64,000 nucleotides of DNA from Macrostomum lignano. Taxonomy: Eukaryota. Positions 1 through 64,000 of this stretch are shown in pieces. Below the pieces are notes generated by a model. It was not told the DNA's origin. It was given only the letters and a program-made list of their open reading frames with translations, and made no database searches. The stretch spans positions 1-64,000 of the forward strand of contig NIVC01003430.1 of NCBI GenBank assembly GCA_002269645.1, given 5' to 3'. Position 1 is the stretch's first letter, and each line of letters starts with the position of its first letter. Made by a program: the position numbers and the translations under genes.

Positions 1-230
1 ATGCCTGATTGGGATCTGGCATGCCTGATTGGGATCTGGGATGCCTGATTGATCTGGGATTCTGGGATGCCTGATTGGCCTGGGATTGATTGGGATGCTG
101 ATTTGGGATTCTGGGATGCCTGATTGGGATCTGGATGCCTGATGGCGAATGCTGGTTGGGATGCTGATATGCCTGATTGGGTCTGGGATTCCTGATTAGA
201 ATCTGGGATGCTTAGTTTGAATCTGGGATT
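1..230. repeat. Degenerate ~20-bp minisatellite (ATGCCTGATTGGGATCTGGG)
   Basis: About 10 irregular, indel-rich copies at the window start; may reflect low-quality sequence. Confidence 0.8.
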
Positions 231-883
231 CCAATTAGTTTAGTTTTTTAGATTTGTTTTTATGGATGTCTTTTTGATATCAATATTTGTGTGCTGCGAA
301 TCAGGGACTACACGCGGATGTTTTAATAAATGTAAATTAAGGTATTAGGAAAGTCAATTTATTAACTAATAGGAATTTATCAGAGATAATTCCAAGCATT
401 TTATTAGGATCCGGTTAGGCCAGCCATAAAAAATCTGCGGGACAGGGACATGCGAACCTGCATTTCCAATCTGTCCGATATGAGATATTCCAAACGCCAT
501 GGAAGACGGCAGGTTCTACAAGGCTCGCTGATTCTGTTCAATGGTAAACAGACAGCAGCGCTGACATCCGAGGTGGAAAATTGAATTTGAACTGGAAATT
601 CCCCATCAAGGATCCGACCTGTCCTGGCCCGGGAGTAATTAGTGCGGCGGCGTCAGTGCGGCCGTGAGGAGTTGCAGCGCCCGATGTGGCGTCCAGCTGG
701 GCTGAAAAAGTGCACGAAAACAGGAGGCTGCAGAGACTTTCAGAGGGACCGATGAAGGTTTCCTCAGGTGGTCGCTGGGCCAAAGGCGTGACTGACGACC
801 CGGAGGTCTGGGGTTTCGGCTGGGCTAGCGAAAATAAATGGATCGGCCAGTCAGGCTTTTCTGCGATTCTTCTGCCCTTTCAG

Positions 884-3503
884 ATGCCAGTCAGCAATGG
901 GGCCTGCGAACAGGGCTGTCCTGCTGTGGTTGCTGGGGCCGCTGACCAGCTCGAGGACCAGCACCAGCACCAGCACCAGCACCAGCACCAGAACCAGCAC
1001 CAGCACCAGAACCAGCACCAGCACCAGAACCAGCACCAGAACCAGCACCAGAACCAGCACCAGCACCAGCAGTCGGAGATTCACCAGTGTCGCAGCTGGG
1101 ACTCGGGAACACAGCAGCATCAGTTGGCGAGGCGCGTTGCGCCGCACGAGAGGCTAATCATTGAGAGTGAGTCCAACCCAATCCAATCCAATCCAACCCA
1201 ATCCAATCCAATCCAATCCAACTCAACCCAACCCAATCCAATCCAACCCAATCCAATCCAATCCAATCCAATCCAATCCAATCCAACCCAACCCAATCCA
1301 ATCCAATCCAACCCAATCCAATCCAATCCAACACAATCCAATCCAATCCAACCCAATCCAACCCAATCCAATCCAATCCAATCCAACCCAATCCAACCCA
1401 ATCCAATCTAATCCAATCCAATCCAATCCAACTCAACCCAATCCGATCCAATTCAATCCAATCCAATCCAATCCAATCCAATCCAACTCAACCCAATCCA
1501 ATCCAACTCAACCCAATCCAATCCAACTCAACCCAATCCAATCCAATCCAACTCAACCCAATCCGATCCAATTCAATCCAATCCAATCCAATCCAATCCA
1601 ATCCAATCCAATCCAACTCAACCCAATCCAATCCAACTCAACCCAACCCAATCCAATCCAGTCCAATCCAATTCAAGCCAGTCCAATCCAATTCAATCCA
1701 ATTCCTCTTCCGTAGACCAGCGCCGCAAAGTGTGCGAAGAGATCGTGGAGACGGAGCGCAAGTACTGCTTCTGTCTGTGGACTCTCATTGACCTGATTGG
1801 CGGTTCGCTGAGGGCCGCCGCCTTCATCAGCACTCGGGATCTCTGGTGAGTGACAGAATGAGATGAGTCCGGAGTGACGGAATGGGGGTGACTCCAGAGT
1901 GACAGAATGAGATGACTCCAGAGTGACAGAATGAGATGAGTCCCGAGTGACAGAATGAGGTGACTCTGGAGTGACAGAATGAGATGACTCCGGAGTGACA
2001 GAATGAGATGAGTCCGGAGTGACAGAATGAGGTGTCCGGATTGAAATAATGAGATGACTCCGGAGTGACATAATGAGATGAGTCCGGAGTGACAGAATGA
2101 GATGAGTCCGGAGTGACAGAATGAGGTGTCCGGATTGAAATAATGAGATGACTCCGGAGTGACATAATGAGATGACTCCGGAGTGACAAAATGAGGTGAT
2201 TCCAGAGTGACAGAATGAGATGAGTCCGGAGTGACAGAATGAACCCATCGCTGTATGAGCACAGTAATGGCTGAGAACATCTCATCATTTCGCCCCGCTG
2301 CCCCATCCGCAGCCTGATCTTCCCGAACACGCTGCCCCGCCTCTACGACATTCACGCGGCCTTCCTCGGCAGCCTGGAGGAGTCAGATGACTGCTCAGTG
2401 CAGCGCCAGCCGCCGCTGCCGCAGTGCAGCCTGGCGCAGGCCGTCCAGCAGTTCCTGCAGCGGCACGAGCGCCGGCTGCTGCAGCTGTACCGCAGCTACG
2501 TTGCCCAGTTCGGCGCCGCCATGCGCTGCGTTCGCCGTCTGAGACGCCGGTCGCGCAAATTTCGCGACCTCCTGCTGAGCCTCCAGCGGCATCCGGACTG
2601 CGAGGGACTCGAACTCACGGCCTTCCTGCTCACCCCTGTGCAGCGGCTGCCCCGCTACTTGCTGCTGCTGCGCCAGCTGGCCGACCGCACCGACCCGCGC
2701 CACCCGGACCTCGGCCACCTGACCCGCGCCACCGACCGCCTGCGGGGTCTCCTTGACCAGCTCAACTGCAGCATTCAGGGCGCCCTGGCTGAGGCCACCG
2801 CTTGGCCAGCAGGGGACTCGTCGGCAGCGACGGCTGCTGCTGTGGACGAGGAAGCCGCCGCCTCCTTTGGCGACCGGCAGGCAGCAGCAGCATTTCCTGC
2901 TGGGCGCCGGGCAGTCCTCGCGGCAGCGCCGGCGTTCCACACAGCCGGAGGCGCTGGCCCACCACCCCTGGGACTCGCCCAGGCACCTCAAGCGGTCGCA
3001 GCGGCGGGTCGCCGGGCAGCAGGCCGAGCAGCCGGAGCAGCAGCGGTGCCGCTCTGTCCCGCCAGAAGAGGCCAGCGGCAGCCGGAGCAGAATGGTCGTC
3101 TTCGAGGTGGGTTGCCATGGTAACCAAATGTAGAGATTGGTTGAATGACCTTGAAGTGTTGCTGAGTTCCAAGTTTATTGCTATGGTAACCAGACGCAGG
3201 CACATTGTTGCTGTTTTCCAAGTTGGTTTCCATGGCAATGCGATACCCCTAAACCAGCTCCCGACTCGAACCCCCTCCGGTCTGCAGATCAGCCCGGAGA
3301 CCGCCCGCCGGCTTCGACCCGGCGACCGGAGCCGCTCAGCCGGTGACGTCATCGCCAGCGGCGGCTCGGCCATACAGGGCGGCTCCCTGCACCAAGCGGC
3401 GCCGGGCGCGGTGGCGACTTCTTCAACGGGGGCAGCGTCGCCTGCGACGGCGTTGTCGGGCGCGGCGGCAGGCGACGAAAATCGTCCCCGAGAACCGCCG
3501 TGA
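884..3503 (+). CDS. Rho guanine nucleotide exchange factor with a DH (Dbl homology) domain; 5' end not identified
   Basis: Phase-compatible exons 884-1166, 1716-1845 and 2313-3106 give ENQRRKVCEEIVETERKYCFCLWTL...LTAFLLTPVQRLPRYLLLLRQL, typical DH motifs. The C-terminus either splices 3107-3222 into 3223-3503 or stops at 3123. No PH domain seen. Confidence 0.8.
960..1070 (+). repeat. Coding hexamer repeat (CAGCAC/CAGAAC)n giving a poly-QH/QN tract
   Basis: Lies inside RhoGEF exon 884-1166; translates QHQHQHQNQHQH. Confidence 0.85.
1173..1702. repeat. (CCAAT)n pentamer microsatellite filling a RhoGEF intron
   Basis: About 105 units with CCAAC/TCAAC variants between donor GTGAGT (1167) and acceptor CGTAG (1715). 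Confidence 0.97.
1848..2242. repeat. 24-25-bp intronic minisatellite (CCGGAGTGACAGAATGAGATGAGT)
   Basis: About 16 copies in intron 1846-2312, including a higher-order duplication. Confidence 0.95.
3111..3239. promoter_or_regulatory. Cluster of three RFX X-box-like motifs
   Basis: GTTGCCATGGTAAC 3111-3124, ATTGCTATGGTAAC 3177-3190, GTTTCCATGGCAAT 3226-3239; consensus GTNRCC-N(0-3)-RGYAAC. Confidence 0.55.
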
Positions 3504-3574
3504 AGGAGACCTTCCGGAAGATGTTCCTGTCGCGAAGAAAGTGAGAGCTAAGTTGCTGTCGATTTAGTCTTCTC

Positions 3575-3862
3575 TAGATCTACAGAATCCTGTAGATTTG
3601 GTTTATAGATCTACACAGAATTCTTTAGATTTGGTTTATAGATCTACACAGAATTCTGTAGATTTGTTTAATTGATCTACACAGAAATCTGTAGATTTGT
3701 TTAACTGATCTACACTGAATTCTGTAGATTTGGTTTATAGATCTATACAGAATTCTGTAGATTTGTTCAATTGATCTATACAGCATTCTGTAGATTTGTT
3801 TAATTGATCTATACAGAATTCTGTAGATTTGTTCAATTGATCTATACAGAATTCTGTAGATT
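3575..3862. repeat. 33-bp palindromic minisatellite
   Basis: About 9 copies, period 33 (3658, 3691, 3724); core TACAGAATTCTGTA is a perfect palindrome. Confidence 0.92.
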
Positions 3863-5061
3863 TTGTTTCTTATGCACACACAGTAAGGACAACTTACTTG
3901 TAAATTGTTTCTTGGATCTAGATCTGTAGATTTACTCTCTAGATATTTCAGTTGAGTCGGTTTCTTAGATATTTAAGCTAAAGTATCTTTACTGGGATCT
4001 AAGAGTCAACTAATGCTGATTTCCATCACATTTTTTACAAGCCGCGAACTCGCGACCTTCTCCTCATTTAACAGAGTGTCGGACAGTCGACTCGACAGCT
4101 CTTGGGGTGACCTGTGAAAGGCCCTGTCAGCATCTGACAGCATCTGACAGCCTCTGACAGCCCGCTTGCATTCCACTAGTTGCCATTTCTGCGGCAGCCG
4201 CCTCCGCCGCCGCACCGCTCAGCTGATGCGGCACCGCTCATCGCATCCGCTTCATCCCCTCGCCCCTCCCTCAGCCTCTCCACTTCATCAATGGCGGGCG
4301 CATGTACAGGCATGGGGCAAGGGCAGTGTGTTGCAGTGACGGGCTGGGTGAGTCACCCGGATCCTATACCCCTCAGCGCTGATCGTTCAAATTAGTTCGC
4401 GCAATTTGCCTTTTTTCTTGTCTGCCGCACAATGATTTGCTTGCATCATACAGCTATTGTACCGTTTGCACACTTTTCTCCCGTTAGTTGCGTCCCGCCT
4501 ACTGCAAGTAGGCTGGCTAAGAATTTTAGCCCGCAAAATAGTTGACTATATGAAGACTAATTATTTATTACTTACCGCAATGCCTGTAATAGTATTAGCA
4601 GCGGTGAGTGCAAATACACAGCGTTCCACCCAGATGTTGCACTGATAAGCTGCCGGCTTTATTTTACTCTTATCTGCCCAAGTGACGTGGGCTGTAAAAG
4701 GCAATAAACCAGTTCTGTTCGCGGGTCATTTGAGGTCGCGGTAGCAGTGGCCAGGTGATAAAGTGCCTGTGTGTTTCGGCCTGTTAAAATATATTTGCCT
4801 TCAGTAAGACTGTACTGTACGAAATGTACACAAAATGTCTAATTGTAACAGAGGAAAGCGGCGCACTTCAAGTTGTGAACGGAATACTCTCCCACAAGGA
4901 AGATGAACAGTTTTCCAGTAAAGAGCTGTTGCTGTTCTCGTACGTGCAGGCTTGCAGAATCAAGGGAAAAATTTTATGTCTGTGGAATTAATTGTAGGCA
5001 CTTTCATGGCAGGCGGCGGTGGCTTTTGATAGTTGTTTAATGCGAGACTTTTTTGATGACG

Positions 5062-6427
5062 GAGAGAGATTGATGAGGGAGAGAGATTGACGAGGGAGAG
5101 AGATTGACGAGGGAGAGAGATTGACGAGGGAGAGAGATTGACAAGGGAGAGAGATTGACAAGGGAGAGAGATTGACAAGGGAGAGAGATTGACGAGGGAG
5201 AGAGATTGACGAGGGAGAGAGATTGACAAGGGAGAGAGATTGACGAGGGAGAGAGATTGACGAGGGAGAGAGATTGACAAGGGAGAGAGATTGACGAGGG
5301 AGAGAGATTGACGAGGGGGAGAGATTGATGATGGAGGGAGATTGATGAGGGAGAGAGATTGATGAGGGAGGGAGATTGATGAGCGAGAGCTTGCTGAGAG
5401 AGAGATTGACAAGGGAGAGAGATTGACGAGGGAGAGAGATTGACAAGGGAGAGAGATTGACGAGGGAGAGAGATTGACGAGGGGGAGAGATTGATGATGG
5501 AGGGAGATTGATGAGGGAGAGAGATTGACGAGGGAGAGAGATTGATGAGGGAGAGAGATTGATGAGGGAGGGAGATTGATGAGGGAGGGAGATTGATGAG
5601 CGAGAGCTTGCTGAGAGAGAGATTGACAAGGGAGAGAGATTGACGAGGGAGAGAGATTGACAAGGGAAAGAGATTGACAAGGGAGAGAGATTGACAAGGG
5701 AGAGAGATTGACGAGGGAGAGAGATTGACAAGGGAGAGAGATTGATGAGGGAGAGAGATTGATGAGGGAGGGAGATTGATGAGCGAGAGCTTGCTGAGAG
5801 AGAGATTGACAAGGGAAAGAGATTGACAAGGGAGAGAGATTGACGAGGGAGAGAGATTGACGAGGGAGAGAGATTGACAAGGGAGAGAGATTGACAAGGG
5901 AGAGAGATTGACGAGGGAGAGAGATTGACGAGGGAGAGAGATTGACAAGGGAGAGAGATTGACAAGGGAGAGAGATTGACGAGGGAGAGAGATTGACGAG
6001 GGAGAGAGATTGACGAGGGAGAGAGATTGACGAGGGAGAGAGATTGACGAGGGAGAGAGATTGACGAGGGAGAGAGATTGACAAGGGAGAGAGATTGACG
6101 AGGGAGAGAGATTGACAAGGGAGAGAGATTGACAAGGGAGAGAGATTGACAAGGGAGAGAGATTGACGAGGGAGAGAGATTGACAAGGGAGAGAGATTGA
6201 CAAGGGAGAGAGATTGACGAGGGAGAGAGATTGACGAGGGAGAGAGATTGACAAGGGAGAGAGATTGACGAGGGAGAGAGATTGACAAGGGAGAGAGATT
6301 GACAAGGGAGAGAGATTGACAAGGGAGAGAGATTGACGAGGGAGAGAGATTGACAAGGGAGAGAGATTGACGAGGGAGAGAGATTGACGAGGGAAAGAGA
6401 TTGATGAGGGGGAGAGACTGACGAGGG
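5062..6427. repeat. 17-bp purine-rich minisatellite (GAGAGAGATTGACGAGG)
   Basis: About 80 copies downstream of the WDR97 stop; source of the spurious 444-535 aa ORFs. Confidence 0.97.
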
Positions 6428-6515
6428 CTATACGAGGATGTTGCACAGCAGAGATAGCGAAGCCGAGAAAGCATTGGTAAAAGAAGTTTGCCACAGTGGG
6501 AGGCGGTGGCGGCTG

Positions 6516-9500
6516 TCAGTCCTGCTGCACTTGAGACAGCGCCGGGATGAACATCCTGCCTGAGCACTTGAGCGTGAGCAGCACGGGCTGAGTGGCGGCC
6601 TCCCAGTCCAGGTCGTCCAGCAGGCTGGGAAAGGGGTTGAGCCGCACCGGCTTCATCGGCAGGTGCATCAGCGGAGCGAAGCCACCCCGCATGACCTGCT
6701 GGTAGGCGCGGCCCGGCTGGCAGGCGGCCGGCTGGCTCGAGTCAGTGGCCGCCGCGGCCACCAAAGTGCTGACGCCGCCGCCAACGCCGGTGCCAAAGTC
6801 GCGTCTCCGCGCCGGCTGAACGTCGCCGTGTGACTCGCCGAGCCGCATCAGCGAAGTCCGCTGCGGCAGAGTCGGCAGCACCAGGATGGTGTTCTTGCGG
6901 GCGGGCTCCGCCTCCGCCTCGCCTGTGCCCGCCGCCCTGGCCGCGGCTGGCCGGCCAGCCCGCATGGAGGAGCGCTTCTTGGAGCGAAGGCGGGCGAGCT
7001 GCTGGCTGAGCTGCGTCTCGCAGAAATAGTTGACGGCCTCCATGTAGGTGCCGCTGTCTGCCAGCCGGCTGGGGTCGGGCGCCGTCTCGAAGGTCACGGT
7101 CATCGGCTTGCCAGAGGCCGCAGCGGTGGCGGCCTGCGGCACGCGGCCTTGGAGCTGCTCGCCGCGAGCCAGGCGCTCCGCCGTCTGCCGGACGGCGGCC
7201 CGGAAATTCGCCAGCCAGCGCTCCAGCCAGTCCGAGATGGCGCGCCGCAGGTGCGGCCGGCGCTTGTCGGGTTCCGTGACGGACCAGACGTCCCACTGGT
7301 CCAGCTCGCGCTCCAGGCAATGGTGCTCGTCTCTGGGGCAGCCGAGGGGTGGATGATGTTTTTTGGCTTCGAGTAATTCAGGTTCTGACTGATGGATATT
7401 GTGGCTTTACCTGAAGCTTGCCTGATGGATATTGTGGCTTTACCTGAAGCTTGCCTGAAGTGCATTACTGTATATAATGACTGCACATTGCCGTATTAAT
7501 CTTGGCGGCAAGACATGTTTCAAGGCAGTTCATGTTTTTTGTTGCTACCGACTCACTTTCTGCCCAAAAAGTTGAGCGCCTCCATCACGAAGCTCTGCGT
7601 GAGCTCGTCGCCCTCGAAGTACCACAGCAGCAGCTCGGTGAGCAGCGGCTTGTCCGGCCCGCCCTGGGTCAGCAGCGTCAGGCCGTGGCGCACGAAGTCG
7701 CGCTGCTCGGCCACGCCGCAGTCCGGCGGCAGCTCCAGCAGCTCCAGGACGATTCGTCGAGCCTCCTGCTGGCACTGCCGGCCCAGCGACTCCAGCGTCT
7801 GCAGCTGCTGCACCGCGCGGCACAAGGCGCTCCGCTCCGGCCAGCCGGCGCCCGGCAGCAGCCGCAGCAGCCGCCCAGCGAAGGTCGCGGGCGTCAGCGG
7901 ATCAGGGAGGCTTCGCCGGCGCGGCTCCGGGAAGGCGGCGTCGAACCAGTCCTCGTCGGCGAACTGCGCCACGTAGTCTGGCAGCGGCGGAGGCGCCGGC
8001 GGCCCTTGCAGAGTCTGCGGGGAAATTCGATCGTAGCTGAGAGAGGCAGATGCGGTGAGGCTAACAGGTTGGACCTTCAATCTTCTAGTTCAAGCCTCTC
8101 GCTTTCTTGCAATCATTCATAACAATGTTTGAAGCTGTCGCAAAAAGGACATCGAGTACCCTGACTGACTCACCTGCTGCTGCTGGCCGCCAGTCAGCGC
8201 CGCCTCCGAGGCCTGTCGAGAGACGCTCGGCGGAGTCGCGGCCGCCGAAGCCGTCGCTGACGCCGCGGTGGGCGAAGCCGCCACAGCCGAGCGCCGCTGC
8301 TCGGACGGTCGCTTCTGCGGCGGCGGCGGCCGTTTCTTCGGCGACGCCTGCGACTGCGAGCTGCGGGACCGTGCCGCCGCTGCCAGCTCCTCCTGGGTCG
8401 CCCGCCGCGTTGGCCGGGTCGGCGGCCGGCGCGAGTCGCCCGACACGGTGGAGGCCTCCCGGGTTCGAGCCGCCTCCGCCTCCGCCTCCGCCTCAGCCGC
8501 CGCCACCGCCGCAGCCTCGGCTTCGGCTGCCTCCGCTGCGGCCTCCGTGGCCGCTTCGTCCATGGCCTGCTGCATTCGGCGCATGAAGTCCGACTGCTCC
8601 CGCTCCTTCTGCTCCTGCTCCTGCCGGAGGGAGGGTGGGGGTTCGAGCGCATTCGGGTGACTGAAAACGGAGGCTGCGGGGCAACTGGCTACTGGGTTGT
8701 TTCGCTTCTTTTTGGTGTATATTTCTTGGTCTATCATGACATTTATTTCTGTTGATCTTTCTCATCATCATCATGTACACTGTCTGCGTGTTGGGGATGC
8801 CCTCATGACTGTAAGCTCCAGGTCAATTTGCGTGCACAAGCTCCAAATTAATGCGGTCGAGCGCGAAATCGAACCACCGATCTGCCCTGTCCCCTCTTGT
8901 CACTGTGCGTGCATATTGGTTGCTTTGTGTCCGTGTCCTCAAGAAACCTTTATCAGAGCATCTGTGATGCAGTCATGTCAATCATCGGCAGAGCCGACGC
9001 ACCTGCTGCTCGCGCCGCTTCCTGTCAGCGTCCAGCTCGAACAGCAGCTCCCCAGCCTCCTCCTCATCCTCGTCATCCCCGCCGGCGCCGTCGCCGGAGT
9101 CCGCCCAGCTCTTCAGCAGCGCCTGCCGCTCGGCCTCGTCCTCAGAGCCGCGCTGTCGCAGGCCCTGCAGCTGCCGCAGCTGCTCCACGTTGAGGTCGGG
9201 CGGCCGCCAGCCGCGGGCGGAGGCCTGCGTTGCCGTCTTCTCGTGCTCAAGCAGCGCCTCCTGCGGCCACAGCAGCTTGGCCAGCACCGAGTTCGGCACG
9301 CAGCCGCCGCGTGGGATCGGGGCGAGGCCCGCCTGCGGCCGGACGGCTGCATCCTGGGACGGGAAGAAGCCCGGACAGATGTCCGGCCTGTAGGCCTGCT
9401 TGGGCCTGGGCAGCTGCGGCGGCTCCAGCGCCGACTTCACCGCGGCGTCCAGATTCGCCTCCTTGGGGGGCGGCGGCAGCACCGGGTGGTCCGCGACCAG

Positions 9501-12500
9501 CGACAGAAATCTGCGGCGAGGGGCAGGGAGCTGGGAGAGTGAGGCACAGTCAGACTGTCAGACATTAGCGTGAACAGTGAACAGTGAACATTGAACATTG
9601 AACAGTGAACAGTGAACAGTGAACAGTGAATTTTCAGTGATGTGATAGCACCGCTCGCAAATTTTGCTCAACACTTCCTGTAAACAATCTCACCATTTGG
9701 GCAATTGAGAACTGAGACTGAAATAGTAGAATAGTAGCACAACTCAATTACAAAGAATCTGTTTCTCGGAAACCAATCGAAGCTACTAGATCGTAGTAGA
9801 GTAAGAAATTCGTTTCTTAGAAAGCTCGAAAGCAAAAATTCACTAGAGAGATAGAAACTTTCATATTTTTTCTGCTCAAAGCGTCAGCTTTTCATTGGAG
9901 CGGATCAAATGCTCATATTTTAACATGACAGCCTGTTTAAAAGCTTGACAATCCCCTGCTTGCAAAAGCACAGCTCTCTGCTCGCTACTCACTTGTTGAA
10001 CGCCTCTTCCTTGGTTGCCGGGGTGGCGGCCGGCCGCCTCTTCGGCTTGATGTCGCCGTCGCGCAGCATCCGCAGCTCGCGCTCCCGGCTGGCGATGGTG
10101 CCGAAGGCGGCCTCGCGAGCCAGCCTCTCCTCGACATCGTCAGGCTCCTCCTCCAGCGGATCCGGGTCGGCGAACGCATCGAAGCTGTGCGCCGGCCGGC
10201 AGGCGAGCAGCCGCTGCCTGTCCGGGAAGGGCAGCTCGGCCAGCAGCCGCGCGTCCATCTCGCCGCTGAGCGGCTCCGGTGCGGCCGGCTCGAAGTGCAT
10301 CATAGCCATCCGGCGGGTCTGCATCTTCGGCAGGTAGCGCCGGTGCTCGATGCCGTACAGGCTGGCGCCGATGCCCAGCAGCAGGTCGCCCGTGTCCGAG
10401 CAGAAGGCGACGCCCTGCGGCCGGGCGTGCAACTGGACGGCCTTCAGCAGCTGGTTGGCGCTGCTCCACACCCGCAGGGTGCCGTCTTGGCTGACCGTGG
10501 CGAACAGGCGGAGCTTCGGGCAGGCGGCGGCGCCGGTGAGCTTGTCCAGGTGGTCGTCCTCCGGGCTGTGGTCCTGCCGGCTCTTGTCCTCGAGGTCGTA
10601 CGTCACCACGCTGTACGTGGCGGACTGGGCGTCCTGCAATTGTGTAGCGATTCAGCATCAGCCATGTCAGCCACGGAGCAGCCGATGTTGCCTTTACTAT
10701 AAGTAGCCTATCAAACATTTGAGAACAGCTCTGACCACCCTGATCGCTGCTTGCACACACCTGGAAGCCGACCAGCAGCAGCGACCGCAGCGCGCTCATG
10801 CACACCGGGGTGTGCGCGCAGAAGAACTGCATGAGCGGCGCCAGCGCCTCGCGCACGAACGGGAACACCCGCCACACCCGGATGATGTTGTCCAGGCCGG
10901 CCGACACCACCTGGTCCTGGCTGGGGTTCGCCTCCAGCTCCAGCACGCCTTTGTTGCCGTGCCCGTCCACCGCGTAGTCCGGGCCCTGCTCTCCGTAGGT
11001 GCACAGGCTGCCGTCGGCGCGCCCGGCCACCAGAAGCGACTTGCTGGCGCCGCCGCCGGCCGCGTATTCGTACAGAGCCAGGCAGCGGCACTCGCAGCCG
11101 GGCCCGGGGCTTGGCCAGCTGCGCAGCAGGCGGGCCGGCCGGCTGTCCGGATCCCACTCGGCCAGGGAGCCGTCGGACATGGCGCAGTATAGCCGGTGCC
11201 GCTTCGGGTCCGTGCTGTAGGCGGATGCGGCCACCTGCGGTGGAGTAGTGGGGGGCGTTAGTCCTAGCTACACTTCAATTTTGGTTGCGGTTTTTGAAGG
11301 CCGATTTGTACTATCGCCGCTTGACTTATAAACAAAAGTGCCCTTAGCCCAGGGGCTAGCGCTAGCCCTGCAAGTTAAGCTGAGTTGGTCATGGTTAGTA
11401 AGCAGCCGAATTAGCAACTGTAGTGAGCAAGTGGTCACTTAATCGTTGCTGCAGTTCACTCCACAGTGTTAGGGTGGCAGCTCTGAGCTGCAGTTCACTC
11501 CGCAGTGATAGGGTGGCAGCTCTGAGCTGCAGTTCACTCCGCAGTGATAGGGTGGCAGCTCTATTGCAGCGGAACGGATGTATTTATCTTTTTTTGCGAT
11601 TTTCAGAATGCAGCAAGCCTAGCTTACACTGTCGCGACAGTCTACTGACAACAGTAGAAAGTGAAAAAAATTTTATTTCATTCAATTTGCACCAACCTGC
11701 GGCGCTTCTCCGGCAAGCACGGAGCCGCCGGCCAGAGCGGAGGACAGAATCGCCCCGGTGGCCGGCGAGACGACGTGCACGCTGGAGTCCTGGCAGGTCA
11801 CCAGCACCCTGGGCGGCTGGCCGGGCCTCGATGGGCTGGCCTGGATGCGCAGCACCGGGGCGCACAGGCTGGCCCGGTGAGTGTAGATCTCCTGGACTCG
11901 CCAGGCGCGGACGGACCGAGCGCCAGACGTGTAGAAGGCGGCGGCGCCAAACTGAGCGGCCAGACGGAGCGGCGTCTCGGCATCGGGGTCGGCGGCGGAG
12001 TCGAGGCGAACCTCGTCCACCTGAGGGGTGGATTAGCAGATCACTGTTTACTGTTCACACTGCTCACCGTTCACACTGTTCACTGTTCACTGTTCACACT
12101 GCTCACCGTTCACACTGTTCACTGTTCACACTGTTCACTGTTCACTGTTCACTGTTCACACTGTTCACTGTTCACACTGTTCACTGTTCACACTGTTCAC
12201 TGTTCACACTGTTCACTGTTCACACTGTTCACTGTTCACACTGTTCACTGTTCACACTGTTCACTGTTCACACTGTTCACTGTTCACACTGTTCACTGTT
12301 CACACTGTTCACTGTTCACACTGTTCACTGTTCACACTGTTCACTGTTCACACTGTTCACTGTTCACTGTTTACTGTTCACTGTTCACACTGTTCACTGT
12401 TCACACTGTTCACTGTTCACACTGTTCACTGTTCACTGTTTACTGTTCACACTGCTCACTGTTCACACTGTTCACTGTTCACACTGTTCACTGTTCACTC

Positions 12501-14338
12501 TTCACACTGTTCACTGTTCACTCTTCACACTGTTCACTGTTCACTGTTCACACTGTTCACACTGCTCACTGGTCACACCGTTCACTGTTCACTGTTCATA
12601 CCGTTCACTGTTCACTGTTCACACCGTTCACTGTTCACTGTTCACTCTTCACACTGTTCACACTGTTCATGGGTCCCAGTCAATGACCTGTGTGGGTCAC
12701 AGATCCCAGCTCATGAATCTCTTCCTTTGCACCGCCCCGAAGCGCACCTGATCCCGCAGCTCCAGGTGCCAGACCCGCACGCTGCGGTCCTCCGAGGCGG
12801 ACAGCAGCATGGGGCCGGTGGGATAAAAGTGCAACGCGTTCACCGCGCCGTTGTGCCCGACGAAGACGCAGTGCACCCGGAAGGTGTCGGCCACCCAGGC
12901 CTTGACGCTGCCGTCTTTGGCTCCGGTGCACAGCAGCTTCATCGGGTTGAAGAAGTGCACGGCGCTGATGGCGTCCGAGTGCAGGTCGCGGTGCACGGCC
13001 GCGCACTGGCCCTGCTGCAGCAGCAGCACATGGACGCTGCGGTCCATGGCGCAGAAGGCGCGCTGCCGCTTGGCCGCTGTGTCCTCCAGTGCCACCAGGC
13101 TGAAGCCGCGGTCAGCTGGCAGGCCGGCCTGCAGGCGCCGCCGAGGCAGGAGGTGCCGATTGCCGAAGCGGAACACCCAGCTGGTGATCTGGCCGGGCTC
13201 GAAGCTCAGCACCTCCTCCTTGTTGCCGTTGTAGAGCACCTGCGGATTGAATTTAAAGCAGAGGGGGCGCCAGCTACAGAGGGGATGCCAGCTACAGAGG
13301 GGTGCCAGCTACAGAGGGGTGCCAGCTACAGAGGGGGCGCCAGCTACAGAGGGGTGCCAGCTACAGAGGAGGCGCCAGCTACAGAGGGGGCGCCAGCTAC
13401 AGAGGGGTGCCAGCTACAGAGGAGGCGCCAGCTACAGAGGGGGCGCCAGCTACAGAGGGGTGCCAGCTACAGAGGAGGCGCCAGCTACAGAGGGGTGCCA
13501 GCTACAGAGGGGTGCCAACTACAGAGGGGCGCCAGCTACAGAGGGGTGCCAGCTACAGAGGGGTGCCAGCTACAGAGGGGTGCCAGCTACAGAGGGGTGC
13601 CAGCTACAGAGGAACGTATTCTTTGCATTACTTATTTGCCTATTTAGCAATAGCATTTTAAGATCGGTCCATGCAAGCAACATTTTCGGCTTTCTAAAGA
13701 AGTCCTCGTTGGTGTTGTTAAACGGGGTGCCTAGCAGTGCTCGTTGGTGAAAACCAGTTCAAAAAAAAATAAAATAAGCGAAAACAGTTTGTCTACTAAC
13801 AGTAGTGCTAATAGGCAAGCAACCGCTATTGGATTAAATTACAATAGAAAACATTCGGCTCTCAAACCTGAGTCAGCGGCGCTTCGGTGATGGCTTCGGT
13901 CAGAACGGCGAACTCGCCGCTGAGGTTAATCAGCGTTCGGCCGCCCTCCGTCCAGCCGACGAACTGGCCGACGTGGCTGGCGTAGGCCAGCCGGGCGATC
14001 GGCTTGGGCGGCGCCACCACGTCGGCCAGGCGGCCCTCGGAGTCGTAGAAGCGGAGGAAGGCGCCGTCCAGCGTCAGCAGAGGATTCGGCAGCTGCGGCA
14101 GCAGCAGAAAGTCGGTGATTGGCTGGGCGTGGCTCAGGCTGCGGCCAGGCACGATGCCGTGTGACACGAACAAGTTCAGTGCGTCCTCCTTCATGATGTC
14201 GTCCGAGACGCTCTTGACGCAGTTGCGCAGCACCCGCCAGCGGTATTCGACGGCCGACTCGCCGTTGATCATGCGGGGCTTCTTGGGCCGATCGAGCAGG
14301 CTGTGCCGCTCCAGCAGGTCCTCCACCACGTGGCTCAT
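6516..14338 (-). CDS. WDR97: WD repeat-containing protein 97-like, 9 exons, 1543 aa
   Basis: Exons 14338-13868, 13239-12748, 12020-11697, 11234-10761, 10633-9993, 9510-9003, 8620-8174, 8014-7557, 7332-6516. All GT-AG and phase-compatible; total 4632 nt. Blocks IRVWRVFPFVREAL, SATYSVVTYDL, DHSPEDDHLDKLTG and AFCSDTGDLLLGIG match my recollection of WDR97. Confidence 0.88.
7389..7458. repeat. 33-bp tandem duplication in WDR97 intron 8
   Basis: CTGATGGATATTGTGGCTTTACCTGAAGCTTGC twice. Confidence 0.9.
9570..9630. repeat. (GTGAACA)n heptamer repeat in WDR97 intron 5
   Basis: About 9 copies; reverse complement of the intron-2 repeat motif. Confidence 0.92.
11448..11562. repeat. 39-bp tandem repeat x3 in WDR97 intron 3
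   Basis: GCTGCAGTTCACTCCGCAGTGATAGGGTGGCAGCTCTGA repeated. Confidence 0.9.
12042..12670. repeat. (CACTGTT)/(CACACTGTT) mixed 7/9-mer repeat in WDR97 intron 2
   Basis: Direct reading; about 630 bp. Confidence 0.96.
13259..13612. repeat. 17/18-bp minisatellite (GGGGGCGCCAGCTACAGA) in WDR97 intron 1
   Basis: About 20 copies. Confidence 0.95.
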
Positions 14339-16228
14339 GGCGAGGCATGCATTAATTTTATATTAATATTATATTTATAAGATTTTTAAGAAATAATTTC
14401 ATAATGGCACTCTACGAGTATAAATAAGAGAATCAGCTTAATATATCCATATACTAATGATAAAGCTTATTATATTTAGACAATGATTTTTTGTATTATT
14501 AAATCAAAGTTTTTCAGCTGGCTGCATATATAACGAAAATCTTTATAAATATGTATAAAGAAAAAAATTTCAGAAGTCATTTTTATATTAAACCTTTTTT
14601 AAGTTAAATTGCTATTTAACTTAATTATAATTATAAAAATCATAATTGTTTTTATTTATAATTATAAAAATCTATTACGGCAAGCTATTCATACTCAAAT
14701 AAACAATAAAAGAAGCTTTAAAAAGGGTATGAGTACTAAATAAAGAAATAATTTATTTATAAAATATAAAGTTATATTTTAAATTCTGTGGTCATTCATG
14801 GTGGCAGAAAAAAAGAGCTTTTAAAAAAATTTTTGAATTTAAGAAAGAAGAAAAAATATACCAGAAAATCAGAAACTAAGCTACTGTAGTTTTTTGAATT
14901 GGAGCTAAAAAATAAAGCGTAGAGATTCACTGATGAGTTATGACCTGCTAATGACCAATGCAGAACCTGTGATCAACAGTAAAGTTCACAAAGTTGAAAA
15001 AATTATAAAGGCAAATAATTGTGCAGCACTTGTAGCCAGCATGTTAAATACATACAAAACTGTCACACTCTAGCAATGCTGGTAAATGTAAATAGGTAAA
15101 TAGCAAATACGAGCATACATAAGTTACATCATAATGGCTATTAGTATATATTGAAAATTCAATATATGCGAATTACTGAGTGTGCATTATATAGAAGACC
15201 TAAAAATTGTTATGGCAAGCTATTCATACTCAAATAAACAATAACAAAAGCTTTAAAAAGGGTATGAAAAAGGGAATACTGCTAAACTATTTGCATCTAG
15301 ATGATGTGATGTTTGACCTTTGTATATTTTAGGATCCAAGAATACTTCACTCAAATTTTGAATACTAATTAAGGCAAGATTCATTCCAACACAAGAAAAG
15401 CATTCCAACACATTTATACTAAACAAGCCTGTCTATGATGGACAATGACGGTTATTATCAGTACTGCACAATATGTCCAGATCATAAATTATTCTTTGGA
15501 GAAATTGAAATCAAACCATTTGCTTGGGTAGCAACGGCGCAAATGTCGTTAAAAACGAAGACATTCGTATGTGCAATACACACTGGAAGTCCTGCAAAAA
15601 ACCCTTTCTCTTGATAAAGAAAAGAACCTTCTTTACTCTGGATAAAATCCTGATTTTTATGGCAGAAATCAGAGAAAACCTTGCTTTAATATACAGTTCT
15701 GCTCACTATACCCTGTATACTCAATGAGTTACGAGTACAATTGTTCTGCCGTTCTGCCGTATCTGCCGTTCCTACTCTGATGAGGTGGTCACAACTATGT
15801 TTCTAATTTCACAGCCAGAATTTAAAACAAAAAAATTGTGATTTTTCTAAATATACGAGTACGAGTATTTAGTAAATTAACTTACGTCAGCTAATTAACT
15901 CACGCCATAAAAGTTGGACTATTGCTCATACATAAATGCTTCCGAAATCCTATACCTACAATTTTAATCTGAAATTTCTACCTCGCAGGCGATCATCTTT
16001 GGTTTTAATATACGTCGCTTGGTCTACTTGCGCTACATGTACATGCAACTGTACGACATACTGTTTCCGACGTACAGTAATTTAATTAGCTCGTATCAAT
16101 ATATATAATGCATTATGTATAATGGCAATGCCCTCAATTTAAGCATTAGGAATGACGTGGTGGGCCATGCCTGCAATTTGAAGTACAGTATATCCGACGC
16201 AGTTCCATTTTCTAAATGTTTTAGTGTT

Positions 16229-16305
16229 AAATGTTTAAATGTTAAAATGTTAAATGTTAAATGTTAAATGTTAAATGTTAAATGTTAAATTTTAAATGTT
16301 AAATG
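16229..16305. repeat. (AAATGTT)n microsatellite
   Basis: About 10 copies. Confidence 0.92.
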
Positions 16306-16321
16306 TTTTTCTAAATGTTCT

Positions 16322-17074
16322 CCCCTGCATCCAGTAATGATAACGCACTATAGCTAGTCCACACATTCAGTGCAGTGGGGATTTTTCGAGTACAGCGCGT
16401 CATTCTACTTCATTTCTCTGTGCACGTAAGCCCCCGTTTAATCAGTGCAGCTGCCGCATACGCATAATGATAACCCCTGCATCCAGTAATGATAACGCAC
16501 TATAGCTAGTCCACACATTCAGTGCAGTGGAGATTTTTCGAGTGCAGCGCGTCATTCTACTTCATTTCTCTGTGCACGTAAGCCCCCGTTTAATCAGTGC
16601 AGCTGCCGCATACGCATAATGATAACCCCTGCATCCAGTAATGATAACGCACTATAGCTAGTCCACACATTCAGTGCAGTGGAGATTTTTCGAGTGCAGC
16701 GCGTCATTCTACTTCATTTCTCTGTGCACGTAAGCCCCCGTTTAATCAGTGCAGCTGCCGCATACGCATAATGATAACCCCTGCATCCAGTAATGATAAC
16801 GCACTATAGCTAGTCCACACATTCAGTGCAGTGGAGATTTTTCGAGTGCAGCGCGTCATTCTACTTCATTTCTCTGTGCACGTAAGCTCCCGTTTAATCA
16901 GTGCAGCTGCCGCATACGCATAATGATAACCCCTGCATCCAGTAATGATAACGCACTATAGCTAGTCCACACATTCAGTGCAGTGGAGATTTTTCGAGTG
17001 CAGCGCGTCATTCTACTTCATTTCTCTGTGCACGTAAGCCCCCGTTTAATCAGTGCAGCTGCCGCATACGCATA
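16322..17074. repeat. 152-bp tandem satellite, about 5 near-identical copies
   Basis: Units start at 16322, 16474, 16626, 16778, 16930. Confidence 0.97.
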
Positions 17075-19021
17075 ATAAATGAACTATGCAAGACTTAAAA
17101 TGATTTTTATAGACTCCCACAACAGTAGCGGACGAGCTCGTAAAGCCCCAAGCTATCCGGCTTCAAGTAGCTGATAGCAAATGCTACGCAATTTCATGCT
17201 TATTCACTTTTTTATGCTCAGTTATACAGCAGTTGCCTGATCTTCAGTTTTCCTCTGATAGTGTCAAATGTAATTGAAAAGAATGCGTGATATGGATCCG
17301 AGCTGCACACTTTTACACAAGGCGTAGAATCGCAGAAAATTCAATGGTAGATAGCAGTCCCTTCTGCTGGACAGCAACGGTTTCTGTACTTGATTTGGGA
17401 AGCAGGAAGGCAGAAAGAGCAACTATTCCTCTATTATCCCACTTAGGCTGAGTGAGATGCAGAGAAGGGAAATATCAATGATTCTACAACCATGCACTGC
17501 GTCATTTCTTTTAAAAATCCTGTTTCAGCAGTTCCTAAAACTCGCTGATAAAAATAATGCATGCATAGTTACTGATGATAGTTACTGCGCTGGAAACATC
17601 GAAGCTCTTGCACTCGACCATCAAGTGGCCAGTAAAGTAATCTTGGCCGAGTTCCAATTCAATTTGGTTTGAATTTCACGGTAGACTTGCAGCCGATAAA
17701 ACTCGTATTCTGTGCAAACTTTCATGATTCGAAGATCGGAAGATTCTACGCTTCGATAAAAAAGTTCGAATTAACTGACAAGTGTTCCGGGAACTTTGAC
17801 GGAAAACCAAGATGGCTGTTCCGGATGGATGGCGCGGTCTGCTGTCGGGTGTAGAGTTTATTTTTGCCGTGGGCAACCACCCTGTAAGGCGCTTTATTAA
17901 CTTGCATGTGCGTCATTACTGGCGGTTACTGATGAAGACTAAACGAAGCAGTCGCTTCCCAATGCTCAGCGGGGATGCCAGACAGTCACAGATGGCCAGT
18001 GGTGGCGCCGTGTCGCCCGGAACTCTAGCGGGTCATCCGTTTGTCAGCCAAATTGGTTGTGACTTCGGCTCTACAGTTGCACTGGGCGGCTTGTGTAAAC
18101 ATCTGTAATGCTGCATCGTGGATGAACCGGCGCGATGATCTTCAACCATCAAAGTCTTCAGAGCACGGCTCTGGCGATTGGCGGGACGAAGAAGCTGCTT
18201 TTTTCCTGGTCTGCCCCTTCGGATTTCATCCGTCTGTCTCCCACCGGGGCTGTCAAATGTCGGGTTCACTTTAAACCTGCAGCCGGAGGATCGGATGCGC
18301 CAGCTGCAGCTGAAGCACCGTGGTAAGGGGGCTCAGTGTGATCTGGGAGGTCTAGTAGCTCTTTGCCTTTCTTTCCCTTATCGAAATGGCCAAAAGCCAC
18401 GCACAGGAATTAAATGACCCCTTAAGAGATTTTTCTGGACAGCGCGGAACACTTCTCGCTCTGCGAGAGGGGAGTCTTCGAAAGAAATTTAGAAGTGGTT
18501 TGAGGTCAGAGTGGGGTCCGGAATTATCGAGCGGCTTAATCAAATCAGCGCATTGATCTCTTCTTCGCGCGCTCACCCCTAACGAAGGGCCTGGCAGCCA
18601 CTTGTCTGACGGTCTCGGCAGGCGGTAGGCAGAAATTCGAGCAGGCGCAGGCCAGAGGCTCGGTGGGGCGGCCACCTGCTGGCTGCTGTTTGCGGCAGGC
18701 CTTGGAGTTTTCGGGCTGGGCAAGTTTTCTGTGGAATCCGCCCAGCTGTACCCTCAAGGCCTCCGCTGCCAACATAATCTAAATCTAACGGCTGCCTGTG
18801 TGCAACTGCAGTGCGTTCGACCCGTTAACGTGTGATAATTAAACCCGATAATCAAACTTCGGTACGGAAATCGGCTGCCCTGATCTACCCTGCCGTTGGA
18901 CCCTCGCTGGCAGCCAGGAATAAGATATTAAGGACTCTGATGGCTTGGGAGCAGAACTGTAGAGACAATTTGTATCAAAAGTTTTTTGACAAATGCAAGT
19001 AAAGTGGATGCAGCGTTTCGA

Positions 19022-19352
19022 AGACAGCTGGGTCTAGTGGTCTGGCGTTCTGATGTGCCAGAGGCCCAGGCTCGATTCCAAATGCAGTCACATTAATTTG
19101 GGCTAGGTCTGTTCGCAAATTAACGGTCTTGAGGCCCAACCCCCCAGGCACAGTGAAGTGTACATGCATAACGATAAAAAAATAGGGCCACTGTACACTC
19201 CTGTGTGAGTGTGTACCTGCGCAAATGACTGCATACGTTTCCGTGCGCTTCTGTGCCTGTTTAGGGGAGTCGGTGAAATGGGCAGTAATGCGTCTCACCG
19301 GCTATGTGACAATGTCGCTTAAAGTGCGCCAGGGTGCAGACAGCCTTTAATA
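19022..19352 (+). mobile_element. Putative tRNA-derived SINE (family 2)
   Basis: A-box-like TCTAGTGGTCT and B-box-like GGCTCGATTCC. Head and tail (GTGACAATGTCGCTTAAAGTGCGCCAG) recur inverted at 24425-24540. Confidence 0.5.
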
Positions 19353-20579
19353 AGAAAAATTCGAAGACGGGTGGGGCCCCATCGAAGATGCTGCGCGTAG
19401 TGGGTCTCCCCGAACAGCAACTACGCAAACAAACTAATCGTGCATTGTCTGTAGCAGGCGCTGGGTGCAAATCGACGAGTGCGCCCGAGAACAGCTCAAG
19501 TACATCTAGTCGTGGATCAGCTGGGAATGACACGCTCGTTGCTAGCTGGGTGCCAAAACTGCTGACAGAAGTGCAGACGCAAGATGCGCACCTGTCGAGA
19601 AACTGTGGGCACCATCGGACACTTGGGATGCCACAATATTTGCCAGGCCTGGCTCCCAGAGATTACTGGCTGCTCTTAGGATAAGGGAACCACTGGTTGG
19701 GAAATTCTACCTCATCAAACTGCTGGTTTTGGGCCAAGCTGGTGACCGTCGCTCTCAGAATTCCTCGGGTTTTTTCGCTCGTAAGTCCATTTGCACTGAT
19801 TAAAAGCAATGCACTGTTGCACTAGAAATGTTTGTTCCCAGAGCCATCAAATGGGCTACCAAATCACACTACTGATGCATAAAGCGACGAGAAGTGATGT
19901 ACAAACGGCCTGATCAGGCAAAAATTGACCCTTATTTGATGGCGGCGTGAACCGGGCCTAACGCTCCCTGCTTGAAATCGGCCGTAACTACTTGAAAAAT
20001 AAAACGACTCTGCAGGCCAGAATGACAGTTTTTTTACTTTATACGAGTGTTTTAATGAAATCGTGACTCTGGAAGCCCCCCACATCCCTCATTATGCTCG
20101 TTAACTCTCAACCAAACACGCACCAAGAGAAGGGAAATGCCGCCCATGAGTAGTAAGTACAGTTGGCGAGGTTACACACAGCAGAGGGTTTGCAGACGTT
20201 CGAAAACCATCATGGGCCAATCCAAGGAATCCTTGAACTACGTATAGAACTGGATTCTAAATATAAGCATGGGGCCGCATGTGTAGACCGGATTGGAAGC
20301 TTGGACAAAGCGGTGTCATTGGCTCAGGGTGTGCACTTGGGTTAGGGCTGTGCGCATGCTATAAATGCTACCAGAGGAAGCCGCACTGATAATGCTGGCA
20401 GACTTATGTAACTTAAAGGCTAATTATTTAGGATATAGAAATCTGCCCTCCGGCCTTCCTACTTATTTTGAACTGACCCAGTTGTTCAGTCCAGTCGCAA
20501 ATTTGATTCGACAGCCACCGGGAATTCGAACTAGCCAAGCAAAGTTCAAACAAGACGACAGTCACTTGTTTGCCCAAGA

Positions 20580-23072
20580 ATGCAGCCAATCCCTCTGTTA
20601 CTTGGCACCCTGGTTACAGTTGCATTCGCTAGCAGTGACTGGAACTCAAATTTCGACGAGAGACTTGTAACGCACGCAAGAAACGACGCCGGTTACGCTC
20701 AGCAGCCCGACGATGTGACGGTGCTGGTGCCACGACCCGGAGCTGGACGGTTCGTTGGATTCCTTACCGGAGTGTCGCAATTTCTGAACGAAATGACGGG
20801 TGACCCGGCCAAGAATGTTTCCGCATTCCTGGGCATCCCGTACGCTGCCAAGCCAACAGGCAAGCTGCGCTTTCGTCTGCCACGGCCGGCCTACTTGGAC
20901 TCCCGAGGACGCTGGTTAGCACGTCGCTATGGCAACGCGTGCCTACAGGGCTCCTATCGCTTTCGCATGGAGGCGCTCAACCTCTCCTTGGACCAGTTCT
21001 CGGAAGATTGCCTGTACCTAAATTTGTTTGTACCTGAAAACGCAAGCGAAGCATCGCAGGCGAAACTACATGTACCTGTGCTACTGAATATCCACGGCGG
21101 AACTCTTCTCGTTGGTGGACCTCACGGCTACCCAGGCCAAGTGCTGGCCTCCAAGGGAATCGTCATGGCAACGCTCTCCTACCGGTTGAATATATTTGGT
21201 TTGATTTCGACTGGGACCTACTCAGCGCCTGGCAACCTCGCTCTGTGGGACCAGCGTGCGGCTCTCATGTGGATTCGCGATAACGTTGAGTTCTTCGGTG
21301 GCGATCCAGGCCGCGTGACCCTGAGCGGGGAGAGCGCCGGCGGCTCGTCAGTCGGACTTCACATTGTGTCCAACGGTCGATTTCTGAACGGCGGCCGACC
21401 GCTGTTTCACCAGGCGGTGCTCATGAGCGGTGCCGACATCGCTAATTGGGCCGTGTCGAGACCTGTCATCGGTGACCATGAGGGCTCCATCGATTATATT
21501 GCTGGCTTTGTCGGCTGTTCCAGGTCTTCATTAGCCGCCACAATGAGCTGCCTTGCCAGCGTATCCGCCTACGAGATTGACAAATGGAGCTTAAAGCGCC
21601 GGGAGGATACCACTGAGCCTGAATGGCTCTGGGCTCCTGTAGTCGACGGTGTCCTCATCGGTGATATTCCGCTGGTGCTGCGAAAGAATGGCGATTTCAT
21701 GAAACTGCCCATCATGGGAGGCTGTACCAGAGATGACACTGTGAGAAGCGACCTTATAGAGGAGGAAAGCGTTCGAAGCATCCTCTTTGACGAACTCACG
21801 AAAAGGGGCACTAAAATGGTGAGACATTGGTTCCCTAGCTGATATTGGGTTCAGTACCAGCAGCTTTCCACTAGCTGACAGGCCGGTAACCTCCGGCCCG
21901 CTGGCCACATGCTGACCACAAAGCCTCTCTACCCGGCCCTCGGGTCCTTTGAAAATTCACAAAAGCATCCGGCCCGCTCCATGTTTGTCTCTCTTCTCAA
22001 CTCCCTTCTCTCTCTAATCCCCTCTCTCCTCTCTCTCATTTCCTCTTCTCTCTTTTCTCTAATCTCCTTTTCTTCTCTCCTCTCTCATCTCCTCCTTTTC
22101 TCTTCTCTTCTCTCCTATCCTCTCCCTTCTCTCCTCTACCTCTCTCCATTCCTCTCTCATTTCCTCTCTCCCCTTCTCTCTCTTCTCTCCTTTCCCCCTT
22201 CGACTCCATCTCTCCTCCCGTCTCCTCTTTTCTCCTTTATTCCTCGCCTCCCTTCTCCTATCTCTCTTCCCTCTCATTTCTCCCCTCCTCTGGCCCGCAG
22301 TCATGAGCTGGGTTCTCTATCTGGGCTTTGAGGTAAAAAAGTTTGCCGACCTCTGCACAAGCAGAAATTTGACGTCCCGCAGATTCCCGGCATAGAGGCC
22401 ATAGTTGAAGAAGCCATCAAGGTTTACCTGCAAGGCAAGCGAAGCGCCAGCAGCCGGGCAGAGATGGTCCAGCTGATGAAGAATGTGACGCGGGACTACG
22501 AAATGATCCAGCCGGTGTACCAGGCGCTGCGTTTCCACGCCAATCGGCAAGACTCTCGACAGCCCGTCTTCCTGTACGAATTCGGGTACGAAAAGCGGTT
22601 TCAGTGGCCGCCTGAAGTCAGGCACGGCGACGACTTGGACTACATTTTAGGAGTGCCGTTTGTCTCGTCCGACTGGTGGCAGCGCATCAGCGGCGAGGCG
22701 GATCTCGACAAATTCAATAAGTTCAACACGACCGAGCAGCGGCGCCTGAGCGACTTCATGACGACGCTGTGGACAAACTTTGTGAAATTCGGCAACCCGA
22801 CGCCAACGCCGGTGCGTGGCTTCAAGTGGGATCGCTTGACGCCCCGCAGCAACTCGGAATCGCCCGTCCCTTGCGCCATGCTCAACTTGCCAGAGCTCAC
22901 CAGCGTAACACCTGACTACAAGCGCAAGGAGATGCAGCTGTGGAAGAGGTTCTATGACCTTGAGCTGCAGTACGTGCTTCAGCTGAGCAGTGGAGAGTCG
23001 TCGGGCGCTACTTCCGCTGTCCTGCTGGCGATTGGGTCTGCAGCTGCCCTGCTGGCCAGACTGCTTGCCTGA
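20580..23072 (+). CDS. Secreted type-B carboxylesterase (cholinesterase/neuroligin fold), probably GPI-anchored, ~642 aa
   Basis: Signal peptide MQPIPLLLGTLVTVAFA, SEDCLYLN, HGG oxyanion motif, GESAGG nucleophile, GCTRDD, HGDDLDYILG, hydrophobic C-terminal tail. Simplest intact model: exons 20580-21818 and 22383-23072 (phase 0). Alternative acceptors at 22300 and 22364. Confidence 0.85.
21985..22290. repeat. Pyrimidine (CT)-rich low-complexity tract in the carboxylesterase intron
   Basis: About 300 bp almost entirely C/T. Confidence 0.9.
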
Positions 23073-23917
23073 GACAGCCGGCCAGAGGTCAGGCGAGCTG
23101 CACTGCAACTTCAATTGCGCAAAAGTTTCTATAGAAATGTTCAGTTCTGTGCATATCTGTGCTGCTCTGGTGCCTTGCACAATTATGATACTTCCTAGCG
23201 CAAATTTAGCGGCTTTTTCAATTTTTTATAGAAAATTATCCACCAAAAGGCTTAACAACCAAACAGAAAACAGACTGAAACAGTTGCTCGTTGCAGCAGC
23301 ACCGCGCCTGTCGGAACGGTTCAAGTGCATCGAAATGCAGCATTGCGGTTCGACTCTGTGCCTTATTCTGTCAATGGGAAAATTTCAATGCTGACGACGT
23401 GAAACTTGAGCCCCAAACTGGCTGTGCAATATGCCATCCAAGAATAAAATCGGGGGTAATAAATATTGGGATTTAAAAAAACGCATAAAAAAATTATCCC
23501 ACTGAGAAACAATAAAATCCAACCAGGTCGAACCCACGCAGGTATACATCAAACACGGAGTTCTATAAATGCAGGATCTAGGTCGTGTATCAAACTTTGG
23601 CGAACCGCAAGCTGTAGTTATGCGATCGTAAAACGACCCCCCGCACGCAAGCGGAAATATTGAAGAAGACTTATCTTGATTTGCAACTGGATCTGGTCAA
23701 GAAACTGAGTTAAAACTATTTCTTCCAGCACCATCTGGGGCAAAAATGAATGCTCCCAGCAAAACTCAACCAGGCTCGAATTGGGTCTAAGCGTCAAGTA
23801 ATCAACACACGCTCCACACGCTACACACGATATCCGTGGGGAAGCAGCGCCAACCAGACCTCCACTGTCCCATAGAGCACAGAATAGCTAGAGAGCTGGC
23901 TAGTTTGCGAGACTACA

Positions 23918-23992
23918 ATCATGGGAGGCTGTACCAGAGATGACACTGTGAGAAGCGACTTTATAGAGGAGGAAAGCGTTCGAAGCATCCTC
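23918..23992 (+). repeat. 75-bp direct copy of carboxylesterase coding sequence 21711-21785
   Basis: 74 of 75 identical (GACCTT vs GACTTT). Confidence 0.93.
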
Positions 23993-24424
23993 GCGGCAGT
24001 CTCAGACGATTGCAACAGATAGCCAGGTGTCAGTGCTGGCAACACGGATGGTCAGGTGTTAGTGCTGACGTCAGGATATAGCCAGACAGGTGCTGTAGTA
24101 ACACTAGCTGCGTCCTGCCGAACTCGTTCGTTTTTCCGTACTTGGAAATAAACAACAGACAGCAAACTTCGCAGCACAGGCGGATCAACGCGATTCACTG
24201 GCAGCAGGCTGGACTTCCTGAACATCTCGACTGCAAAAGGTTCAAAGCAGAAAACCTGATGGCACAGTCTCATCAGGAGATCTAGCGACACTTGCAGCAA
24301 TTGCGACTCGGTTCCGCCCCGAGCTCATGCTTTGGTACCCTGAGGCAGCATTTGAAAAGCAGGTGCAGCAGTGGGTGCTTGGTCAGGTCGGGTGTTCTCA
24401 CAAGATCTAAATCTGACATTTTAG

Positions 24425-24540
24425 ATTAAAGGCAGGGGCTGTGTGCAAACTACTGGCGCACTTAAAGTGACAATTGTCACACCCCAAAATGACTGCATTT
24501 CGCCGCTTGCACATCAGAGCGTCGCACTAGACCACTAGGC
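24425..24540 (-). mobile_element. Internally deleted copy of SINE family 2
   Basis: Reverse complement aligns by eye to the head (19033-19100) and tail (19305-19352) of the 19022 element. Confidence 0.45.
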
Positions 24541-25613
24541 TTACGCTCCCCTTGGACTGTCGGGGTTTTTTGAATCGAAACTTCGTTGAAGGAGTGCCCA
24601 GAAAGGAAATCGGTCTGAATAAAATATCGTTGTTGTAGTCGAGAAGATTTATGCGGGCTTGTGACTGGCCAGCAGGGCAGCATGATGCGCGTGGTGCCTC
24701 CTGCGTAATAAAATTGCATGCAGATCTATACGAGCTAAAATGCAGTGGGGATCCATGTGAAATTTTCAACCGCTTAATTGTCCTTCACTATTCTTTTTAT
24801 TGCACCAGACCGACTGGAAACTGCGAGCAAGAAGAACAAACCATTTAAAATTATTAGGCATGGTTTACTCCAGCAGCTTATAGCGCGATCCAAGCATTCA
24901 GGCCAGACCAAAATACCCAGAGACATGCATGCACACATTAAAGCAATATAATTTCAGTGGACGCTCGACTATTAAAACCGGGATTAAAATGTTTTTATTA
25001 GTTTGCTGTCCAGTCCTAAATCGAATTCTTCACATCATGGATCTTCGTTCTGAATAAATACAATTAAGTCACGCACATATGGCTAGAAAACACATTCTAG
25101 CCAATTTAAGTGCTCCTTCCAATTCCTTCGCAATGCCCCGGCGATGGCAGCATTCTACAAAAATTGCAAACAAAATAAGAAGTCTTAACTATATTTTTGG
25201 ATTAAATTTAATTTTCCAGCAGGAATACATAAATTACCATATAGAAATAGCATATATAGCATTTGCGAAGCAGATCCGTTATCCAAAACGAAAAAAATTC
25301 TGCAGGCGTTCAATTTTGTTTGAGTTCATTCAGTTCAGAAAACTGTTTGTTTAAAATTTAAAAAGTTTGACGAAAATGATTAGAAATAAATCAGTGTCTC
25401 ATGCACATTTACATTTACATTAAACTGGCCAATTCATATCCATCTGTAACTATGTTTTCCATTATATTTTATTTTCTACAACCATCTTGCTTTTTCTGTT
25501 ACCCTTTGGTTTAATACATTTAGGCAAAACTTCATATAATCATATGGATCAGTGTGCATTAGAGTTTGATTTCTTGTTCAAAATCTAGAAGGATTCTTTG
25601 CAATTGTATCATT

Positions 25614-25873
25614 GGGCCTTTTCATATTGCTTGCTCTGTTTCCAGAACCAGAACCAATTTGTAAAGTATAACTTTTTGTCTCTATAACTAGAGGGAGATA
25701 CGTGCTATAAAGTTTTTATTATTGAATGACAATCGCCAAGAAGAAAGTGAAAAATCGTGCAAAGTGAGGCTGTTAAGGCAGTCAAATATTAACAGAGTTT
25801 AATAGTTATACTGCTGTTTTTCTTGGAATTCCGAACCGATTCTGGTTCTGGAATTGGTAATATGAAAAGACCC
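25614..25873 (+). mobile_element. MITE copy 1 (260 bp, TIRs, 3-bp TSD ATT)
   Basis: Ends GGGCCTTTTCATATT ... AATATGAAAAGACCC, flanked by ATT on both sides; inverted homolog at 63677-63945. Confidence 0.8.
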
Positions 25874-26829
25874 ATTGTATGCAAGGAAGACCTGTACACT
25901 TGCTTTTGAAAGTCTAAACTTGTGCAGAGATAGCAGCAAAGATATAACATGCACCATCTATATATTCATAATCATAAGCTACATATATCCTGAGAAAAGC
26001 TGCATAGTCCTTCTAGAATCTAGGTACTATATGCATATATATGCTTAGACTAGGCCTAGCCTAGGCCTAGGGGCTCAGCCCAGGATGGAATTCTTGCACG
26101 AAAATTGCAACGCATTTTTGCGTTCGGGAAAAAAATTGCGAAAAATTGCGCAACGCAAAAAAAATTGCGCACCTGTACGGGCTGCAAAAAATGCGACAAA
26201 AATTGCAAATTATTTTGCGACTGTTTGCACAGTTTAAATTTATAAATAATTACTGACTTTACTGTATGAAATCTAGAATTACTACAAAAACGTAACATTT
26301 ATAGTTCGTTATTTACGAACTGTTCAAATTTAAAATTCTCTACTTAAAAAACAAAGATAATCAGTTTAATTTTTATTGTAACGAGTCGTCAAAAAATGCA
26401 AGTATAACACTATTGCAAAACATTTTTTTGACAATTGGTAATGCTAGAAATTGCACCACTAAATTTTGTTTAAGATTGTAAAATTGCGTTTGGTTCAATA
26501 TGGAATTGCGCACCTGTAGCAAGAACGGAGGCAGGACACAAAATTGGACTTTGAGCCTTTACCGCCCAATCACAAGCTTGCACAGCTGCCCGCTTACTAG
26601 GCACACTCTAAAGCATAGCCAGTAACAGTTCGAGCTATGATTCAGCATTTATTGAACTCACCATCGAGCTAAGGCGATGAAATTCAGCTGATATAAAGTT
26701 ACGAATATAAAGTATTGAACGAAACGAAAATATACGAGTATTATTACATTGCGATGCGATTACTTTGCTTTACTTAACACCCGCCTCGAGTTGGCACCAA
26801 TTTAAATTACGAAATTAAGGTGTACTGCA

Positions 26830-26840
26830 CTACCCCCCTC
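26830..26840 (-). promoter_or_regulatory. Polypurine tract (GAGGGGGGTAG)
   Basis: Abuts the 3' LTR on the minus strand. Confidence 0.85.
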
Positions 26841-27683
26841 GCGAAAAAAAACAATGTCCCCATTGCGCTGAAAATTGACAGTTCGAACAAAATCTACTTT
26901 ATGAAAATATTTCTTTGACACAATACAAGTTGCGTTCAATGCACGCTCACAAGACGGACACTAAAGGATCGAATCGCGTATGAGCAAAAGTTAAAAGCCA
27001 ACTTCAAAAATAGCGGCAAAATTCTTCAACCACAGCAATTTAGGACTTCACCAATGCAGTTTGAACCTAACGCGGAACGAAAATGCTCGAGTCTAATTTG
27101 TAGGCTTGCGCCTTAGCAGTGTCATTCTATATCGGCGTACATTCAACTCTCTAACCATGCACGCGCCAACCCCCCATTGACTAATATTTAAATACACGCA
27201 TTGGCATTTACTCGTATTTGGAACTTTGCTATCGGTATCGATCCAAGCAAACGCACACGGCTTGTCAGACTTCCTACATAATTCAATAGAATATCGGATG
27301 ATGATCAACGCACATACCCTAACGGATGCTAAAAATCGAACAATTATGTCAATGCGGAATAAAAATGCAATATTCACTTCAACGCGAAAATTTACCAATT
27401 TTTTTGAATTTAGAAAATATTGTTGAAATCGAAAATAAATATTTTGATAGCAAAATGCGATTTAATATATAAGGGAATATATAAAGCACCGGCCTGGAAC
27501 TCGGAAACCACAACTGATTAAAACTCGAAAAGACAGCGGATTTGAATCTTAAAAACGAATTAAACGCAAAAAATACTCAGCCAAGTGACACGCAAAGGCA
27601 GCTCTGCTGGAACAGCGCACAAATGCACAACTCAAGCACAAACTGCGCAGGTCGCAGAAATCGGCAAAAAAAGATTGTCAGAC

Positions 27684-30600
27684 TCACACTAGGACCCAGC
27701 CATCGTCAAGAACTTCGCTGCTGCAGTCGCTGGTCGCCTCACTCCGCGCCGGGTCGGGAGCGCGGGGCTGGTGCGCACGTTTCAGCTTGTTTGGCGACGG
27801 CGGAACAAAAACCCATACGAGGTCGCCGACCCGGAATCTGCACCGCTTGGCCTTCCGGTCGTAGTACCGCCGCTGGCGTCGTTGTGCCGTCGCCATCGAT
27901 CGCCGCACGGAGTCGTAGGCGCGAAGCAGCTGGTCGCGGTTGTTGGCGGCGAACTGGCCGACTGTCATTGGCGGCTCCGGTGGCCGGTAGACGACGTCAA
28001 CTGGAAGCGTCATTTCCCGGCCAGTCAGCAGGCAGTGAGGAGTAAACCCGGTTGTAGCATTGACGCTGCTGCGGTAGGCCAGGAGACAATGCGGCAGCAC
28101 TTCTTCCCAGTCCTCCGGCTGGACTGACTGCAGGTGGCAGCGGAGCATCTGGTGCAGAGTGCGGTGGAACCTTTCTACTAGGCCGTCGCACTGCGGATGG
28201 TAGCCGGATGTCCGCGTCTTCTGAATCTCCAGCAGCCGGCACAGGCTCCTGATGACCTTTCCGTCCACGGCCTTGCCACGGTCGGAGTGCAGAATGTGCG
28301 GGGCTCCGAAACGCGTCACCCAGTTGTCGAACAGTGCCTTGGCGATGGTGGCCGCTTTCTCGTCGGGGAGTGGCACCAGCTCGACCCACTTGGTGAAGTA
28401 GTCGACAATGGTGAGCAGCCGATCGTTTCCCGCTGTGACAGTCCAACTTTGACCACGTCGATGCCCACGCGCTGCATAGGAAATCCACTGGCCATAGTCT
28501 GCAGTGGAGCTCGGCGCTGACTCGGTGTCTTAGCGCGCTGGCACACTTGGCAGGACTTGACCGCTAGGCGAACGCTCTCCGCCATTTTCGGCCAGTAGCA
28601 ACGCTGCTTGAGGGCTGCCAAGGTCTTGTCCTCGCCCAGATGCCCAAGCTCATGGACCTCCTCGATGAACTCCTCCTGTCTGCAGCGCGGAATCACAGGC
28701 ACAGGCTTGGACTTCACCAGCTTGTTCAGGGCGCCGTCGACGAAACACAGGTCGCCGATCTTCTGTGCCAGAATTAGGCTCTCAGGCGACAGTCGGTCAC
28801 GTCTGCTGGCGCTGAACCTTGTCTTGCCGTTGGACAGCAGGCGAAACACCGGGCCGATGTCTGGATCACGGAGCTGCAGTTCACGCAGTGACTGAGACGC
28901 ATCTGACAGCGCCTCGCCTTCCTGAATGGCCTCGTCGCTGATTTCGTCTTCGCTGGAGTCCTCGCTCTCGCTTGGCCGCGGTTGAAGCTGCTGCTTCCGC
29001 CTTGAGGTGCCCTGACGTTCCGGCTCGGCGTTGGTCTGGGCAGCCGCAGAGGTAGCCGGCGCTGATGTCGCTGCGTTGGTTTGCACGGAGTTGACTCTGA
29101 CTGTGTCGACCCGGCCAGCAGGCTCCGCGATTGGCACTGGCGCCTCGACCGTCGGCTCCGTCTGGCAGGCGGCTGTTGAAGTCTCGGCTGGCGCCACCGC
29201 TGTCGTCCCTGGCCGACAGACTCGACACTGGCTGGTGCACTTTTGCTCTCGCCGAGAGAGGGCGTCTGCGTTGCCGTGTTGGCGGCCTCGGCGAAAGACG
29301 ACCTTGAAGTTGAACTCATCGAGCAGCTGCAGCCATCTGGCCAGCTGGCCTTCGGGCTCTTTGAATGCCAGCAGATAGGTGAGCGCCTGGTGATCCACTC
29401 GTACGGTGAAGGCGCGCGGCAGCAGGTAGCTCCGGAACTTCTTAACAAACTCGACAACAGCCAGGAGCTCGCGCCGCGTCACGCAGTAGTTGCGCTCAGC
29501 TCTTGACAGGGCGCGGCTGGCGTAGGCGATAACCCGCTCTTCGCTCGCCTGCACTTGCGACAGCACCGCGCCGATTGCGCAGTCACTTGCGTCGGTGTCG
29601 AGGATGAATTCGGAGCCCGACTCGCTCATGTCCGGGAACGCCAGGATCGGAGCTGACAGCAGCGCTTGCTTCAGCTGGTTGAAGGCCGCCTCAGCTTCTG
29701 GCGTCCACTCGAAGGGCGTAGGCAGTGTAAGGCGGCGCAGAGGCTCGGCGATATTGGCGTATTCGCGCACAAATCTTCGGTAGTACGAGGTCATGCCGAG
29801 GAAGCTCTTGACGTCCTTCGAGCTCCGGGGCACCGGCCAGTCTCGCACAGCCGCGGTTTTGCCCTCATCGACGGTGATTCCGGTCTTGCTGACGCGGTGG
29901 CCCAGGACTAACATGCTGGTATTTGCAAATCGGCACTTTGACGGCTTGAGGCGCAGGTTAAACTCGCGCAGTCGCTCCAGAACTGAACGCAGCCGATCGT
30001 TGTGCTGGCCGATGGTCTGGCCCATCACGATGACGTCGTCAATGAACACCAGACAGGCCTGCCACGTCAGTCCCCGGAGCACCAGCTGCATGAGCCGCTG
30101 AAAGGTGGCTGGTGCATTCCGTAGTCCGAACGGCATCACGTTGAATTCAAACAGGCCTTCATGGCATACAAATGCCGTCTTCTCCTTGTCTCAGTCATTC
30201 ATCTCGACTTGCCAGTAGCCACTTTCGAGATCCAGCGCTGAGAAGTAGCTGTTTCCTTCGAGGGCATCCAGAGTGTCATCGATGCGGGGCATCGGGAAGG
30301 CATCGGGCTTGGTCACCGCGTTCAGCAGGCGGTAGTCCAAGCAAAATCTGGCCGACCCGTCCTTCTTGCGAACCAGAACTATCGGAGATGCCCAAGGTGA
30401 TGACGATGGTCGGACGACTCCCTTTGCCAGCATCTCGTTGACCAGCTCCTTCTGCTGTGCGATCGCTGTGGGAGCCAGGCGCCGCAGTCCTTGGCGAATT
30501 GGCCTGGCGTTGCCTGTGTCGATCTCGTGCTTTAACAATTGGGTGCGGCCTGGGTTGCTGGGGCTCGCGAAGACGTCGCTGAACTCCAGCAGAAGGCGTT

Positions 30601-31477
30601 CGACTTGCTGCCGCTCCTCGGTTGGGATGTCATCGGCGATTTGCACCTCGTCCTGCCAGGTCGTTGCAGTAGTCGGATCTGCCTCGCTGGCATCACCAGA
30701 TCCTCCGGCTTGCAGGTGCGCCAGGGCTCGGCCAGACAGCGGGTTGAAGTTGCCGACGATGTCGCCCTCCTTGATCTCGACTGTCTCATCTCTGGTGTTG
30801 ATTACAGCAAGCCCCATTCCGTGGTCAACCAGCTTGGACACGCTGCGGCCGATCATCACTTTGGCCGCCTTGCTGCCGCAGACAACGCCTGGTGCCTCCG
30901 AGTTCGTCCACGCTGCCGCGCTCGCTGGCCGCACCGGAATGATCCAGCCATCGCCTGGCTGCAGTCGAACCGTGGCTGCCGCTGCCAGCTTGCAAGTCTG
31001 GGCCGCCTGCCTGGATGTCCGCATTGGCAAGGTGACGCCGAGGCCGTTAAACTCGAGAATGCCTAATCTCAGGTGGATCGAAATGTCAAATTTGTTTAGG
31101 AAGTCGCAGCCCAGAATTACCGGTGCGCTGAGGCAGGTCACTGCCAGGAATCTGTGTCGAAAATGAAGCGGACCAAGAAAAAAACTTATCTCAATTTCGC
31201 CCAGCACTGTTGCTTGATTGCCGCCCACGCCATAGATGGTTGTTGAGCTGGGTCTCAGCTGCCGCCTGAGCCTGGCCGAGTGCACGATGTCGCCGTTGAT
31301 GCAGGAGATCTCGGCACCGGTGTCGATCATGCACGGCCGGCGTTTTCTGAGCATGCGCGAGGTGATGAAGCGCACTTGGTCGGGCTGGCAGCTGGGGCGT
31401 AGGGGCTGGGCCGAACTGCTTAGTGCTGAGAGGGCCGGTGCTGGCCCATTGGACCAGCCCCCCCAGCGTTTGGGCAC
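27684..31477 (-). pseudogene. pol: Gypsy pol (protease, RT, RNase H, integrase) with one in-frame stop and one frameshift
   Basis: IDTGAEIS protease; LDLESGYWQ then TGA at 30191-30193, then DKEKTAF...MPFGL...FIDD; LDTDASDCAIGAVL RNase H; HELGH...CQVC zinc finger; a 1-nt loss near 28430 separates RVGID from HSDRG...GLVERFHRTL. Confidence 0.92.
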
Positions 31478-32733
31478 CTCCGGCGGATGTGGCCAGGCTG
31501 ATGGCAGCCGTAGCAGATGGGCACCGCCCTAGGCTGCTGCTGTTGATGTGCAGCGGCGTCAGCTGATCTCCATGGTGGCGCTGGGGCTGTCTGCGCTCGA
31601 TGAGCCGCTGGCTGGTGATGTTGTGTCGTCTGTGGCCCATGCTGCGGTCGGGTTCCTGTTGGTGTTGACTGAACCGGTGCCGCTGGAGCTGACGCCTCGG
31701 CGCTGTGGTGCTGCGGCTGGGAATTCATTATCTGCCGGGTCTCGCGCACTTGCTGGGCATAATGCAGGGCCTGATCCGGTGTAGTAAGAGGCAGCTGCAT
31801 ATTAAGCAGCCGCTCCGTCACGTAGTTGTCGTTCAGCCCTTGAATGAACCGCTCAAGCACAGTCTGCTGGCGACAGTCTTGAGCACCGAGCTCTGGGTAG
31901 GCCTTGAACGCGAGTCGCTGGAGGGCAGTCAGAAAATCCTCGAACCTCTCGTCCCTGCCCCGGCACCGGCTGTGAAGCTCGCGCCGAAGTAGTGCAGTGC
32001 TGGTGGCACCGCCATGACGAGCGCGAAGGAGCTGCAGGAGATCTTCATAGCGGGCACCTGGCAGGAACTGCAGTGAAGTCCCAACGGGCTGTCCATGCTG
32101 CGCGCACAGTTGGTAGAGCCAGACCTCGTAGGTAGCGAATGCTGGTCCCAGGTAACTGCTGAGCGTGTTGATCTTGCTGTAGTCACTCAGTCCTTGGTGC
32201 CGGCTTAAATACGAAGACACTCGACCCAGAAAGTCATCGAACGGTTCGGATCCGTTGAAGGGCGCCGGCTTCGGCACCGACGGAAGCTGGATTGCTTGTT
32301 GATATACCGGTGCGCACAGGTTGCGGTCGCCAGCGCCAGGGTGAGATCCGCCTTGGAGCAACGGAGCCCATGGTTCGGCCATACGGTGCACAGAGGGTCT
32401 TGGTGGATGTGTCACTGCAGCTGCCGCAGCTGCCGCGGAAGGCCTGGTGTCCAGCAGGAATGAGTCTCCCGTCGCCATGTAGTTCGTTGACGGTTGGCCG
32501 GGCCCGGGGGGCACTGGCACTTGAGACTGACAGCAGCGTGCTTCATCGACAGAGATTTGCACAGGATCGAGGTCACGAAGCTCTTGATAGCGCCGCCAGT
32601 TCGCCTCCCGTTCGGATTCTGGCTCACTGGTTGACGAAGAGGTGTAAGCCGCAGCCGCAGCGGTCGGACGTAAAATATCGCGATTTCTCAGTCTTAGCCG
32701 TTGAGGCTCTTCTGCCTCACGTTCTGACCACAT
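31420..32733 (-). CDS. gag: Gypsy Gag, ~437 aa, with a CCHC zinc knuckle
   Basis: Open frame from ATG 32733; CYGCHQPGHIRRRC; capsid-like LERFIQGL. Confidence 0.88.
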   Translation of the reverse strand: MWSEREAEEPQRLRLRNRDILRPTAAAAAYTSSSTSEPESEREANWRRYQELRDLDPVQISVDEARCCQSQVPVPPGPGQPSTNYMATGDSFLLDTRPSAAAAAAAVTHPPRPSVHRMAEPWAPLLQGGSHPGAGDRNLCAPVYQQAIQLPSVPKPAPFNGSEPFDDFLGRVSSYLSRHQGLSDYSKINTLSSYLGPAFATYEVWLYQLCAQHGQPVGTSLQFLPGARYEDLLQLLRARHGGATSTALLRRELHSRCRGRDERFEDFLTALQRLAFKAYPELGAQDCRQQTVLERFIQGLNDNYVTERLLNMQLPLTTPDQALHYAQQVRETRQIMNSQPQHHSAEASAPAAPVQSTPTGTRPQHGPQTTQHHQPAAHRAQTAPAPPWRSADAAAHQQQQPRAVPICYGCHQPGHIRRRCPNAGGAGPMGQHRPSQH

Positions 32734-32784
32734 GATGATCGATGACAGGTGCAACCTTCGGTCTTTTATGCTATGAAGAAATTC

Positions 32785-32802
32785 GTCCTGGCGTGGTCGC
32801 CA
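32785..32802 (-). promoter_or_regulatory. Primer binding site, probably tRNA-Arg
   Basis: TGGCGACCACGCCAGGAC lies 2 nt from the 5' LTR. Its complement ends CGTGGTCGCCA, like tRNA-Arg(TCG) 3' ends as I recall them. Confidence 0.7.
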
Positions 32803-33374
32803 AATGTAGCAAGAACGGAGGCAGGACACAAAATTGGACTTTGAGCCTTTACCGCCCAATCACAAGCTTGCACAGCTGCCCGCTTACTAGGCACACTCTA
32901 AAGCATAGCCAGTAACAGTTCGAGCTATGATTCAGCATTTATTGAACTCACCATCGAGCTAAGGCGATGAAATTCAGCTGATATAAAGTTACGAATATAA
33001 AGTATTGAACGAAACGAAAATATACGAGTATTATTACATTGCGATGCGATTACTTTGCTTTACTTAACACCCGCCTCGAGTTGGCACCAATTTAAATTAA
33101 GAAATTAAGGTGTACTACACACCGAAAAAAAGTCGCAATTTTCCCCGTTTTATATGCCAGATGTAAGAATTCCATGCTGGGGCTCAGCCCTTGGGCTTTC
33201 AGTCAATCTGGCAATACGACAATCTAGCAACAGACAATCTAGTGACAAAGTGATAACAGATGGAGATGATCTGGTGATAGATTTTGAATTTTAGAATTTA
33301 TAGTTTTAAATAGAGATAAAATATAATTTTATATATAAAGAATTTATTTTTAAAATGGTTCTTTAAATAATGTC

Positions 33375-34060
33375 GGCAGTGACTATTTGTCCAATATTGG
33401 ATGAATAATGTAACTATTATTCGTCCAGTACCGGATAAATAAAAGTGAAGTTATTCATCCAGCACAGTACAAATGTGGATATATAATAAAAACTTATTAA
33501 ATACAGGAATACTCAAAAAGTAGTATATAGTTCACTTTTAGGGTAGAAGCAAAAAATATTTGTTATGATTAGATAGTGCTCTTTCTCAGAAATTCTATAA
33601 CTATGGGCAAAAATACTTGGGCATAAGTACTTGGACATAGGCAAAATACCAAAAGTTTTGTATAATTTTTACCTTTATTATATTTTGTTCTATATATATC
33701 AGTATGTTTTGGTTTCACAGTAAACAGTAGTCATAGCACAGTCAAAATTAATAACGACATTTGCTGCTGTATAACACAAATGCCAAAGTAAGGATTTAGA
33801 GTTATTACAATAACACTTGGAGTTGTTGAAAAAAAAAAGTAGAGTCATTACTATATATTCAAACTCAGTACTAAGTGATCATCAGGAAGACACTCTAACA
33901 TCACACTAGTATACCTTGCTAGAAAAGATGCACAGCCATAGAGTAGCATATAAATTCACGTAGCTCAGCCAGTACTAGACAAATAACTTCACTATTATTT
34001 ATTTGGTACTGGACAAATAATAGTTATATTATTCATCCAATACTAGATGAATATTCACTG
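33375..34060. repeat. Imperfect ~90-bp inverted repeat pair (33375-33465 and 33968-34060); possible old foldback/MITE
   Basis: GCAGTGACTATTTGTCCAATATTGGATGAATAATG... matches the reverse complement of the distal arm; no TSD found. Confidence 0.55.
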
Positions 34061-34439
34061 CTTGGTATGTTATGGCTAAACCTCTGACTAAGTTTACTTT
34101 GACTAAGACTAAGTAATACCAAACATTTTTATATTATAGAATATAGGCCCTAATGTATTTGATTATAAAACTAGGCTTAGTATGTAGCCCTATAGATAAA
34201 TACATCAATTTAATGTAGTTTCCTGTTTTTAAAAGCAAAATCATCATTATATTAAAAAACAAGTTATGAAATCTATTTCATCTTTTTATTTTTATTAGAA
34301 AAAAAGAAAAAAAATTGTACCAAAAAGTATTTGTAATATATTTTAATGCTTATGCCTATGGTTATAATTTTTTAAGCTTTTTTTTCTTGTGCATTTTTTT
34401 AAACATAATGTTTGAATGTATTTTCTACTTTTGTTCATA

Positions 34440-35776
34440 GGCCTGGCCTATTGTTAATTATTGTTAATGGCATACATAGCATATAGTTGGCAAACATGGC
34501 ATAAAGAAAGTAGGCATGCAAACAAAAAACTTCCAGGGTAGTTGGTTTGCTAATACCAAAATAGGGCAGCCTCAAAATTTTGAATTTCCATTGGCATTAA
34601 GTTCACACAAATAATTCCAGAAATTGCACAGACAAATCCCAATGCCACAAAATGTTTTTCTATTTTATTCCAGCTACTAGGTCCTCAATTCTGGGGGGAG
34701 GGTAGTTATCATAGGCAAGCAGTCTTTGTTAGGCATAGTCATTTGAATTAGGGCCTTAGATACCAAAATCAATGTACATCAAAATTCTCAGTTGATTACT
34801 ATAAGTAGAGTAGCACTGCCACTATAATAATTTTGTATTATAGAATGTTGAAGTCTTAAAGCTTTCTTTGAAAAGAGAACTATGGGTTATTTTATGCCCT
34901 ACAGGCAAATGACTCAAGATAGTCTATGGCTTCAATTAATTAATTAGTAAAATAGGTTATTAGAGTTTATTAAGAGCAAATTATATATAAAACTGAATTT
35001 AACAAAGGTAATTTATTATATAATAAATGATACTACTAAAAGATAGAGTCTGGCAGTACTGCATACATACTAGTAGAAGTTAAATCAAAGGTAAACTGTT
35101 AGGCTATCAAGCATAAACAAAAATCAAGGACTATAAAGTCAAAAAAAGTATTAGAGAGCCAAGCAAATAGATGGAAGAAAAGGGAAAGGTAGAAGGAAGA
35201 AGAGAGAGCATAATTAAGCAATACCAAAGAGCAATGTATAAATAAAAGTTAGGGAGCAAGAGGTAGACAATAGGGAATAGGTGCTGAGGACGAGGCATAG
35301 ATAACAAAGGCCAATGCAAGGAGCAAAGACAACACCACAGGAAAACAACAGAAACCGAATTGGGAATGCACAAAACTAGGGAAAAGAGCAGGGAGGCTAG
35401 GCCTAGGAACCAGGAACGATGATGATAGGGAGCACCATAGGATGGATAGGTCAGGCTTCACCTGGGACAATAGTGGAAAAATAGGACCAATGACAAATAT
35501 ATATTAGTCTAAATTTCAAAGTAAGGATAAAAATATTTGTGGTAGCTCATACTATCACAAACATGGGGATACTTTAAAAATTGATGCAATGTCTGACCTC
35601 CCAGTCTCAATGGTGTTGGCCTCTGTTTGCTAGCGCTCAGCTGCCTTAGTTGGCCAATTGGGAGCCATGCGCTGGGCCATCGGGCACAGTGGCTGCATTG
35701 TTGCTAGGCTCTTGGCCATTTGGTCACAGTGAGCATACTTGGACAGTTGCTGGTCTGGGCTGAGCTAGTCGGCCAT
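34440..35776 (-). pseudogene. Hypermutated pseudogene of a multi-pass membrane protein
   Basis: ATG 35776 directly after an acceptor-like TTGTAAG. Exon 35776-35598 (phase 2) joins 35461 onward via a GT-AG intron of 136 bp in phase. Several hydrophobic helices follow (to 35131). The same frame continues to ~34440 with many stops; that AT-rich distal part is less certain. Confidence 0.6.
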
Positions 35777-35829
35777 CTTACAAGGTAAATCTAGTCATAT
35801 TCATAATATAGACATCCAGGACACTTCTT

Positions 35830-36250
35830 TATTGCTGCATCCCAGAATACACATAGCCAAGGTGTCCAACCCTCGCTTAATAGACTGGCGTCCCAGAAGG
35901 CAATGGCAAGGAATAAAGCCAAGGCGGGCCAAGGGTGGCCTCCGCTGGTACAAGCAGATCTTGGCCTAGGTCAGTTGCTCCTTTAAGAGGTCGCAGGTAT
36001 GTTCCGGTGCCATCCACTAGCAGAGCAAGCACTAAGGAGCGTTGATGCATGCTCTTCCAAGCCAAGCCAAGTGGCTTGATAAAACCCCTCTTCAAGGGCA
36101 TTCTTTAGTTAGATATAGGCCAGGATATGCCAGTAGTGGTTGCTGTGTAAGCATATAGTGTGTTGGCCTCGCCAAGGCAGAGCTATATTGCTAGGGTAGG
36201 TGAGGCCTTGGGGCTAGTTGTAGTAGAACTCACGCTTGCTCAGTGGCACA
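35830..36250 (-). pseudogene. Second decayed coding segment of unknown protein
   Basis: KREFYYN*PQGLTYPSNIALPWRGQHTICLHSNHYWHILAYI*LKNALEEGFYQATWLGLEE; GC-richer than surroundings, and stops fit CAR-to-TAR changes. Confidence 0.5.
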
Positions 36251-37080
36251 ACCAAGGGGGGGGGGGCGGTCGCAAGATATGGGTGTCTAGGGTTTAAGCT
36301 GCATACCAGATTGATTGAATGAAAGGCCCCAATATTCTCACATCACATCAATGGGGGTCACATCTAGGAGGAGCTTTGCAAACATTTAGAATTAGACAAA
36401 TGACTGTAAGAGAGCAAATCAAGGCTCCTTACTAACATTAATATTAGATTTATTGGATAGTATGAAACTAACCAAAATAATAGGCATGGGTTTCCATAAG
36501 GAGTTACACAAACAAAAGGGAGGAAAAGAGCACTAGAAAATTTTTTCTAGGCTTGGGCTCGATTGCAACATCGATTTGGGGAGCCATAATTCATCTCAGA
36601 TGCCCTCACTAGGGACATGGCCTCAAACAAAGAGGACCTGACCCAAGTGCAGCAAGACACTAAAATTAAATAGATCAGTTAGATGAGAAATTTACCTTCA
36701 GCTCATTAACTGAAGCTGAGAAGGTTTACAAATAATTCAAATTTGTGTAATTCATGCAGCAAACAGTGAGAAAGGAAAATGATACTTTCAGCACTTTGGA
36801 TGTGTGTAAAGAAAGTTTACAGTAAGGGGTTTGGCAAAACAGAAGGGATAATTCACATTGAGAGTTATTATAACGCATGCAGATAAATATGAATGCATAT
36901 GTGCAGGCTTTTGCCAGAAAGCCTAAGGCTAAATATGAGCACAGAGGTGCAGGCTTAGAGTAATGCATCACATAAGCATGAGCATGCAGAAATAGATAGA
37001 TTATTGCTTTTATCTGAAAAGGTTAAGGAGAGTTAAAATGAAAAATTGCTTTTGTTTAGAAAGCATAAACAAAAGTTGGA

Positions 37081-37162
37081 AACTGCTTTTACCCTCAAGC
37101 ATAAGGTCATATTGAAAAGGAAACTGCTTTTACCCTCAAGCATAAGGTCACATTGAAAAGAA
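37081..37162. repeat. ~41-bp tandem duplication
   Basis: AACTGCTTTTACCCTCAAGCATAAGGTCAYATTGAAAAG twice. Confidence 0.85.
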
Positions 37163-37736
37163 TTAAAAATAACTTGTAGCATAGTAGTGGGTGCATCTTG
37201 GTGTTTTAGTGTTGTGTTGCTATGTTATCTTGCATTTTGGAGCACATCATTTGTATTTTGTTTACTTATAAGCTTACATGGTTAAGACGAAAAGACAGCA
37301 GAACTTGAAAATCTATGCTGTGCATATTCTTAAAATGTTAACTATGAGTCTAACTAACTCATAAAAATTTTTGCACACATTTGTACTGTGAGCCTTTTGT
37401 ACAATGTGCTTCTTGATGTCCTCTCCTATCCTCCATAGCATTTCTTCTCTTTAGGGATTTCTTATGGAATGAAATTTAACTTAAAAAAATAAAAATTTAA
37501 AAAGCATATAAAAAATTCCAAAGTGCACTAAACATTTAAGCCTCAGAGTAGCAATGCACCAACCAGACTTCTGTCTGCAAAAAACACATCTTGGCTACAA
37601 TAGAGTATATAATTAAGAATCTTTATAATTGAACACAAAGCCAAACTAAAAAACAGCCATGCAAAGTTGTAATCCAAGCCTGGCTTGAATTTCTCTTTCA
37701 TGCTAGTAGCTTTTACTAACTTCAATTTATCGCATC

Positions 37737-39470
37737 ATGTCTGCCGATGTCGCCAGCTCGGAGGTGGCCGCGCCCGACCTCGACGCCGAGGCTTCTTCAA
37801 CAGCAGCAGCTGCGGTGGCGGATTCGACAGCGGGTGATCAGCAGGCACCGACTCCTCCAGCAGCCAACGGCGCTGTTGATGTTGACGAAGGCGCATCGTC
37901 GGGCCCTGCCGATCATCCAGAGCCCGATAGCCGAGCTGCCGCCGCTGGCGAAGCCGGAGCCAGCGTTGAAGCTGAAGGCCTCGGCGGTGGCGGCGACGAC
38001 GCTGAAAAGCCGGAGGACGCGGCCGACGAGGTGTCGGAGGCGCCAGCGCCGGCGCCGACTTCCTCAGGCGTGGCCACGGGCCGCAACAACGAGGAGGAGG
38101 CGGACGAAGAGGAAGAGGAGGAGTCGGACGAGGACATCAACGTGATCATCAACAAGGCGGACACGGCCAACCCCAACACGGCCTTCAACAGGCAGCAGCA
38201 GCAGTCGGCCGCCGGCAAATCAAAGCGCACCGGAGCTGCTGCTGGCGGCGGCGGCGGCGGCGGCCAGCGAACGGCGGTTGATCTGGACAATCCGGGCAAC
38301 ATCGGTGGCGCGCCCACCATCGATTACAACATGGCCAGCCTGCGCGAGGAGGAGAAGCCGTGGACCCGGCCTGGCGCTGACATTGCCGACTATTTCAACT
38401 ACGGCTTCAACGAGGAGTCCTGGGTGGCCTACTGCGAGAAGCAGCGCCTGCTGCGGGCCCAGAACGGCGGCCGGCTGCCCTCGGTGATGACCGACCCGCT
38501 GCAGCCGTTCCGTCCGACACGCCGGGGCGGCGGTGGCGGTGTCGATTCGCATGGCCAGCAGTTGCAGCAGCAGCACGACAGGCATGAGCGGCAGCAGCAC
38601 GACCGGCACGAGCGGCAGTCGGAGCGGCAGCACCAGCCGCAGCGGTCCGCCATCACTGTCATCGGGGCCACGTCTGGCGATAATCGACGGCCCCGCCGCG
38701 ACTCTCAGGGCCAGGACAGCGGCAACGTTCCCCGCATGATTCCCACTCTGGGTGGCGGCGGCGGCGGCGGAGGTGGCGCTCCGTTTCTTCAGCACCACCC
38801 ACCGCCGATGCAGCCGCACCTGCAGGGCCCGATGCAGCTGCCGCCGGCCGCTGCGGCCGCCTTTGGTTTCATTCCGCAGTCCTCGACTGCCCAATTCGTG
38901 CCAATGACGGCCGCCCCGCCGCCGCCTCAGCCTGGGTTTATGCCGGGCCCGGGCGTGCTGGCCTATCCAGGCATGCCGCCGCCGCAGGTGCCCTGGACTG
39001 CCGCGCCGCCGCCGCAGATGCCGCCGCCACCCCCGGTGTCCGCGGCCAGCTACGCTGGAGAGGCTCTGCATCAGCAGCAGCCAATGCAGCAGCAGCAGCA
39101 GATGATGGAGCAGAAGCCCGACCCACCAGCGGGACCAGCTGGCCACCTGGTCAGCCTCACCGGCAATGCGGGACAGCCAAGCGTTTCTGCCGCCTCCACT
39201 GCTGCCGCAGCTTCAGCCGGCTTGAGCGACGCTGCCCCCGCCCCCGCCGCCGCTTCAGCTTCGAATTCGTCGCGCGAGCGTCGCCGCCGCCGCAGCAGGA
39301 GCCGCAGTCCGCCCGCCGAGTCGTCTTCGTCAAGCCGCAGCCGGAGCAGCCGCCAGCATCAGCAGCAGGAGGCCAGCAGCGGCGGCTCGCGCAGGCAGCA
39401 GCGCTCCCGTTCCCGTAGCGGCGAGCGGCGCCGTCGCGGCAGCCGCGAACGGGGGGAGCGCCGGAAGTGA
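37737..39470 (+). CDS. FIP1L1: Pre-mRNA 3'-end processing factor FIP1, single exon, 577 aa
   Basis: Fip1 motif [35 protein letters not shown]; acidic N-terminus, Pro-rich middle, RS/RE tail. Confidence 0.95.
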
Positions 39471-39766
39471 ATTAATTTAAACGGGCTCGCATACTACTGG
39501 TAGTAGAAATTGTTGAAACTGAATGAATTTTGCAAGGCAAAGCCTTACTCAGCTATTTTAATAATTACTATTACTGTCTCCGGTCATACGACTGATGCGA
39601 AGCTGCTTAGCATTTGTCCTTTTTTGTCTGATCGCCCTTCCCCAATGTTCTAGTTTCCATTGGCGTTAGTCCGCTGTGTGTATGTAAATATACTTTAAAA
39701 TGTGTTCGCTAATTGCTTTGTTGCACTGCGTCCGCTGTTCGGCTTTGTTAATGCTGATATGACCAG

Positions 39767-39772
39767 AATAAA
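39767..39772 (+). terminator. Candidate FIP1L1 poly(A) signal AATAAA followed by a U-rich element
   Basis: First AATAAA after the stop codon; T-rich tract at about 39808-39860. Confidence 0.5.
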
Positions 39773-39938
39773 TGACAACTTTGGAAGCTGTTCGTATCTG
39801 CTGAAAATTTACTTTTTCGCTTATGTGTTTCTGCTTTCGTTATTTTATTTCCACGTTTCTTATGAAAGCCCTGGCAAACCGGCTCCGAAGTCTAAGATAT
39901 GCACTGCTAAAGCAGGATTTCCGCACTCTGAATTGCAG

Positions 39939-40151
39939 GCCAACCAGGAGAAAAAGTCCGCTCCCGAGCGGCTGGTGGGCAAGCTGTCCTCAGCCCTGCC
40001 CGCCTTCACCGATCTGTTCGACGAAGAGACTTTCTACATTTTCTTCTTTTGCATTGTGATTGTATCGTTTGCTATCGCCTTTCTGGCTGCCCGGGTGTTC
40101 CGCATCCAACTGGTTGACGCGGGCGAGGCCGAGCACAAGCACTCCAGCTGA
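39939..40151 (+). CDS. Small single-pass membrane protein (~70 aa)
   Basis: After acceptor TTGCAG (39938): ANQEKKSAPERLVGKLSSALPAFTDLFDEETFYIFFFCIVIVSFAIAFLAARVFRIQLVD. Resembles small invertebrate proteins with a FDEETxYIF motif (from memory). Start codon uncertain. Confidence 0.7.
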   Translation, partial: ANQEKKSAPERLVGKLSSALPAFTDLFDEETFYIFFFCIVIVSFAIAFLAARVFRIQLVDAGEAEHKHSS

Positions 40152-40244
40152 TGCGGCTAGCCGATGGCGCATGGCGCTACCAACAACTTAGCATCTCTTC
40201 CTCTAATTGCTGTGCAGCCACCCATCCGCCTTTGCCCCTTCCTA

Positions 40245-41060
40245 CCCCTTGTGCACCTACCCCTCCTCCGCCTCTGCCCCTAACCCTTTTACACCCACCC
40301 CTCCTCCGCCTCTGCCCCTAACCCTTTTACACCCACCCCTCCTCCGCCTCTGCCCCTAACCCTTTTACACCCACCCCTCCTCCGCCTCTGCCCCTAACCC
40401 TTTTACACCCACCCCTCCTCCGCCTCTGCCCCTAACCCTTGTACACCCACCCCTCCTCCGCCTCTGCCCCTAACCCTTTTACACCCACCCCTCCTCCGCC
40501 TCTGCCCCTAACCCTTGTACACCCACCCCTCCTCCGCCTCTGCCCCTAACCCTTGTACACCCACCCCTCCTCCGCCTCTGCCCCTAACCCTTGTACACCC
40601 ACCCCTCCTCCGCCTCTGCCCCTAACCCTTGTACACCCACCGCTCCTCCGCCTCTGCCCCTAACCCTTGTACACCCACCCCTCCTCCGCCTCTGCCCCTA
40701 ACCCTTGTACACCCACCCCTCCTCCGCCTCTGCCCCTAACCCTTGTACACCCACCCCTCCTCCGCCTCTGCCCCTAACCCTTGTACACCCACCCCTCCTC
40801 CGCCTCTGCCCCTAACCCTTGTACACCCACCCCTCCTCCGCCTCTGCCCCTAACCCTTGTACACCCACCCCTCCTCCGCCTCTGCCCCTAACCCTTGTAC
40901 ACATACCCCTCCTCCGCCTCTGCCCCTAACCCTTGTACACCCACCCCTCCTCCGCCTCTGCCCCTAACCCTTGTACATCCACCCCTCCTCCGCCTCGGCC
41001 CCTACCCCCTTGTACACCCACTCCTCCTCCGCTTCTGCCCCTAACCCTTGTGCTCCCACC
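40245..41060. repeat. 38-bp C-rich minisatellite with one CCCTAACCC per unit
   Basis: Period 38 (40267, 40305); about 21 copies. Confidence 0.96.
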
Positions 41061-43765
41061 CCTCCTCCTCTGTCCTACCCTTTGTGCGCCAACAACAACT
41101 TAACCGCTGCTCTCTTCATGTGTTCTACGAGACTTTTTGCCACCCTAATCAATTTAAACTTTCCTCATCATATTTTTCCGACTAAAGTATTATTGTTCTG
41201 TAAGAGGTTAAGTATAAAAAAGTTCTACGTCGCCCCAGTGCTAAGTGGAAAGGGACCTAGTCAGATCAGTCAGCTTGTGTCAGCTAGTCAGATTATTTTG
41301 TGCTTAAAACTTTTCTGATTACGAATCTCTTAGCCGTACATGTGAATCTCGAATTGAGAGTTTTTCTGTCTATCCGGCTTCCTATTTCTCATGCTTTTTT
41401 TGCCCCAACTCCGCCGTCTAGTCAATGAAGCACATTACTGTTACTGCTCCTGCCTTATTTATTGTGAATCATAATAAATAGCTAATGCAACTATAATGAA
41501 GGGACAAGTGTACTTCGATTCCGCCATATTAATGCAGCTTCAAGTTACACATGTTTGTCTCTGAGTGATGCCTTCTCCATGTTTTAATGGATGAAACTAG
41601 TTAAAAAACCTCTGGGAATGAAATAATGATAATTTATATTCGGCTTTAAAATGAAACAGATATCAGAGATCGAATTCGGTTGCAGCAAACAGAAGTGAAG
41701 CAAACTATAGGAGGCTTTCCTGGCTGGCAGGTGACATTGGGAGGGATAATTATATGTGGATTCAGCTGTGTACAATTCAACTCTATGGCCAGGCCGCTGC
41801 AGAGCCAGTTGGGTGCGTGCAGCCGTCAGTTAAAGGATGCTGAGCGCGGATGTTTGGCCGCCCATCTGAATGCTATACGCGTGCATAAATAATACAGCTA
41901 GGTCTGCCTTCAGTGCATTCCCATCATGGCGTGCTAGTTCTTGCCTGAGTGCTCCCAGCTTGCTGAATTATTCATGAGGAACGCGCGCCCTCCCTCCTGA
42001 TGGATCCTCTTCTCTGAGCGCACTAGCGCGGGCTTGACAGGCCCGCTTGGAGTTGCATCGCTTTTTGTTCTGTTTCTTTTTTGCCCACAGCGGAAACGGC
42101 TGCTTGCTGGATGTCTTTGAAAGAAAATGAGGGAGAAACGTATATGCAGAGATGGATTTGTGTGAGCTGGCCCTGCGGCAAGTGCACCCACTCTGCTGCA
42201 CTTCAATAGGCCGTTAGAGTAAGCAAGAGACAGTCACTTAGCGAGGCTCTGGTCCTGCACAGACGCCACCCACGCCTAGTCGGCACCTCGTGGCGTGATT
42301 TTGAAATCGTGTACGACTAAGGCAAAGCTTTGGATTTTGGGTTTGCGAGCGGGACAGTCCTTGATTCTCAAACTCAAAATGCATTTTAGCCTGCAGTGTC
42401 AGTGCACACAGCCTTTCCATGCGGTGAGCAGCTGTTACACTCTCCACCGAGCTTCAGCATTGCTGTTTGTACTCTGCAGTAGTTGCGCGGATATTTAATA
42501 ATATTGGCTCAGTTGCTCAACTAGACAATGTGGCAGTTAATTCAGTGCTTGGCAGAAGTGCACTTGGCCTAAGCTATTATATGCTTTAACAATATGCCTT
42601 AGTAGATTGACTGAAGGCGCACAGCTGATCAATTCTGCTCCCGAATCGAGACGGATTAAACGCGGAGGCGCTCTCTAGCATAGGCTCTTTAAAAAAATTA
42701 TTGCTGTTCAACTGCGCCGAAATAGAATGCGGCGCACTCCGCTTGCCAAGTTCCAGTGGCTCTCCTTGCTGAGCTTTTTGCTCTCCAAGGTAGCCGGATC
42801 AATACAGCAGGAGCTGCATTGAGGGGGGGGGGGCTGCCCAAGCACCGGCGAAACTCGCGCGGAATTTCTTCCCACCTCAAATTTTTTTGCTTAGAAACCG
42901 GATCGAGCTTGTTTTTTGCCCAGTGCGAATTTTCCCAGCTCTGCAGATCCCAGCCAATCAGCGGGCGGGCACCCCGTCTCCTGGCAGTCCCGCAATAGGA
43001 AACGGGGGGTTCATAACTGGCACTAAAAGTTCCCATCGGCTCCGCTGCCACAAACTGGCCTGCACTGAGACGGGGACTGCGGACTTGACCAACAGGTGAG
43101 TCTGGGGGCTTGGATGGCAGCCGCTTCTGGGTGTGTACTTTTAAGAGAGTTATAGTCACAGTGTTCATTAAGCTGCATGCAGCACTCTAGGGCCATTCTC
43201 GATTCCGGACACAGAAAAACATGAAAGGCTACCGATTTCCGAAATCAGCGAGACATTGTGACTGACCAATTTAGATTGTTAGTCCTGAACTTGTGCAAGA
43301 AAAAAGTCATGAATTCTGCTCAGGATCGTTGCAAATGCACTTGAATTGCTGGCGTGCAGCCTGCGGAAGCCTTGTACAGTCGTGCAGTCCTGACCGGACT
43401 GGGCATTTCTGCCATCTCATTTTTCCTCCCTATGTGGCTCAGAGCATCAATTAGTTTTATGAATTTCGGCGACTCCGTTTCTGACTTCCAGTTGGTGGGG
43501 GGGGGGCTGTTGGTAATTGGAAAACCGATCGGCTGTCCCGCCTGTCCGCCTGCTCAGCTCCCTGCTGGCGCTGGGGTGACCCAGCAGCCCTCGTGTCTCT
43601 CCGAGCTTGTCGGGACTTTACTGGCTGGCTGGCAGACACTGGCTTCCGTCTCACCCAACTCAGTTGGATGGATGATGCGACTTCGCTCTGTTTTCAAAGG
43701 CCGTTGGTTAACGCAATCGCTTGGGTTCCATCCACACCCACCCAGATTATCCTTGCTGCAGTCCA

Positions 43766-46700
43766 GACCGATTCTCTATCTGAATCAGTTCAGCTCAGAG
43801 TGCTCATAACTGACTGATTCTCTATCTGAATCAGTTCAGCTCAGAGTGCTCATATAAACTGACTGATTCTCTATCTGAATCAGTTCAGCTCAGAGTGCTC
43901 ATAACTGACTGATTCTCTATCTGAATCAGTTCAGCTCAGAGTGCTCATAACTGACTGATTCTCTATCTGAATCAGTTCAGCTCAGAGTGCTCATAACTGA
44001 CTGATTCTCTATTTGAATCAGTTCAGCTCAGAGTGCTCATAACTGACTGATTCTCTATCTGAATCAGTTCAGCTCAGAGTGCTCATAACTGACTGATTCT
44101 CTATCTGAATCAGTTCAGCTCAGAGTGCTCATAACTGACTGATTCTCTATCTGAATCAGTTCAGCTCAGAGTGCTCATAACTGACTGATTCTCTATCTGA
44201 ATCAGTTCAGCTCAGAGTGCTCATAACTGACCGGTTCTCTATCTGAATCAGTTCAGCTCAGAGTGCTCATAACTGACTGATTCTCTATCTGAATCAGTTC
44301 AGCTCAGAGTGCTCATAACTGACCGGTTCTCTATCTGAATCAGTTCAGCTCAGAGTGCTCATAACTGACTGATTCTCTATCTGAATCAGTTCAGCTCAGA
44401 GTGCTCATAACTGACTGATTCTCTATCTGAATCAGTTCAGCTCAGAGTGCTCATAACTGACCGGTTCTCTATCTGAATCAGTTCAGCTCAGAGTGCTCAT
44501 AACTGACCGGTTCTCTATCTGAATCAGTTCAGCTCAGAGTGCTCATAACTGACTGATTCTCTATCTGAATCAGTTCAGCTCAGAGTGCTCATAACTGACC
44601 GGTTCTCTATCTGAATCAGTTCAGCTCAGAGTGCTCATAACTGACCGGTTCTCTATCTGAATCAGTTCAGCTCAGAGTGCTCATAACTGACCGGTTCTCT
44701 ATCTGAATCAGTTCAGCTCAGAGTGCTCATAACTGACTGATTCTCTATCTGAATCAGTTCAGCTCAGAGTGCTCATAACTGACTGATTCTCTATCTGAAT
44801 CAGTTCAGCTCAGAGTGCTCATAACTGACCGGTTCTCTATCTGAATCAGTTCAGCTCAGAGTGCTCATAACTGACTGATTCTCTATCTGAATCAGTTCAG
44901 CTCAGAGTGCTCATAACTGACTGATTCTCTATCTGAATCAGTTCAGCTCAGAGTGCTCATAACTGACTGATTCTCTATCTGAATCAGTTCAGCTCAGAGT
45001 GCTCATAACTGACCGGTTCTCTATCTGAATCAGTTCAGCTCAGAGTGCTCATAACTGACCGGTTCTCTATCTGAATCAGTTCAGCTCAGAGTGCTCATAA
45101 CTGACCGGTTCTCTATCTGAATCAGTTCAGCTCAGAGTGCTCATAACTGACCGGTTCTCTATCTGAATCAGTTCAGCTCAGAGTGCTCATAACTGACCGG
45201 TTCTCTATCTGAATCAGTTCAGCTCAGAGTGCTCATAACTGACCGGTTCTCTATCTGAATCAGTTCAGCTCAGAGTGCTCATAACTGACTGATTCTCTAT
45301 CTGAATCAGTTCAGCTCAGAGTGCTCATAACTGACTGATTCTCTATCTGAATCAGTTCAGCTCAGAGTGCTCATAACTGACCGGTTCTCTATCTGAATCA
45401 GTTCAGCTCAGAGTGCTCATAACTGACTGATTCTCTATCTGAATCAGTTCAGCTCAGAGTGCTCATAACTGACCGGTTCTCTATCTGAATCAGTTCAGCT
45501 CAGAGTGCTCATAACTGACTGATTCTCTATCTGAATCAGTTCAGCTCAGAGTGCTCATAACTGACTGATTCTCTATCTGAATCAGTTCAGCTCAGAGTGC
45601 TCATAACTGACCGGTTCTCTATCTGAATCAGTTCAGCTCAGAGTGCTCATAACTGACCGGTTCTCTATCTGAATCAGTTCAGCTCAGAGTGCTCATAACT
45701 GACTGATTCTCTATCTGAATCAGTTCAGCTCAGAGTGCTCATAACTGACCGGTTCTCTATCTGAATCAGTTCAGCTCAGAGTGCTCATAACTGACTGATT
45801 CTCTATCTGAATCAGTTCAGCTCAGAGTGCTCATAACTGACCGGTTCTCTATCTGAATCAGTTCAGCTCAGAGTGCTCATAACTGACTGATTCTCTATCT
45901 GAATCAGTTCAGCTCAGAGTGCTCATAACTGACTGATTCTCTATCTGAATCAGTTCAGCTCAGAGTGCTCATAACTGACCGGTTCTCTATCTGAATCAGT
46001 TCAGCTCAGAGTGCTCATAACTGACCGGTTCTCTATCTGAATCAGTTCAGCTCAGAGTGCTCATAACTGACTGATTCTCTATCTGAATCAGTTCAGCTCA
46101 GAGTGCTCATAACTGACCGGTTCTCTATCTGAATCAGTTCAGCTCAGAGTGCTCATAACTGACTGATTCTCTATCTGAATCAGTTCAGCTCAGAGTGCTC
46201 ATAACTGACCGGTTCTCTATCTGAATCAGTTCAGCTCAGAGTGCTCATAACTGACCGGTTCTCTATCTGAATCAGTTCAGCTCAGAGTGCTCATAACTGA
46301 CTGATTCTCTATCTGAATCAGTTCAGCTCAGAGTGCTCATAACTGACCGGTTCTCTATCTGAATCAGTTCAGCTCAGAGTGCTCATAACTGACTGATTCT
46401 CTATCTGAATCAGTTCAGCTCAGAGTGCTCATAACTGACTGATTCTCTATCTGAATCAGTTCAGCTCAGAGTGCTCATAACTGACCGGTTCTCTATCTGA
46501 ATCAGTTCAGCTCAGAGTGCTCATAACTGACCGGTTCTCTATCTGAATCAGTTCAGCTCAGAGTGCTCATAACTGACTGATTCTCTATCTGAATCAGTTC
46601 AGCTCAGAGTGCTCATAACTGACTGATTCTCTATCTGAATCAGTTCAGCTCAGAGTGCTCATAACTGACTGATTCTCTATCTGAATCAGTTCAGCTCAGA

Positions 46701-47152
46701 GTGCTCATAACTGACCGGTTCTCTATCTGAATCAGTTCAGCTCAGAGTGCTCATATAAACTGACTGATTCTCTATCTGAATCAGTTCAGCTCAGAGTGCT
46801 CATATAAACTGACTGATTCTCTATCTGAATCAGTTCAGCTCAGAGTGCTCATAACTGACCGGTTCTCTATCTGAATCAGTTCAGCTCAGAGTGCTCATAT
46901 TAACTGACTGATTCTCTATCTGAATCAGTTCAGCTCAGAGTGCTCATATTAACTGACTGATTCTCTATCTGAATCAGTTCAGCTCAGAGTGCTCATATTA
47001 ACTGACTGATTCTCTATCTGAATCAGTTCAGTTCAGAGTGCTCATAACTGACTGATTCTCTATCTGAATCAGTTCAGTTCAGAGTGCTCATATTAACTGA
47101 TTGATTCTCTATCTGAATCAGTTCAGCTCAGAGTGCTCATAACTGACTGATT
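43766..47152. repeat. 46-bp tandem array, ~73 copies, two interleaved variants
   Basis: Unit TGATTCTCTATCTGAATCAGTTCAGCTCAGAGTGCTCATAACTGAC; variants ACTGATTC and ACCGGTTC. Confidence 0.98.
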
Positions 47153-47193
47153 ATCTGAACCGATGGCCCTAGCACGCACACGCAATGGGGGCG

Positions 47194-47268
47194 GGGCACA
47201 CGGGGGGCATCGAACCCAGGCTACTCTGGCGCCAGATCCGGAAGCGTTTCCGCTGAGCTGATTTGCCC
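47194..47268 (-). ncRNA. Degenerate tRNA-like sequence (pseudo-tRNA or SINE head)
   Basis: GGGCAAATCAGCTCAGCGG...GGGTTCGATGCCCCCCGTGTGCCC: A box, B box and acceptor stem present; D, anticodon and T arms imperfect. Confidence 0.4.
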
Positions 47269-47340
47269 CTTCCATTTGAACCGATTACAGCAGCGAACTC
47301 GGAGTCAACTGGAATCCATTGCTTCCACTAAACTGTTGCC

Positions 47341-49074
47341 ATGGACACGAAGGGTGAATCGCAGGGTGGCGGGGCGGCCCGCTCCGATAACAGCCGCACG
47401 CCGGTCCGGCTGAACTCGGTGGCCCGGGAGGCGATCACCAGCCAGCTGACCGATGAGCAGATCGCCGAGTTCAAGGAGGCCTTCGGCCTCTTCGATCGGG
47501 ACGGCAGCGGCTCCATCACCATCCGAGAGCTCGAGTCCATCATGCGGTCGCTGGGGCAAAATCCCTCCGAGCGGGAGCTCAAGGTTGGTCCGAAGAAAGA
47601 CGGAGATGTACAGCAGCTGGGAAATGGGAGGGATGGAGATGCACGGCAGCTGGGAAATGGGAGGGATGGAGATGCACGGCAGCTGGGAAATGGGAGGGAT
47701 GGAGATGTAAAGCAGCTGGGAAATGGGAGGGATAGAGATGCACAGCAGCTGGGAAATGGGAGGGATGGAGATGCACAGCAGCTGGGAAATGGGAGGGATG
47801 GAGATGCACAGCAGCTGGGAAATGGGAGGGATGGAGATGCACGGCAGCTGGGAAATGGGAGGGATGGAGATGCACGGCAGCTGGGAAATGGGAGGGATGG
47901 AGATGCACGGCAGCTGGGAAATGGGAGGGATGGAGATGCACGGCAGCTGGGAAATGGGAGGGATGGAGATGCACAGCAGCTGGGAAATGGGAGGGATAGA
48001 GAAGTACAGCAGCTAAAAATGGGAGCGTTGAAGATGTACAACAGCCGGGGAGATGACAGTTGTCATAGAAGAATTGAGCAGCAAACATTTACAGCTTCAA
48101 CGCAACAACTCAGATCAGACACTGAGGGGTGAGGCTGAGCTGACAAGTGAAAACCCAAAAAAACAAAAATCTGGAAATTCTAGAAGCATTCCAAGCCGAT
48201 CCCAAAAGGCGCATGGGGCGCCAATTTGGATGTTAAAAGGACGGTCATTGGAGTGCCAGAGCGCCAATTGGAGTGCCAGAGCGCCAATTTGAGTGCCAGG
48301 GCGCCAATTCGAGTGCCAGGGCGCCAATTTGAGTGACAGGGCGCCAATTCGAGTGCCAGAGCGCCAATTGGAGTGCCAGAGCGCCAGTTGGAGTGCCAGA
48401 GCGCCAATTTGAGTGCCAGGGCGCCAATTTGAGTGCCAGGGCGCCAATTGGAGTGCCAGAGCGCCAATTTGAATGCCAGAGCGCCAATTCGAGTGCCAGA
48501 GCGCCAATTGGAGTGCCAGAGCGCCAGTTGGAGTGCCAGAGCGCCAATTTGAGTGCCAGGGCGCCAATTTGAGTGCCAGGGCGCCAATTGGAGTGCCAGA
48601 GCGCCAATTTGAGTGCCAGGGCGCCAATTGGAGTGCCAGAGCGCCAATTTGAATGCCAGAGCGCCAATTTGAGTGCCAGAGCGCCAATTAGTGTCAGGGT
48701 ACTGATTTGAGTGCTAAGTGAAAGTTCTCATACGGAGATCAAGCGCAACTCCCGTTGAATCACAGGACATGGTGGAGGGCGTCGACATCGACGGCAACGG
48801 AGAGATCGACTTCCCCGAGTTCATGGCGATGATGGCGGAGAAAATCCAGGACACGAACTCCGAGCAGGAGATCATAGCCGCCTTCCAGACATTCGACAGG
48901 GACTCGAACAGCTATCTGAGCCGTGAGGAGCTGCAGGACGTGCTCACCCGCTTCGGTGACAACAGCATGTCGGAGGCAGACGTGCGCGAGATGATCGCCG
49001 CCGCTGACAAGAATGGCGACGGCAAAATCCAGTACGAGGAGTTCGCGCACTTCATTGCCTCCGTTATTCGATGA
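47341..49074 (+). CDS. Calmodulin-like protein, 4 EF-hands, N-terminal extension, 183 aa
   Basis: Exons 47341-47583 and 48766-49074 (phase 0). [62 protein letters not shown]. Too divergent to be canonical CaM. Confidence 0.92.
47600..48010. repeat. 33-bp intronic minisatellite
   Basis: About 12 copies of GGAGATGCACGGCAGCTGGGAAATGGGAGGGAT. Confidence 0.95.
48248..48690. repeat. 20-bp intronic minisatellite (GAGTGCCAGAGCGCCAATTT)
   Basis: About 22 copies. Confidence 0.95.
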
Positions 49075-51562
49075 AAACAGCAAGGGCAACACTTTTGAGA
49101 AGTTGAGAATGAAACCAAAAAGCCCGCCGTTTTAAGAAACTCTCTCTCGAAAAATAAATTTCCAAATATTTTGACTCGTAAAATTGCAGCTTCTGGGTTT
49201 TGGGTCCGTCAGTCATTGTCTAATTGTCTAGACTCTGTATATTAAACTTCTTGTCAGGGCTTATCCACAGAAGAAGAAACAAACACGGGCTGTAAATCCA
49301 AAGACGGTGTTCAAATAGATGTCTTTACGTTTCCTATCACTTACTACCGCGCATCTCTGCTTTTATCTTGTGTTATTCAATCACCAAATGCTATTTTCAG
49401 AACTTTAGTGCACATATTCTAATACTGACTGCGTTATTTTTCAAGTATTGTGTATCGGCAGTATGTTAATTTAGTGGGTTACGATTCACACATATATTCA
49501 TTAATTGCACTAGAGTTGTTTAATTTTGTAGTCTAACTCTGCTGGGATCATATATATTTCTAATAGGTACATTTAACAAGCAGGACAGGATGTGTGTGTT
49601 AATTTATAGCAGTAAAATATTTTGATAATTGTTGCATGTTTGTTGGCAAAAATACAAGAGTACGTGGCATATTGCATTATAACGATTCTTCCGCACAAAT
49701 GAAACGTGTCCATTTGCTTTTCCATTTTCCAATGAACAAAAAAGGTCGTTGAACGTTACGTTTATTTGCTATAGTCGTTCTACATGATAAAGCAAAACTT
49801 TACAAAGTCTTTTGTCGTCTTTCATTAATCGGATTTTCTAACTAGAAATTTTGTTTTTTTTATGTTTCCTCAGGAAAAAGTTGATCATGAGTTTAAAAAA
49901 TATAATGATGCATATATTAATCGAGAAAAATAAAACGAACTAGGAATGAAAGATTATCGTCAGTTCTTATTATTATCGATCGACTTGATTTTCGATTTCA
50001 AAATAATGGTATTTTGATTATCAAAGTTGACAACGAATTAACAAATATATTTGCACTAAAAATTTTGATAGCATCAAAATAATAAAAGTAGCGATTCAAA
50101 GCACTGAGCTTGTACTCTGATGCCCCTAACTTCCAGAGCATCGAGATTATTGAAAATTCTGTGAAAAGTTCCTGACTGCTTTCTTAGAAAGCTGATAATT
50201 TATTTAAATCGCTTGAGTTAAAGCCTTAAAGGGTGGAGTCCTGCGACTCTATGCAGGAATTAGTACCGAAGTTCTAACTTATTGATAAACTTTTTCTTAG
50301 CTTATCTCAAGTTATCTGTTTCTGTTATTTTTGATATACAAAAATTATTGTGTTACTCTGACTGATTCAAAGTGTAGCGGTGTATGTAACCCGTGGCCCC
50401 GTTATTTTTATATTCATTTTGGTTTTGGTCAAATAAAGTCTTATTTAGTTCTGCAGAAATTTCCAAGTTTATATATCATTTCCTATTTAAACAGATTAAA
50501 CAACTCTAGAGTTCAAAGAGAAAGGTTGGAAATCCAGTTGCCAACTGGCCCTCGGGGCTCAAAATCTAATTGCCAATGGCTTTTTTTGGTTGCCCATTGG
50601 CAAATAGCCAAATTCTGGTGAATAGATATTTCCAAGGCTATGTTTAAAAATCAGAAATTTGTTCTTTCAACTCTAAGATTGTTATCTATGCTGCAAACAA
50701 AAAAACTAACCATTGCATCATATTGATTAAGATTCATTATTAATATGAAATATTTATATAATATTTATAAAATCATTTTTTTTAAATTGGCAATTGGCAC
50801 AGGGAAATTGAAGTTGCCAGATTAGCCTCTAATTAATGGCAATGACTAATATTATGTTTATCCTTTAAATGTAAGATAAAGTAGATCTTTATTTTTGTAT
50901 CATTAATACTTAAATTTTTTAATAGAAGTACAAGTATATTTGAAAATTATATTGTAGATAATAATATAAGTATGAAGCATCTGCTATTCTAAAAGATTCT
51001 AAAAGTAAAATGCAAATGAAAAAACAAGAAATTTGTTTGATAGAGATAGATAGCAAATATAAATAATGTTTAATATAGTATTATTTTAATTTGTCTGTTT
51101 TTTTGTTTCCTCAAAATACTAGTTAATGACTTATATGAACATTTTAGCCTCTTAAAAAACTTCTATCATATAGGTTAAAAGCTAGTTAGTCAAGAAAGTA
51201 TTTTCTTTTGGAATAAATCCCTATTTGTTGATTTTTATGCTTGAGCTAATGTTTATAAACTAAGTCAAAAAAAATTTAAAACTCTAATTTTTAAAAATCC
51301 TTTCATAAGAAATAGTCCAGCTTTTTAAACAAACTTCTAAATAAATATAGCTCTCATAGTTTTGATTTATCCTTTCATTAATATTTGAGTAATAGTCCTT
51401 CTGTTATTTTCATATAGAATTTATATATGGTCGAGCTGTTTCTATATAAATTCACTATTTTTGCAATTGGACATGATATATCTAAGATTTCCCCTCTTCA
51501 CTAGTTTGCTTTTCCCATTTGGCACAATTGCAGCTCTCCCAGTATTACCCAGTGCAGCAACC

Positions 51563-54500
51563 ATGGGAAAGCCTGTGAGTTTTTATTTGGATTGAAAATT
51601 TTGTTTCATCAAATAAGCTATTTTTGAATAGGTTTGTTTATTACAAGCGTATAAACTTTTGAAATTGTCTTCAACCATGTACAGATCAATGTCAAAGTCA
51701 CTACTATGGATGCTGAGTTGGAGTTCTCCATTCAGTCCAATACTTCTGGCAAGCAGTTGTTTGATCAGGTAAGCCGGCTTCAGTATAAACAGTTTAACAG
51801 TCAGTTGTGGGAAAAACTTTGCACTGTGTTCAAATGAAAAGTTCTGTCAACATCCAGACCAAAATTTAGAATAAATGTGCATCTGTGCTCAACCCAGGTC
51901 GTGAAGACCATCGGCCTCAGAGAGATCTGGTACTTCGGCCTGAGGTACATCGACTCCAAAGGCTTTCCCACCTGGCTGAAACTCAACAAGAAGGTCATGC
52001 AGCAGGACCTGCCCAAGGAGGCTCAGATGGTGTTCGAGTTTCGCGTCAAGTTTTATCCAGAGGACGCCTGCGAAGAACTGATCCAGGATGTCACCCAGCG
52101 CATGTTCTATCTGCAGGTCAAGGAGGCCATCCTTAATGGCGACGTCTTCTGTCCGCCTGAGACTGCCGTGCTGCTCGCCAGCACGGCCTGCCAGGTAAGT
52201 CTGGGGTAACTTGGAGTAGAGTAGTTACATCTGGGGTAGAGTGGGGGCCATCTTGGAGTAGGAGTAAAGTGGGGGCCATCTTGAAGTAGAGTGGGGGCAT
52301 CTTGGATTAGAGTGGGGGTTATCTTGGAGTAGAGTGGGTACATCTTGGAGTAGAGTGGGTACATCTTGGAGTAGAGTGGGTACATCTTGGAGTAGAGTGG
52401 GTACATCTTGGAGTAGAGTGGGTACATCTTGGAGTAGAGTGGGTACATCTTGGAGTAGAGTGGGTACATCTTGGAGTAGAGTGGGTACATCTTGGAGTAG
52501 AGTGGGTACATCTTGGAGTAGAGTGGGTACATCTTGGAGTAGAGTGGGTACATCTTGGAGTATAGTGGGTGCCATCCTGTAGTAAAGTAGGGGCCATCTT
52601 GGAGTAAAGTAGGGGCCATCTTGGAGTAAAGTTGGGGCCATCTTGGAGTAAAGTAGGGGCCATCTTGGAGTAGAGTAGGGGCCATCTTGTAGTAAAGTAG
52701 GGGCCATCTTGTAGTAAAGTAGGGGCCATCTTGGAGTAAAGTAGGGGCCATCTTGGAGTAGAGTGGGTGCATGCAGGTTCCCACTAAAAATAGGCGGTCT
52801 TCTCAACCCCGGCCTGCTGCAGGTGAAGTTCGGAGACTACAATCCCGAGGTGCACACGGCCGGCTTCCTCAGCCGGGAGAAGACCTTCCCCATTCCCGTG
52901 CACGTGCTGGAGAAGCACAGCCTGACCAAGGGCGACTGGGAGGAGAAGATCGTGAACTGGTACAAGGAGATGCGCGGCCGCATGAAGGAGGACGCCATGC
53001 TGGAGTACCTGAAGGTGGCGCAGGACCTGGAGATGTACGGCGTGAACTACTTTGAGATCAAGAACAAGAAGGGCACCGACCTGTTCCTTGGCGTCGACGC
53101 TCTCGGGCTGAACATCTACGCCAAGGACGACAAGCTGACGCCCAAGATTGGCTTCCCCTGGTCGGAGATCCGCAACATCTCCTTCAACGACAAGAAGTTC
53201 GTCATCAAGCCCAACGACCGGAGAGCGCCGGTAAGTTGCAATGGCAAAGTAGCTAAGAGTTTGAGACAGGTGGGGTAGCTGAGGAGTTGGTAGTTAGGGA
53301 TGGGGTAGCTGAGGAGTTGGTAGTTAGGGATGGGGTAGCTGAGGAGTTGGTAGTTAGGGATGGGGTAGCTGAGGAGTTGGTAGTTAGGGATGGGGTAGCT
53401 GAGGAGTTGGTAGTTAGGGATGGGGTAGCTGAGGAGTTGGTAGTTAGGGATGGGGTAGCTGAGGAGTTGGTATTGGCAGGTAGAGGTGAGTTTGCTGAGG
53501 AGTTGGTAGTTAGGGATGGGTTAGCTGAGGAGTTGGTAGTTAGGGATGGGGTAGCTGAGGAGTTGGTATTGGCAGGTAGAGGTGAGTTTGCTGAGGAGTT
53601 GGTAGGTAGAGGTAGCTAATGAACCAAAGTCAATGACTCGAACCCCCCCCCCCGCCGCCAGGACTTTGTGTTCTTCGCATCCCGCCTGCGCATCAATAAG
53701 CGCATCCTGGCGCTGTGCATGGGCAACCACGAGCTGTACATGCGCCGGCGGAAGCCCGACACCATCGAGGTGCAGCAGATGAAAGCCCAAGCCAAGGAGG
53801 ACCGGGCCAACAAGCAGTTTGAAAAGTGAGCACTGGAAATGATTAACCAAAATGACATTTTCCATGCAGCGCAGATATGCTGTGCAGGTTGCGAGCCCCA
53901 GAGCGGCAATAAAAGGCGATATGAGAGCGCGGCTGTGATAGCAACGCCCCTCTGTACTCCCCTCTGTCTCTCCTCATTCCTGACCTGGTGGGCGGTTAAG
54001 CAGTTGACGCACGCCAGGCGGGCCTCTTGTCTCGCCCAGTCAGTCAGTCAGGTCTGCCGTGACTTTTCACCTTTTTATTGCTTGCGCCCCACTGCTTTTT
54101 GGCCCGGCTTCGTTTCGTAGAATTTTTTTCTGCGTTTTTTCTTCTTTTCTTTCTGCTTTCCTTCTTAATTTCTGCCTTCTCTTGCCCGGGCCTCGCCCTG
54201 GCAGGAGTTTGTCTCGCTTATCTGCCCCCCCCCCTGCTCGGCGCTGGGGCTTGCTGCGCACGGGCGCAGAGCTTTGATCGCCCGCCTGGGTTAGGCCTGC
54301 TGGCCTCAGTACCTCTGCTTTCCCTGCTGCTACTGGCAATCTGCTCTCTCTGAATGAGCCGGCCCACCAGCACTGCCGGCCCGCATTTCGGACGTTTGCA
54401 AATTCATAATGATTTCTCTCTGCCTTATTGTGCACCTGGCTCAGGTCCGTTAGTTCGGTCACAGGCGGCAGATACGGGACTCGGAGTGCAGGCTGGGGCC

Positions 54501-57500
54501 AAAAAGTTGATAGGCAGGTTCGGCTGGGCTCAGATAAGCCGGCAGCTGCTCAACACGCCCCTCCACCCAGCGCAGATTCTGTTCGCCATTTTTTGCCAAT
54601 CGCTGTTTCCATGGCAACTAACTAAGGCGTTGCTCCTGCGCCGGCTGGCGGCGGCCTCGCAGGCGGCTGCGTGCCAATTGTACAAGCCAAGCCAGTAAAG
54701 TCGAACATTTTACAGCGTGCTGTTTTTACAGTTTCTGTGCTGTTTTTTACAGCCGGGCAACTGCGCAGTTCCGCAGCCACCGCCCCACATCTTATTTGTT
54801 TAGTCACAGAGGCTTTCTAGCCACTTTTTTTGCCCAATTTTCTCGAGTTTTTGGAGGGTCAGGCCGCTAATTAAACATTTAAACAATCAAAGGCTATTGG
54901 AATTTGTGCAGGCTTTCTATTTTCAAGGCTAAAACTGCAAAAGCGATTCTCTTATTGTCTTGTTAGTCTTGAAGTGTGCCGACTCAAAGCCACCTGCAAA
55001 ACTTGTTTTTTCAGCGTGGAAGTTTTGGAAAGTTTTCAGCATACAATGGCTTGCTTTTTCAACAATTCAACTAATTTTCGATATTAATATTCTCGATCGC
55101 CTACTGATATCGTGCAAGCAGTAGTGCAGTTTGGATTTGATAACTATTGATTTTTGCGCGTATTTAAATTAATTAAATAAGGGTCCGTCTCGAACGCGAG
55201 CGGGCGGCCCGCGAGGAGGCGGAAAGCCGTCGGCACGAGCTGGAGGACCGGCTGCGCGAGCTGGAGAAGGAGCAGGAGAGCTACGCCAGGGAGAGGGACG
55301 AGCAGACCCGCCGGCTGGCCGAGATGTCCCGCCAGATGGAGGAGATTCAGCGCCAACGCGACGAGATCGAGGCGGCCAGGGAGCGCGCGGAGGAGATCCG
55401 GCAGCAGCTGGAGTCGCAGGTGCAGATGAGCGCGGAGGAGCGCGCCCGGCTAGTAGAGGAGAACGAGAAGGTCCAGGCCATGGTGGCAGCCAAGGAGGAG
55501 GAGGCCCAGCAGGCCACAGAGGAGCTGACCACCATGCGCTCGGAGCTGGAGACGGTGCGCAAGGACCTTGAGGACACCACGGGCCGCATGCAGGAGCTGT
55601 CCACCCAGGCCGCCGCCGCCAACTCTGCCGCCGCTGCCGCCGCTTCAGCCGCCTCTGCCAGCGCCTCGGCACCTGCCGCCTCCGCCAGCGCCGTCCACGC
55701 GGCCCACCTGGACGAGATCGACGACGATGTGGCCGGTGAGCTGCTGGGCTGCTGATTAATGCTTTTGCATTGGCTTCAGCTACTCAGGTTCTTAATAGGC
55801 ATTTTCTTCTATTGTACTACTGTTAGTAGCTAATATGAAAATATGTTTGCTTTACTAAATTTATTTTTATAGCCAAGTCTATTCCGGTTGTTGCTAAGCT
55901 GCTGGCCGATCGCTGCTCAGCCTGATGCGCATTTTTATGGTATTCGTTGCCGAGCTGTCGGCTGCCCATCATAATTTGCTTTTTTGCTTCTTCTTAGCTG
56001 CTGGAGCGGAGGCTGGAATCCGGTTTCCTGACTATCTATCCAGACAGTTTGAACCACACCCTGTGCACAGGGAACCCAAATGCACCCGAATTCCCTGTGC
56101 TACTCATAGTAGTTTCTCAAGCCAATATGTTACAATCCTGTTGCTTGCGCTATGCGTCATGATGGACCCACGGTGCACATGAACTCTTGCTGTCTGCAGG
56201 CTCTCGTTCCAGGCTGTCTTCTGCTGCTGCTGCTCGGGTTGGCGTGTCCAGGCTCAGTAACTTTTGCATTGCTGCATACCTTGCTCACTCCGCAGCTCAC
56301 CTGTGTCCTTTGTGTCAGCTTGACTCACCTCACCTGTGTCCTTTGTGTCAGCTTGACTCACCTGTGTCAGTGTGTCAGCTGTGCCACTTGCCTCACCTGT
56401 GTCAGTGTGTCAGCTGTGCCACTTGCCTCACCTGTGTCAGTGTGTCAGCTGTGCCACTTGCCTCACCTGTGTCAGTGTGTCAGCTGTGCCACTTGCCTCA
56501 CCTGTGTCAGTGTGTCAGCTCCTTCATTGGTGCAGTAGTGTCTTTTTTTTCAACTTAGGCAATTATCTAAAAAAACATTTACCGCAATTTTTGCAATTAT
56601 TGTCTTTTTGGGTTTTTAGTTTCAAACTTTTTCCTTTCAAGCTTCACACCATACCTGATGAGACTGTTTGCTGCACTTGGTGCTTCTGTTCTGTTTGTTC
56701 ACCAATGCTTTTAAGTTTAGTCCTCTTGCACTTTACAGAACTGCCATCCTGGCCGTGCTGCCATCCCGCTGAGATGCCACCCCCTCCCTGCCATCCCGCT
56801 GAGATGCCACCCCGCTGAGATGCCACCGCCTCCTTACCATCCCGCTGAGATGCCACCCCCTCCCTGCCACCCCGCTGAGATGCCACCCCCTCCCTGCCAT
56901 TCCGCTGAGATGCCACCCCCTCCCAGCCATCCCGCTGAGATGCCACCCCCTCCCTGCCACCCCGCTGAGATGCCACCCCCTCCCTGCCACCCCGCTGAGA
57001 TGCCACCGCCTCCTTACCATCCCGCTGAGATGCCACCCCCTCCCTGCCACCCCGCTGAGATGCCACCCCCTCCCTGCCACCCCGCTGAGATGCCACCGCC
57101 TCCTTACCATCCCGCTGAGATGCCACCCCCTCCCTGCCACCCCGCTGAGATGCCACCCCCTCCCTGCCACCCCGCTGAGATGCCACCCCTCCCTGCCATC
57201 CCGCTGAGATGCCACCCCCTCCCTGCCATCCAGCTGAGATGCCACCCCCTTCCTGCCACTCCGCTGAGATGCCACCCCCTCCCTGCCATTCCGCTGAGAT
57301 GCCACCCCCTCCCTGCCATCCCGCTGAGATGCCACCCCTCCCTGCCACCCCGCTGAGATGCCACCCCCTCCCTGCCACCCCGCTGAGATGCCACCGCCTC
57401 CTTACCATCCCGCTGAGATGCCACCGCCTCCTTACCATCCCGCTGAGATGCCACCCCCTCCTTACCATCCCGCTGAGATGCCACCCCCTCCCTGCCGCGA

Positions 57501-57978
57501 GCTTTCCCAGCCCACTGTTTGCCACCCCCTCCCTGCCGCGAGCTTTCCCAGCCCACTGTTTGCCACCCCTTGTACTCGTGAGAATCAAAGCTTCCGAAAC
57601 CCGCCCGCCGCCCCGCCTCAGACGAGAAGAATTACAGCTTCGACAGTCTCCGCAATGGCGAGCCGACGGTGGACCGGGAGGACATCCGCGGCGAGTACAC
57701 CCAGGAGCAGAGCGTCAAGGCCAAGCTGGAAGAGATGCGCGATGAGCTGAACAACGCCAGGTAGGCTGTGGGGATTTGCAGTAGTGAGGAGGGTCCTGAG
57801 CATTCCTGACTTTCTCTTGCCCCTGTCTGCCGCTATTTGCAGGCGCGAGGAGAAAGTGCAGCCAATCGACAAGCTGCACGAGACCAACGTGCGCGAGGGC
57901 CGGTCCAAGTTCAAGACGCTGCAGAAAATCCGACTAGGCAACACGAAGAAGCGCATTGACGAGTTCGAGTCCATGTGA
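51563..57978 (+). CDS. Ezrin/radixin/moesin (ERM) family protein, 8 exons, 597 aa
   Basis: Exons 51563-51574, 51685-51768, 51898-52194, 52823-53230, 53662-53825, 55182-55735, 57622-57760, 57843-57978 (1794 nt, all in phase). FERM domain, coiled coil, and C-terminal [23 protein letters not shown] with the regulatory Thr. Confidence 0.96.
52205..52770. repeat. 20/21-bp minisatellite in ERM intron 3
   Basis: AGTGGGTACATCTTGGAGTAG core flanked by AGTAGGGGCCATCTTGGAGTA variants. Confidence 0.95.
53268..53610. repeat. 30-bp G-rich minisatellite in ERM intron 4
   Basis: GAGGAGTTGGTAGTTAGGGATGGGGTAGCT, about 11 copies. Confidence 0.95.
54605..54618. promoter_or_regulatory. RFX X-box in ERM intron 5
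   Basis: GTTTCCATGGCAAC, one base from the classic GTTGCCATGGCAAC palindrome, in a non-repetitive CpG-retaining intron. Confidence 0.55.
56290..56520. repeat. 35-bp minisatellite in ERM intron 6
   Basis: CACCTGTGTCAGTGTGTCAGCTGTGCCACTTGCCT and variants. Confidence 0.9.
56757..57500. repeat. 30/29-bp C-rich minisatellite in ERM intron 6
   Basis: GCCACCCCCTCCCTGCCACCCCGCTGAGAT, about 25 copies. Confidence 0.95.
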
Positions 57979-58910
57979 TTCGAGTTGGCAATATCAAACT
58001 GTATTCATGCTGTGCGTTTTCTCCGTTCAAGAGAAAGTATAAATAAAATGAAGTTTGCTCTGTTTTTTATTACTTATCACTACTAACTCGTTCCCTTTGA
58101 AGCTGTGCGCTGGCTGGTCATGAATACATTCCATCAGAAATTCGTCTCTCATAAGATCTGTTCAGACCAGTGTAAACCAGTTATTTACCTGGACGTTTTA
58201 ATGCAACATTAAAAACTTTACTAAATCAGTTTTTCAGCGTAGACTAGAAGCCAGATTTTTGTCTGATTGATTTTAGGCGACAATCAGCAAATTTATCCCT
58301 GATTGCACCTGCTAGCTGCTTTGCTGATTTTCTTTTATTCTTCTCTGCCACTTTTTACCGGGTTTCCATCGGAGGGCGAACGAAAAGCGCTCTGCTCTAC
58401 TCACCGATTCTACTGAGTAGTCTGTTTAGCATATACTTGTCTAATTGTGTGCGTATTTTCACCAAGTAATTACCGATCTGCAACGAGTCCGCACGATTTG
58501 CTCACCCAGATTTTCCAGAGTACTCGTAGCTTTCATTGGCGCTGTCTCGATTTTATTGAGCATTAAAATCTTTTTCACTTCATTCCTTCACTTCGCGTCA
58601 AATCAACAAGTGCAACTTCGAAACTTTTTTATTAATATTATTATTTCTGCTTATTCAAGTTTCTACACATTAATGCTTTCGCTAGCAAAATTCTGTGCAA
58701 AACTAAACAAATATGTCTAAGCGGAAGCCCTGATTGCTGCGGTTTGTGTTTACTCCTCCGGCTCCGTGCGGATGGCTGCTTCCTTGACCACTGGCTAAAA
58801 TACGATGCGGGAGCATGAGATAAACATTTCCGGTGTGCCTTTGCTGTCTTAGCTGTTAATTTAACTCCAGTGTCCGCAGTGTCTACCTGCTAGGTCTACA
58901 CTCGGAGCAA

Positions 58911-59128
58911 TTTGTGTCCTTGAGCAAGGCACTTAACTCTGCATTGCTTCAGTTCACCCAGCTGTAAAATGGGTGCCAGCATTAGCTGGGGTAATTGAGG
59001 GTGTGTGGCGACCCCCCAGTCCCTGGACTGAACAGCCGGATCTGCCTTCAGACGCGCCGTGCAATACATGTAGCTGCGGCTGAGCTGTCGGTTGCACATC
59101 TGGCCATTAGGGCAGGTGTAATCAATTC
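58911..59128 (+). mobile_element. 5'-truncated CORE-type SINE (family 1)
   Basis: CCTTGAGCAAGGCACTTAACTCTGCATTGCTTCAGTTCACCCAGCTGTAAAATGGG; homologous to 60068-60372. Confidence 0.75.
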
Positions 59129-59169
59129 TTATTAATATTATTATGTAGTATCTAAATGCACTATTTATC

Positions 59170-60056
59170 CCAAGTATCTACCTACAGTGTCTATCTGCAG
59201 TATCTAGCTGCAGTTTCTATCTGCAGTATCTACCTGCAGTGTCTATCTGCAGTATCTAGCTGCAGTTTCTATCTGCAGTATCTACCTGCAGTGTCTCTGC
59301 AGTATCTACCTACACAGTGTCTATCTGCAGTATCTACCTACAGTGTCTATCTGCAGTATCTACCTACACAGTGTCTATCTGCAGTATCTACCTACACAGT
59401 GTCTATCTGCAGTATCTACCTACACAGTGTCTATCTGCAGTATCTACCTACACAGTGTCTATCTGCAGTATCTACCTACACAGTGTCTATCTGCAGTATC
59501 TACCTACACAGTGTCTATCTGCAGTATCTACCTACACAGTGTCTATCTGCAGTATCTACCTACACAGTGTCTATCTGCAGTATCTACCTACACAGTGTCT
59601 ATTTGCAGTATCTACCTACACAGTGTCTATCTGCAGTATCTACCTACACAGTGTCTATCTGCAGTATCTATACCTAACAGTGTCTATCTGCAGTATCTAC
59701 CTACACAGTGTCTATCTGCAGTATCTACCTAACAGTGTTTATCTGCAGTATCTACCTACACAGTGTCTATCTGCAGTATCTACCTACACAGTGTCTATCT
59801 GCAGTATCTACCTACACAGTGTTTATCTGCAGTATCTACCTACACAGTGTCTATCTGCAGTATCTACCTACACAGTGTCTATCTGCAGTATCTACCTAAC
59901 AGTGTTTATCTGCAGTATCTATCCACAGTATCTATCTGCAGTATCTACCTACACAGTGTCTATCTGCAGTATCTACCTACACAGTGTCTATCTGCAGTAT
60001 CTACCTAACAGTGTTTATCTGCAGTATCTATCCACAGTATCTATCTGCAGTATCTA
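59170..60056. repeat. 28-bp minisatellite (CTGCAGTATCTACCTACACAGTGTCTAT)
   Basis: About 31 copies between the two SINE copies. Confidence 0.96.
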
Positions 60057-60067
60057 CGAGTATTATA

Positions 60068-60372
60068 GGGGGTTGCAGCCTAGTGGTTAGAGCCTTCGGA
60101 CTCACGACTTCAAGGTGAAAGGTTCGATTCCCGTTCCCACTGGAACACTTTTTGTCCCTGAGCAAGACACTTAAATCTGCATTGCTTCAGTTCACCCAGC
60201 TGTAAAATGGGTGCCCGCATTAGCTTGGATAATTGAGGGTGTGTGGTGACCCCCCCCCCCAGTCCTCGAACTAAACAACCGTACGCAACCTTCAGATGCG
60301 CCGCGCAATAGCTGCGGCTGAGCTGTCGGTTGCACATCTGCCCACTAGGGTAGGTGTAGTCAATTATTAATT
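60068..60372 (+). mobile_element. Full-length tRNA-derived CORE-type SINE (family 1)
   Basis: A box GCCTAGTGGTTAGAGC, B box GGTTCGATTCCC, CORE-like middle, AT-rich tail. Confidence 0.78.
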
Positions 60373-60909
60373 ATTTCGACTATTAAAATATTAAAAGCAG
60401 CTCTTCCGGACAGCACGTATTGATAATTTGCACTGAGCTCAGGTCTAGTAATTTGCCTGTTTATTATCGCCTGATTTCGCATTGGATAAAATAGAAAACG
60501 GCTGATTAATTATCTACTGTAATACGAGCTGAGTGCTGTGAAGCAGAGCATGCAGTTTATTAACTCGAGAATCGTACTCAATACACACACGGTACAAACC
60601 AGGTGTGCAGGGAGCAAAAAGGCAGTTAAGCCAATGTACATACACTTGCTGCGGCCTGCACTTGTCTAAGTGAAACTGATTGCTATTAAACATGATTTTT
60701 GAAGGCCGGTTAATATTACTTGAAAGGGACTTTTGAGCGGAATAATTTTCTACCAGCAACTCATTATTTAACTTTTACAATTTTCATAAACCGGCCTTCT
60801 AAACTTTTATTAGCTACTGGTTTCTGTGCGTCCGATTTCAAAATTCTCGCTGCAGGCCAATTAAAAAGCGTTAGGCAGCAAGTCGGAGGGTAACTAGAAC
60901 TCAATGGGG

Positions 60910-62451
60910 TCACTTGGCCCTCGGTACGGCGACCTTCTTTGTCTCCTGCACCTGCGGCTGCCCAGTAGGTCGCAGCTCCTCTAGGCGGCTCTGCAAATCG
61001 TCTATGCGAACATCCTTGAGGTGCAGCAGGTGCTCCAGGCGCCGGATCTTGGCCTGCAGGATCTCAACGGTCTCATCCTTGGCGAGGCACTCCTGCACCT
61101 TCTCCTCGTAGGCGAGTCTGGTGACGTAGTCGGACTGGCCGATGTTCTGCAGGCTCTCCGACTTGCGCGGCGGCGGCTGCTGCGTTGGCCGGCCATAGCC
61201 GGCGGCTTTCGGCGATCGGCTGGGCGACATCTTGCTGACGCCGGCGCCGCCGTGCCGCAGGCTGGCCTGATCCGCCTCCGGTGCGTCTGAAGCGTGGGCC
61301 GCCTGCCGTAGTGAATGTGATTTTGTTTGCTTCCGTGGAGAAACTGCTCAGGGTTTGAGACTGCTCAGGGTTTGAGACTGCTCAGGGTTAGAGACTGCTC
61401 AGAGTTTGAGACTGCATGCTTAGGGTTTGAGAATACTCAGGGTTTGAGACTGCTCAGGGTTTGAGACTGCTCAGGGTTAGAGACTGCTCAGAGTTTGAGA
61501 CTGCATCCTTAGGGTTTGAGAATACTCAGGGTTTGAGACTGCTCAGGGTTTGAGACTGCTCAGGGTTTGAGACTGCATAGGGCTTGAGACTGCTCAGGGT
61601 TTGAGACTGCTCAGGGTTTGAGACTGCTCAGGGTTTGAGACTGCATAGGGCTTGAGACTGCTCAGGGTTTGAGACTGCTCAGGGTTTGAGACTGCTCAGG
61701 GTTTGAGACTGCTCAGGGTTTGAGACTGCTCAGGGTTTGAGACTGCTCAGGGTTTGAGACTGCTCAGGGTTAGAGACTGCTCAGAGTTTGAGACTGCATC
61801 CTTAGGGTTTGAGAATACTCAGGGTTTGAGACTGCTCAGGGTTTGAGACTGCATAGGGCTTGAGACTGCTCAGGGTTTGAGACTGCTCAGGGTTTGAGAC
61901 TGCTCAGGGTTTGAGACTGCTCAGGGTTTGAGACTGCTCAGGGTTTGAGACTGCTCAGAGTTTGAGACTGCATCCTTAGGGTTTGAGAATACTCAGGGTT
62001 TGAGACTGCTCAGGGTTTCAAACTGCTCAGGGTTTGAGACTGCTCAGGGTCGAGTCTTAGATGTCGCTACAAACTCTGACAAGCTCAGCCGACTCACTTT
62101 CTCTTCATAAAGTGACCGGTCCATCTTGGTCCGCAGCAGCAGCAGAACCCGCTCGATGGTGCCCGCTTTCGCGTTGATGATGGAGTCGATCACATCGTTT
62201 GAAAGCTCGAAGTTGAGCTTCTTGAATGTCTTCCAATTAAGAAGCATCCAGTTCTTCTTCTTCTGCTCGGTGTTGTTGCACGGGTTGAAGTTGTGCAGGT
62301 CCACCAGCCGGGGGAAATAGTGCTTCACCACCTCTGCCATCAGAACGCCGTCGCTGAAGTCGCGGGCGATGTTCTTCTTGGGCCGGGACAGCGGGATCTG
62401 GTCGATCCAGGCGTACAGGTCCTGCAGGACCTCGTCGTCAATCTCCGCCAT
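60910..62451 (-). CDS. SPEF1: Sperm flagellar protein 1 (CLAMP), 2 exons, 248 aa
   Basis: Exons 62451-62098 and 61302-60910 (phase 0). CH-like WIDQIPLSRPKKNIARDFSDG; C-terminal coiled coil KDETVEILQAKIRRLEHLLHLKDVRI. Confidence 0.93.
61345..62048. repeat. 17-bp minisatellite (GAGACTGCTCAGGGTTT) in the SPEF1 intron
   Basis: About 40 copies with occasional CTTAGGGTTT variants. Confidence 0.96.
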
Positions 62452-63676
62452 GCCGGAGCTGTCGGCTGCGGGACGGCAGAAAAATTTCGTCATTTTTTGG
62501 GAAACTCATTTTTCTAGGAATTTAATTCTCTAAAGTGCATTAAGCTCTTAATCGAATCGAATGTTCACAATTAAACCCAAGCGTTAGGCTAAAAAATCAA
62601 AGCATTAACTAGAAAGTCCGGAATGCAGTTCCATTCACTCACATTCATTATGTAGCTGCCTATTGCTTGGCTATGCAGGAGCTATATTTCGCACATTGAG
62701 GCCAAAAAAATTATTACCCCTGGACCGAGCAGGACACGTGAACTATTTATTTCCTATTGAAATCCTATATAATTATTACAGTTTTACAGGCTTTGAAAAT
62801 AATATAATTTTTTATATAAAAATACAACTCAGATCGCACTGTCCCAGTCTGCTGGTCTATAGGATTCAAATACGGCGGGAAACATATGTTGTGTAGACAT
62901 TTTTTGTGAAATGGCCTAGAAGCGAATCAATATTGGTATAGGCAGAGACAAATATAAAAAGTCTTTTAATTCACTGTTTCGAGAATAGTTTTAGACTTCA
63001 GTGAGCGTGCATACATGAAAAAACATGACAAATATTTGCCTAAAAATCTACCATATTAAAATAAGTTACTGTACTAAAGAAAGAGACAGTCATCAATTTT
63101 TATTTTTTAAAATGCAAACAAGCAATACGTTTTACTTGCATCAAATCATTCCATTTGAGTCCATTGCACTTTAATTTTGCAGTTACTAGAACACATTCAA
63201 TTATGATAAGAAGTTTTAAGTTTTAGGTTTTAGGCACAAAAACAACATCAGACATAGACTTATGAGCATAAAAAGTAAAAGAATCAATGACAAAGAAATA
63301 TTTCTAGAAAAATGGATCACGGTGACAGAGTTACCGAGACCAATTCCATATAGTAGCAGCAGTATTAACTAAAATTTCTCTCGGCCAGTAACAAAATTAA
63401 TTTCAAGCATGTAACTCAAGCAGTGACTATAGACACAATAAGGTTACAATAGGAAATGGTTAATTTGTATAAAAACCTATGAAAAGCAAATAAATATATA
63501 TAAGTTACCATAGTGAGCTCTAAAATATGCTAAAATGCGTCTTTAAAAGTTACTATTTTGTTTTTCTAAGTACACATATCTAAAATGGCGAAAATTTAGT
63601 TTGTGACTTTTAAGGAAATAAGTTCACAGACGACGCAGAACTTGCGAATTTATAAACCACGGTCCACGACGTCATG

Positions 63677-63945
63677 GAGGCTTTTCATATTACCAATTTC
63701 AGAATCAGAATCAGTTCGGATCTTTCAAGAAAAACAGCAGTATAACTATTTAATTCTGTTGAATGTTTGACTGCCTTAACAACCTCACTTACTGGTAGCA
63801 CAATTTTTTTACTTTCTTCTTGGCGATTGTCATTCAATAATAAAAACTTTATAGCACGTATCTCCCTCTAGTTATGGAGACACAAAGTTATACTTCACAA
63901 ATTGGTTCTGGTTCTGGAACCAGAACAAGCAATATGAAAAGGCCC
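63677..63945 (-). mobile_element. MITE copy 2 (269 bp, 3-bp TSD ATG)
   Basis: Reverse complement of 25614-25873; ATG at 63674-63676 and 63946-63948. Confidence 0.8.
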
Positions 63946-64000
63946 ATGGACGTATTTACTATTTACTATTTAATATTTTAGACTAAGATTTTGTAAACGC

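Follow-up and report, generated by a model that had tools for sequence, protein, structure and literature searches.

Sharply bounded CpG-depleted blocks in the Macrostomum lignano genome and their possible origin in local germline DNA methylation

Genes and repeats at the locus

We analysed 64,000 nucleotides of M. lignano DNA (Mlig_3_7 contig NIVC01003430.1:1-64000; hereafter, the window) and considered six gene starts within it. The first coding exon of a WD-repeat gene, an ORF with a GC3 of 0.87, lies at 13865–14338 on the minus strand; this gene was called WDR97 in a first-pass annotation, and its identity is given by WD40 similarity only, with the matches falling further 3′ in the gene. 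It is followed by a carboxylesterase gene (20580–23072, plus strand; Pfam COesterase, 7e-82). The intergenic DNA between this gene and FIP1 is interrupted by a young LTR retrotransposon of the Ty3/gypsy type (26515–33119, minus strand), which is normal in CpG content, has RT, RNaseH and integrase domains, LTRs of 316 nt with 2 mismatches and the TSD CACC, and which is missing from a diverged homeolog of the locus on an independently assembled contig (Mlig_3_7 NIVC01000004.1; hereafter, L001).

FIP1 (37737–39470, plus strand) is intronless, consisting of a single 577-aa ORF of 70% GC with a Pfam Fip1 motif (2.7e-20), and its homeolog is annotated as a single-exon gene of 573 aa. Immediately 5′ of the ATG, at 37721–37734 on the plus strand and present in L001 too, stands TCAATTTATCGCAT, which of all sequence in the window best matches the 3′ half of the spliced leader of M. 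lignano (SL; sequence from PMC8629364) and which suggests that FIP1 may be an SL-bearing retrogene. No canonical [T/C]TNCAG acceptor was found close to this ATG. Further downstream are a calmodulin-like gene of two exons (47341–49074, plus strand; EF-hand matches and splice sites), an ezrin/radixin/moesin (ERM) gene with 74% identity to radixins over the FERM domain (51563–57978, plus strand) and the first coding exon of a SPEF1-like gene (62047–62493, minus strand; Pfam CH_2 'CH-like domain in sperm protein', 4.7e-35). By tblastn, the ERM gene was mapped from its ATG at 51563 through exon 2 (~51679–51771) and exon 3 (from ~51907) to its C-terminus at 57975.

CpG-depleted blocks and composition controls

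Expected CpG counts were taken from local base composition, with GpC serving as an internal control. The window holds two robust CpG-depleted domains that are not tandem repeats. The larger, 4.25 kb of non-coding DNA at 33451–37700, ends ~35 nt before the FIP1 ATG and contains 24 CpG against 140.9 expected (o/e 0.17; Poisson 4.5e-34), with 210 GpC. The first-pass annotation had described about two CpG in 33480–35280 and a boundary at the ATG; our counts agree on both points, with 2 CpG against 38.4 expected and a CpG-free gap (37288–37731) giving way to ~10 CpG per 100 bp from the ATG (37737). No ORF longer than 81 aa occurs in this domain, a 41-bp unit present twice is its sole tandem repeat, and its GC-richer DNA at 35.4–36.3 kb (GC 0.45–0.59) still has an o/e of 0.2–0.3. 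A hairpin-like inverted repeat with 90-nt arms (33376–33465/33972–34061) is also present, its arms differing by 12 transitions and 2 transversions.

The second domain (50401–51900) extends from −1.16 kb to +0.34 kb relative to the ERM ATG, reaching the intron 2/exon 3 junction and enclosing exons 1 and 2. It is free of tandem repeats and contains 4 CpG against 33.5 expected (o/e 0.12; 1.7e-10), with 47 GpC and a CpG-free gap at 50553–51432; the stretch 50640–51420, noted earlier as almost lacking CpG, has 0 against 9.2 expected. ERM exon 2 likewise has zero CpG, as had been claimed, but its codons are not mostly A/T-ending (GC3 0.57, vs 0.81 in exon 3 and 0.95 in exon 4, which carry 15 and 30 CpG, respectively). 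A third block, upstream of the WD-repeat gene (14400–15500; 7 CpG vs 20.4 expected, P=6e-4), has a significant deficit but is only moderately depleted, weaker than first stated, and was not called by a 2-state HMM.

Across these three blocks, CpG rho* was 0.19, compared with 0.90 for an AT-rich, non-repeat control totalling 9 kb, while GpC rho* was 1.59 vs 1.47 and the remaining dinucleotides were alike. Enrichment of CA/TG was slight (rho* 1.17 in blocks and 1.13 in the control, with ~1.30 expected), and TpA stood at 0.91 vs 0.82; the lost CpG is fully accounted for only when TpA is taken as the product of a second step. Non-tandem 300-bp windows below 42% GC were bimodal—19 had an o/e below 0.4, 33 had an o/e of at least 0.5, and 0 fell in between. 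Given the normal GpC content and the bimodal CpG o/e of AT-rich non-repeat DNA, with expectations set locally, base composition does not account for the deficit. An earlier proposed control, the AT-rich DNA at 26.1–27.6 kb that keeps its CpGs, is weaker than stated, consisting mostly of the LTR and 3′ part of the young gypsy element.

CpG content was normal in exonic windows (FIP1, ERM from exon 3, the WD-repeat gene and SPEF1; o/e ~0.9–1.1), including the FIP1 coding sequence (~1.05). The majority of the other CpG-free stretches are minisatellites; in the interval that the first-pass annotation covered, minisatellites with a CpG-free unit account for nine other CpG-poor segments. A small depleted patch away from gene starts lies between the carboxylesterase gene and FIP1 (25371–26099; CpG-free gaps 25371–25701 and 25837–26099, low-o/e windows at 25501 and 25801), and L001 is low at 15251–15500 too.

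Substitution spectrum between two copies of the locus

M. lignano is a hidden polyploid (PMC10468722, PMC8629364). We compared the FIP1 block with its counterpart in L001; the ERM and WD-repeat blocks were judged by composition alone. The same block occurs in L001 at 16001–19340, in the same position and ending at the L001 FIP1 ATG, with 18 CpG against 100.3 expected. It has been retained in both copies despite several kb-scale indels between them, comprising window-only segments at 33369–34178, 34790–35996 and 36884–37568 and L001-only segments at 16272–17366 and 18285–18619.

Transitions reached 6.5% in the block (1551 aligned bp) vs 2.2% and 2.1% in two controls (Fisher 1e-11), whereas transversions matched those of neighbouring DNA (2.5% vs 2.8%, P=0.69). 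Just 1 of 13 CpGs in the block was common to both copies, compared with 85 of 103 in the CpG-normal non-coding control at 23100–26100 (P=1.4e-7), where CpG o/e is 0.82, ts/tv is 0.80 and divergence is 5.0%. The 12 private CpGs of the block faced TG or CA in nine cases, and TG<->CA double differences, the trace left where each copy independently lost an ancestral CpG on the opposite strand, numbered 8 in the block and 0 in 5883 bp of control (P=3.5e-6). At CpG in the block, 9 differences were counted vs 2 conserved C; transitions at CpA were raised ~5x (P=8e-8) and those at CpC and CpT ~2x, beyond what plain CpG methylation predicts. The GC-richer core (35996–36884) has 76 transitions and 17 transversions relative to L001, with many TG<->CA double differences, and CpG decay there appears to be still in progress.

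This hypermutability is local, since CpG in the neighbouring controls is kept to the same degree as other dinucleotides (0.83–0.88); similarly, 152 of 173 CpGs in the DNA upstream of the carboxylesterase gene are common to both copies. In line with the deamination first proposed, the excess of substitutions is domain-limited, transition-only and CpG-centred; its direction, with two sequences compared, is unpolarised. The FIP1 block appears to be undergoing C-to-T decay that is centred on CpG and, more weakly, affects CpA. A further depleted block in L001 (1251–2500) adjoins a mariner element and is not at a known gene start.

Depleted blocks and gene starts

The first-pass annotation had proposed that methylation or deamination is targeted to 5′ or outron regions. 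The mutational half of this proposal is supported, by composition and by the L001 spectrum, but the targeting is not established. A block was found at three of the six gene starts (FIP1, ERM and the WD-repeat gene), with its 3′ edge coinciding with the ATG in FIP1 and with the exon 3 acceptor in ERM. The others are without a significant block: the carboxylesterase gene, with an upstream CpG o/e of 0.7–1.0 (17.1–20.5 kb); the calmodulin-like gene, whose upstream DNA is a 46-bp satellite and which lacks a non-repeat depleted block; and SPEF1, where the reported upstream depletion proved not to be significant (62900–63600; 9 CpG vs 14.7 expected, P=0.08). Two depleted blocks lie away from known gene starts (25.4–26.1 kb and L001 1251–2500), and the probability that the 5′ side was taken by chance is ~0.25, given two informative tandem-oriented cases. 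The tie of blocks to gene starts, based on three cases only, is therefore unproven.

Possible origins of the blocks

Transition-type CpG loss confined to sharply bounded kilobase blocks fits the footprint expected from local germline DNA methylation. We favour, at a probability of roughly 0.6, the reading that each depleted block is an island densely methylated in the germline (5mC, mainly at CpG), whereas the rest of the genome behaves as unmethylated; 5mC as the cause, its action in the germline and a recruiter are what we infer. Methylated cytosine would become thymine by deamination, turning island CpG into TpG/CpA and then partly into TpA, while CpGs would be retained in exons, young transposons and other non-coding DNA. 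Such islands would be positionally stable, the two edges of the FIP1 island having been kept since the copies diverged by ~5%. In the window they would be intergenic, abutting the 5′ ends of FIP1, ERM and the WD-repeat gene, with the ERM island spanning exons 1–2; why they sit beside gene 5′ ends is left outside the proposed mechanism.

As in the mosaic methylation of invertebrates such as Ciona, honeybee, oyster and annelids, a mostly unmethylated-looking genome is combined with a few sharply bounded CpG-depleted, presumably germline-methylated domains in a species reported to keep DNMT1 and DNMT3. Passages in PMC11292947 and PMC9246332, citing Wasik 2015, report that M. lignano retains both enzymes, and passages in these papers and in PMC10658182, again citing Wasik 2015, that its global 5mC is low. 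In the canonical mosaic pattern (PMC11292947), depletion falls on the bodies, and above all the exons, of genes with constitutive expression; here, by contrast, the exons listed above as CpG-normal keep their CpGs and it is AT-rich non-coding sequence before genes that is depleted, so that canonical gene-body methylation does not describe the locus. Methylation directly upstream of genes would recall the promoter methylation of vertebrates, centipede, mealybug and sponge (Table 1 of PMC9246332). Those genomes, however, are heavily or broadly methylated, with unmethylated CpG islands as the exception, whereas here the background is CpG-normal and the (presumably methylated) upstream block is exceptional; because broad expression is expected of both FIP1 and ERM, a silencing role is also unlikely. 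Footprints of the kind seen in the M. lignano blocks are known, but their placement here is unusual.

A tentative alternative is that old mobile elements left the islands behind as methylated relics, or that the islands are small patches of heterochromatin. Their position at gene starts would then be incidental, for example through insertions piling up in upstream DNA. Transposon methylation elsewhere likewise affects kilobase, non-coding, indel-rich blocks, and indels between the two copies cluster in the FIP1 block, which contains the hairpin-like element and has a GC-richer core that resembles a formerly CpG-rich insert now decaying; the depleted L001 block, moreover, adjoins the mariner. 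On the other hand, the blocks have no transposon protein domain or long ORF, show no self-similarity within the 64 kb to indicate a transposon-derived or multi-copy nature, and resemble neither each other nor any other sequence in the 86 kb compared; the indel edges yielded neither terminal inverted repeats nor target duplications, and the ERM block includes conserved coding exons. The recognisable transposons nearby (gypsy, the L001 mariner and a 258-bp repeat) are CpG-normal, so if transposons are targeted, the young gypsy and the mariner have escaped or are too recent.

We consider it rather unlikely that methylation is instead directed specifically to the transcribed 5′ portion of genes, comprising the outron, any introns of the 5′ UTR and the first exons, making the islands a 5′-restricted gene-body methylation that seems to lie upstream because trans-splicing discards the outron. 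Holometabolous insects and Daphnia have 5′-biased intragenic methylation in the first 1–2 kb of the transcription unit, a pattern that would match the ERM block (exons 1–2 and introns 1–2) and also the FIP1 block, if the latter is read as an outron. In insects this methylation is mostly exonic and begins downstream of the TSS, unlike the FIP1 block, which is 4.25 kb long and ends at the start of a coding exon. All three non-repeat blocks of at least 1 kb do adjoin a gene 5′ end, and the ERM block stops at the exon 3 acceptor, taking in the CpG-free exon 2 with its reduced GC3. Trans-splicing also speaks for this reading: it affects ~30–39% of genes in M. lignano (PMC8629364, PMC5730564), and GTGCAG, 6 nt upstream of the ERM ATG, is a plausible trans-splice acceptor (motif from PMC8629364). 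Against it stand the gene starts without a significant block, the depleted patches elsewhere, the ~0.25 chance of a 5′ position and the missing canonical acceptor near the FIP1 ATG.

Deamination or hypermutation independent of 5mC, whether on ssDNA at R-loops or promoters, by a cytidine deaminase, or by a RIP-like process acting on duplicated DNA, appears improbable. It would accommodate the C/T differences raised in all block contexts, but the effect is by far strongest at CpG, GpC is untouched, and strand skews across the three blocks are inconsistent with transcription direction. The locus is duplicated and, as in the RIP of ascomycete fungi, the blocks are sharply bounded and AT-rich, with a transition-only excess and more CpA<->TpA differences; to our knowledge, RIP is not known in animals. 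RIP-mutated DNA in Neurospora has a (CpA+TpG)/(ApC+GpT) index below ~1.03; in the blocks the depletion is CpG-specific and the index is high, at 1.46, and the duplicated FIP1 and COesterase coding regions are spared, differing by 1.6–4% (96–98% identical) with normal spectra and no hypermutation. RIP does not fit these features.

An origin without any special process, through base composition, selective loss of CpG, tandem repeats or misassembly, holds for the minisatellite segments and for 62900–63600, but is very improbable and largely refuted for 33451–37700 and 50401–51900, which are non-repeat, are deficient against local expectation with GpC as the internal control and, for the former, recur on an independently assembled contig, with transitions and TG/CA partners that point to mutational bias rather than selective removal.

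CpG-depleted blocks outside tandem repeats

We mapped CpG using sliding windows, a CpG-free gap map, and a two-state HMM, with expected counts computed from 100-bp local composition. CpG-poor segments are numerous in the window, and the majority are minisatellites with a CpG-free unit (12.05–12.7, 13.2–13.65, 43.75–47.15, 47.65–48.2, 52.2–52.8, 53.25–53.65, 56.25–57.35, 59.1–60.05, and 61.35–62.05 kb). A single phenomenon behind every CpG-free stretch is excluded, since nine HMM-depleted segments are arrays whose unit lacks CpG. The first-pass annotation had described depleted domains upstream of four genes, and its spot counts were reproduced exactly (2 CpGs in 33480–35280, none in 50640–51420). 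Two of these non-repeat domains are unambiguous—the block upstream of FIP1 (33451–37700; 24 CpGs versus 140.9 expected, P = 4.5e-34; 210 GpCs) and that at ERM (50401–51900; 4 versus 33.5, P = 1.7e-10; 47 GpCs). Depletion upstream of the WD-repeat gene (14400–15500) is moderate (7 versus 20.4, P = 6e-4), and that near the SPEF1-like gene (62900–63600) does not reach significance (9 versus 14.7, P = 0.08).

Base composition as the sole cause of the deficit is excluded by the local expectation, by the GpC control, and by the behavior of AT-rich DNA: among non-tandem 300-bp windows below 42% GC, CpG observed/expected (o/e) is bimodal, with 19 windows below 0.4, 33 at or above 0.5, and none in between. 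GC-richer windows with o/e below 0.4 occur only within the FIP1 block. Likewise, the strand-symmetrised dinucleotide signature of the blocks differs from that of control DNA essentially at CpG alone (0.19 versus 0.90), so the deficit, which persists against local expectation, is not explained by base composition. TpG/CpA is only slightly enriched in the blocks, and TpA is raised.

Block edges are abrupt. On the right of the FIP1 block, a single CpG in 37288–37731 gives way, at the ATG, to ~10 in every 100 bp, which bears out the boundary originally proposed there. The right edge of the ERM block is the acceptor of exon 3 (from ~51907), placing exon 2 (~51679–51771) inside it; this exon was correctly described as free of CpG, but its codons are not mostly A/T-ending (GC3 0.57, below the 0.81 of exon 3 and 0.95 of exon 4). 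The insertion site of a Ty3/gypsy element does not form the sharp left edge of the FIP1 block: the element stops at 33119, ~330 bp of CpG-normal DNA follow, and an element-free homeolog has the identical edge. Self-BLAST found no similarity among the blocks, giving no support for one repeat family, and ORFs in the FIP1 block are at most 81 aa. At its left edge, in a segment without an aligned counterpart in the homeolog, lies an inverted repeat (33376–33465/33972–34061; 90-nt arms, 84% complementary, 506 nt apart) that may be a hairpin-forming element.

A separate pattern was seen in two minisatellites of the WD-repeat gene, 13259–13612 and 5053–6427, in which the unit's CpG position varies among CG, TG, and CA (TG 10/CG 5 and CG 33/CA 29/TG 10, respectively). 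In arrays 40241–41068, 48247–48689, and 56805–57496, CG is kept in all matched units, with one AG variant in the last. The variation in the WD-repeat gene may reflect gene-body CpG decay or merely amplified variant units.

Comparison with a homeologous copy

Macrostomum lignano is a trans-splicing flatworm and hidden polyploid (PMC8629364, PMC10468722), and a second copy of the locus, L001 (contig NIVC01000004.1), carries the species' carboxylesterase homolog and is collinear with the window over 6481–22577 (window 17125–40944), at 94–96% identity in genes and 80–92% in non-coding DNA. L001 is also depleted upstream of FIP1 (16001–19340; 18 CpGs versus 100.3 expected, P = 5.5e-24), with o/e jumping back to 1.06 at the ATG of a single-exon FIP1; 3′ of the esterase its CpG is normal (120 versus 155 expected). 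Both edges of the FIP1 block are kept in the two copies despite five kb-scale indels inside, which makes it an old, stable feature and not an accident of one sequence. Synteny ends left of L001 6481; positions 1–6480 of that contig contain a mariner/Mos1-type transposase (167–1228), a gypsy fragment (~4000–5400), and, beside the mariner element, a 1.25-kb AT-rich depleted block (1251–2500; 4 CpGs versus 23.7 expected).

We then compared differences between the copies in 1551 aligned bp of the FIP1 block with those in two controls, 23.1–26.1 kb (2534 bp) and 17.1–20.5 kb (3349 bp). Transversions amount to 2.5% in the block and to 2.8% and 1.6% in the respective controls, the first two not differing significantly (P = 0.69), while transitions reach 6.5% in the block against 2.2% (P = 1e-11) and 2.1%. 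Only 1 of 13 CpGs in the block is common to both copies, compared with 85 of 103 and 152 of 173 in the controls, where CpG is conserved equally to other dinucleotides; of the 12 block CpGs present in a single copy, 9 stand opposite TG or CA in the other. The block also contains eight TG↔CA double differences and the controls none (P = 3.5e-6)—the mark of CpGs that each lineage lost on its own, one on either strand.

The transition excess is concentrated in a GC-richer core (35996–36884; 76 transitions, 17 transversions), which evidently retained many CpGs at the time of the copy split; in the AT-rich part at 34.2–34.8 kb, already CpG-free, the transition/transversion ratio is now ordinary. The arms of the inverted repeat differ from each other by 12 transitions and 2 transversions. 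The excess extends to other contexts: C/T differences are raised at CpA (41/404 versus 13/602 in control, P = 8e-8) and roughly twofold at CpC and CpT. CpA↔TpA differences were ~5 times as frequent in 33451–37700 as in control, with transversions equal. A C/T-type excess, as the first-pass annotation had predicted, is therefore present, local, and CpG-centred, its direction unpolarised because two sequences only are compared. Methylation outside CpG, at CpA, could underlie the CpA component, as could a second process of deamination.

Candidate sources of the depletion

From these sequence comparisons, the best-supported reading is that local, dense germline 5mC within an otherwise unmethylated genome would have caused CpG to decay in the blocks; a CpA deamination component would explain the slight TpG/CpA enrichment alongside raised TpA. 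Of the three outcomes named at the outset as counting against methylation or deamination, two, a purely compositional deficit and a missing C-to-T excess, were contradicted, and L001 adds direct comparative support. Three reports describe M. lignano as retaining DNMT1 and DNMT3 and having low global 5mC (PMC11292947, PMC9246332, PMC10658182). In the literature searched, we found no M. lignano methylome paper later than the original bisulfite study.

Alternatively, the blocks might be methylated relics of old insertions, a reading encouraged by the density of indels between the two copies of the FIP1 block, but they carry no recognisable transposon feature, and recognisable transposons nearby are CpG-normal. 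Transcription-linked single-strand deamination is at odds with an effect specific to CpG, and strand skews do not follow transcription direction consistently across the three blocks. RIP-like mutation is unlikely, given a (CpA+TpG)/(ApC+GpT) of 1.46 and the sparing of duplicated coding regions.

Under the germline 5mC reading, the footprint itself is of a known kind, mosaic methylation read from CpG decay. The setting is unusual: the depleted sequences are AT-rich 5′ flanks, not exons. To our knowledge, methylation patterns are essentially undescribed for the flatworm phylum. If the blocks are methylated, sequence alone predicts where the low-level 5mC of M. lignano lies, namely not in gene bodies, as in most invertebrates, but in discrete non-coding islands that are stable in evolution, several of which directly precede genes. 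M. lignano is a flatworm amenable to transgenesis. Because its transgenes take 1–2.5 kb upstream regions as promoter fragments (PMC5730564), block location matters for the choice of fragment. More generally, hidden polyploidy supplies an internal mutation-spectrum comparator for every locus, making homeolog comparison a general method.

Position relative to gene starts

Three non-repeat blocks of at least ~1 kb adjoin the 5′ ends of FIP1 (37737–39470, plus strand), ERM (ATG 51563, end 57975, plus), and the WD-repeat gene (ATG 14338, minus; identified by WD40 similarity only, “WDR97” being the first-pass label). The starts of the carboxylesterase (20580–23072, plus) and calmodulin-like gene (47341–49074, plus) have no comparable block, and the SPEF1-like gene (start ~62493, minus) has only the non-significant one. 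A small conserved depleted patch at 25.4–26.1 kb is distant from any gene start, and in the two intergenic regions with tandem-oriented genes, blocks would both fall 5′ by chance with a probability of ~0.25. Given these blockless starts, off-start depleted blocks, and chance level, we put 5′/outron targeting forward as a hypothesis that a single window merely suggests. A more specific model—sparse 5mC in kb-scale “methylation islands” on the outron/5′ flank of a gene subset, with exons and young transposons unmethylated and appreciable deamination of CpA as well as CpG—we regard as unlikely. If true, it would tie island placement to spliced-leader trans-splicing; we know of no animal in which such an inverted CpG-island architecture has been described.

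The FIP1 start

FIP1, one 577-aa ORF, has no intron in either copy. Immediately before its ATG stand 14 nt, TCAATTTATCGCAT (37721–37734; L001 19364–19377), that match the 3′ half of the spliced leader of M. lignano, CGGTCTCTTACTGCGAAGACTCAATTTATTGCATG (PMC8629364), better than any other stretch of the window does, with a marginal score of 23 against a background of 21. As a lead, FIP1 may be a retro-copied trans-spliced mRNA inserted in a pre-existing depleted block, an origin that may account for the sharpness of the edge; downstream of the gene, we saw no remnant of a poly(A) tail. A search for FIP1 homologs did not find close relatives, its output being dominated by low-complexity words, and one for ERM found no close ortholog.

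Other features of the locus

More than half of the M. lignano genome is repeats, with LTR elements at 21% and simple/tandem repeats at 15% (PMC5730564). Rfam and tRNA scans across the window gave zero matches. The carboxylesterase ORF (20580–21839) shares 96% identity with M. lignano protein BOX15_Mlig025662g2. Searching for exact copies of the gypsy pol ORF led to positions 18316–40136 of contig NIVC01003430.1 (GCA_002269645.1), a sequence identical at every base, in reverse complement, to window 18316–40136; the window thus corresponds to 1–64000 of this Mlig_3_7 contig. No non-coding stretch is better conserved between the homeologs than the 3.4 kb upstream of the carboxylesterase (17125–20580; L001 6481–10000), with 3.6% divergence, GC ~0.5, and no annotated gene in either copy; this stretch may represent regulatory DNA or a transcript missing from the annotation.

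The Ty3/gypsy element (26515–33119, minus strand) is intact-looking and very young, with gag, protease, RT, RNaseH, and integrase ORFs, a CACC target duplication, and CpG o/e of ~1.0–1.4, and is missing from L001; its 316-nt LTRs differ by two mismatches, which are uninformative. A 258-bp dispersed repeat, SINE- or MITE-like, occurs at 25613–25869 and, inverted, at 63681–63946 (90% identity); L001 lacks it, and the former copy is an insertion relative to that locus, so the element was mobile after the homeolog split.

Twenty-odd minisatellite arrays occupy many introns and spacers. Immediately upstream of the calmodulin-like gene, 73 copies of a 46-bp satellite (96% matches) take up 3.4 kb (43766–47156), and about twenty others lie in introns of the WD-repeat, calmodulin-like, ERM, and SPEF1 genes. 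Finally, a 70-codon ORF on the plus strand (39939–40151; ANQEKKSAPERL...), with a hydrophobic stretch and no ATG of its own, starts directly after an ATTGCAG acceptor-like site, ~170 nt beyond the FIP1 AATAAA, and may be an operon partner taking its start codon from the terminal AUG of the spliced leader.

Follow-up and report, generated by a model that had tools for sequence, protein, structure and literature searches.

A transition-hypermutated, CpG-poor intergenic patch in both copies of a duplicated locus in the flatworm Macrostomum lignano

A CpG-poor intergenic patch of about 3.5 kb in the animal Macrostomum lignano, a flatworm, was already present when its chromosome segment was duplicated, and since then both copies have independently gained an excess of transitions with no excess of transversions. 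The context order of this excess is CpG >> CpA > CpT > CpC, with a Y-C-A hotspot among the non-CpG sites. The initial annotation had described the core of the patch (34440-36250) as spliced pseudogenes destroyed by hypermutation resembling fungal RIP in an animal; the host is indeed an animal and the mutation extends beyond CpG decay, but the patch is not a broken gene. The window, i.e., the whole stretch of DNA analyzed, comprises positions 1-64000 of contig NIVC01003430.1 (64,000 nucleotides) and encodes an esterase with 96-97% identity to M. lignano proteins. A search for genomic copies via members of the esterase cluster yielded only two, the window itself (L002) and a paralogous locus on NIVC01000004.1 (L001), which is collinear with positions 17125-40944 of the window. 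The patch lies between a gypsy insertion site and a Fip1-like gene, upstream of the latter, and its parts and neighbors are as follows.

33370-36884, unstranded: CpG-poor, transition-hypermutated intergenic patch (26 CpG observed vs. 116 expected)
33376-34061, unstranded: MITE-like unit in the window copy only, with 90-nt inverted arms at 33376-33465 and 33972-34061
34178-34790, unstranded: left part aligning with the paralog (L001 17366-18043)
34791-35995, unstranded: segment in the window copy only (L001 18043 and 18047 are adjacent)
35996-36884, unstranded: right part aligning with the paralog, the hottest zone (L001 18047-18285 and 18619-19210)
36885-37567, unstranded: window-only segment beside the Fip1 promoter region (L001 19210 and 19212 are adjacent)
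37737-39470, plus strand: Fip1-like single-exon open reading frame (Pfam Fip1, E=2.7e-20)

Copy-specific segments are found at 33370-34177, 34791-35995 and 36885-37567 in the window and at 16273-17365 and 18286-18618 in L001. The middle window segment, which includes a purine-rich tract at about 35100-35480, has the composition of its flanks (CpG observed/expected 0.25, TAG/CTA 1.39); the opposite junction in L001 carries a 4-nt filler, ATGG, without target-site duplication, and the segment was probably lost there by deletion. The arms of the MITE-like unit are 84% complementary and differ mostly by transitions, including CA↔TG doubles and CCAG↔CTAG, and the unit itself has a CpG ratio of 0.27 and a TAG/CTA ratio of 1.39. 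The segment beside the Fip1 promoter region, with a 41-bp tandem duplication at 37078-37159, has a CpG ratio of 0.05 but a TAG/CTA ratio of 0.79, i.e., no TAG excess. Exact look-up of the Fip1 product gave no record, a search for paralogs inside the window (blastn and tblastx) returned only an LTR pair and the MITE arms, and Rfam had no match in the whole window.

Base composition distinguishes the patch from the rest of the window. The core contains 16 CpG dinucleotides compared with 74.8 expected (observed/expected 0.21), positions 34001-35000 contain none compared with 20.8, and the count is likewise zero in 34178-34790; other AT-rich blocks (e.g., 14-17 kb) have ratios of 0.7-1.2, so the depletion is local. 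The excess of TAG and CTA triplets pointed out previously is also real, with 91 in the core (observed/expected 1.44) and ratios of 1.2-1.4 across the sub-segments of the patch, compared with 0.63-0.85 in other AT-rich blocks and 0.68 in the whole window, and the CAG/CTG ratio is comparatively low in the core (1.16 vs. 1.4-1.7). CpA/TpG is not depleted there (observed/expected 1.17) and TpA/ApT equals 1.05, while (CpA+TpG)/(ApC+GpT) is 1.54 (range 1.54-1.78), an excess of TpG/CpA alongside the loss of CpG, and the composite RIP index is -0.49. The counterpart in L001 (16001-19210, at 27.7-30.9 kb of NIVC01000004.1) is equally CpG-poor, with ratios of 0.07-0.28.

Comparison of the two copies demonstrates how the patch has changed since duplication. 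Between its aligned parts (34178-34790 and 35996-36884) and the paralog there are 122 transitions but 43 transversions, and what separates the patch from its duplicated sister locus is a 4-5-fold excess of C/T-type changes, C-A sites included. The right part alone has 94 transitions and 22 transversions vs. 138:138 in controls (p=6e-9); each 100 bp holds 7-18 transitions, where the background is 1-3, whereas its transversions are at background level (2.6% vs. 2.3% in controls). The left part has 28 transitions and 21 transversions, and 17 of its 21 context-classified transitions occur at Y-p-A (17/150 vs. 4/313 in other contexts, p=4e-6). Divergence jumps abruptly at the patch, with hot bins at 34500-34800 and 36000-36700. 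The alignment is collinear throughout, with 91-96% identity in a purine/pyrimidine alphabet; for example, identity over 35993-36241 rises from 80% in the full alphabet to 95.6% in the reduced one. At least 23 kb of DNA including two genes is duplicated, of which only about 2.7-3.5 kb, all intergenic, is hypermutated; the transition/transversion ratio is about 1 in the duplicated genes and the remaining intergenic DNA, and the same ratio, free of context bias, is seen in non-coding control DNA from this pair, also in its AT-rich stretch at 24.5-26 kb. The Fip1-like region is 97.9% identical between the copies (2.6 kb, with 35 transitions against 19 transversions), keeps CpG at 242 sites and is not hypermutated. 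At the 94 transition sites of the right part, the T/A state is found 45 times in the window and 49 times in L001, and the changes show no overall strand bias (p=0.47). This even distribution over copies and strands fits a property of the locus and not of one copy, contrary to the idea that the mutation is confined to one of them. When older relatives were sought in the purine/pyrimidine alphabet, the matches were confined to the syntenic paralog and to polypurine stretches of low complexity, and no further copy of the patch was found within the 86 kb examined.

The differences depend strongly on sequence context, amounting per cytosine to 0.91 at CpG, 0.22 at CpA, 0.13 at CpT and 0.07 at CpC compared with 0.02-0.04 in controls, i.e., 8-fold over control at CpA and approximately 3-fold at CpT and CpC. 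CpG sites in 35996-36884 comprise 1 conserved CG, 11 CG↔TG/CA differences and 7 CA↔TG doubles, against 235 conserved and 26 variable sites in controls. The doubles require an ancestral CG; approximately 27 ancestral CpGs were estimated with a survival of 0.24 per lineage (about 76% lost), implying about 1.4 decay events per CpG per lineage vs. about 0.015 per ordinary C. Beyond CpG, the same part has 26 TA↔CA/TG differences, and transitions between CpA/TpG and TpA affect 21.7% of such sites, while the figure for the control DNA from this pair is 3.4%, a statistically strong difference. The non-CpG hotspot is Y-C-A (31% vs. 11%, p=2e-5) and the most variable non-CpG class is CCA/TGG↔CTA/TAG (0.39). 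Non-CpG cytosines are mutated at 45/207 sites after a 5' pyrimidine and at 20/211 after a purine (odds ratio 2.65, p=7e-4), a preference that controls do not show. Fifteen of the 35 TAG/CTA triplets of the window in this part correspond to CAG, CTG, TGG or CCA in the paralog, and the transition load amounts to about 13% of the G:C pairs in each copy. The C-to-T direction is proven for CpG sites only; with no third copy, that of the non-CpG changes rests on two copies and is not polarizable, and a composition-versus-mutability test of it gave rho -0.06 once CpG was removed. Strand-run tests (p=0.125 for the window copy and 0.047 for L001) at most hint at a weak tendency to coordinated runs.

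Several observations agree with the earlier proposal of a spliced coding pseudogene that a RIP-like system, recognizing redundant gene copies, had inactivated. All five quoted strings exist, each on the minus strand: GACTAGCTC at 35762-35770, CGCTAGCAA at 35627-35635, AACTAGCCC at 36211-36219, AGGTGAAGC at 35455-35463 and CTAGGCCTA at 35398-35406. Four of the five lie in the window-only segment 34791-35995, and AACTAGCCC is the sole quoted stop having a paralogous counterpart, which reads GAC CAG CCC. Intact genes here do favor CTG (105 vs. 12 CTA), window TAG stands against CAG or TGG in the paralog and window CTA against CTG, and restoring C/G at the variable sites removes most stops. Nevertheless, the C/G-restored consensus of the aligned parts opens all frames alike and none stands out. 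The stops said to lie without evident frameshift fall in two frames (35770 and 35635 in one; 36219, 35463 and 35406 in the other), so two phase changes would be needed, and the in-phase GT-AG intron could not be identified; the obvious GT..AG candidate at about 35778-35814, 37 nt in length, fails to join the two frames. Pfam gave nothing at E<=1 in six frames with stops masked, and a 2384-aa query of concatenated open reading frames, C/G-restored peptides included, was searched against 5.8 billion proteins with no hit at E<=10. In no frame are stops fewer than in dinucleotide-preserving shuffles when six frames are allowed for (minimum-stop test over six frames, p=0.04 for the whole region and 0.22 for 35560-36300), and no gene is called in the paralogous interval of L001. 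Exhaustive HMMER searching with the minus-strand reading frame 35880-36104 matched two internally repetitive proteins, one of them made up of GntR-fragment repeats; their scores were sums of 21-29-bit stretches, and both matches were rejected as artefacts. The intact homolog on which the initial annotation had made its reading depend is thus missing from these searches, while the truly redundant neighboring genes are intact, which leaves the pseudogene proposal scarcely credible. Any non-coding DNA that has decayed by transitions can be read as containing stops "where Gln fits".

The best explanation, to which we give about an even chance, is that the patch was methylated at cytosines in the germline by DNMT1/DNMT3 and then deaminated, a reading drawn from the pattern of substitutions. 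The patch is probably silenced, transposon-littered DNA whose cytosines would be methylated by the retained DNMT1/DNMT3; deamination of 5-methylcytosine to thymine would convert CG to TG/CA, leaving CpG nearly gone from the patch. Weaker non-CG methylation, or less efficient repair of T:G mismatches in the patch, could turn CA/TG into TA, and the resulting TAG/CTA triplets would look, whichever frame is chosen, like stops at positions suited to Gln, Trp or Leu. According to the literature, both DNMT1 and DNMT3 are retained in M. lignano, and its 5mC is low-level with an unknown genomic pattern (PMC11292947, PMC9246332, PMC10658182), and a 2022 review describes methylation patterns as unknown in free-living flatworms (PMC9246332). 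In a macaque without MBD4 repair, germline C>T changes are raised at CpG and significantly at CpA as well, so an animal germline can be mutated through deamination of CpA; the effect of that repair defect is genome-wide, whereas here a patch of a few kb has normal neighbors (PMC10760519). The patch resembles mosaic CpG decay in animals in local CpG ratios of 0-0.27 that are mirrored by an excess of TpG/CpA, in the mutation of almost all CpGs between related copies, in an excess made up of transitions only and on both strands, and in a host that retains both enzymes (PMC11292947). It differs in its clear non-CpG component with the Y-C-A hotspot and in a decay that is very fast relative to neutral divergence. 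Invertebrate methylation usually targets gene bodies, whereas the target here is intergenic, transposon-littered DNA. DNMT3-type non-CG methylation prefers CAG/CAC, and the 5' pyrimidine preference, which is unlike this and resembles APOBEC-type TC/CC, counts against the methylation model; so do the low level of 5mC reported for M. lignano, the rate of about 1.4 events per CpG per lineage, which is large for spontaneous deamination, and a CpG-poor block at 50001-52000 that has no TAG excess.

The same pyrimidine preference is what an AID/APOBEC-like deaminase would leave, since a 5' pyrimidine marks APOBEC-type targets, and it is possible, though doubtful, that such an enzyme, or a DNMT-like RIP-type enzyme, was recruited in genome defence to the patch as a member of a repeat or transposon family and caused bursts of C-to-U/T change at Y-C-A and CpG. 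The Y-C-A hotspot, the TGG-to-TAG type changes of the top class, the very heavy and dense load with most CpGs lost per lineage, the hint of strand-coordinated runs and the abundance of copy-specific indels and MITE-like units would all agree with this, and both copies are struck, as in RIP. However, the strong predominance of CpG among the mutated sites points to 5mC, overall strand bias is absent, and the target is syntenic chromosomal DNA and not a reverse-transcribed copy as in AID/APOBEC editing. A survey of metazoan AID/APOBEC genes contains no genuine flatworm deaminase: its one flatworm candidate is identical to a sequence of the snail host and was read by the authors as host/parasite cross-assignment and not as a flatworm gene (PMC5889660). 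Copy-specific segments and the abrupt rise in divergence could also be attributed to an old transposon remnant of which one or both copies were partly overwritten by ectopic gene conversion from diverged, CpG-decayed family members, so that the differences would mirror divergence within the family and not hypermutation in place; yet diverged donors should import transversions and indels too, and the background level of transversions, the collinear purine/pyrimidine alignment and the failure to find another copy in the 86 kb make this improbable. Neutral decay of the usual kind, or chance composition of AT-rich DNA, with no special process, would account for a stop density near random and for a TpA ratio of about 1, which is common in non-coding DNA, but it is very unlikely given the unbiased control DNA of the same pair, 24.5-26 kb included, and the significance of the differences in the patch (p=6e-9, 4e-6 and 2e-5). 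The TAG to TGG change is the preferred ADAR triplet, and the top variable class together with the neighbor order fits A-to-G hyperediting of double-stranded RNA copied back into DNA as well as it fits C-to-T at CCA, with both strands affected. Such an origin is hardly conceivable: the copies are syntenic chromosomal DNA and not independent retro-insertions, A-to-G change cannot give CA↔TG doubles or a near-total loss of CpG, and TpA is enriched here and not depleted.

The likeness to fungal RIP is partial. C:G to T:A type transitions, the involvement of both duplicate copies, the order of CpA over CpT and CpC, a TpA/ApT of 1.05 and the creation of TAG stops are shared. RIPCAL-type thresholds for RIP are TpA/ApT >= 0.89, (CpA+TpG)/(ApC+GpT) <= 1.03 and a composite index > 0; the patch passes the first only, and 1.54 and -0.49 are on the wrong side of the other two. 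Tabulation by context, which was proposed along with these indices, similarly supported a CpA bias among non-CpG sites but identified CpG, far above CpA, as the main target. In fungal-type RIP, any duplication longer than a few hundred bp is a target. Here, at least 20 kb of duplicated DNA around the patch, with its genes, has been spared, and this together with the negative RIP indices argues that the process is not duplication-triggered RIP and does not act on redundant gene copies as such. In addition, RIP is described as fungal-specific (PMC2621366), and the host here is an animal. A RID/Dim-2-type DNMT-like enzyme that acts premeiotically belongs to fungal-type RIP; the literature on M. 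lignano mentions only DNMT1 and DNMT3 (PMC11292947).

These sequences suggest that M. lignano may methylate, or otherwise deaminate, discrete intergenic patches of a few kb, with a footprint that has cost each lineage about three quarters of the CpGs there after a recent duplication and a Y-C-A component that is unusual among animals. If the non-CpG component were enzymatic, it would represent a mutational genome-defence mechanism in an animal; otherwise, the patch would be a useful, unsurprising case of mosaic methylation decay. We tentatively raise the idea, which we consider rather unlikely, of a locus-targeted germline cytosine-mutating process in M. lignano, by dense CG and Y-C-A methylation with rapid deamination or by a recruited deaminase, as an animal analogue of RIP. 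Under such a process, selected patches of intergenic or transposon-derived DNA would be eroded at a rate tens of times that of neighboring DNA, and the functional analogue would be aimed by chromatin or small-RNA state and not by duplication. The recent genome duplication of this species provides thousands of paralog pairs in which the phenomenon could be mapped computationally genome-wide.

Tandem arrays were considered as internal clocks and dropped, as their CpG content merely mirrors the unit sequence. An unrelated CpG-poor patch in L001 (1501-2500) likewise shows an excess of TAG/CTA.

The 64-kb window is composed of GC-rich blocks (about 60%) alternating with AT-rich blocks (about 30-35%), and three landmarks (a carboxylesterase ORF, a Fip1-motif ORF and a Ty3/gypsy element) were recognized in it:

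Coding features of the window (Pfam)
20580-21842, plus strand: carboxylesterase ORF
28316-30139, minus strand: Ty3/gypsy RT-RNaseH-integrase zinc finger
30191-31477, minus strand: Ty3/gypsy PR/RT
31420-32859, minus strand: Ty3/gypsy gag
37737-39470, plus strand: Fip1-motif ORF

The esterase shares 96-97% identity with Macrostomum lignano proteins and its gene has two genomic copies, one of which is on NIVC01003430.1. Once an offset of 10579 is applied, the positions of this gene and of the gypsy ORFs on that contig agree with those seen here, which identifies the window as NIVC01003430.1:1-64000 (assembly GCA_002269645.1) and its source as an animal, a free-living flatworm. The second copy of this chromosome segment in M. 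lignano (L001, NIVC01000004.1:11701-34277) is collinear with window positions 17125-40944, shows 92-96% identity in and around genes, and lacks the gypsy element. The Fip1-like protein (577 aa; 573 aa in the paralog) is encoded by one unbroken ORF that has a GC content of 60-69% and contains long runs of low complexity, and a gene collection look-up returned no match to the exact 577-aa product.

Upstream of the Fip1-like gene lies a CpG-poor patch of about 3.5 kb (33370-36884), whose core, 34440-36250, contains 16 CpGs against 74.8 expected (zero in 34001-35000), whereas CpG is normal in the remaining AT-rich blocks. TAG/CTA (counted jointly as reverse complements) reaches an observed/expected ratio of 1.44 in the core, the other AT-rich blocks giving 0.63-0.85; CAG/CTG is comparatively low, and intact genes use 105 CTG versus 12 CTA. 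Thus, the local CpG depletion and CTA excess described in the initial annotation hold, and the five strings it quoted are all present on the minus strand. CpA/TpG is not depleted (1.17), and both the composite RIP index (-0.49) and the (CpA+TpG)/(ApC+GpT) ratio (1.54) are the reverse of a RIP signature. At 35100-35480 the plus strand is strongly purine-rich, leaving all three minus-strand frames open for 50-108 codons, a compositional effect that mimics ORFs.

The initial annotation had interpreted the core as spliced pseudogenes with an in-phase intron and no evident frameshift, which sequence comparison does not support. The quoted stops are split over two different frames, no intron joining these frames was found, and after six-frame correction no frame had fewer stops than dinucleotide-preserving shuffles. 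A six-frame Pfam search that masked the stops yielded no hit at E<=1, Rfam gave nothing in the window, and the L001 annotation places no gene in the matching interval. A query that joined every stop-free segment of 35 aa or more in any frame of 34440-36900, together with three peptides whose variable sites were set back to C/G, had zero matches at E<=10 among 5.8 billion proteins; no intact homolog was found, an outcome that the initial annotation had itself named as speaking against its reading. In an exhaustive HMMER search, the best ORF free of low complexity (35880-36104, minus strand) matched two internally repetitive proteins, one consisting of GntR fragments in a run and the other without a domain; both were rejected as artefacts whose scores add up stretches of 21-29 bits.

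The region aligns to the second copy as follows:

Alignment of the region to L001
34178-34790: L001 17366-18043, 87% identity
34791-35995: no L001 counterpart
35996-36241: L001 18047-18285, 80% identity
36273-36884: L001 18619-19210, 88% identity

The unpaired 1.2-kb segment, which contains four of the five quoted strings, was probably lost from L001 and not gained by the window, since its junction has a 4-nt filler without target-site duplication and its composition resembles its flanks. The fifth string, AAC TAG CCC, reads GAC CAG CCC in L001. Between the copies, 35996-36884 differs by 94 transitions and 22 transversions, versus 138 and 138 in control DNA of the same pair (17125-20500 and 23255-26069; Fisher p=6e-9) and 35 and 19 in the Fip1 region. 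Transversions are at background level (2.6% vs 2.3%), so the excess is transition-specific; the 80%-identical segment reaches 95.6% in a purine/pyrimidine alphabet. Transitions number 7-18 per 100 bp at 36000-36700, 4-8 at 34500-34800 and 1-3 elsewhere. They are symmetric between copies (T/A carried by the window at 45 sites, by L001 at 49) and strands (p=0.47). The compositional observation is thus real; where testable, it reflects genuine transition hypermutation that depends on context and affects both paralogs.

Per-cytosine difference rates, pooled patch and controls
CpG: 0.91 and 0.037
CpA: 0.22 and 0.026
CpT: 0.13 and 0.044
CpC: 0.07 and 0.023

Only one CG site is conserved, against 11 CG<->TG/CA differences, and seven adjacent double differences (CA in one copy, TG in the other) can only have arisen from ancestral CGs lost separately in each lineage. 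Under a simple model, the 860 bp held about 27 CpGs ancestrally, with a per-lineage survival of 0.24. The proposed CA/TG-to-TA change beyond CpG decay was also borne out where testable, TA<->CA/TG differences affecting 26 of 120 sites (21.7%) versus 28 of 828 (3.4%) in controls, although two copies do not polarise their direction. CAG is the top CpA triplet (0.34), and Y-C-A (Y, pyrimidine) is the non-CpG hotspot (31% vs 11%, p=2e-5), a bias absent in controls; in the left part (34178-34790), Y-p-A holds 17 of 21 classified transitions (p=4e-6).

Regarding mechanism, the suggestion of RIP acting on redundant genes is not supported, since the duplicated segment spans at least 23 kb and this patch alone is affected, implying that the process is not duplication-triggered. 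Together with CpG dominance and negative RIP indices, this excludes fungal-type RIP, which differs in trigger, main target and index signs. The most economical explanation would be that patch cytosines are methylated in the germline and then deaminate. Published work describes M. lignano as keeping both DNMT1 and DNMT3 and as carrying 5mC at a low level, with no known distribution (PMC11292947, PMC9246332, PMC10658182), and an MBD4-null macaque shows that germline C>T at CpA, and not at CpG alone, can rise through deamination (PMC10760519).

With an odds ratio of 2.65 (p=7e-4), the preference for a 5' pyrimidine looks closer to an APOBEC-type target than to DNMT3 non-CG methylation and would count against methylation, as may the very fast CpG decay relative to neutral divergence. 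Strand-coordinated runs are weakly suggested (p=0.125 and 0.047), and the non-CpG direction is unpolarised. These points leave methylation with a live rival, either an enzymatic deaminase or some RIP-like defence directed against a repeat family. However, an AID/APOBEC survey reports no genuine flatworm AID/APOBEC-like gene (PMC5889660). The patch resembles methylation-type decay, set apart by an unusual Y-C-A component outside CpG, and occurs in a flatworm without a described methylome.

The same CpG-poor patch occupies L001 16001-19000, and copy-specific segments are CpG-poor too (window 33370-34177 and 36885-37567; L001 16273-17365 and 18286-18618). A MITE-like unit is confined to the window copy:

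33376-34061: inverted arms of 90 nt at both ends, 84% complementary, with palindromes between them

Its arms differ mainly by transitions of the patch kinds. An unrelated AT-rich patch at L001 1501-2500, without counterpart in the window, is CpG-free or CpG-poor (0-0.17) with TAG/CTA at 1.36, which suggests that such patches recur in the genome. AT-rich blocks with normal CpG have TAG/CTA of 0.6-1.0; as an exception, the CpG-poor block 50001-52000 has only 0.84.

The neighboring gypsy element (26515-33120, minus strand) is a young LTR retrotransposon with normal CpG content, 316-bp LTRs (26515-26830 and 32805-33120; 99.4% identical), and three separate ORFs for its gag, PR/RT and RT-RNaseH-integrase zinc-finger regions; the 607-aa ORF lacks an integrase core domain. 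Absence of the element from L001 places its insertion after the duplication. The 12-bp string GGGGCTCAGCCC (26070-26081 and 33179-33190) brackets a 7.1-kb window-specific block comprising the element and two further stretches of about 430 bp and 60 bp. At nearly the same site, L001 has a distinct insertion, about 540 bp long (15546-16100), adjoining a CTAGGCCTAG-rich motif and ending in terminal inverted repeats CATAGTCAGG...CCTGACTATG; the site may be an insertion hotspot. The window is also unusually rich in tandem arrays (23 TRF rows), including:

1172-1702: tandem array
5053-6427: tandem array
40241-41068: tandem array
43766-47156: tandem array
59173-60057: tandem array

Of these, a satellite with 73 copies of a CpG-free 46-bp unit (96% matches) is the largest, and a 38-bp array common to the window and L001 starts directly after the Fip1 region.
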